A DNA stretch of 64,000 nt from Haliotis cracherodii (GCF_022045235.1 NW_027266264.1:47554001-47618000), one strand, 5' to 3'. Shown: positions 1 through 64,000, counted from the stretch's first letter. Notes: generated by a model not told the origin, from the letters alone. Program-made: numbers and translations.

Positions 1-242
1 TGTCCTTCCCGGATGGCGGAATACAAAATGCAGAGGTTGGGACCTCACTACAACCAGCCTAGCTTTAAATTTTTTATACACTTCACTGACAAAAGAGTAC
101 ACATGATTCTTTTCCCGAAAGATTTTTTTGCAAAACCCCTCCTCAAGCAGAACAGAGTCGATCTCTTTGGTCGGATTTAACGTAACTGTTGATGTCATTA
201 GTTCCTCAGACTCATCCCAGTGCAGACATGCAAGTAGTGGCC
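1..242 (-). CDS. Paralog G0 (partial, runs off left edge): N-terminal-domain exon of the VWA-MIB/HERC2-WWE family
   Basis: Not in the ORF track. After the acceptor ataacag at ~243 the minus frame is open to base 1: PLLACLHWDESEELMTSTVTLNPTKEIDSVLLEEGFCKKIFREKNHVYSFVSEVYKKFKARLVVVRSQPLHFVFRHPGRT. This matches G1 (LEWDE...KITGVRSQPFGLELVH), G2 (ARVVSVTLRPVTFVMRHPRR) and G3 (LHWED...). Confidence 0.8.
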
Positions 243-3200
243 CTGTTATAGGAACATCACAATATGTATCAACATGTAGGGTTTGCAGGAACATTAAAAG
301 TTTAAACATCAAATCGAACTTATCTCAGCCATTTTCTGACGAATCACAAGAATGATAAAACATGATAAATGAATTTATCCATGTATATCCTTTATAGATC
401 TGTATTTTTCTTTATGTAGGTTTCGATTTTAAATACACAAATTGTTCGATTAGCAGGCCCGTAAACCACTAGCTTTGTATCATTTAAACGGCCATTCCCC
501 ACATTTCCTCGTCTTTTTAATCATTGGTCAACCACCTTTCCCCCCTACACTAGATCATTCTAACCTACCCTTGTTTCATATCAAAATCGTTATTAGATCT
601 TTTTGTAAAATGAACTCCTCAGTTCCCGGAATCCGGATTATTCTCCCCCTAATACCATATATGTGTATCTAATAATCTCTTATTATACCTACTCTATTTC
701 TGATCGCTTGTATGTTCCTTCTGATGTTATTACTATCGTCATGCTCTGATATACAACATTCCTTTCTTGTCTATCTAACCTACTAGCTTTGCCTTGTATA
801 TCAGTGGCCAAGTGAATTTCTTCCCTAGGCTGTAGCTTCTTCCACCGGTCATTAACTATGAACTTTGTTAATTCTTAATATGTTTTTCCGACGCGTAGTC
901 TTCCTTATGCCTATGTTTTACTGTTTGCTTTGGGTTTCCCTTCAAATGTCTTATTATATATTTCTTTTTGTGTCTTACTGAATTGATAATTGCTGTAATT
1001 TCATGCCTATAAAACACTATGTTATAATGCTATGATCAAATTTACGTTTTGTTGTTATCTTGAAAAATGGTGTCCTTAACTTAACTTTTGTATGTTGTTG
1101 ATTATTGATGTATGTCTGCCGACAATGATAATATAAATTTATATATAGTTTCAGCCGATGCACTTCTACTTTCACTTTATTACTTAAACATGTGCAATGT
1201 ATGAGCTTCATATTACCTGTATGGGTGGAAGGTCTATTACATGTACCCACCTGCTTCACGAGAGCCTCCCTCAGAATACCCCTCGTTAAAAAAGCCATCC
1301 ACAACAATATGTGAGGGGTCATCTGTAATCACCCGCCCATTCAAAATACATCGAATATGTAGGTCAGCCATTGCAAACTACAAAGAAACAATCGTCACTG
1401 AATATCACAACCATACGATTTCTATTTTCACTTTGATACACGTTCGATTTCTGGTCAAATGTTCTCAAATCATTAGCGCATTACGAAACAAGGGAGGAAG
1501 GCGTACTTATCTGCACGTAGGCATTTCGTCTACCATGTTCCTGAACAGTTTTCAGTCGTATCCCCTAACTATCTAAATATAAACATGACATTGTAACCAT
1601 GACCTTGCTTCCTGACATTTCAGATTGGCGAGTTAGACTTCCCTTTCGGTTATCTTCCCTTAGTTGAATGTCTGGGAGCAGTTCGACTCTATATCTATAT
1701 CCATCTGTGTGTAAGTCTGTGTGCTGGATGTGTGTTGGTAATTTAAATCCTGATTTGTATTTTCATCCGTATAAGCGTATTGTCATTGCCAAGGGTACTA
1801 CACGTAGCCAGTGTTTCATACGTTTGTTTACATACATGTAAAGACTTGTTTGCAAAGCATGCCTAATAATGCAGTGTGCCCTCGTGTATCAATAGTCACA
1901 CTTCGTACGCTATATATATATAACAAGAACACCAATGAGAGACATGTATCAAAATTACAACTGTATTAAGGATAAGGATAAGTTTTATTCCATACTGAAT
2001 GGCCCCAGGCCCATAGTACAATTTTGTTTTCGGGAGTGGTTACAGTTATGTTTCACAGGTCATATTCTAATTAACGTAGCATGATACATGAACATTGATA
2101 GATTTTTTTAGAGTATTTTAATCAGTTGTTGACATGATCGATATAATTTTGTGTTGAGTGGGATGTACATAAAAAGGCAAATCAATATATTTGCTTCTTA
2201 GGTGGTGGTATTTTGGACAAACTGACAGAAAACGAAACTCATCTTCAATCATATTTAAATCACATTGCTCACATATTCTCAATTCTCTGGCTCTGTTCTG
2301 TTTCTATGTCTGCCTACTTCGAGCCTATGTCTATGAGAGTTGCATTTAAACTGTGTTCAACTTATTCTAAACCTTTTAAAATTGATATCAAACAAATAGT
2401 ATTCTGGGGAAATAGTTGTCTTACAAAACTTGTAATAATTGCATTTTTCTGAACTTAAAATTTTGGTGACCATTTTTGTAAGTAAATACCCTTGAGTCTT
2501 TGGCGTATAGATACTACAAACGAATTTGGATTGTTAGGTACACATCGATTATGTCAAAAATACCCACAGCCGCATTCATTTAATAACGACTTTACATCAT
2601 AAACCAAATTGCGGATTCCATGTTTTTCATATAATCACATTATATTATAACCTTTTCTAGGTAATCTATCATTACAACTGTATTGAATAATACATATTGC
2701 TTTATTCAAGTTAGATAATGTCCACCCCCGAGGTGGTTTCAAGATCTATAAGTAGACGTAAGGTTCGCTTGCCGTAGAGTTTTGCATTCTTACCATTACC
2801 TCCTTACCTACTTACAGGTATGTAGTCTAAGTAATTGTTTCCCTCGAATACACTGTGTTTTACTATGCTACACACACAAAAAAACGCACTTCAACAATTA
2901 AACTATATTTATTTTGGATAAACATTTCTCATATCAGTCAAAGAAATACTTCCATATATACATGGTATACCTGCTGACAACAACTATCTTATAAGAGTTC
3001 TACAGTAGGTATATATTTATGACTCAGTAAGCAAGAATATTAAAAAATGTCTCAATTTGCTTCAAATGCCATGTAAGAACGTCCATAATGAGATAATGAA
3101 GAGTGAGTGAGTGAGTAAGTTAAAGCCTTTTTAAACAATATTCCAGTTATATCCAGACGTGTCTGCTTAAGGTGGTACCACTTTGGAGAAACCCGGGAAC

Positions 3201-4020
3201 ACGGGTATGGTGCTGACACACCTAGAAACATTATAGAGGCGAAGCGGAATACCAACCCACAGTCATAGGTGTGTGTGATAACAGTTATTTTGTTGCTCAC
3301 AAGTTTGTATGTCATTACAAATGTTGTGAGGAGATCAACTAAATATCAAACCTTGCATGTTTTTTAGAATTATTAGACTTCATGATATTGTATTGCCACT
3401 AATAACCACTAAACAGATATCGCCCGGGAATTACTACAGCACATTTTTCTGACCGTGAGAGCATATGCGTCATATACGGATGAATGATATTTTTACAAGA
3501 AAACGTCTTTGGTTCTATTTCAGTGTGGATACTGTGGGTTCTGTACGATATGTCATGACAACAACATTCCAGACACTGGACGACAACCTGATCCACATCT
3601 ATAACATTGTCTGTTGTCCTTCATGTACTAGCAAAGTGACACTACTTCAATGACGATAAAGATCAGCTAATTGTGTCACACATCAGGAAATAAGTTGATT
3701 CACAATTCTATCTAGACAGATTTGGGGATCAATATTCACCACCAACGTCTTAGTGATTTGTTAATTGCAGTTCTCAAGAGACATATCTAAATGACTATTT
3801 TGATTGAATTCATAAAGTTTTCATGCTTATAATAACCTATATTTACATGATCATCACGCTTTAATATAGTCATAATCTCATCATTTTAATTATTAATGAC
3901 ATGACAAATACATAAATTGATATTAAAATGTACATGGTTCAATGAGTACTAAATAAGAATTAATACTTTTATAAAAACACTGAAATATATTCTTGAGTCC
4001 AATGAGTAAGGCAGCATGAT

Positions 4021-5641
4021 CTACACATCTCCCAGGTCGGTCTTACTCACACCTGCAAAAGAAGCCAAAGAATTATCGTCTGAGGTTATTTACGATTACT
4101 CTCCTAAAATTTCTTTACCTTTCCAAAGTTGATATATATCAATTGTTGCGGTCCGTAGGTGTCCGACTCATAAAACATTGAACCTCTCAATGTAAATTTG
4201 CCAAAAACATAAAATTGGCAATTTCAGAGTTAAATGTCAGTGTGAAAATCTAGTAGGTATCATTTATTAACAAGACACTGAAGCTTAGTAACGATTCTTT
4301 CATGAAACGGCGCAACCACTCACGTATTCTTCGCACTCTTCGCTTCGAGCTGCCATCGATACTTTTTTCTTGATAGTCTTTGAAGAGTACTCTGAAACTG
4401 TACCATATTTATTAGCATTGACATTGCAAACCCTTACTGTTAACAACATGATAAATATTAGCTTAGTTGTTTTCTATATTAAATCGAGAAAAGACATTAC
4501 TGATTGATTATACATACACTGTATTCAATACTAGACAAATTATTTGTTATATAATTTCGTCTGACGCTGTAGACACGAAAAGCTCATTGCCGGCCATAAC
4601 ACAGTACCAGTATACTATCTGCTAATAACTGGTAAATAGGTTTCTCCGAACCTCATTAAATGTTTTTAGGTCTGCTTTTCGACACATGTTGTGACAACAC
4701 TCATAAATCTTAGGAACATGCATCTATACCAATAGCCTGCAATATCTGGCAAATTGTTTTGTCCCGAAACGTAGTAATTGTTTTCAGATTTGTATTTCAA
4801 TACATTCTTTCACAACATACATACATCTTATGAATAGAATTTTTTACCAGTATCCTGATCATTACCTTGTGTTGTCTCTCTGTATAACACATGATCCTGT
4901 AGGGCGCCTCTGATATTCCTTCTCCAGTTTCATGATCTCTCGATCTCCATACAGTCGCCATTCATCTACCCCAGCCTCCCACTGCCACACCAACTGCGTC
5001 GCATCTGATTGCTCCACACTGGGTGCCCCTGCAATAGCTGTTAAAGAGATGAAACAGTCTGTCATTGATATTAGAAATGTCCCCCAAAGCAATATGGCTG
5101 TGACAAAGCTTCAATAAATACAGGATGGAGATGTTTACTTCGTGAATATAATACTAGTGTTATGTAGATATCAGTCTGCAAAATATCCATATACATAAAT
5201 GGTTATGGAAATGAAGCATTTACCGCCGTCTTGCAAATGTTGTTGGGGGGCAGCATCGGATTCATGGGAAGTCATTTCTGTCTGCGTCAGCTCCAGTAAG
5301 CAATCCGCCGGATCTCTGGTTTCATGGATGGAAGCAGATGTAGTATTAGTGTGCAAGATATGTGTGAATTGTGTCAACACATTCATGGGAATAAGCGCGT
5401 TATATCAGTCTTATACTAAATTGAAAATATGAACCGATGCCGAATTTTGTTTGAGAAGCTGCCAATCTAAACATATGACGTCTTAATATACCTGAGAGCC
5501 AGATCCAACTTGTCATTCTTCCCGAATCTGTATTCGTTGATGTGACCGTTTCGATTCCACCGGACCTACATAAATTATTTTTTGATATATAATTATACCA
5601 TGTTACTAATCTGTAATGAATAAAACATAAAAACCAGTACT

Positions 5642-5701
<60 letters not shown>

Positions 5702-6007
5702 AAATATTTCAACTATCATATATTTAAACTTTCCGTAAATTTATGTACAACAATTCCTTTAACAACTGTTACCTTAACTTTGCCCCGGTTGTTTTTGCGG
5801 ATGACAACCCCGAAGCCCCCCTTGCCTCCATCCTGGTCAGAATACTTGTCCCTCCAGTCTGGACCTGACAACAGACATTGGACATGAGAATACCGGCCGG
5901 GCAGCAGTTTTCTGGTATACATATTGGTTCATGCATACGTATTACTTTACTCAACGGCAGCAGTGAAAAACACAGTTGTCATCAATAAAATTGCTTGTAA
6001 TGACCTG

Positions 6008-6038
<31 letters not shown>

Positions 6039-6040
6039 TG

Positions 6041-6073
<33 letters not shown>

Positions 6074-9000
6074 CGGCGTAAAACCACACTTACTCATAGA
6101 GTAAGGACCAAACTGTACGAACGTAAGAGCTTTCAAAGTATCCATTTCTTCGTTTTGTTCACAAGGATGTGTCATAGGAGGCTACTCGATCACGACATGC
6201 CGTCAAACACTCTGACTTTATCCAATGCACGCAAAAACGCCGAGTTCAAGATTACAGTTTCTGAATGACCAGAAACAATGCTTCTCTACACCGTATGTAT
6301 TTGTGCTGGAGAATTGCCAGGGATGTGAAAGTAGTCCGTCAGTGTCAATGTCATTTCAAGAACAGAATTTGCTACAGTGAAACCACACTACGTATGTGTC
6401 GGCAAGTAAAAACTACAAAACCACTTCCATAATAATAGTAAATATCTGCTAAATATTTTTTACTCCAACTGTATTATAAGCATGTGTTTATGTATAACGT
6501 CAAAAAATGTGCCACGAGCGTCTGTTTCGCGGTCATGCGACAGGCCTCTTGTCCAGTGACAAAGCCGTGCGTCGTGTAAACTTATTATTAAGTTATATTA
6601 AAATATTTTAAAATGGCGTTTCTTTTCAGGTTAAATGTTTAACTAGTGATGTCATATCAACGTTCAAGATAGGGATGTACATGGGTATTGTTTCCATTTC
6701 ATCAAACAAAAAATACATTTCTTCACCTCTTGAAACCTCACATCCGATCTCTATCATCAGTCCCGATGCGGTTACCCTTGGTTGGTCGTGTACTAGGGTA
6801 AGATCCCTTGCGTTTTGATAACCATATCTGTATTGCTGACAACTGCCTTTGTCCCATGCAACCCACACCAGCTCTGTTACAACAAAGATATATCGCAACT
6901 TTCAAATATCGAATGAGGTACGATTGGTATTGATATTTTTACCATGATTTGTCATTAAGTTAACATTAAAATGGAATTCATTTCATTGTACACATTATGG
7001 CAGAGATAAACTTCACTTTTGTCCTCGTCGTCCCCCTCGGTGTGGTTGATGACTGTCCCCGGACCACCCGAATCCTGGTTACCCCATTTCCACTGTGGAC
7101 CTCGGACAACTCTAGACCCAAGCCGGGGTAGGCTCTCATCTTTGAATTCTACCACATTTCGAAAATTTTGGGTGAGATTCTCTGAAGAAAGGGCTAGTCT
7201 CTCAAGTCTCTCATCGATCTTTTTTTCAATAGCAGTAACGACAGTTCCCTGAAAAAAAAGTAGAGTACGTATGCATGTACCTTTTGTTTGCTTGTCTGTT
7301 GTTGAAAGCCGCACTCAGTTATATGATGTCGGTCTGTAAATAATCGACCAGACAATCCAGTGATTGACATAATGAGCATCGTTCTACGCAACTGGCATAC
7401 AATGACATGCATCACCCAAGTCATTGAGCCTGACCACGCGATCCCGTTAGTCGCCTCTTACGACAGATATAGTCGCCTTTTAGGGCGAGCATGGGTTGAT
7501 GAAGACCTGTTCAACCCCGGATCTTCACAGGTAACATGTATGTACATGTACGATCATGAGATGTTGCATGCATGTTAAAATGAAAATGTCTTATTTCTAA
7601 AATAGTTCGTCAAACAAACCTTGTCATCAGTGTCCAACTCATTGTCTATTCCGTCCACAATGGCAATGATGTCATCGGTATCGACTTCAGTTTCGTCCTC
7701 AGAAATCATCTTTTTCTTGATGACCATATAGGATTGTCCAATAATATTCTGCAAATATGTCAGGCATTAATCGTTTTTTAATTTAACTGTCTGATGAGTA
7801 GTACTACCCGTTATACCTATAAATATATCTACACATAAACTTCAACAAACAGTTTGCTTCATTGAAACAATACTGGATATTGCCTGCAACTAATGTTAAG
7901 CTACAAAGTTATAAGTATACAGTTTATAAAATGTATCAAAACATTGGTATGTTTTCAACCATTTAACGACGAGTTTAATTGTAGGGGGCTTTTGGAATAT
8001 TATATAACAAAACATCAACTTGTACTTTAAGAAATACCTGAATACGCTGGTACTTGCAAAGTTCACCAACATCTTCACGGTCTACCAGCGTACCGTTATC
8101 CATGTGTCCTAAGGTTTCTAGAAAATCCTGTAATTGACATGTAATACCTAAATTAAATAGTTTCCTCATAAAAAGGAAACATGACTGTTGTTTCGTGAAA
8201 CAAATTATTAACTTTTTTAGCAAGTTCTTCGTGTTTGAAATTTATTCAAAGGGGAAAGTATTGTGGTAAATTATTTTTTATTACATTTACTTGTATGCTG
8301 TCGATACATAGTGATATAGTGTCCATTTACATAATATTTATCACGATTTTACCTTTACTTCATAAAGTTTCTTTTTGGGATGAAAACCGACACTGATTCA
8401 GTTTACATTTGTTAAATGTTCCCTCGTTGAATAATCATTGTATAAGGTAAAATAAATATACGGTAACTATACCCTGTTCCCATTGCCAATAGGAACCCAG
8501 ACGAAAGAATTGGGGAATGCTGTCTCATTTTTCCTTTTTCCGAATTCTTCGATCAACCTGATAACTCGAACTTCTTCCTATGGAAATTTAGATATGTTTT
8601 GTTATCATGTTTCGATATTCCATCAACAAATTACCAAGGTATATTTAAAAGCGACAAAACCCTTTCTTTACCTATACGAAATCGCTGCTGAGCAATGCCT
8701 TTTACAATGACAACAAGAATTGTGCTGCATAAATACTTCTTGAATATTATGTTTACATACAATGCACATGTTTATGTTACTCCTGAAAGGCATACATGAA
8801 AATATTGCCATCAGTCTCACTGGTCGTACTAAAATGGATTTGCTGGCAACATGAAGTAACTGTTAGTACTCCTTGAGGTAAGAGACTCACATCACTTTCC
8901 ATATTCTCATCGTGTTCGGTCCTTCCAAGCTCATCAGCTGTACTTCCATCCGTAATGACGATTACTCTCGGTTGAACACGATTGACCCCCATGATGTCTA

Positions 9001-12000
9001 GATCACCACCTGTATATATTATATGGTTTCTAGAGAGTTTAACATGCACTGTTCTTGTCAATTTGTAACATTTTATCATAAACGATTTAATGGTGTTAAA
9101 ACAAAAGTTAAAGTACCTACCTCTTCCCAGAATGGCACAAAGGCAAACTAGAAGAGTTTCAAACATCCAGGAGCATCCACCAAGTTGTAGGTTGTCTGGA
9201 AAAGTAAATACCATGTTCGTATTAACTGTGAGGTCACTGAATGTTCACAACATAATTTCATGCTTTAATGATATGAAAAAGTGAATGAATCAAACACTGT
9301 ATAGATCGTCTTTTTAACTGCATAGATACTGACTAACCTATGACACTTCTCAGGCTTGAGTAGTCATTACTGAGATGATGGACAATGCGGGCGGGCCCCC
9401 CACATGACACGATAGCAATGTTCTCCTCCATCTCATAATCGGCGGCAGCATCTTCCACTCCTGCTCATAAAAATAGAGAATGAAGGTTTCATTACAAAAA
9501 GGGACAATATATTGAGCTATGTAAACCATTAAGATGAAGCGTTGTTTTGAGGCAGTTACCTTGATGCTACAATATAGTATGTGCACTGAATATTCCGTAT
9601 AATGATTACTCACCGTTTATGAAACTAAATGCAGTTTCCTTCATCTTTTTAAATCCGCTCTGTTTCATTGTGGCCGACGTGTCTAGACACAGGATGGTAT
9701 TCAGGCCTCTGGCAGTTGGGGGCATTGGAACATCTATGTACGAAAACCATACAAACATTATAGCTATACAGAAATATCATAAACTGTCACATTGTTGAAT
9801 GAATTTGTGAATAAGACAGGTAAGTGGTTTTGCAGTACTTTGTATTTTAAAAGATGTCAGCCTACCGTCCTTCATTGCAGATTCCACAGTGGCCACTAGT
9901 CTTCGGACACCAGCTGACGCTCCCTGAACACCATAGCGACTGAGGAAATGCCGCGCCCGACCTTAGAATTTAAAAGTATTTAAATTGATGGTAACATCGG
10001 TCTATTGCTTTTTTAAAATATTATTTACAAATTATCTTAGTGAACATGAAATAGAACCACTTACCAATGGGAGAATTGTAAGGGTGTTGTGATAGTGTTT
10101 GCGTGGGTGGCGAGTGTTACAGGTAGGGCAGGTCATGTTTACCATTGATTCGAACACCTGATGTCATCACTTATTTTCATTCATATGATTTTCCTGTCTA
10201 TTTTGCCTTTTTACGCCAAATGGAATCTGTTAAGTAAAGGCTTGACTCGGGATTCACGCGTGTAGCGTGTAAATGGTCACAAGAATAAAAGAGATATCAC
10301 TTACCCCCAGTGCAGCCTTCTAGTACTGATGAATGCAGTGATAAAGCCTCCACAGGTAAACTGGCTCGACAAAACGTTCACAACATTAGAATAAAACACA
10401 CTGGAACATTGAACATAAAATGAACCAATTAATCAAATTACATGACAAAATATATTGTCCTTAGTCGAAAACATTTTCAGAAGCAATAACCGTGTTGTTG
10501 TTTTGTAAAGATAATTACTTTCAAGATGATGCTACACTGAACCTATATTGAATATGTGCACGGTACCTTACCTCGCAGGTGGATTTTCAGAGTGACTATC
10601 CAGTGACTGGGATTCCGAGCAAGTTTTACTGCTTGAAGAGATGGATGACTCGAGAACAGACTGGACAACTGATGGGGGATTTTCTTGTTCAGCATCCTTC
10701 CCAGGCGACAGTGTTGATTTCAGGACAGACTGGCGTTCGAGGTGCAAGTCCTTCACTTCACTCGATAAGGAATAGTTTGCATGACTCTGTGTAGGTTCCT
10801 CCTCGTCAGAAAAGCAGTTATCATCATGAGACAGTTCCGACGTCAGGGACGGTAACAAAGTGTTATCTAGTTTGGGCTTGTCCATCCCCGAGGTTACTTC
10901 AAATGAACCAAGCATATGCTCTTCTTCACATCCCATGTCCTCTTCATGCTGCTGAACGCCTACGTTTATGACATTGTCATTACCATATTCTGCCTTAGTG
11001 TCATGTAGAAAAACCAGCGTCTCTTGGTGGGATCCTCCAGTTTCGTCAGAGATACCAATACCAATTCCATTGTGGTTTTTGTCAACTAAGTGCTGAACAG
11101 ACAGTGCCAGCTGCTTCACAGACTGCTTTAGTTCTTCATTAAAGGCCTTCTGCTCGTCAAACCGTTTTCTAACATCGACCTTTTGACGCTGTATGTCTTC
11201 CTCCAGTGAGCCGAAACGAACATCAATCTCAGAGTCTGAAAGCAGAATACTCCTGTCAATGTCAACTGAAGTCTATCACGTTTGAAAAAATCAGAAAGTT
11301 ACACGTTTAAATGGTTAGTTTTTATATACCACAGTGCAGGTTATGAGTGATGTTACCGTTGTATGAAGTGTCCAGTTTCTCAGGTTCTCCCAATGTCGAC
11401 CTGTTGGAACAAAAGTAAAGCATGAATGAAAGCAACGTCGATGCCATTACTTCAACGTTTTGCGTTTATTTGATACTATGCTGTTATCACGAAAAACACG
11501 TGCAATAAGGGAGTACAAAGAGATGTAGAGTTTGAGTGAACAGGCAATTTGCAACATCAGTATGAACAGGACATTAATGCAGTCTGGGTAAAATACAAAA
11601 GAGACATATTGTGACCTACTTTATGTCCTCTTCCTCTGACAAAATCATGACAGGCACATCTTCACTCTCAGTTTCCGATCCATATATGGTCATAGTATAT
11701 TCCATCTCTTCCGCTTGGAAACCCTGTTCATTGTCATGCGTGTGCAGAGTGAGATCAAGTGAGATATTCGTTTTAGTGCATTCCGAAAATACACCCTTTA
11801 AAACATTTTTGAGCTCACCAACTCGAGATGCTAAATTATCAAAGCCGTCTAGACTATAATGAACTAGTTCTAAACCAAACGGTTGACTTCGTACTCCTGT
11901 TATTTTAATTTGATATTCTTTGAATAATTTCGTTGCAAGTCTTCTTAGTGTTGTGAATCTATTTTCACACATCCCAAGGATAACGTTGATGAAATAATCC

Positions 12001-12529
12001 CCCCGTTCCTCGTGAAGGCATATCTCAGCAGTATAAGCAAATGTATTCTCTTGCGGATGTTCATCCCATTCCAGCGTGATGACAGTTTGATCATCTGAAA
12101 ATATATCCATCTCTTAACGTAGGATTTCAATGGAAAGGGTGTACACTGTAGTGTATCTACACTGTCTCAACATCACTTTATAACAACTAGAATGTGAATG
12201 TACACTACTCTGTTCATTTATTAGATTTCTTCTTAGATTGCCAGGCAAAGAATTAGAAACAAAATGTATATTTAATGCTTGGTATTACCATTAGTAGTTC
12301 TTCCATCTCGTAGTTGTTGCATTACACTTTCATCGAGAGAAATCTGCACAGTCTGAAAATCTTCACTTAAGGTCAACGATCTGGATCCTTTTATTTCATT
12401 GAATACCAGAGTCCCGTCAGGATCCCATGTGTCACGACTAGTTATGTGACCCATCTCCGTCATCTCCTGCAGCCGCTGCTTATGCTCCCGCTCATTCTTC
12501 TCCGAGTCAGGTTTCTTGCTTGCGTCCAT
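4021..12529 (-). CDS. Paralog G1: multi-exon N-domain/coiled-coil/IDR/VWA/2x MIB-HERC2/WWE protein
   Basis: GT-AG exons (approx.): 12529-12289, 12112-11620, 11400-11357, 11235-10572, 10360-10305, 9961-9866, 9733-9614 (TILCLDTSAT), 9460-9338 (EENIAIV..HHLSNDY), 9195-9121, 9009-8891 (PRVIVITDG), 8577-8473 (WVPIG), 8127-8038, 7748-7620, 7248-~7018 (LGSRVVRGPQWKWGNQDSGGPGTV), ~6872-6728, 5864-5773 (GPDWRDKYSDQDGGKGGFGVV), 5565-5492, ~5315-5224, ~5037-4866 (WQWEAGVDEWRLY..LEKEY), 4397-4324, 4052-4021 (TAG). Confidence 0.88.
5641..5699. repeat. (TA)n microsatellite
   Basis: Directly visible. Confidence 0.98.
6009..6070. repeat. (TATG)n microsatellite
   Basis: Directly visible. Confidence 0.98.
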
Positions 12530-26947: not shown

Positions 26948-27818
26948 CGCCACCGTGGATATGCGGTGTGTGTTACTTCCCGTCATGGTGTTGATATTCT
27001 CCCTCGTCATATAGAGCAGTGTGATAGACATGTAACCTTCTTATCTACAACGGATTCTGCATAGGATCACCACTTTCAGTACAAGGGATTTCAGTGGTAT
27101 ATGGGATGGACGTGTTCACTGCTGAAGTAATGTCTGTTAAGCTGCCTTTTTTCTTGTTTTATTTGAAATGGTATGTGCAGTGTCACTCGCCGCGTTTTAT
27201 TGCTTGCAGTATTTAATGGTGAACACATACCGTAGAGTCAAATGACCAGGTTGTTGAGCCCCGTTAACACATTTTACATCCCACTGGAGTAAGCAATCAT
27301 TATCATATGAACATGTTCTCCTTAAATGCACGCCATGTAAGCATACAAATAGTTGATGAAAAACACTAAAATGTGTTACACACAACCAAAGAATTCAATG
27401 ATGGTTGGTTGGTTTGTTGTTTAACGCTGCACTCTTCCATCAATATTCCATCTATATGACGGCGGTCTGTAAATAATCGAGTCTGGACCAGAGAATCTAT
27501 TGATTAATATCATGAGCATCGATCCACGCAATTGGGATCAATGACATGCATCAACCAAGTCAGCGACCCTGACCACCCGATCCCGTTAGTCGCCTTTTAC
27601 GACAAGCATAGTCGCCTATTACAGCAAGCATGGGTTGCTGAAGACCTATTCTACCCCGGAATCTTCACGGGTAATTAAATGATGAAATATGTATGTGTAT
27701 ATGATTTATAGCTATAACGACATGTATATGCTGTATTTCATGTAACAAATTACTTCTTTGGTAGACACTTTGTGACACATGGAAGTTACACTTTACCCCG
27801 ACCACGACTACGAACTGT

Positions 27819-27827
27819 CTATAAATA
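27819..27827 (+). promoter_or_regulatory. Candidate TATA box of G3
   Basis: CTATAAATA, with a strong donor gagg|gtaagt ~70 bp downstream at ~27895 and the coding-exon acceptor at 28527. Confidence 0.5.
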
Positions 27828-28538
27828 CACCTCACGGAAAAGCCGTGATAACGAAAGTAGAACTAACTGTGTACTCTCGGTTACAGGGTTGAGGGTAAGT
27901 AAGTATGAAGTGCCTCACAATGTACACCAATAAGTATCATAAATTGAGGATTTTGTATATGTCTCTTTTCTGTATAGTTGGCCGAAGACCATCTAAATGC
28001 CCTAACTGATATATCGGGGCTTCACCTTCCTGGACTAATTGAAGTACAGGATAAATTATGCGTTCGTTTGTTGATTAACACCGCACTCAGCAATGTTCCA
28101 GCTATGTGACCAAGGTCTGTAAATAATCGAATCTGGACCAGACAAACCAGTCATTGACAACATGAGCATCGATCTAAGCTATTGGGATACAATGACTCAA
28201 ATTTAGACTTATGGAATGCATAATGACTTATGGAGTGTTTTATTTGTGATATATTTGTGTGTGTGTCATAAAATCAGTATTTTGTCACCTTATAAAATTC
28301 TTGTAAATGTATGTCAGAAAAATACATCTATTGTTTTAATGTATGAATTATCGCATATGATTGCTGTAGAAAAGGTGTACTCTTTGTATTCTATTAGTGT
28401 TCTATTTGTGTGTGGCTTAAAATCAGTATTTTGATATCTTATAAAGTTCTTGTAAATGTATGTTAGCCACTGTTTGTGTACAAGTGTATTTGCTCTATCC
28501 TACGACACTGCTTTTTTTCGTTTACAGAGTTAACAAAC

Positions 28539-30440
28539 ATGGAGGAAAGCAGTGGAAATGTATCCGCTGTACATTTCCGTCACTTTGGACCAGACAATGC
28601 CCGTGTTGGTGACAGGAAGTGTTGTGCAGTCGTTGACATATGCACAAACAATGACTTTGCTGACAGGCAACACCATAGTCATGGTAGGTTGAGACACCAG
28701 TCATGTTGCTACAATGTATACAAACAACAATACCAACATAAGTTATTTCAGCTACACAATAATGATATTCAAATTGTACTATGCAATTTCAGGACTGTAT
28801 GAAATTGTACACAATCATGCTTGAAAAGGGAATAAGGATCTGTACAGAAACGTCGCATCATAATAGATTACAGAAGTTGTCCATAAAATATCTTGTTTTT
28901 ATATTGTTCACAAGATTTTCATTTTTAAATGGTAAATGTTTAAATGTTGAAATCATCTCTTTCCCTAGTGTAACTGATGGCAACTACTTTAAGGACAATT
29001 TCATCGCCATGCAGTCTTCCTTTAATAATATGTTCATCAGTGTCTTTTTAGAGTTTATCTTTTCTGTATACTACTGCAACTGACTGAAGCTGGTGACGAT
29101 ATGTGCTTACAAAACATACGTAAAAGGTAACATTATGTAATATTACAGAATGCATGCAGTTGTTTCACCTGCACTGGGAGGACATCGACAGTGGGGGTGA
29201 GACATCCAGTATCTCAGTGTCCGAAGCCGAGGCAGACAACAACTCTTCAGTCATAACTTTCGACCATGTCAACAAGCTCCTCAAGGATCAAGCTGCATTA
29301 CATAACTTCACAAGGAAGATGCTTACAGCACACCGGGTTAAGCTGATCCACGTGGAATATGCTCCACTTGCTATGATGTTCGAGCACTGTGGCGGTTCAG
29401 ACATGAAAACGCTTTTGAATGAGAGGTTCAAGATTTTTGTAATTGTGAAAGAATTCCTTCTGAAGGCGACAGGATTACAGAGCCTAAAGGGACTGCACAT
29501 CGGCATACATAAATCGAAAACTGTGTCCATGGAGACAGGTCCCTGGTGTTTCCACAGGGTTGATCAGGACGGTTTTGCGAATAGAAGGCTTACATCAATG
29601 AGGTAAGAGAAGGAAGAAACAAATTATCGATATGTGAGTATGTGAGTGAGTGAGTTGGGTACCGACGCTTTCACGGCGTGTCAAGTTAATTTTGGAGGAA
29701 TCCCAATGTGAGGCAGTTCAACACAGTTTATCACCCATGAGCATGAGTATAATACTTACAAAACAAGGTTCATAATCAGGACGAATCTTGGAATATACAT
29801 ATTCCTTTCCTGGCAGAAATAAAAGATGCAAATCTTCATGGCGAAGTTGGCATCGAGGAGTTTATCTGGTATTTATATAATGTCAGTATTATCAAGACGT
29901 CCGAGGGGAATAGTATTGACGCTACTGTTTCATTCATAAGAACGATGCATGTTGTTTGTAAAAATGAGCCACATTAAATAATGATTACTTGTTTGTGAAA
30001 ACACCACTCATTTTTTTACTCTGAGTATTTTACCATATCTATCCCCGTGGTCATACACTGATACACATGTTCATTTACACAAGGAACAGGTCGTCTTCAG
30101 AAGACGGTGGTATCTCGATCGCGATACCTTCCAGAGTAGAAAAGAGATTTATCAATATAGAAGAAGAACTGTTTAAACAGAGACAGTTCATGGAGTCACA
30201 GTTTAACGACCAAGAGAAACAATATGAAACCATACGTGTCTCACTTATGAAAATCTCCCAGGCCTTCCTGAACGACAGAAGACAAGGGCCTGAACGTTTA
30301 ACCTCAGAACGCCAAGAGGAACAACAAGAACCAAAACCAAATAGAAATCTGATTGACTTTGATTTAGAGCCATATGAAGATGTGTCATCGCTTCATTTGA
30401 ATATAGCAGCAGCATATCGTCCAAAAATAGAAATACTTAG

Positions 30441-30484
<44 letters not shown>

Positions 30485-33400
30485 TGGAGGAGGAAGAGAG
30501 AGGTGACGAAAAGGAGAAAAGGGGACAGGGGGAAATTTCGGTGGCTGAGAAGAAGGCTGAAACAAGCACCAATTGTATTGGGAGTGAAGAGGTAACGGAA
30601 GAAAGACAAGGTGAATCAGATGGAGACCTCAGTGACGATGTGTCAGTCGATGAGAAGATGGTATTGCCAAACACATCAGACGTAGCAGCATTTGACCAAA
30701 GTAACGAAGGGACAATCAATAGCACACAGATCAACGCAAATAGATGTGAAACCCAACAAAATGTATTTCCTGACCATGGAAGTGACATGTATCCCTCCAG
30801 AAACCAACAATATGAAAACTCACACAAGTACAAGAAATCCTACCAAACCTCTGGAGACAGAAGCCAAGCGGTATATGGACCAGATTCCAGTGCGCAATGC
30901 GAATCACGTTACAATGGGAAGCAAATCAGCCAACAACCGAAAAGGGAGGCAGCAGCTTCCCCTGATGAAGTATCGAGAATTCTCGATGAACTGCTGTATG
31001 ACTTCAGCGACATGTCATCACGGCAAAATGCCTATTCTGATATGCAGTCAGATGCAATCAATGTCCAGGTCAGATATACAGAGACACCAAATACGTGGTA
31101 AGCGTTTACTCAGATATATTAATACTATCTATCATCAAAGTGACTTTTCTTTGCATTTATATTTATGTTTATTGTAGGCCGCCGTCGAATGGTAGGAGTG
31201 TTGCTGTTTTGCGCCAGGCAATAAATACTGACCTCTTTAGGCAACATTGTGTGAAAAGCGGGTGATCTTTGACCGGTAGGGCAGGACACGATTACCCTTT
31301 CCGCGAACACCTGGTGTCATCAATGATTTTCAGTAGCCCAAACTTATAATTTTCACTGCTATTTTGCCCTTTACGCCAAATGGAATCTGTTTTTGCGGAT
31401 AATCTAGACTTGCATTTTTCTTGCATCCGCAATTATATTTACATAGAACTATGGCATATTTTCAGTGCATTAATGTACCATTCTGCTTTATTTGTCAGCA
31501 AAGAACCGAAAAAGGAGAAGATCGAAGGAAATCAAGCAAAGGAACAGGCTTTGCGTTTGATGATGGAATGCGCCATCAGCGACAGCCCATACTGGAGCAG
31601 AATATGGGAAAGTGTTCAGGGAGCATTGCTAGAAGGTATAGTCATGTTAAGTCTTTGAATGGCATTTAGAAGTGATACATATAAGAAAGAGAGTTTATGG
31701 ATGTCAGCTTCTTTTAATGGGCAAAACAACGATGCGGGGTATAGCCTTACTCCTTCATTCACCTGAAGCATATTCTCTGAAACGTTGTGTTCCTCATAAT
31801 AACGAAGTTGACATCCATTAATTCACCTTCCTATAGTCATGTTGATCAAATTGAAATTATGTTTAGTAAACATTCATTTACAGTAAATCAAGGGTTGATA
31901 TGCAGAGAGTCGTGAAACAAGCTATCATCTTACTCACTTTCTATATGTCGTATTGTCTTCCCCAACAAGGTGGGTACACCATAAGAGTCTGAATTGTTAA
32001 ACAAATGTAATTGAAACTAAGGATTATATTATAGTACACCATACGTCCATGGAAACAGAAATGTTTCTTATTTGCATTATACAATTCTGTAGTGAAACGA
32101 TTTTGTAACTAATTTAACTTTCTATGAATAAATTCACTGTGCTCCACATATAGTACACATTTACACATGAATATATTACGGAGAAGGGAATGATTGTTTC
32201 AGAGGAAAGTCCTGCTCCAAGACATGATCTGGCTCTCGATACTATCATATGTTTGGACACTTCTGGAAGCATGCGAGGTGAAGCATTTCAAGAAATGAAG
32301 AAAATCACTCTTGATTTTATCAATGGTAATTATAAAACATATGACTGTTTTTACGTATTGCAGAGCTACTAGCCTACAATTTTATCAAACATCCCATATT
32401 TAGGAACACTTCTTTTTGTTGTATATGTTATACTACTGTAGGTTTTGATTTCATATGACAGATATATAGAGGGTTACGAAACGAGTTTCAAGGTTCCATT
32501 CTGAAAACCTTGTCGAGAAGATAACATGGTCAGCTTGATGTCAGTAATAATAGACTGTGACGTCATAACTATTTTGGCACCATTACGTGACAATGGTGTC
32601 TGCATTATCTAAACACTAACATTTACACTACGTCAACAATGATGTAGAGCGTATGAATTTTATTGATTATTACGGTTGTATTGAGTATTGATTTTAAATT
32701 CTATAAACTAGCTTATAGTGAACTATATTGAGTAAAAATAATTTGCTCACCACCTACGTGCCTGGGACGTCGTGGTCACAAAAATATTTCATGTTCACAG
32801 GAATCGAGGACATTGCAGAACAACATGATGTTGAAGAGAATATTGCCCTCGTCACCTTCGGAGGTCGGGCAAAAGTGATCCATCACTTATCCAATGACTA
32901 TGGAAGCCTCAGAGACGCTTTAGGTATCTGTTGTCCTGTACCTTGACGTACGCGTACATTAGGCGTAATGTCAACTCTTGATCAAATATGTATGCTGTAC
33001 TTTAACATGTTTATGTTTTTAGGTATTTTATATTATCCTGATTAAAACCTTACATGAACTATTCGGGATGGAATCATCAACTGATTTGTCTGCGTTATGT
33101 TCTTAGACAAAATCACGCCTGGGGGTCCATCGCCGATCCTTGAAGGTGTTATTGTGTCCATGGCAGCTCTTGCGAAAGGTAGACCATTTCCTTTGTGTTC
33201 TTTCTTATTCTGAGTGCTCGGCATTATTGGGTGCGCGGTTTCCTTAGAATGTCCTAACTTCCGTGCTGATTCCTAGACATGTGTTCGTTTGTCATAAGGG
33301 CTGACCAATAAAGATGAAGTGATTGCAATTTGCGATGGAGCTGACTGTGTGCCACCGTACCCGACGGGGTTATCAACCATTGAGTTTGTCTAGCCAGGAT

Positions 33401-34939
33401 TCGAGCATGTAAGGAAGATATATGAGTGTTGAAAAGTGATATTTGGTAATTTCTGACTTGGGCGTAAAACGAACATTCCCTCACCCTCATATATTATTAT
33501 CACATATGACTAAATAGGGGAATAGTTTGATATGGACGCCTTCACTAAAGTCATATGTAATAAGTGATGCAAGGATGTAGGTATATTCGATATTCATTGA
33601 CTCAATAATATTTATTGTGAAAGGTGGCATCTACAGACTCAACAATCGAATGGAGCTGAGGCCACGAATGATCTTCATGTCTGACGGCCAGCCAACAACT
33701 GAGATGCCGGAATCTGCCAGAGACAGCCACTTGCTCAGTAGTCAGGTGATAGACCGACATTTTAGGATTGTAACGATTCTTTCTTCAATAACATCATGGT
33801 GAACTATTGTAAATGAATTCCTCATGTGAGAAATCAAATAAATGAAGCACAAGCTTGTATGTTCCTGAGTATTATATTATCTATAAACGCTCAGATTGGA
33901 TTAAATATGTATACGGAACACTAACGTTTTCCATCCTACAGGACCAAATGAGAATTTTACGAGCTTTCCAAGAGATCAGAAGCAGACAACCAAGTGATGA
34001 TCTTCCTGATGAAATCATTTTTGTTCCAGTGGGACAATTCTGTGATATGGTAAACGTTGCGTTCACTGACCAGTTCTACAAGTTCAATTACATTTACTCA
34101 CGAGTGTCAGTTAGTCGATATAGAGTATCTAATTAAGTCTACTTCTCCTATCTATCGTTGACACTGCACATCCAACAATACAATATCAAGTATGATGACT
34201 TAAGAATTAAGAATTGACTTAAGATGTCAACTTCTGTATTATGAGGAACACAACGTTTCGGAGTATATGCTTACTCTTTTATCACCTGAAGTGTATTACT
34301 TCTAAATGTATAAAGATATGATGACTTAATCAAGATATATAAAATCATGTAAAAAGAAACAGTTGTCATATTACCAAGTTCTAGATGAGTGTCTTTATAC
34401 TGTCCATTTGGTTCCTATTCAAGCGCGCCATTGAAGCCCTGGCGTCAGTTTGTGGTGGCAAAGTGAAAGATGCTACGTCCTTTGCAAAGTTGTCAAACTA
34501 TCATTACGTGCGCGTAAGTAAAGCACCAATGTACATGTTCATTTTTATCCTTATCGGCAGGTGTTCAGAATTTTTCACTTTTTTCTTTGTTTTTATAATA
34601 GCGTCCATAAATTGAGACATTTATTATCAAAACGCAATCGAACAATATTTGAAAGCCTTTTTCTGTGCTGTGCAGTGGGTTCAAACACATATGTGAAATA
34701 TTGATTTAATTTTGTTCTTACTTTCAGAAAATTGCCGCTCGAGCCATCGAATACGTAAGCCAAAGAGGGAATGAAAGTGACATATTTTTGGCCGGATTGC
34801 GTAGTTTGCTAACGGATCTTGGACCCAAGATCGACAAGGCCAGCACGGTCAGTGTCCCTTTCAGGTGCACGTAATGGCTTTATTCAGGTGAACAACTGAC
34901 TTGCCTCAGCATGGGTTTGTGACAGGTGGCACCGGTGGT

Positions 34940-34979
<40 letters not shown>

Positions 34980-37900
34980 AAGGGTTTTAACACTTTTATT
35001 TATGCACTTTTGCAGGTTTCACTTAGGTAACTAGTAAGTAGTAGGATAATATAGTTTTTATCAAATCACGTTCCATAGTAAGCGATGCTATAAGTTGTTT
35101 GATCAAGGTTACAACATTCTAGTCCTGAGGTAAAACTTTCGAAATGTTTTAAGGTAGACATGCTGAGGACATTTCCAAATTTGAGGCATCAGTGACAAAA
35201 ATTAAGTCCGATAGGTGAACATTTGACTTGCATTTGCATGTGTTTGTGACGGGAGCCACCGGTGGGGCCGGACACACTCACCATTTTGCCACATGCTTAT
35301 GATCTAGTCGAAATCGCACAAGGACTCTATTTTTATCAGATATTCCTTAAGATGAATAGGGATATGATGTTTTTATCTATTTTTATCATTAAGCACTTGA
35401 TTATATGACGTGTTTCAGACGGAGGTTTACAACCTGATAGTGGCATATATTACGTCAATATCCAACGACATAATGGAGGAGAAGGATTTACCTCCCCTCG
35501 GGACAAGGGTGGTGAGAGGTCCAGACTGGCAGTGGGGGAACCAGGATACAGAAGGTCCTGGGACCATCACCAACCACGCCAAAGACAGTAAAAACAATAT
35601 ACTAGTTTCATGATATATTTACAAACTGCGAAACAATATTTTAAATAAAACAATCCTCATTTGTGCAAATATAATCTGATACTGATCATTCCAAGTTTTC
35701 ATATCAACAGCAACAAGAATATGTGTTGGCTAGGAGTAATGCTGATCAATCAACAGATATCAGAAGTTGATGGTTCCCCTGTTCGTGTCAACCACTATAT
35801 TGTGGCTTTGGAAACTGAAGCAGCTATAGAGGTCACTCTGACTCATTACATGTTTGACTCAAACGTTGAACTTCTTTTTTTTGTATGTATGGCGTATTTT
35901 TCAGGAATAGTTTTGGTGATCTGGGATAATGATCACTCAAACTCCTACAGATATGGCCATGGTGGGAAGTATGACGTCACTGTAGTAGAAGACCAACCTC
36001 GGGTTGTCAGTGTCAGTCAAGTGGGTGTGGGGGTTCAAGTTGAAAGAGGTAAGACCTGGCAAGCAACTTGTTTTCCATATCCTCTCTATGTGTTTTTGTT
36101 AAATGGGGTTTAACATTGCGCCCAAGATCATGGCACTTATATAGCGACGTGCATGCACGTACGTGTGTGTGGCTGCTTGTACTAGTACAGACTAATCCCG
36201 ATATTATAGTGATAAGCCCACTGAAATACCATACCGCAGTATAACATGAATACCCTACTCACACACAGTATACTGACTCCGAGCCGACCAGTCCTTGTTT
36301 AAGCCCCTTAATGCTCAGCGCCAGGCAGGGTAACAACCATCTTTTAACGTCTTCTGGTATGACGCGGCCGGGGATCAAACCACCGACCTTCCGATCTCCT
36401 GGCAGACGCTCTACCACAAGACCACTGAGGCGGTCCCTTTATGTATGAACATTGTGATGTAACGATCTATGTGTTGCTCAATGCACGGTTGAACAGCCAC
36501 ATTAAGAACCATTGTACCTTTTTCCAAATTATGTTATCGTTTACAATTTCTGCTTACACCCACATGCTTCACAAATCAGATATGTTTTGTCTTTATTCCT
36601 ATCAGGTCCTGCCTGGCATCACCTGTACGGAAACCAGGACGGTGGAATTGGCAGCTATGGCACCATTATTCGCCTTATGCCGGGAAAAGTTAAGGTAAAA
36701 GAAACCATTTATCCTTCCAAAACATTAAACAACAACAATAATAATCATAATAATAATAACACACAAAATATCCTTGAAGAGGCTAAAACTTACCACCGTA
36801 ACCTTTCAATGTGTTTGATACACTACAGAAAAGCTTAATATGATTCTGTACCTCACGAATGGATTTTGAAGTCACTGGAATGTATTGACCTCCCCGAGCG
36901 ACTACTTGTTTTACCCAAGTCTTTAATGAATTGCTTGAGACGTATTCGCAGGGGCAGGTGGTGACTTCGGATCCTATTTCTATTAGAAAAGGAATATTTC
37001 AGGGCGATTCGTTTAGTTCTTTTCTTTTTGTCACTAAATCCTTTAAGCTTTTTGCTTAGCAAAGAGGAAGGCTATCATCCTGGAGCTCCTCAGCACAGAT
37101 CCCCAACACCCCTTACTCACCTCCTTTACATGGATGACCTTGAACTTATTGCCAGTGGAGGATCCACACTAAGAAAACAGATTCTTCTTGTCGAGTCCTT
37201 CTCTAAGGATATCGGCCTTTGAACTCGACAAATGCAACATTCTTCATTTGAAACGTGCCAAGGTAGAAGAGGGAGGATCAGTCAGTTTACTTGGAGGAGG
37301 AGTTATTGACCATCTCCAGAATGCCCATTTCAGGGAAAACCTTCGGGCAGAGTACAAATGTAGACATAAGAAAATCTGGAGTTCAGAGCTGAACGCTCAT
37401 AACAAAGTCAAAGCCACAAATACTTATGCTGTGCCCGTCCTGTAATATTCTTTTGGTGTTGTTGATTGGATGAAACAAGAAATTCAGGGTATGGATACCC
37501 TCACACGAAGAATCATGTCAGACAATAAATTCCACCACCCTCGCTCTTCCCTCAATCGCTTATATTAAACAATCATAATGGGAGGACGTGATTTGATAAA
37601 CGTGGAGGCTCTTCATGATAGAATTGTATTGTGCACTTTTGCACACATTTAATCAAGACTCATGATGAAATCAAGGCATTCCACAGTTTTCTTGAACGAG
37701 CCAAAGATGTGGGACATGATCTCAATGTCAGTGTTGATTTGTTCGATGGTTCTGTACTGCTGGACGGTACAGAAATGAGTGTCAACCAAGCGAAGTGCCA
37801 TATCAAATTGGCCCAGACTCAGTTTTTCAAGGAGAGGCTATCTGAACGACCACTGCATCGGGTTTATGTGCAGTGTTTTGACCAGCAACCCTGCAGAGTC

Positions 37901-40218
37901 CTTCGCCTGGATGAAGTCGGCTAGCCTGAAAAGTGAAACAGAAGGCTTTCTGTTTGCTGCTCAGGACCAGTCATTTCCCACTCGAAACCGTCAATGTGTG
38001 ATTTTGCATCAAAATGTGAATATGTAATGTAGATTATGCAATGAATTTAATGAGACTGTCGAACACATTTTCAATGGATGCTCAGCTTTGGCACACAGTA
38101 TCTTAAGCGACATGATGGTGTAGCTCGATCATTTTATTACCGTCTTCGCAATGCTTGTGGTTTTGACACAGAGGTCCATCCATTGTACGATGTAGTGGGC
38201 GTCATGGAAAATGATGAATACAAAATTCTTTGGAATAGGCCCGTTTACAGCCTAAGACGTATCCGGTCCAACAATCCTGATCTTGTCCTGTTTGATAAAT
38301 CCAATGAAATCATTTATATCATTAACTTTTCTGTCCCTTTTGACACTAATGTGATTGACAAGATCCAGGAAAAACATGGCAAATATGTTGACCTCGCATT
38401 TGTAATGTCACGTTTGCATCCCAAGTACCAAGTTGTCCGACTCCCCATTGTTCTCGATGCCTTAGGTTTGGTACCTCCCAATCTGTTGACTGACATTGGG
38501 AGTGTACCCGGGTTTGCTACCAGGAATACAGCCCTTCTGACAATCTGGGTAATGCAGAAGGCTGCAATGTTGGGGAGTCTTCACATTCTCCTAAAAGTTC
38601 TGGGTGGGTTTGACTAGGCAGCGCTTCCTGGGAAAAGTCCCATTCGCTGTCTAAACTGCGTGTTGAGGGGGCAAGGGCCCTGAGCTGACGATGAGCCTAA
38701 CCAGCCTGACTGTGCCAGGATCACCCAAACACTCTTTGCTGCATTTTTTATTTTAATCTGTAAATAATAATAATAATAACAATAATAATGATAACAATAA
38801 CAATAAGAGGTCAAATCTGTTAAACCAACTTGGCTGCCATGTGTGCCTGAGCAGAACAATTCAATCACTATGACATATAATTAAGTAGTACATAATTGCT
38901 ACAGGTTCGATGGCAGAATGGTGAAATCCACGAATACAGATATGGAATGTGTGGTCTGGTCGATGTATCTTTTCGGTAAGTTTCTCTAGGACTACACACA
39001 TCGGTGTGATGAGAAAAACGAGAGTGACTCAGAGGTATTCATATTTGTATCTCTCTCACATGAAAAGGGAACAAAACTGTGGATTTCGGGAGCGCCTGTA
39101 AGATAGCAGAGTCACTCAGAAATATCGGTGCCTTGTGGGTATTCAGTTTTAGAAATGGAGGGCGTTCAATGCGAAATCAAATTAGCAGCCCCATTATGAA
39201 GCGTGTCTTTAAAATTGAGTCTTCTGTGTAGTCCAGCGCCATGATTACAAACGTCCTTTGATACTGCACCTTCTTAAAATAATCTGTATTCCATGTCGGA
39301 ATATTATTATTGTTTTCTAGAGACCCAATTGCGTGTATCCTAGAAACAACTGCCAAGACAATTCCTCACATGGATACCGTTCAAGGTAGATATTTCTATA
39401 TCTATGTGCATTGTCATGTCTTTGTCCCTTACATTGATGTAATAAAGATTTTTCGACGTTATATTCAATCCCTTGAACAATTTCACGTGTTTGCCATTGG
39501 TTTTGGTCTTGATTAATAAACAATTAAAGTAACTAGGCAGCTAGTTATACGAAAACATTATTATATTATAATAACTATCTTATTATCAGACAGTGCAAAT
39601 GTCCAGCCAACTAAAGATGGAGACAGACCCTATGTGTGGCAGAGAAAGGACGAGCAGAATGGCTGGGAACAATATTCTGAAACCAATGATGCCAAGATGA
39701 AGAAAGCGTATGGGAAATATCCACAGGGTTCATGCCTGGTACAAAGAAATGAACAGAAGTATGTGATATACATTATGTCACCGTAAGATACCGCCAATAC
39801 TTGACGGGACACAGCTCATCCACTGGCTGAGACGACGCAATTCGCTGTTCACGCCAGAAACCTGTGATTGTGGGTTAGAATCCCAGGTCGCCCCGATTAT
39901 GTTTCGTGGTTTGTCAGCACCATACCTGTGGGTTTCCCCAAGGTGGAAACCTGCATTCATCACGTCGGGCCTTCCTCCCACACTATGCTGACACGCTGTG
40001 ATATAGCTGTAATACTGCTCAAAGCGACGTTAAACCCAACTTACCCACTAATTATTTGCCTTGAGATTGATTTCATTTTAACTGTAGTAGCGTAACTCCC
40101 ATTCTCTCTACATATATGACCATGGGTTTGCTATAGTTTCAGGGTGTCGTTCAGGTCCCTACAGGAACGGTCATTGATTGACAAAACATGGGTGCCAGTA
40201 CGAAAATATTTCCAATAG
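28539..40218 (+). CDS. Paralog G3 (inverted relative to the others): same architecture
   Basis: Exons approx.: 28539-28683, 29149-29602, 30084-31077, 31499-31636, 32203-32325 (DTIICLDTSGSM), 32801-32923, 33107-33178, 33624-33744 (PRMIFMSDG), 33942-34049, 34424-34513, 34728-34847, 35419-35587 (LPPLGTRVVRGPDWQWGNQD), 35905-36048, 36606-36693, 38905-38975, 39321-39385, 39590-39758 (WWE), 40137-40218 (FRVSFRSLQERS..VRKYFQ*). Confidence 0.9.
31270..31395 (+). repeat. Short dispersed repeat, possibly Penelope-like; copies ~10120-10232, ~14445-14552 (reverse), ~21605-21720 (reverse)
   Basis: Shared gggcagg..a.g.ttaccc...cgaacacctggtgtcatca...tttacgccaaatggaatctgtt. Confidence 0.6.
36125..36436 (-). 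mobile_element. tRNA-derived SINE (family C); copies ~59275-59590 -, ~60960-61077 +, truncated ~15120-15315 -
   Basis: Shared gagccgaccagtccttgttt.agccccttaatgc..agcgccaggcagggt, a tRNA-like head, and the gcgacgtgcatgca.gtacgtgtgtgtggctgcttg end. Confidence 0.8.
36760..38760 (+). mobile_element. 5'-truncated, degenerate RLE-type non-LTR retrotransposon (R4/Dong-like) in a G3 intron
   Basis: RT motifs GIFQGDS (~36990) and HLLYMDDL (~37125); NAHNKVKATNTYAVPVL; LKSETEGFLFAAQDQ; zinc knuckle CRLCNEFNETVEHIFNGC; KRHD; PDLVLFDK..FSVP..K..KY restriction-like endonuclease. Many stops and frameshifts. Flanked by (AAT)n tracts. Confidence 0.88.
39820..40050 (+). mobile_element. SINE-like repeat (family D); relatives ~3100-3275 -, ~63617-63800 -, ~25180-25415 +, ~41590-41753 +
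   Basis: Shared tgtggg....aatcc..tgtcagcacc(a/c)ta..gtgggtttc.cc.aagtggta core with gcg.cgttaaac tail. Confidence 0.65.
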
Positions 40219-41753
40219 CTTAGTAAGTATCGCTGCCATGTTTTCCTCTCATGATGACAAACATTATACACTGTATATTGTTTTGATATAATCTTTCAGG
40301 AACACATCCACTATTTGTGATATATAAATATTTGTTTCAGTTCAATATTTTAGACACTTAAAGTTTGGTATTTTAAAGTTTGTTTCACCGATAATGATCA
40401 ATGTTTGTTCTTTTGTAGAGTCGTGTCGTCACACACCGGAGGACTCCCCAGATTCACATATGCACCTGTTCCATGATAGCATGATGACATGCTCAAAAAC
40501 ACTTAAGCAATCCTTGATATTTTGTGTAGTTCTTTTTTAACATATTTACCATGTCAGTATCCCAATCACTATGCATTCCGCCACGTTAATATACCCAATC
40601 TTAAATGACTGTGGCGTCTGTCTGTTACAAATACTTTGCATAAAATTCCTTGTTGATAATTACGTAAACATACATTTATCTTAGAAGAGATGTCATACTG
40701 TATATATCTTCACCTCGTGTTCGTTCGAAACCATCTGTTCTCATACAGTGAGTATCGTTTTACGCCGCTTTCAGTAATTTTCCAGCAATATAACGGCGGT
40801 GGACACCATAAATTGGCTTCACACATTGTACCCATCTGTTGATTCGAATCCGGATCTTCATCGTGGCGAGCGACCCCTTTAACCACAGGGCTACCCCACG
40901 GCCCCTCCATCTGTTCTGTCTCTAGAAACAATGTAATCCGTGACAGTCGAGAGAGTATTTTCTGGTTTAATATTAACAGGTCAGTATTCGTTGATAGTGA
41001 AATCACAATGAATTAAAAAAATGAATTTGTTCGGTTACTCTTTGCAACCTACTTGATTGTGTGTCGTATTGCTGTCCAGCTATCGGCCACTGGATTTTCT
41101 AGCGGTCGATAGCTGACAGGCTTTGGTGATTGAATTCAATCTTCTTCACCTCATTTTCCATCAAACAAAGCTTTCTGCTTAACATCATGAATGAGAGAAG
41201 CGTGATATTTGTTAATGTTATCTGAATCGTGTGTGTGTGTGTGTCATGTTGACACAAGGGATGTAACGATTTTACATTGCATGACGGAAAGCTTGACTCA
41301 ACATCAGGAAAACAAAACCAGTTTCATAACAAAAAATAAATGACTGCTCACACTGATACTGACTTCAGTTGTTTATTCGGATATGATCATATTAAACACA
41401 AGGGGACTGTTCAACTCCGCTCTGGCAATATTCCAGCAATTCACCACTAGATGACGATCCCTGTTTATGTTCTCTCCTATTAAACATTTCATTAAATTGT
41501 GCAGGTTAATCAAACATAGGTGAAACAATTCTTATATATCGTCTAAGGAGCCGCAATTGACTGTGCAGAGTTGCGTCCCTTGGGCAAATACGTATGATCG
41601 TGGGTTCGAATCCCGGTTCGCCCCTATTATGTTTCAAGGTTTGTCAACACCTCCGTGCTCATGGGTTTTACCAAAGTGGTAAAAGTCCTGCATCATTTCG
41701 GGCTTTCCTTCAAGTGTATACTATACGCGGAGAAAGCGGCGTAAAAACCTACT

Positions 41754-42223
41754 CAATCTCATTAAAATCAGATCTTAGTTCTCGCTACCGCTAAACAAAC
41801 ATCTGAGAACACCCCCATTACGGTCACGTCAGACCGACCTTGCGCGAACTTTGACCGACCAATTGAATGACTAACAAGAAGTCGACATTAGCCAATCAGC
41901 TTTCGCGTGCTTTACGGCACTAATTTCGAATTGGCGACTACGCTTCAAAACAAATTTTGACAAATTCTCGATTAAAATTTGAAAAGTGAACGAATGTACA
42001 TTCTGGAATGGCTGATAGATTGTCTAGATTGTATGGAATACCCCCTGTTAAAGTTTCCGAGGTTGCATGATTAGAAATCACATTCCTACTGTCGCTTTTA
42101 TGATCTTGTAAGCGACGCTCTGATTGGTCAGGTTAAAGGTCGTTCTGACGTGACCGCTAATGGGATGTCCTCAGATCTTTGTTTAGCGGTAGCGAGAACT
42201 AAGATCCGATTTTAATGAGATTG
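41754..42223. mobile_element. MITE with ~85-bp terminal inverted repeats, nested in a SINE tail
   Basis: caatctcattaaaatcagatcttagttctcgctaccgctaaacaaa... pairs with ...tttgtttagcggtagcgagaactaagatccgattttaatgagattg. Flanks aaacctact / aaacccact form a 9-bp TSD with one mismatch. Confidence 0.85.
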
Positions 42224-42439
42224 AAACCCACTCACTCACTCACTCACTCACCCACAGGGCATTTAAGTGAAATAAAGTATCAACTTAGTAACACGAGTGA
42301 CAAGAGTAAAGTCTTTCTTGGCTTTACTTTAGCAGCCATCGTGCTTGCCGCTGAAGTGAGGTTGAAACGTTTCATCACAGACATGTAGCAGTAGACTACT
42401 TTCTTCTCATGGCCAGCGCCCACGGCAGCTTAAACGTCA

Positions 42440-45400
42440 TTAATCTGTTATACAGAGAAAACAGTGACACCTTACACCAAATTCGACTTTCCTTAATATA
42501 TAGCTACCGAGAAATTAATTCATAACGTCTAACAAGTCATGCATGGTCAGTCAAAATTAACTGTAACCACTTTTGATATCGTGCCTTGTTAACAATACCT
42601 TGCCTCAATCAGGACTAACAATTCAAAAGGGTATTTTCTGATTGTATCATCATGCTTAGGAATAACTACTGGGCCAGCCCAATTGTCCATATCTTCAATG
42701 ATGCAAACAGACTATTTTATATACGTCTCACCTCATATAGTGATAAAAAGCGGGTGAAATTCAAACATTAAGGAGCCACACGTTTAGGGTTATGAGAAAC
42801 TATTATTATCTTAAAATACAGATGGTATATTTACGTAACAATGGGTTATCACAATAGAATCGATAATCCAATTTATAAAACATAACATATACACCATGGC
42901 ATAAAAGCAGTTTACTCCTTTCGAGTAAAAGAATGCACGTTTTGGCAGTAACACAGCATAATTCTGGACTAGACAAAATGAACATCATTAAACGTATTAA
43001 AATCTGCACATATTTCTTTGCATTTGGATAAAAGGGGACATTATATGTCAAAATAAATGGGGACAAAGTACTAAAACGTGCCTATGCATGAAGCGACCCT
43101 TTTGGGAACACAATCATATGCATGTTTACACAGGAATGACATTATTCTCCACTACAGGTGTAACTCACCATGAAACTTCCTGCGTATTCTCACAAGGTTG
43201 TCATCCGAGACGCTTCTCTCAAACTCGTTTTTAAAGAAGATTCTGAAACTGTTAAACAGGAACTATTTAGCTTTCATTGGAGATTAAACGATCATTTCCT
43301 CGTCAAAACCAAATGTCATTGAGTGAATATTTGAAGGGATATATAAATACAAAATTGCAAAAAGATTTGTGAAAATATGGTGAAATGTAATATTGGTGAG
43401 ATAATATTTCCCAAACAGAGCAAACAAATATGGCAAATATGAATATGACAAATATTTCGTGCAGGTTTATTTCACTGAAATGTGCAACTAATGCATTGGT
43501 ATATCAGTGTCTATGTCAGTAAACTGAAATGTGCAACTATTGCCTTGGTATACCACTGCCCATGTATGTAAACTGAAATGTGCAACTACTGCCTTGGTAT
43601 ACCACCGTCCATGTCTGTAAACTGAAATGTGCAACTATTGCCTTGGTATACCACTGTCCATGTATGTAAACTGAAATGTGCAACTATTGCCTTGGTGTAC
43701 CACTGTCCATGTATGTAAACTGAAATGTGCAACTATTGTCTAGGTATACCACCGTCCATGTCTGTAAACTGAAATGTGCAACTATTGCCTTGGTATACCA
43801 CTGTCCATGTATGTAAACTGAAATGTGCAACTATTGCCTTGGTGTACCACTGTCCATGTATGTAAACTGAAATGTGCAACTATTGCTTAGGTATACCATA
43901 TTCCATGTCTGTAAACTGAAATGTGCAACTACTCCCTTGGTGTACCAGCCCATGTATGTTAATTGAAATGTGCAACTACTGCCTAGGTATACCAGCCATT
44001 GTATGTAAACTGAAATGTGCAACTATTGCCTAGGTGTACCACTGTCCATGTCTGTAAACTGAAATGTGCAACTATTGACCAGGTATACAGCTGTCCGTGT
44101 ATGTGAACTGAAATGTGCAACTATTGACCAGGTATACCACTGTCCATGTATGTAAACTGAAATGTGCAACTATTGACCAGGTATACCACTGCCCATGTAT
44201 GTAAACTGAAATGTGCAACTACTGCCTTGGTGTACCACCGTCCATGTATGTAAACTGAAATGTGCAACTTTTGACCAGGTATACCACTCTCCGTGTATGT
44301 AAACTGAAATGTGCAACTATTGCCATGGTATACCACTGTCCACGTCTGTATACTGAAATGTGCAACTATTGCCTTGGTATACCATATTCCATGTCTGTTA
44401 ACTGAAATGTGCAACTATGGCCTAGGTATACCACCGTCCATGTATGTAAACTGACATGTGCAACTATTGCCTTGGTGTACCAGCCCATGTATGTAAACTG
44501 ACATGTGCAACTATTGCCTTGGTGTACCACTGTCCATGTATGTAAACTGAAATGTGCAACTATTGTCTAGGTATACCACTGTCCATGTATGTAAACTGAA
44601 ATGTGCAACTATTGCCTTGGTATATCATTTTCCATGTCTGTAAACGGAAATGTGCAACTATTGGCTTGGTGTACCACTGTCCATGTATGTTAACTGAAAT
44701 GTGCAACTACTGCCTTGGTGTACCATTTTCCCAGTCTGTTAACTGAAATGTGCAACTATTGCCTAGGTATACCACTGTCCATGTATGTAAACGGAAATGT
44801 GCAACTGTTGCCTAGGGATACCACTGTCCATGTATATAAACTGAAATGTGCAACTATTGCCTAGGTATACCACTGTCCATGTATGTAAACTGAAATATGC
44901 AACTTTTGACCAGGTGTACCACTGCCCATGTATGTAAACTGACATGTGCAATTACTGCCTTGATATACCATTGTCCATATTTCTATACTGAAATGTGCAA
45001 CTACTGCCTTGATATACCATTGTCCATATTTCTATACTAACATGTGCAACTACTGCCTTGATATACCATTGTCCATGTTTCTATACTGAAATGTGCAACT
45101 ACTGCCTTGATATACCATTGTCCATGTTTCTATACTGAAATGTGCAACTACTGCCTTGATATACCATTGTCCATGTTTCTATACTGAAATGTGCAACTAC
45201 TGCCTTGATATACCATTGTCCATGTTTCTATACTGAAATGTGCAACTACTGCCTTGATATACCATTGTCCATGTTTCTATACTGAAATGTGCAACTACTG
45301 CCTTGATATACCATTGTCCATGTTTCTATACTGAAATGTGCAACTACTGCCTTGATATACCATTATCCATATTTCTATACTGAAATGTGCAACTACTGCC

Positions 45401-46529
45401 TTGATATACCATTGTCCATGTTTCTATACTGAAATGTGCAACTACTGCCTTGATATACCATTATCCATATTTCTATACTGAAATGTGCAACTACTGCCTT
45501 GATATACCATTATCCATATTTCTATACTGAAATGTGCAACTACTGCCTTGATATACCTTTGTCCATTTCTGTGTAACAAGCATGTCCCTGTTCTTTTTCT
45601 CCTGTATTCCTTTTTCATCTTCGCATCTTCCTCCTTGGAGTAATTCTGCCACCCATGCGTTCTGTCCTGGCGCTGCCACACATACTGACTCTCCTCCTGG
45701 CTCTGTCCCTCGTCCGCGGTACCTGTATGTTTACATGTGTTCATTTTAAAACATGGGCATGTTGTTTCATCACATAGTGTACCGCGGTAGTATGGATGGG
45801 AACATGGTCAAACAAACTCACTCACTCATTACATAGGGTAGTTTGAAATGGTTAGGTGACGGACAAGTATATATAACCAAACATGTTCTGCAATTATCAA
45901 CATTTAGTAACAAAACGTAGAAAACAATCATTCCTCGTACTGTCAATCATCAGTACACGATAATGCATACCTTCTCTTAGGCTCAAACATTTGAGTATAA
46001 CTCCAGTTGCGTAAAAGTCATGCTGGTGAAAACGTTCAAATCACTGATGCATGTTCAGTTCTTGTTTGTTCTTGACCTCAAGTCATGATTTTTGATGGAA
46101 TTGCGCCGATTGTTTTCATGAGTGTCGTCCACATACGAATGCATCCACACACCAAATATTTGTATTCTGAGGCTGATACTTTTCAGGATAGCTCTCATGG
46201 CGTAAAAGTCATGCATGTGAAAAAGTTCAAATCACTAATGCATGTTCAGTTCTGTTTGTTCTTGACCTCGTCATGATTTTTGATGGAATTGCGCAAAAAA
46301 AAAATTATGAGTGTCGACGATATCAGAATGCATTGACACATCAAATATTTGTATTCTTAGGCTCAAACATTTGAGTATAACTCCCGTTGCGTAAAAGTCA
46401 TGCATGTGAAAAAGTTCGAATCACTGATGCATGTTCAGTTCTGTTTGATCTTGACCTCAAGTCATGATTTTTGATGGAATTGCGCCAATTGTTTTCATGA
46501 GTGTCGGCCATATAGGAATGCATTTACAC

Positions 46530-46612
<83 letters not shown>

Positions 46613-49600
46613 TGTACGTTGGTTGGTGTTTGTAACCTTCACTGCAGTTGGTGCTGGGAGTTTTCGCTCCTTCTCATTCATCTGATTCCTGAGGACATTA
46701 TAGTTGTAAATCGTCACTTTAAATACATCATATTTTTCATATCATCTGACCACAAAACTAAGATCATTGTTAAAATGGCATGGGGATTATTTACGAGTAA
46801 CTAAGTATGGGGACGGTGGTATACAAATATCTTCAACTAATCATATCTTACCGAACTGATACCTCAAACTTGTTTTCTTCACCGAACCTGTACTCGTGTA
46901 TCTCCCCACTGGCCCACATCACCTGTAACAGCACAGTTTACACTATACATATTTGTCTTGCTCACATGTTAAGAATATTTCACTTAAGGCTGTCTCGTAG
47001 ATGCAACATTTTCAGACGCCATAGAACAAAGAACATCGGAATGGACAGCATGAATTCCTCTAAGAAATGTGGTTCTGCATGCATAATTTTACCTTCACAC
47101 GCAAACCTCTGGCTCTGATGACCACGCCGCAACTCCCTGGTCCACCATCTTGATTTTTGTGAGACCAGTCAGGACCTGCCGTAGTAAATATTTAACATTG
47201 TTTTGACACTGTATAGTATATATACTACCATTAACGAAGAGTAAGAAAACCAAGCCATGAACATGCAATACTCTTTTCTTTACCTTTTGAAGTGGTGATT
47301 TATTCAGAAATATTTCCCGTCTTATAACAATAAACATATATCTTATGAGCTTCTGAAATCCAACTGATGTCAATAAAGAAAATATTCAATTCAACCGAGC
47401 TACCTCTCTCAACCTGCACACCGACATCTATCAGCCGACCCGGGAGTAGCTGTCGCGGCTGATCTGTTGGCAGTACATCATACCCTGTTGCTGCCCCACA
47501 GCGATACACATTCCTGAAGCCATTGTCCCACAACACCCACACGGACTCTAAAAGTAATATGGAATCCTACATTATGTGCATTCATATTAAGATTATTCGC
47601 ACAACATTAAAACAAATAGTTAATATGGGCATTAGTTTCGAATTAATACATAGTGAATGTCCTATTCAATACGATACATGTTACTGTACTAGGTTTGTGT
47701 CACGTAATTCAAGTTTCTAAAACTTAGCTTATATGTTTTACCTCCTTCTTGTCCGTGGTTGTAGACGGTTCCCGGGAGTCCGGAATCTTGGTTGTCCCAC
47801 ATCCAGTCCGGCCCTCTCACAACCCTAGACCCTAGTGGGGGCAAGTTTTCATTTATGTGGATGTTGTCAAATCTGTCCAACGACTTCATATTAAATACAT
47901 CCTTGTACAGAATATTATGGACAAATGTGGCCACTTGAACCTGAAAAAGAGTTCGGTAACAATAAACAAACGGAATTCTTCTTACGAGGTGCCATGTTCG
48001 GTCAAACTACAAGTGTATGACGTGATGTTTGATGGTGCATACAGTAAACACTGATACTCAAGTGAGGTCATTTTGCAATCAATGAGCACATGTAGAAGTT
48101 GGAACTTCTGATTACTTATTCTAGGTAAGCATTCATTTTTGTAATATATCTGAGGAATTGTGGCCATGTGTTTATATAATAATATATAATCACAGGAAAA
48201 GACAAGAAATATTAAGTGATACTAGTACTGTAATTCAATAGTTTTATTTGATTCGTCTGTCAGCATTTGAAACTATTTTCTGAACTGCTGATCTATCAGA
48301 TAAAATAAAGTTTACCTTATCATCATATCGCAGATCCAAACCAAAAGCGTCGATGACAGTGTCGATCATTCGGGGATTGTCGGCCTGAGATTTCATGTAG
48401 TTCAAGACGTTGGCACTAACCCTCTGGAAATGATGATACGAAGTAGAGATGCCGAGTATTTGCATTTACATTATTTCTCAGGGACAGTGATATACAATAC
48501 ACATTTCACTATTTACATCCCCCTTTCATTACGATGTGTTACTTTTACACAATGCCCAGAAGTCTAAGTGCCGACTACACATCAACTCATATTCCAACGG
48601 GTATAGACCAAAAAAGAATTCTTACCTTTATTTTCTGGTAATTGCAGAGTGTTGTGAGATCATTTGGTGAAGTATATGTGCCATCACTGACGGATGCCAT
48701 TTGTCTTAGAAAGTCCTATAGATTAAAACAAATATCACTTTATCTGATATCAAAACGTTCTTTAAAGTCAAGTTGATTTGAAATCTTGAATTCCGTAAAA
48801 TCAACTTGTACTTCTACAATGTTACTGACACAGACAGATCTGAGGAACGCGTGTACATGGCAAGCAAGGAAAGTGACCTTACATTGTTTGCATCTCCAAC
48901 AGGCACCCACACGAGAGGACCAGCAATGTCCTGTTTACTGCGATCACTGCTCAAAACACTTGCAACGGACAGGAGCCTTGTCTTCTCCTAATACAAATGT
49001 TTCAGAGTTACAGATAGTTTATGCATTTGTCAAATAAAATACAAGTGAAATAAAACATATCTATGTTTGTTTAGAAGCTTATCCTTGCATCATTATGTGT
49101 CCATCCCTCGACAAAACAGACTGACCTATTCAAAATACAAGCTAGAATACTCACTATCATAATTCTAAAATCAGGATACGTAATTAAATATATGGGAAGG
49201 TACTTTAGAATATGTTGTAACACATTTGAGCATGCATATATAAGTGCACTGCTCACCTTTTCGCTGACATGACGATTGTCGGCAGAATGTTGATGATTTT
49301 CACTGGATGCTTGGCCATCAGTTAAGAAAACAATCCTTGGTGGTACCTTCAGAAGCCCAAATGTGCATACACCACCTGAAATAGACCATCAACACAATGA
49401 ATCTGTCCCTCTGCAAAGGGCTCCAAAATATATAAAGTTTTGCTTGAGGATTTCAATTAATTAACAGTTGCCATACCTTTAGTTATGCAAGCCAAGCTAT
49501 AGAGTAGTCCCTGAAGAAGCGGCGAGTGTCCCTTGGGTGTGATGTTTTCTGTAAAATGGAAATATATAGAGTAGGAAATCAGTCCGAACACACTACAATG

Positions 49601-51791
49601 TATCAATATCCAAATTGTATAAAAGAAAAACAATAAAAACTATTACTATTGTTTAGCAACCATGAATACATATATGGTGCCATATATGATCCTGTGAACA
49701 AAATAGAAGTACTACCTATTGCATCCCTGAGACTTCCATAGTCGTTAGTTAAATGATGCAATACCCTCGGTCGCCCTCCAAATGTTACAAGTGCAACATT
49801 CTCTTCAATGTCATGTTTTTCTGCTGTTTCTTCAAGACCTGCACAGATGAGAAAAGCATGCTGAATCCAGGTGAACAAAGATTCGATGTGACAAGTGTAT
49901 CACAAACATATTTTACTAAACAGGCAAATTGCAATAATCATATTTAGTGGACAAATTTGCAACAATTTATTATGAAACGCATGTATTAGATCTGTAAGTA
50001 TGTGCTTTTAGATATGTGAATTTGTTACCCTTGATAAATCTTCGGAGGAAGTTTTTGATGTCCCTCAATGCATTGTCACTTATACTCTCGGATGTATCTA
50101 TGCACAAGACGGTGTCAAGAGAAGTTTCAGCCATCGGAATATCTCCCGCTACAAGAATATAAAGCTATACCATGTACAAATAGTTACATTAGTTGTACAT
50201 TATCGATAAGAGCAACTTTGACAAACTAACATCAATAATACTTTCGATCTCTTTTATGTTACGGGGTCAGTCATTAGATATTCGGGTTGGAGGTCTGAGA
50301 TTTTATATAGAGTCAGCTACAGCTGAAACACTAGATATTTTATTAAATAAAACTTTGAGCCTAAATATATTTTTTTATAAAAAACGCTTTGCAACAATGT
50401 GATTTTTGTGGCAAACATTTTCTTTGTTTCATCTGTAAATTACGCATTATCATTTTTTTCAAGCATTTTCGTGGACAATTTATTATGTCCCATAAAATAC
50501 CAGCCCCGAAACTGAAATGGTCGAACCAAAGTTATCAATAAGGAGTTTTTTAAAAGAAGTTGTTATTGGGATTATATTAACCAACTAATAATGAAGTCAA
50601 ACCTATTTCAAGTGCTTCCTCCACACCACGCCATAGTGAGCCATTGTAGGGGTTGCTGCTGTTGAGAACATCAATGCTCAGCAATGCTTGTATGCTTGCT
50701 CTGCCGGACCTACTAGCACCAGCCTTCCTTTTGCTCAACTTTGCCTCAAACCTTTCTCTACGAAACACAACATGCCCTTGCGATTAACCACTCGCGCTTT
50801 TTACTATTCATGAATAAGAGTTACCAAACTGCATACAATATTCTATGTATACAAAGGTAATTATTGGGTACAACCTTTGTGTACAGTATACTGTGATACC
50901 TTAAGTACCCGAGAGGTAGAAGTACTTTATCAAATACATGTTTAGTAAAGCTGGTACAATACGAATATTATTAGGGAGAAGGCGGTAATAAGTGTTGCAC
51001 TTGTGCCCAATGCCTTTGTCTTATTGGACAATAAAATATGTTTAATAATAACGAATATTATATATTGCCTGGAAATTTGTATAGGATTGCATCATTACTA
51101 CGATTAGTGCCAGACTATACCTTGTAGAAGGATCATTCAGTAATTGATCGGTGTGACCACCCATTTCCCTTCTCAACATGCGCTCCACCAGACCAACAGC
51201 ATCGTCCTCGGAGTCTGGGTTCAGCTCATCACAACTAACACCCGTCAGTCGCCCCACGGCTCTGAAGTCATCCACAGTCGCTACGGGTAACACTCTTGAA
51301 CGAAGAAACTGTCTCAATAAATCACTTAATGGACGAACGGTTGGTTTGTTATTCTTCCCCCTGACCAAGTGTCCTTTGGTTTCTATGATGCTTGTTTTGG
51401 AGGATGGGGGACTGTTTGGGGTGTCTTTTTGCAATGGACGATCAATCAGATCTGTTGCTGGTGTTGAAAATTTGTCGGCTTCTAACGTTCCAAGAACAAC
51501 CACAGTTTCGGAACTTCCAACCTCATATTCTACATGCTGCTGTTGGGTGGGTAGTGAACTAGTGTTGTCTGTAGGACTCTTGTCAGCCTCCTGCTCCCGG
51601 ATTTCAAACAACTGTGCATTGTCGGCAATCGATGCAAGCAACTGCATGAGGTTGGATCTCAAGTAAACATATTGTTGCCTTTGACGTTCAAACTCTGTCT
51701 CTATCAATATTCTCTGGGCATGTATTTCCGCTTCAATGGAAGCAAATCTCTGTCTTCTCCTTGTATTACGTTCACCTTGAAGGCTCCCCAT
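42440..51791 (-). CDS. Paralog G4: coiled-coil/IDR/VWA/2x MIB-HERC2/WWE; N-terminal domain apparently lost
   Basis: Exons approx.: 51791-51121, 50757-50603, 50149-50029 (DTVLCIDTSES), 49838-49716, 49548-49477, 49375-49257 (PRIVFLTDG), ~48985-48881, 48715-48626, 48423-48316, 47940-47742 (LPPLGSRVVRGPDWMWDNQD), 47546-47404, 47175-47093, 46922-46852, ~46701-46612, 45722-45557 (WWE), 43248-43169, 42444-42440 (TAA). The start codon is uncertain. Confidence 0.85.
43473..45570. repeat. 49-bp minisatellite, roughly 42-43 copies, in the WWE-splitting intron of G4
   Basis: Unit tactgccttgatataccattgtccatgtttctatactgaaatgtgcaac. A homogeneous block spans ~44950-45570 and a more variable subtype spans 43473-44950. 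Confidence 0.97.
45975..46535. repeat. ~190-bp tandem repeat, about 3 copies
   Basis: aggct..cgtaaaagtcatgc..tcactgatgcatgttcagttc..catgatttttgatggaattgcgc recurs from ~45976, ~46167 and ~46356. Confidence 0.9.
46535..46608. repeat. (CT)n microsatellite abutting a G4 splice donor
   Basis: Directly visible; on the minus strand it reads ACAG|gtgagagagag... Confidence 0.97.
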
Positions 51792-51888
51792 TATTGTACA
51801 GTCAGTTTGCTTAATGTTGCTGTTTCTCTAAACACATAAAACGTTTTGCCAGTTTGATTTATTTTCACTAATAATTTATGCCACGCAC

Positions 51889-52266
51889 CTTACATCTGCA
51901 AATGTAAAAAGGTATAAACACAAATTCAGATTTAGGAGGCATGACACGTGCATGGTGTGCATCCAACACATGTCTTAGATTGGCTATTAATGTGTATCTG
52001 GAAAAAAACATCTGCGTCGGACTATTTTATTTCTATTGATTTCTTCAAAATATCTGTCATTTTCCGCTTGGAATATTCCGTGTATGCTGTCATCCGACGC
52101 TGCACACATGTCAAAAGTATGCAGGGCATGGAGCTATACTTCCCTGCCTTTTATGATCTTCAGATGAGGCCGGAAGTGACGTACATTCATGACAATTGTA
52201 TCGACCGAGTGCGGATTGAATACACTTCATCCTGCCTTCCAAATACATCGTTGCAGATTTTCTTAT
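51889..52266 (-). pseudogene. Possible decayed N-terminal-domain exon of G4
   Basis: Sits where the N-domain exon lies in G1-G3, with candidate splice sites (atttag / gtgcgt). It has stops in all frames, but patches such as QIHINSQSKTCVGCTPCTCH resemble G3 LHIGIHKSKTVSMETGPWCFH. Confidence 0.4.
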
Positions 52267-54279
52267 CTAAATGAATGCATATAGTCACATGACATACAGA
52301 CGTATCGTAACAAAGTACATAAACATCTCGTTATAAAACACATATTCCTAAGTGGTACATTAGTACGACAACGAAACATGTCAATCCGTATTGGCCACTA
52401 CTATTCCTGCGACAATGGACTTATTGGTCGCTCATATGATACGGAAACGTGTTACTCGTTAAATTTACGACTATGTCAACATAGAGTTACAAAAATTAAC
52501 TCACAGTTTTCCTTCGACAAAACAAAACCTCTGTTCGTCCATGTTAGTTTTAGTGTGGGTTTTCCCAGTCGACTAAATATATCCCTGACATGGCTTCTGA
52601 TATAGCAGGCTGACTTGGCAAGCCTTCAACATCCTTGTACTGGTGGGTCGGGCTGTATGCGACATACAAGTGTCAGATGACCTAGAAGCTAGGATTGTGT
52701 TGTCCCCGACAGGAACACAGTTACAGCGCAGCACAATACATGAAACGAAACTACGATTAAGCGGTGCGTAGTAAGCGACATTGATAGCCAGACATGTGAG
52801 TCAGCTGTCGGCGTTATCACACGTCACTCCAAAGAGACTTTCTAGTTCCGTGTGATGTATTTGTATGAATCCGTTGCATATGTATCATTGAAATATAACT
52901 CGAATGCTAAGGTTCCCTGAAGAGAAAACATATTATATTTTTTGGCTCCTCCCATCTGATCATGTAAGTGTCCATTTTATTTACATTTATATGCTCGATT
53001 AATGTTTGACATTGGAGCCTATGAACATAGGATTCTGGCATGCAGAAGGGACGCAACTTTGCACATCCAACTGCGAGGCCTGGGACGACTGGGAACAGCG
53101 TCCTGCAGTAGAGTCAAATCACCCATGAGATGAAAATATTAAATAATGTTCGCTAATCCCCGATACCTGTAAACGTGTACTGCTACCTGCTTTTCACATG
53201 TGACTTTTGAACAGATTATTTACTTTTACCAAGTACAATTTTTCACTTCTGCCCATGTGGAATATGAAAAATACACCTTCTAACATAATCTGGGAAGAAT
53301 AACAGAGGGAAAGGGAGATTTTACTTTAGAGGTAGTCGTGTCTATCGTCTCTTGTTTCTTTAAGGTACGTCTCTGCTTGCAATACGTGGTACAAATGTAC
53401 CATGTACAGTTTGTGTGTGCAAATAGAATCGACAAAATCCTTTCCATAAATAATTTACAATATGTCTATTGTACGATTCCGACTATATCATAAGCATATG
53501 TTTTTGAGCAGACAATTATCACGGTGACCAAGACCGCCTTACTAGTCTGCCATGGGGATCGACTTAGACCCGCATGTCAGGCAGTGAATAGCAATATCAG
53601 GATAGAAAAAATAATACAAACAAGTGGCTTGTAATCTAAACTCACAGTTTATTTATATAGGCAATCAAACTCAAGTAGGGGTTACAACAACAGGTATGTA
53701 GGACCTGATAGATAAACACCTGAGTATGGAGCTAATTGACAAACTCACAACTAAATAGGCTGTGCTAATCAATCTCATCGGACGCTAGACAAGACAATGG
53801 ATTTGCTAACGTCTGTGTCTGACAGGAATTCACACCTTGAGACAATGAGCTGTGACCAATTAATATAAGCTCTTAATTGGACCAGTTTGCGGGGACTCAA
53901 AAGGACGGAACAATTACCTCTAAGGGATAATAGGTGGATTTAAAGAACTACAACGCTTTAAGCGTTAATAAGGATTTTACCCCAAATATCTTCCCAAAGT
54001 ACTGTAAGATACAAATAGCTAGTTCTATGAACTTACAAGTACAAATAACCCTATAATAAAATGTAAGAGCAAGCAGAACAGTCTACGAACTTACAAAAAT
54101 GGTATAATAAGGGGTAAGATAAGCAAATGTGGGTATGACATAGTTATCGAAACATTTACAGTTCAGAGAAAGTTCAAGATCTCACCAATTCCCGTCAAAG
54201 AGTCCTAGGTCGGTCCAGCAGTAAGACAGCAGTGAGCAGCCAGCAGCGTGACCTGAGTCCGCCGAGACGTTACTGATTT

Positions 54280-55215
54280 ACTTAATCAATCAATCACATT
54301 GGAGATTTAACGTGCGCTTTCCGACTCAAGCGTATTTCGCACACGGGGTTGCACTTATGCTATTGGGGGGAAAAAAGGCGTAATGAATAAATAAAGAAGT
54401 GCAACCCCCAAAAATATAACTTTTACAGTACTAAAGATTTACTTAACTGACTGAATGATATAGGAGATTTAACGTGTGCTTTCCGACTGTAGCGTATTTC
54501 GCACACGGGCCTGGCCAGACCATTTAGTGTATTCCGAAAAGGGTGAAAGTGGTGTGTGCAACCCAAGAGGGGGCTTTTAGGGGTTACTTAATTATATTGA
54601 ATTTTTGGAATTTTTAAATTTGGAATAAATGCTGAGGTGGGTGGAGGAGGGAACTAAGGGAGCCGGGTGAGGTGGGTGTTTGTATGTCTATTGGATTTTG
54701 AATTTGTAGATTAATTAGTTTTTAGATGCGCTTAATTAGGTCTGTTTTGATTAGGAATACGCCTAGGGCCTTGAAGTTTTCTAGTTTATTTTGAGGGTTT
54801 AGTATTTCATCTAGAGTAGGAACCTTATTTAGATTGAGGGTGGTTTGTAGTGTGGTTCTGTGTGTTTTGTAGTGGGTGCAGTGGATGAGTGCGTGTTCTG
54901 TGGTTTCGGGTTGAATGCAGTGGGGGCAGTTGCCTGTGGTGTGCCTTTTAAGTTTTTTTAGGTGGTTATCTAGGTTAGTGTGTCCTGTTTGGAGTTTTGT
55001 AATTGATCTGTCAATTTTTTTTAGGGGTGTAGGATTTTAGGTTTGGCTAGTGGTTTTCTGAGCACTTTTTTGATTTGGCTATTTGTGTTTTGATATTGAT
55101 TATGCCATTTTTTGGTTATTTTTGTTTGTTAACACTTTTAATTTCTGATTTTGAGATGGGTAGGTTTAGGCTTATTTCTGGTATTTACTTAAGATTTGAG
55201 TCGGCCTTTAAAAAA
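54280..55215 (-). mobile_element. 3' fragment of I/Nimb-like LINE (ORF2 C-terminus plus 3' UTR)
   Basis: Minus-strand translation TKLQTGHTNLDNHLKKLKRHTTGNCPHCIQPETTEHALIHCTHY...FLIKTDLIKRI* contains the TGH and CCHC knuckle typical of I-group ORF2 ends. Strong A/C skew. Confidence 0.75.
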
Positions 55216-56944
55216 GAAAGAGCCCCTAATTGACCACTTAATTAATTAAGTAACCAATGGGAGATCAGCCTATTTACGTTGGCTAAAGCTAAACAAACCT
55301 GTCTTGTTAATGAGAGTGTGTTTTCTAGAACACGGTTTTTGTAATATAACTAAAATTATATTATGAGTATATACACATATGGACTATGAGCGTATAGGTC
55401 ATAAAAAGTTCTATACACTGATATAAAATATACAACAATAAATATTCAAATGAAATTGGTAGGGACACAAGGGCAAAATATGTGTTCAGTGACCCAAAAT
55501 CATGAATTAAATAAAAAGTTGAAGAGTGACAATACAAGCAAATACATATAAAGGTAGAGACTATAATTCTCTTTAAAACTGTACAAATACATATAATATT
55601 GAATGAGACAATTGGAAGAGAAATGACGCTAATTAGCACAGCGTCACACAATCCAGTGATTGATATTATGAGCATCGATCCACGCAATTTGGATCGATGA
55701 CATGCATCAACCAAATCAGCGAGCTTGACCATCCGATCCCGTTAGCCGCCTCTTACGACAAGTATAGTCGCCTTTGACGGCAATCATGAGTTTCTGAAGA
55801 CCTATTCTAGCCCGGATGTTCACATGTCAGTATCGCCAATAGTGGCTTGAAGTTGATCGGTAAAACAAATAACATAATCGGCTTAAATATACTTCTCCTT
55901 GTGGATTATATGTATTTTATGAAACCAAAACCAGATTATAGAAAAAGCAAGTGTGAACTTTCTTTCCTGCATGATGATGGGATTTCATCGTACAAAATAC
56001 ATTGTCCCCGAAAATTCTTGAAAAAAAACATATGCTTCAGACCTTTGAAAACATAAAATTATATTGTTGCAGGGTATTTTCTTTTTTTTAAAATAAGGCT
56101 CATAGTTTTACATATATATGTTTTTGTACAGGTAATATCAAATTTTCGGACTGTTTTGTCCGTGCAATAAGGGTATTGAGTTCGCATCTGTTTACAACGT
56201 TTTGTTTCACTATGTCACATGTTAGGTTTGTTCTTCAGGATCTAATGAACAGGATGTAAAAATATAACATGGATGTATGATGTAGATGAATTGTAAATGA
56301 TATTTGTCAACGCTTTGGAAACTGTGTCAACCAGGAACCATGCCAGACATGTCCACGGGGGTAGAATAAAGTTGAAAGCGTTCGCTAGTCCGGCTTTGAT
56401 TTCCTACATGGTTAAATGGGTGAAGCCCATCTCTGGTGTCCCCCACCGTATTATTGCAGAAACGTTGCTAAAACCGGCGTGAAGACACTCACACACTCAT
56501 TCAATTTTGTGACTGTCAATTTTCTTAGAACAACACATTCACTAATTTCGTACATCATGTTGAAATTGCATAGAAATGCAAGAATCCTGAATTCGGCAAA
56601 AAAATACGAAACTCATGCTAACATGTTCTATTTTATTTTATTATTTCAAGCGGAATAAAATTAGCACATGAGACATGAAAAATGAAACATAACATTCAAA
56701 ACCAGGAAGTTAAAATAAACATCCTAGCCCTAACTGTTATTCAATATTGTATAATACTGTTGTTATATGAAATACATAATTTGTGGAAATTCTAGAAACC
56801 AGATTTTATAACTACTTAACAAATTGATCTATCTTAATTGATAGAAAATGGAAATAAACATTTTGACCATTACAATGACGTCCTCCTCTCCGGTATATGT
56901 ACACAATCATTTGATTAATTATGTATGATCATTTATCACATAGA

Positions 56945-57417
56945 GCTGCTCAGATATAATCATAGTGTCTATGAACCTGTGCACAGATATAATCATAGTG
57001 TCTACGAACCTGTGCTCAGATATAATCATAGTGTCTACGAACCTGTGCTCAGATATAATCATAGTGTCTACGAACCTGTGCTCAGATATAATCATAGTGT
57101 CTACGAACCTGTGCTCAGATATAATCATAGTGTCTACGAACCTGTGCTCAGATATAATCATAGTGTCTACGAACCTGTGCTCAGATATAATCATAGTGTC
57201 TACGAACCTGTGCTCAGATATAATCATAGTGTCTACGAACCTGTGCTCAGATATAATCATAGTGTCTACGAACCTGTGCTCAGATATAATCATAGTGTCT
57301 ACGAACCTGTGCACAGATATAATCATAGTGTCTACGAACCTGTGCTCAGATATAATCATAGTGTATACGAACCTGTGCTCAGATATAATCATAGTGTATA
57401 CGAACCTGTGCTCAGAT
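56945..57417. repeat. 33-bp minisatellite, about 14 copies
   Basis: Near-identical head-to-tail units ctgtgctcagatataatcatagtgtctacgaac, with no spacers. Confidence 0.97.
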
Positions 57418-58071
57418 TTAATATTCTCTCAGGACGATGCACAGAAGCATTCCTCTCCCTGTTATAGTCCACATACACTTTTTATACACATATATAGATA
57501 TTATAGTATAGATATAGATATGTATAGATATTATTTATATAGTCTTGGTTATATAGATAATACTTATTTGTAAATCTGAGAACCTGACATACACCTTCGT
57601 GATGGTCTGAGGTACAGTGTAACAACAAATGCCATGTGTTTTCCCTTGGAAATAAGTATACATCGTGACAACGTGAAACACAAGGATACATACTCTTCAT
57701 GTTGGTGTATCGCGTTGGTGTATCGTGGTGTATCGTGGTGTATTCGTTCACATGTCATAGAAATAGCTACCGTATTTCAGTAATATTGGTGTTGAAACAT
57801 GGTAATACTACACAGACACATAAGAAAGCAGTTCCTAAAATGAATGACAGCGATTGCTATGATATTTGATGAGATATAAAAAAAGATCTGTTTCTTGCAA
57901 TGACATTTCTATACATCAGAGTTGGCCGCGTTCTTCATCACTGACAGCTGAAAGTCAAGAAAGTAGTATTTCTATGAATAACATAAAATGCGAGTTCTAG
58001 ACTTGAATATTAGATCTACGTTAATGTGGATATTGCTAATCGCAATGAGGACAGACCACGACAATATGTGT

Positions 58072-61000
58072 TCATGGCGAGACAACAGCTACAATACCTG
58101 AAATACAACACCTCATGACAAACACACTGGACTCCAGCTTGTTTTTTTTTGCAGAATTGCCAGTCTAAAATACAATAAACGAAAAATAATTGTATACATG
58201 CTTGCGATAAATGTTACATCATAGTAATGTCTTTCTGTGACCAATCTCAATCTCAATCTCCTCTACCACATACAACAAGTACATATCTCACCCAGTCGCC
58301 GCACATCGTGCACTTCATTGCCAGACACCAACTTCTCAATCATCGGATCTTTCTTGAATACCACTCTAAAACTGAAATATATTATTTTACAATAAATGAA
58401 GAAATAAATACACGTAGTTCAAACTATTATAGATATAAATTGCCCTTGCAAGAGAATAATCAGTCTAGATTATCCGCCGAAACAGACTCCATGAGGCGTA
58501 AAGGGCAAAATAGCTGTAAAAATTATATATTATATCATATTATAGATACACTTTTTAATTGAATCATGCACAATGCCAGGCTACATACTCGTACCTTTTC
58601 CCATTTCTCTGTATCAAGCAAGATCCTTTAGCGTTTCTCTGAAACTCTTTCTCCAGTTTCCCAGTCGTCACAGCATCGTAAAGCCGCCACTTGCCCGTGC
58701 TATCACGCCACTGCCACACTACAACACACATGGAAGGTATGTAGGTGAACAGGAGGGGTAAAATGACCGTTGAAGATTCAGGTGTACAACAATGCTTTAG
58801 TGAAAACAAGATGAATACAAGAAACTACCGCACAATCCTCTCGGGGGATGGGCCGGAGGTAATGGATCCATGTACATACCGTGTACTTTAGTTGCCGTAG
58901 GTACGGGACTAGGTTTCCTTGGCCGTGTTTCCAAATCTGGTTTGCTGAAAATGTGATGTACTCCTTATAACAAACATCCATTGGCAAATCCTAAAAAGGT
59001 TGATTGTCCTGAGTATTGAATAAAATACATGAATGACATACAATTATGCAGGATGAAGAAAGAATTTCAGGAAATTTCATTTGGGAATTATAGTTTAGGA
59101 AATTTAGGGGGATCCTATTAAAGGATTATATATGCAAATGTTAGTTTTGTACCTAATGGATGGTAATTTTGTACCTAATGGGTGGTAATATTGTACCTAA
59201 TGGATGGTAGTTTTGAATAATATTTTGAATTCTTCTTGAAAGATAAGGTGAGTTGGGGGTTTAGAGTCGATTAGGATTATTGCACTTGTATAAGCGACGT
59301 GCATGCATGTACGTGTGTGTGGCTGCTTGTAGTCCGGACTAATGCAAATTTTATAGTGCTAGCCCAGTGAGATACCATGCCGCAGTTTAACATGAATACC
59401 CCACTAAGACACAGTATACAAACACCGAGCCGACCAGTCCTTGTTTTAGCCCCTTAATGCCAAGCGCCAGGCAGGGTGACAACAAGTGCCATCTTTTAGC
59501 GTTTTCTGGTATGACGCGGTCGGGGATCGAACCCCCGATCCTTCCGCTCTCCGGACAGACGCTCTGCCACTAGACCACGGAAGCGACCAGACAGAAAAGG
59601 CTACAGTTAGGAAAGTAAATAAGATTTATCATCGAATCCATTAAGTGACAATGCGTGTCACACACTGAGGCATGGACTTACTGAAGAATATTATTATCCC
59701 AAATAAGTACTGAATTTCAAAAAGGCCTTCCGAAATACATTAGTTACCAATCACAGAACGCTAGGCCGGGCATCATAAGACATCAACTGTCATCACTCAA
59801 CTGTAAGTCACCTATTGACAACAGAATCAGCTTCACTTACCATATTTCGAGGTCGAAACGTCCATCACAGCCATAGTTGTATGTACAAATTTTATCCGCA
59901 TCGATCCATCGAACCTGTAAAACATTTTACGTACCTAATCAGTCTTACAATTAAACCATGACACAATTATATATACAGATGACATGAAAAGTTACCAACA
60001 ATTACTGTGAAAAGTCTGACGGGCAGGAGTGAGAGAATAACGGTGGAAATTCTTGTGAAAGTGACACACTTAATTCTATGAGATATTAATAATGTCAAAA
60101 AATGCTCTAAACATAGTAGTAAAGAATGTCCGAGACACCTATGTTTACTTACCTTGACCTTTCCGTCTTGTGCTTTCCGGATCACGACCCCGTAACTTCC
60201 GGGTCCGCCATCCTGGTGTCCATACGTCCAATCTCGTCCTACGAATAGTACGATTTCACAACGTGAAAGTTGACTGCAGTGATTATGAAAACTTACTTCA
60301 AATTGCCACATAGTTCTTTGAAATTGTCACTGTCATGAGTATTATGCAAGAATATTACTTTGGTTGCGTCGATGTTTTAATGTGTTCTTTAGTTCATATC
60401 TAGGTTCCATATCAACCAACATGTATGCCTACCTCTTTGGACCTTGTTCCCTATTTCAATGAGTTCGTCATCACACAGGTACCGCGCAGTGTCCTGGACT
60501 AACAGATCGTAATTGTTCTCATACCCATATCTGTATCTACAGAATGTGGAGTTGAAATCCCAACACACCCAAACCAAATCTGAAAATAGAAGACCGGACG
60601 TCTTCAAATTGCATATGTATGAAGAATGATATTCCCCACTTTTCAACATGTTACACCTGAAATGTCAGATGTTTCTATCTATGATTCTTCATGTTATAGA
60701 GGTTTCACAAATGAACAGCTATTTTCAATTTAAAGACACCTTTAACTTCTTTTCATATTTGTGCTCCAATGGAATGAGTTTGCATTTACTATGTATTCAT
60801 CAAACAAGTTTTGTTCATAGTTGAAAAAAAAGACAAGTAATAGCAATTTCGATTATCAACATCATTAAGCAATATAAAAGTTCATTTTCTATCCTAATTA
60901 GCCGGCTTTTATTAATGGACCGATATTCTGATTTGTATCCTCTGAATACCAGTAACTAACTGGCGCTCGGCATTAAGGGCTAAAACAAGGACTGGTCGAC

Positions 61001-62618
61001 TAGGAGTCAGTTTTCTGTGTTTAAGTGAGGCATCCGTGTTCAACTGAGGCAGGGTATTTCAGTGGGCCAGCACAACANNNNNNNNNNNNNNNNNNNNNNN
61101 NNNNNNNNNNNNNNNNNNNNNNNNNNNNNNNNNNNNNNNNNNNNNNNNNNNNNNNNNNNNNNNNNNNNNNNNNNNNNNNNNNNNNNNNNNNNNNNNNNNN
61201 NNNNNNNNNNNNNNNNNNNNNNNNNNNNNNNNNNNNNNNNNNNNNNNNNNNNNNTCACCGTCGGAAATCTGACACATTTTAAGAGAACTTACTGTCTTCT
61301 TTGGCATGATTAACCACTGTTCCTGGTCCGCCGCTGTCCTGGTCACCCCACTTCCAGTCGGGGCCCCTGCAGACCCTCGTCCCAAGGGCAAGCAGGGCCT
61401 TCTTCTCTCGGAGGCGTTTGAAGTCGTTCGGTTCCATATTATCATCATCATCATCACTGTCCGTGTCCTTGTGGTCAAGCTTCCTCTTCACTGCTTCCAC
61501 TACCGCGGACTGAATAAATGAAATTAATGGCTAAATAGAAATAATCATATCCCCAGCCAATGGTAATGTGCAATTGAGTGCAAGATCCAAACCCAACACC
61601 AGCTGCCTGGGACTTGTTCCAAAGAGTCAATGCGACCTAATCAATACCTGATTGATATGCTACCAATTGACTGGTACCTTTAGCTATCTCAGTACGATGT
61701 GAAGATGACGAGCTTATCATTGAATACACTTGGGTTGTTTCTATGGAATTGACAAAAAAAAACAAATCGAAAATGGTAAACCATGATGAACAATTGATTG
61801 ATATATGTTCGTTATGAAAACCGGGAACAAAACATTTTTAAGATCTAAATTCCTTAAAGGGGACGGAACATTCATCATATGCCTCTCCGGGGCAAAAATG
61901 AATTGAAGGATATCATTTACTAATATCCAAGACTACTGAAACACAGTAATGACCGTAATATCATACCCCACCTTTTCTGCTGGATCCATCTCTCCGACCA
62001 GGGCCTCTGCTACAGTTTCTATGCTGCTAGACATAGAACCCGTCATATGCTGAGTCTGTATACAGAGCAGGATTTTTCCTATGCTTCCCTGTTGTAACAT
62101 GAGTACAAAGGTAGTTAACGGTAAAACGTTGACGAGAATCACATAGGGATCCGAGTACCATGCGAACAACGAGACTCGAATACTTGAAGTCAAGAACATA
62201 TCTGTAATTTTCATAGGATCACTAAGGCACAGTTCTTATTAGTATCGGATTGTTTATTGATTGATAGCGTGTTTGCAATGAGAAAATCCTCCGCATTTAT
62301 TTTCTTGTAAAGATGTGTGATTTATATACCTGGAATCTGTAGTTCTTGCAGAGTCTCGCCATGTCCTCGCCTTCCACCAGCTCTCCTTGCCCAAGTTTGG
62401 CCAACGATTTTAAAAAGCCCTGAAATTTACCAGAACATGTGCATTTTGATCTGTATTATTAAATAGCTTATAGTTGACTCAAACGGCCAATGTATGGCTA
62501 TATGTGTGTGAGCAGAAAACAGACTTGAAGATGAAGCCCAAGACAGTGCAGAACGCTGGCGGTTACCGCTTTGTTGAGTCCACAATACAAGCACTAAGCC
62601 CATATCGGCGTGAGTGGA

Positions 62619-62653
<35 letters not shown>

Positions 62654-64000
62654 ACACATTTCTAAAAAAGACATGATATTTCTGACAAGTCAGAATCATC
62701 TTCCTACTCACTGTATCTGCCTTTCCAACTGGAACCCATACTATTGGATGAGGTGCGGAACTGTTATTCTTCGGCGTAAATTGTTGAACAAGTTGAATCA
62801 GCTTAACTTTGGTCTAGGGAAAACACACATGGAAGCCATGTCACATCACATCTTACTTGAACAGTAACAGAAATCATCACCACAACCTGCTACTCATTTA
62901 CAGGATTCATACTAGTATATAGACCCCAGAAAAATATATTATTGGTGTACTCTTTACTTGTGTAGGTTGGGGAGATGTAGAATATGTATGGAAATAAACA
63001 TAGTACATGGCAATATATACAGCGGGTGAGGGTGGAAGAGATCTGGGTTTAACGCTGCTTTTAACAGTATTCCAGTTCTATGTTCAGTTCGTGTATTCTC
63101 GTACAAGACCTCTCTCAACTACCTAACGCCACAAAGCTTGTGAATAGTGAAACAGACAACCTTTCACATAACTATCAGGAAAAACCTCTGCAATGGCACT
63201 TATGATAGCTGACTCGTAATCAGTCTGAAACACCTCTGGAGAAAGTTCTGTACCAGTTCTGGTTCCTACTGTCCTTCAACAACCTAAATAGTCTAACATA
63301 TGTCTGTTTGGTCTTGTTAGGAAGCAACGAAAAAGCAACAGGATACATTTTACCATTTACAAGACAATGAATAATATACACTTGGAGCCACAAGCTAGGA
63401 CAAACAGAAAAAGTACCATCCTTAAACAAACTGTCAGAGTCACTTCACTTTGAACCTCTATGCCGCTTGGATTAGATTAGAGCTTGGATTAGTTAACAGC
63501 CTGAGATGGACAATGTACATTCATATAATAGGGGTGAGGCAATTAAGCATTTGAATTATTGTAGGCGAAATGAGGTGTAGGCGAAATGAGGGCAAGCCCT
63601 ATGACGGCATGTCAGCTTAATGAAAACCCGAAGTGATGCAGGTCTCATATATGTACCACTTCGGTGAAACCCACGAGCATGGGGATGGTGCTGACAAACC
63701 CAGAACCATAATCAGAGTGAATCGGAATTCGAACCCACAATCAAAGGTTTCTGATGTGCCGAAGCTACGCAACTCTGCACGACTGAGCCACCCTGACTCC
63801 ATATACACAGTGAACTAGAAATATCGACGTTTGCGCATTGACGGGGAACATATCCAGCCCCCAGTGACCATGCTCATTAATCTTACGTCATGGTCAGAAC
63901 TCCCCCCATCCGAGCCGGTCCAGCGGGCATAGCTTGTTGCTAATCCATCGGTTACAACAATAAGCCGAGGTCGGATCTTGTGTGCGTCACCAATACTTAG
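58072..64000 (-). CDS. Paralog G5 (5' part beyond right edge): VWA C-terminal half, 2x MIB-HERC2, WWE
   Basis: Exons approx.: 64000-63887 (RPRLIVVTDG), 62813-62712 (PIVWVPVG), 62419-62330, 62088-61972, 61509-61293 (LGTRVCRGPDWKWGDQDSGGPGTV), 60578-60434, 60238-60153, 59914-59841, 58944-58880, 58718-58595 (WQWRDSTGKWRLY..LEKEF), 58371-58292, 58097-58072 (TGA). Confidence 0.87.
61078..61254. other. Assembly gap (N run) in a G5 intron
   Basis: Run of n characters. Confidence 1.
63120..63600 (-). mobile_element. Mutator-like (MULE) transposase fragment in a G5 intron
   Basis: DGTFSVCPSLWLQVYIIH..YPVAFSLLPNKTKQTY, then after a frameshift TDYESAIISAIAEVFP..VKGCLFHYSQALWR. Short direct repeats TGTAGGCGAAATGAGG at ~63560-63591. 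Confidence 0.85.

What the first reader, a model, noticed from the sequence alone, without database searches (positions are those of the whole stretch)
1..64000. Tandem cluster of at least six divergent paralogs with an unnamed architecture: N-domain / coiled coil / IDR / VWA / 2x MIB-HERC2 / WWE
Seen: the same ordered exon set, with largely matching intron phases, recurs. It covers VWA (hhhCLDxSxS/T, EENIAhV..HHLSNDY, PRhIhhTDG, WVPVG), two MIB/HERC2 repeats (G.RV.RGPDW.W.NQD.G.PGTV..WD....YRYG) and a terminal WWE. The cluster continues off both edges. Established: MIB/HERC2 is a substrate-binding module of E3 ligases (Mind bomb, HERC2, HECTD1), and WWE binds ADP-ribose in RNF146, Deltex and several PARPs. 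Here each protein ends right after the WWE and I see no RING, HECT or PARP domain. Inference: a lineage-expanded family of non-catalytic adaptors, sensors or decoys linking ADP-ribosylation to ubiquitin signalling. Tandem expansion with strong divergence resembles invertebrate innate-immune families.
Basis: partly seen in the sequence, partly recalled or inferred. Interest (0 to 1): 0.9.

Follow-up and report, generated by a model that had tools for sequence, protein, structure and literature searches.

The report
Abalone TRADD-N-like VWA-MIB-WWE gene cluster
This black-abalone stretch holds six neighbouring, expressed genes of a 25-gene tandem family of enzyme-less scaffold proteins; the same domain order, with a CARD in front, is already listed for a brachiopod among TRADD-N immune and cell-death proteins, but nobody has studied its function.

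Summary
The window (Haliotis cracherodii, C1:47,554,001-47,618,000) carries five genes and the 5' end of a sixth. They belong to a family with 25 tandem copies spread over about 430 kb. Each gene has about 18 coding exons, and the intron phases are identical in the genes I could compare.

The encoded proteins have this order: short N-terminal strands, a ~150-aa alpha/beta domain, a ~50-residue helix, ~250 disordered residues, a VWA domain with its metal-binding motif, two MIB/HERC2 domains, then WWE. They end 2-6 residues after the WWE. No RING, HECT, PARP or Death-fold domain was found. Spliced transcript contigs from three studies confirm gene C's last seven splice junctions that were shown. 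The assembly gap lies in an intron of gene E.

The architecture is not unnamed. Kaur et al. [quoted passage not shown] The abalone N-domain looks TRADD-N-like by fold and by language-model neighbours, but it fails the Pfam and profile-profile tests.

The paralogs are old. Each has its own orthologs in other Haliotis species.

The scan found this family before on other DNA of the same cluster (s1-826172, s1-837242). Function is inferred only: a non-catalytic immune or cell-death adaptor.

The parts
1..1371 (-). Gene F, 5' end only. Exon 1 is 1249-1371. The N-domain exon is 1-243 and continues off the left edge.
   Evidence: P0051 (H. cracherodii, 1037 aa) maps at 100% identity: residues 1-41 and 41-121. 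Its Pfam hits are VWA, two MIB_HERC2 and WWE.
4322..12529 (-). Gene A, complete. By homology it has 19 coding exons, with one extra intron that splits the pre-VWA exon.
   Evidence: Guided by P0012 (H. rubra ortholog). The model is an open frame with GT..AG borders. The exon 3/4 junction was resolved by hand: donor at 10571, exon 4 at 10360-10305. No transcript check was done.
11620..12094 (-). Gene A, N-domain exon (TRADD-N-like alpha/beta domain).
   Evidence: Profile A3 scores 146 bits here. The ESM Atlas neighbours are TRADD-like_N clusters, score 0.92.
16181..26294 (-). Gene B, complete, 18 coding exons. It equals RefSeq protein P0056 (1167 aa).
   Evidence: My exon model translates to exactly 1167 aa with no stop. 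Intron phases are 1,2,2,1,1,1,1,0,0,0,0,1,1,0,2,1,2.
25450..25876 (-). Gene B, N-domain exon.
   Evidence: ESM Atlas score 0.94 to TRADD-like_N clusters.
23792..25024 (-). Gene B, large exon 3. It encodes a long helix (residues 200-251), a disordered stretch of about 250 aa, and a B-specific tyrosine-rich beta segment.
   Evidence: Full-length AF2 model. The B-specific segment is shown.
20065..23249 (-). Gene B, exons 5-11: the VWA domain and a helical linker.
   Evidence: Pfam VWA_2 at residues 653-769. Foldseek matches VWA domains.
17325..19894 (-). Gene B, exons 12-15: MIB/HERC2 domains 1 and 2. Each domain is split by one intron.
   Evidence: Pfam MIB_HERC2 1e-21, two stretches. PDB MIB1 4xi6 at 1.3e-10. 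Foldseek 4xi6 and 4xi7.
16181..16758 (-). Gene B, exons 17-18: the WWE domain and the protein's end.
   Evidence: Pfam WWE 37.2 bits at residues 1101-1165. The WWE exon profile matches the DTX1 WWE at 1.4e-8. P0056 ends at ...VRMT, and a GTGA donor follows, so a further UTR exon supplies the stop codon.
28539..40215 (+). Gene C, complete, 18 coding exons, stop codon TAG at 40216-40218. It lies head to head with gene B.
   Evidence: The model is 1096 aa with no stop. It is 92-100% identical, domain by domain, to H. rufescens P0004. Six splice junctions among exons 11-18 are seen in transcript contigs.
29149..29602 (+). Gene C, N-domain exon.
   Evidence: AF2 model m71b5a64c2d48, pLDDT 80: beta-beta-alpha-beta-beta-alpha-beta with both helices kinked. 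TRADD-N 1f3v gives TM 0.47.
30090..31097 (+). Gene C, large exon 3 (helix, acidic run, disordered linker).
   Evidence: No Pfam hit.
32203..34847 (+). Gene C, exons 5-11: the VWA domain and linker.
   Evidence: Pfam VWA_2 on the exons. The MIDAS motif DTSGS...SP...SDG is present.
35419..38975 (+). Gene C, exons 12-15: two MIB/HERC2 domains.
   Evidence: Pfam on the exons. RNA junctions at 35587/35905, 36046/36604 and 36692/38903.
39590..40215 (+). Gene C, exons 17-18: the WWE domain.
   Evidence: Pfam WWE. RNA junctions at 39383/39588 and 39758/40137. One contig runs about 500 nt past exon 17, which is exon 18 plus 3'UTR.
43170..51791 (-). Gene D. It equals RefSeq protein P0054 (795 aa). It starts inside the large exon and has no exon 1 and no N-domain.
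   Evidence: Exact mapping. No N-domain relic lies upstream. Its orthologs P0052 and P0055 are equally short (836 and 853 aa).
43474..45566 (.). A 49-bp minisatellite of 42.8 copies. It fills gene D's last coding intron and starts at the donor site of the WWE exon.
   Evidence: Tandem Repeats Finder. P0054's WWE exon ends at about 45558 and the next exon is 43250-43170.
58293..64000 (-). Gene E, 3' part: eleven exons from the end of VWA to WWE. The 5' part lies off the right edge.
   Evidence: Guided by P0024 (H. asinina ortholog). The frame is open and the phases are 0,0,0,0,1,1,0,2,1,2.
61078..61254 (.). Assembly gap. It lies inside gene E's intron between the MIB1a and MIB1b exons.
   Evidence: The flanking exons are 61509-61293 and 60579-60433, and the guide protein is contiguous across them. 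I left the gap untouched.

Best explanation
What it is. These are intact, transcribed members of an abalone-lineage expansion. There are 25 tandem genes, of which at least 14 carry the recognisable N-domain. They encode intracellular proteins with no enzyme domain.

Domain order: a TRADD-N-like RRM-fold domain, a long helix (probable coiled coil), a disordered linker, a VWA domain with a MIDAS metal site, two MIB/HERC2 peptide-binding domains, and a C-terminal WWE. This is the abalone counterpart, without CARD, of the 'CARD+TRADD-N+coiled-coil+vWA+MIB_HERC2x2+WWE' proteins listed for the brachiopod Lingula among lineage-specific TRADD-N expansions.

Proposed working, which is inferred and not shown. 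The C-terminal half acts as reader and binder. WWE would read an ADP-ribose-type mark, the MIB domains would bind short peptide motifs, and VWA would bind a protein ligand through its metal site. The helix would let the protein self-associate. The fast-diverging N-domain would pass the signal to a downstream partner, as TRADD-N does with the TRAF2 MATH domain. The likely setting is immune or cell-death signalling, with the paralogs differing mainly in the N-terminal output half.
For: Shown here:
- Gene models and identical intron phases.
- Exact RefSeq proteins for B, D and F.
- Spliced contigs from 4 runs in 3 studies at the predicted borders of gene C.
- Pfam VWA, two MIB_HERC2 and WWE above cut-off.
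- A full-length AF2 model with exactly this order of folded and disordered parts.
- Structural matches to MIB1 MZM-REP and to VWA domains.
- MIDAS residues kept in most members.
- The WWE profile matches the DTX1 and TRIP12 WWE domains.
- No RING, HECT, PARP or Death-fold domain.
- 25 copies in one 430-kb cluster.
- Every window gene has its own ortholog group across Haliotis species.

Evidence that the N-domain is TRADD-N-like:
- The AF2 fold has a beta sheet and two kinked helices.
- The best TM-score is to TRADD-N 1f3v (0.47, probability 0.97).
- Two paralogs that share only about 14% identity both land on TRADD-like_N clusters in the ESM Atlas (0.94 and 0.92, 15 of 30 hits each).
- A TRADD-N domain occupies the same position in the same downstream architecture in Lingula (PMC8195603, supplementary file 18).
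- One abalone protein joins four N-domains to ankyrin repeats (P0019). This parallels the TRADD-N plus vWA or ankyrin fusions described in cnidarians.
Against: - The Pfam models TRADD_N and TRADD-like_N do not hit the N-domain, although PF20694 finds three other loci in this genome.
- hhalign against a DEDD-clade alignment gives a probability below 1%.
- The conserved small-residue-plus-serine motif in the beta2-beta3 turn is replaced by x-Pro in most copies.
- There are no expression data by tissue or after challenge, no binding data, and no check of the WWE ADP-ribose pocket.
- The dimer prediction gave no verdict.
- The old, stable 1:1 orthology is less typical of arms-race immune families.
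Confidence: 0.6

Rival explanations
1. These proteins are substrate adaptors or regulators that work in trans with a separate E3 ligase in ordinary physiology, for example PAR-dependent ubiquitination or control of receptor endocytosis of the Mind-bomb type. They would have no particular immune or cell-death role.
For: MIB/HERC2 and WWE domains are known almost only from E3 ligases and PARPs. The closest solved relatives are MIB1, HECTD1, DTX1 and TRIP12. The paralogs have been kept as 1:1 orthologs for a long time.
Against: A 25-copy tandem expansion with only 10-25% identity in the N-terminal half is unusual for housekeeping adaptors. The family sits in a published list of TRADD-N expansions, with CARD in front in Lingula. 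No partner ligase is known.
Confidence: 0.2
2. These proteins are decoys or guards. They would display MIB, WWE and VWA modules as bait for pathogen effectors that target the host ubiquitin or ADP-ribose machinery, and the N-domain would trigger the response.
For: All catalytic parts are absent while the binding modules are kept. There are many paralogs with a conserved C-terminal half and a variable N-terminal half.
Against: This is pure inference. The most conserved parts are the supposed baits (MIB about 52% identity), with no sign of diversification there. No effector is known.
Confidence: 0.1
3. The array is largely decaying duplicates without function.
For: D lacks the N-terminal exons. 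A 2.1-kb minisatellite fills D's last coding intron. I found no H. cracherodii protein record for A, C or E in the collections I searched.
Against: All reading frames are open with canonical splice sites. Orthologs are conserved in four species, including the short form of D. Spliced transcripts exist for C.
Confidence: 0.03

Closest known systems
[quoted passage not shown] 2021, eLife, Figure 4-source data 1; PMC8195603)
   Same: The order of modules from the TRADD-N position to the C-terminal WWE is the same. Sizes are similar (about 1200 aa). Both are lineage-specific multi-copy families of marine invertebrates. Neither has been studied functionally.
   Different: The abalone proteins have no CARD or other Death-fold domain. 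Their N-domain is too divergent for the Pfam TRADD models. Haliotis is absent from that data set. I could not fetch the Lingula sequences, so direct homology of the N-terminal halves is untested.
Bivalve VWA-MIB_HERC2x2-WWE proteins, for example Mizuhopecten yessoensis 'HERC2-like protein 3' (P0073, 908 aa), and proteins of Pecten, Ylistrum, Argopecten, Sinanodonta and Potamilus
   Same: The C-terminal core is the same, at 28-36% identity over 76-96% of the query region, and the Pfam domains are the same.
   Different: Their N-terminal ~450 residues are not matched by the abalone N-domain profile, apart from one Pinctada VWA protein at 2.5e-5. They form separate clades in the tree.
TRADD and DEDD2 (TRADD-N superfamily; PDB 1F3V and 1F2H)
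   Same: Both have an RRM-like two-layer alpha/beta fold with two kinked helices. Both sit at the N-terminal adaptor position of a multi-domain signalling protein.
   Different: There is no detectable sequence-profile similarity. The conserved serine turn is not kept. No Death or DED domain is attached.
Mind bomb 1/2, HECTD1 and HERC2 (MIB/HERC2 domains); Deltex, RNF146 and TRIP12 (WWE domains)
   Same: The MIB/HERC2 and WWE domains are homologous.
   Different: All of those proteins carry a RING or HECT ligase domain. The abalone proteins carry none, and have a VWA domain instead.

Membership tests
VWA (PF00092 / PF13519) | Profile match above the curated cut-off, and an alpha/beta Rossmann-like fold | tested here: met
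   VWA_2 scores 27.9-54.6 bits (cut-off 27) in B, D, F and the orthologs of A, C and E. Foldseek matches factor B, CLCA1, Rpn10 and vWF A1.
VWA (PF00092 / PF13519) | MIDAS metal site: DxSxS, then Thr or Ser, then Asp | tested here: met
   The alignment shows DTSGS, DTSES, DTSAT or DYSST, then ...SP..., then T/SDG in all window genes. A few other paralogs are degenerate, for example DNSGD. Positions were read from the alignment, not from a structure with bound metal.
MIB_HERC2 (PF06701) | Two profile matches above cut-off, and likeness to solved MIB domains | tested here: met
   77-92 bits (cut-off 33.5), two stretches each. PDB MIB1 4xi6 at 1.3e-10 and HECTD1.
WWE (PF02825) | Profile match above cut-off | tested here: met
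   B 37.2, F 26.6, D 21.9 and the C ortholog 22.5 bits, against a cut-off of 21.1. The exon profile matches the DTX1 WWE at 1.4e-8 and TRIP12.
WWE (PF02825) | Residues that bind iso-ADP-ribose, as in RNF146 | not tested
   I had no reliable residue map. RNF146 aligned only at E 8.1.
TRADD-N superfamily | RRM-like two-layer fold with a four-stranded sheet and two kinked helices (Kaur et al. 2021) | tested here: met
TRADD-N superfamily | Conserved small-residue-plus-Ser motif in the beta2-beta3 turn | tested here: not met
   In the 14 paralogs the turn is mostly x-Pro (YAP, SQP, LRP, ASP...). Only L015 has GS.
TRADD-N superfamily | Match to Pfam TRADD_N, TRADD-like_N or NCOA6_TRADD-N, or a profile-profile match | tested here: not met
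   There is no hit even at E up to 10. The genome scans with PF09034 and PF20694 miss the cluster. hhalign probability is below 1% against the DEDD clade.
TRADD-N superfamily | Nearest neighbours in protein language-model feature space | tested here: inconclusive
   Two divergent paralogs score 0.94 and 0.92 with 215 and 205 shared features. 15 of 30 hits each are TRADD-like_N clusters, and all named families belong to the TRADD-N group. This is supportive, but it is neither an alignment nor a statistic.
E3 ubiquitin ligase or PARP | A RING, HECT, U-box, RBR or PARP catalytic domain | tested here: not met
   None was found in 34 plus 26 family proteins scanned. The proteins end 2-6 residues after the WWE.
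Death-fold plus TRADD-N 'constant region' of invertebrate TRADD-N expansions | A CARD, DED or Death domain next to the TRADD-N domain | tested here: not met
   No Death-fold Pfam hit in any Haliotis member. Exon 1 encodes only 41-80 residues, predicted as beta strands.

The most novel reading that the evidence does not exclude
Abalones may run a signalling system that needs no Death-fold domain. A battery of about 25 WWE/MIB/VWA sensors would read pathogen- or stress-induced ADP-ribosylation. Each sensor would be wired through its own diverged TRADD-N-like head to a different output. This would be a gastropod branch of the TRADD-N immune systems, which the published survey found expanded among molluscs only in bivalves.
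Probability: 0.2. Interest if true: 0.75.

Novelty: new variant of a known kind. Interest (0 to 1): 0.45.

Why it matters
The finding extends the published catalogue of TRADD-N-type immune and cell-death adaptor expansions to a gastropod. In its data set (Pomacea, Aplysia, Biomphalaria), Kaur et al. 2021 counted only 2-4 TRADD-N proteins per gastropod genome. The abalone form has no CARD or DED, and its head domain escapes the standard domain models.

The family gives a defined, transcribed gene set for asking what a WWE domain reads when no ligase is attached. All 25 genes lie at one locus, and each window gene has orthologs in the other Haliotis species compared.

Black abalone is endangered by an infectious disease (my own knowledge, not tested here). 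A large candidate immune locus could therefore matter for resistance studies.

All functional statements are still inference.

Tried and rejected
- Pfam on the N-domain and the large exon found nothing.
- The PDB sequence search with the N-domain profile found nothing.
- Genome scans with PF09034 and PF20694 did not hit the cluster.
- hhalign of the N-domain against the DEDD-clade TRADD-like_N alignment was negative, both with 14 and with 51 sequences.
- A search for relatives of the abalone TRADD-like_N ORF at L020 returned nothing, so I could not build a broader TRADD-N profile.
- I looked for a Death-fold, caspase or other front domain in the long Haliotis members and in nine bivalve relatives and found none. 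I saw no caspase.
- I looked for an N-domain relic upstream of gene D and found none.
- Rfam and the tRNA scan of the window found nothing.
- Eight stray ORFs outside the family exons have no Pfam hit.
- Complex prediction on two copies of gene B residues 1-260 gave no verdict (score 0.00). This is evidence neither for nor against self-association.
- The careful tree did not finish in the time allowed, so I used a FastTree tree, with its long-branch caveats.
- Literature searches for the architecture in molluscs found no study of the family.
Searches were done exon by exon by reference, or with database protein ids. Joined translations of A, C and E were used only inside scripts, for frame checks, identity tables and the tree.

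Full report
Source and content of the window. The window is eukaryotic DNA with about 38% G+C. Exact matches to RefSeq proteins show it is Haliotis cracherodii, at G000:C1:47,554,001-47,618,000. Motif scans and an all-against-all comparison of stop-to-stop ORFs show the same ordered set of short coding blocks five times. The first two blocks of a sixth copy lie at the left edge.

Gene models. I mapped database proteins onto the window and refined the borders at GT/AG sites.
- Gene B (minus strand, 16181-26294) has 18 coding exons. Its translation is exactly the 1167-aa RefSeq protein P0056.
- Gene D (minus strand, 43170-51791) is P0054 (795 aa).
- Gene F (minus strand) is P0051 (1037 aa). Only its exon 1 (1249-1371) and part of its N-domain exon (1-243) are in the window.
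- Gene C (plus strand, 28539-40215) gives an open 1096-aa model. It is 92-100% identical, domain by domain, to H. rufescens P0004.
- Gene A (minus strand, 4322-12529) is open and canonical, with one extra intron in the pre-VWA exon.
- Gene E (minus strand, 58293 to beyond 64000) contributes its last eleven exons.

The intron phases of B and C are identical: 1,2,2,1,1,1,1,0,0,0,0,1,1,0,2,1,2. E's ten introns match the last ten of that series. B and C lie head to head, and C and D lie tail to tail.

The assembly gap. The gap at 61078-61254 lies in the intron between E's MIB1a exon (61509-61293, followed by GTAAGT) and its MIB1b exon (60579-60433). The guide protein runs from one exon into the other without missing residues. 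The gap therefore does not touch coding sequence. I neither filled nor bridged it.

Transcripts. I laid contigs of four public runs (three studies, coded organisms A and B) on 34700-40400. They show GT..AG junctions at 34846/35418, 35587/35905, 36046/36604, 36692/38903, 39383/39588 and 39758/40137. Allowing for the stated offset of one or two bases, these are exactly my borders of gene C's exons 11-18. One 2726-nt contig joins exons 11 to 17, and it runs on for about 500 nt, which covers exon 18 and the 3' UTR. The contigs differ from the window by a few percent, so some may come from a sister species. The runs are only guessed to be RNA, but removal of introns at canonical sites shows that they are. 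Only gene C was tested this way.

Protein architecture. Pfam finds VWA, two MIB_HERC2 and WWE above the curated cut-offs in B, D, F and in the orthologs of A, C and E. It finds nothing else. A full-length AlphaFold2 model of gene B, built with a 50-sequence family alignment (mean pLDDT 69), gives the following:
- residues 1-165: a folded alpha/beta head,
- 200-251: one long helix,
- 254-500: no confident structure,
- 651-860: VWA,
- 869-903: helices,
- 930-1060: two beta-rich MIB domains,
- 1103-1166: WWE.

Foldseek matches the MIB1 MZM-REP structure and many VWA domains. The MIDAS motif (DxSxS/T, Ser, Asp) is kept in all window genes. A profile of the WWE exons matches the DTX1 and TRIP12 WWE domains. 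The region after the head collects weak hits to coiled-coil families. All family proteins end 2-6 residues after the last WWE strand.

- The WWE domain is split over exons 17 and 18.
- In B, D and E a GTGAG donor directly follows the last coding exon, and the RefSeq proteins end there. One more exon, nearly all UTR, must therefore supply the stop codon or the last residue.
- D starts inside the large exon and has no head domain, with no relic upstream. Its H. asinina and H. rubra orthologs are equally short.

Size and age of the family. The MIB1a exon profile finds 25 copies, all between C1:47,292,867 and 47,722,847. The only other hits in the genome are weak ones to ordinary MIB proteins. The head-domain profile finds 14 copies in the same interval.

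Within the window the paralogs share about 52% identity in the MIB domains, 41% in WWE, 37% in VWA, and only 15-16% in the head domain and the large exon. A FastTree tree has local support only and carries long-branch warnings. It places all Haliotis members in one clade, apart from the scallop and unionid proteins. It gives each window gene its own group of orthologs from H. rubra, H. asinina or H. rufescens. The expansion therefore predates the split of these abalones, and the copies have been kept since.

Range outside abalone. The VWA-MIB-MIB-WWE core is found in scallops (one is named 'HERC2-like protein 3') and in unionid mussels. Beyond these, only ordinary MIB1/MIB2 ligases match. The head-domain profile, searched against 1.84 billion proteins, finds 34 cluster representatives:
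- most are abalone proteins with this architecture,
- one abalone protein has four head domains and ankyrin repeats,
- one is a Pinctada VWA protein,
- one is a Littorina protein.

What the head domain is.

Evidence for:
- The AF2 model (pLDDT 80) is a beta sheet packed against two helices, both kinked. Kaur et al. give this as the hallmark of the TRADD-N fold.
- TRADD-N 1f3v gives the best TM-score of all Foldseek hits (0.47).
- Two paralogs that share only about 14% identity both land on TRADD-like_N clusters in the ESM Atlas.

Evidence against:
- No Pfam TRADD model matches.
- hhalign against a DEDD-clade alignment is negative.
- The conserved serine turn is replaced by x-Pro.

The literature tips the balance. 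Figure 4-source data 1 of Kaur et al. [quoted passage not shown] A TRADD-N domain therefore sits at exactly this position in exactly this architecture in another lophotrochozoan. Haliotis is not in that data set, and the paper's text does not discuss this architecture. I could not fetch the Lingula sequences, so the link is by architecture and not by alignment. I put the TRADD-N assignment at about 0.75.

Interpretation. The facts shown are these: a real, transcribed, old and stably retained 25-gene tandem family of enzyme-less multi-domain proteins. The mechanism is inferred from what the domains do elsewhere.
- WWE domains read ADP-ribose-type marks.
- MIB/HERC2 domains bind peptide motifs.
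- MIDAS-type VWA domains bind protein ligands through a metal.
- Long helices oligomerise.
- TRADD-N domains recruit partners such as the TRAF2 MATH domain.

The most likely role is a non-catalytic adaptor or sensor in immune or cell-death signalling. This fits the company such architectures keep in the published TRADD-N expansions. A role as a trans-acting adaptor of a separate E3 ligase in ordinary physiology cannot be excluded. A decoy role is possible. Decay is unlikely. The dimer prediction gave no verdict.

Relation to earlier notes of this scan. The same family was reported in two other windows of this cluster (s1-826172, s1-837242). My count of 25 agrees with '24-gene cluster'. The 'CARD at the front' claim is confirmed through the published Lingula table only, and I saw no caspase. 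The minisatellite note (s1-843381) is confirmed: 42.8 copies of a 49-bp unit fill D's last coding intron, starting at the WWE exon's donor site.

Limits.
Exon references or database ids were used instead.
- Transcript support covers only the 3' half of gene C.
- The models of A and E rest on homology.
- Nothing here tests function.

Noticed in passing
window 43474-45566: A 49-bp minisatellite of 42.8 copies (90% matches) fills almost the whole last coding intron of gene D. It begins at the donor site of the WWE exon, so the unit repeats the exon end plus the splice donor about 43 times. The RefSeq model uses the first copy.
   Followed up: partly
window 36037-36418 and 39857-40047; similar copies at 59280-59570, 60915-61058, 63559-63815, 3055-3345, 41524-41791 and 25155-25360: Two interspersed repeat families sit in introns of the family genes. 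They attract enormous contig depth in the RNA runs (up to about 185,000), so they are abundant, transcribed repeats genome-wide. They have no Rfam, tRNA or Pfam match.
   Followed up: partly
window 7197-7575, 19017-19245, 20568-20800, 27369-28203, 55664-55847: Another dispersed repeat, 55-86% identical as translated, lies in introns and intergenic DNA of the cluster, in both orientations.
   Followed up: no
window 56947-57422: A 33-bp tandem repeat of 14.4 copies (98% matches) lies in the 6.5-kb spacer between genes D and E. It creates long ORFs on both strands, which are artefacts.
   Followed up: no
gene B, protein residues about 470-560 (window about 23900-24180, minus strand): A tyrosine/serine/asparagine-rich segment is predicted as a three-stranded beta meander (pLDDT 74-86). 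It is present only in gene B and its H. rubra ortholog P0009, and its meaning is unknown.
   Followed up: partly
P0019 (H. rufescens LOC124128465; not in the window): This protein has four tandem copies of the head domain followed by ankyrin repeats. It shows that the head domain is a mobile module. It parallels the published TRADD-N plus ankyrin fusions.
   Followed up: partly
L018 (G000:C4:43970995-43971168), L019 (C34), L020 (C6): The abalone genome has three loci that do match Pfam TRADD-like_N. L018 is the DEDD/DEDD2 ortholog exon, about 89% identical to bird DEDD.
   Followed up: partly
window 26294-28539: Genes B and C are arranged head to head, with only 2.2 kb between their first exons. 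They may share a bidirectional promoter region.
   Followed up: no
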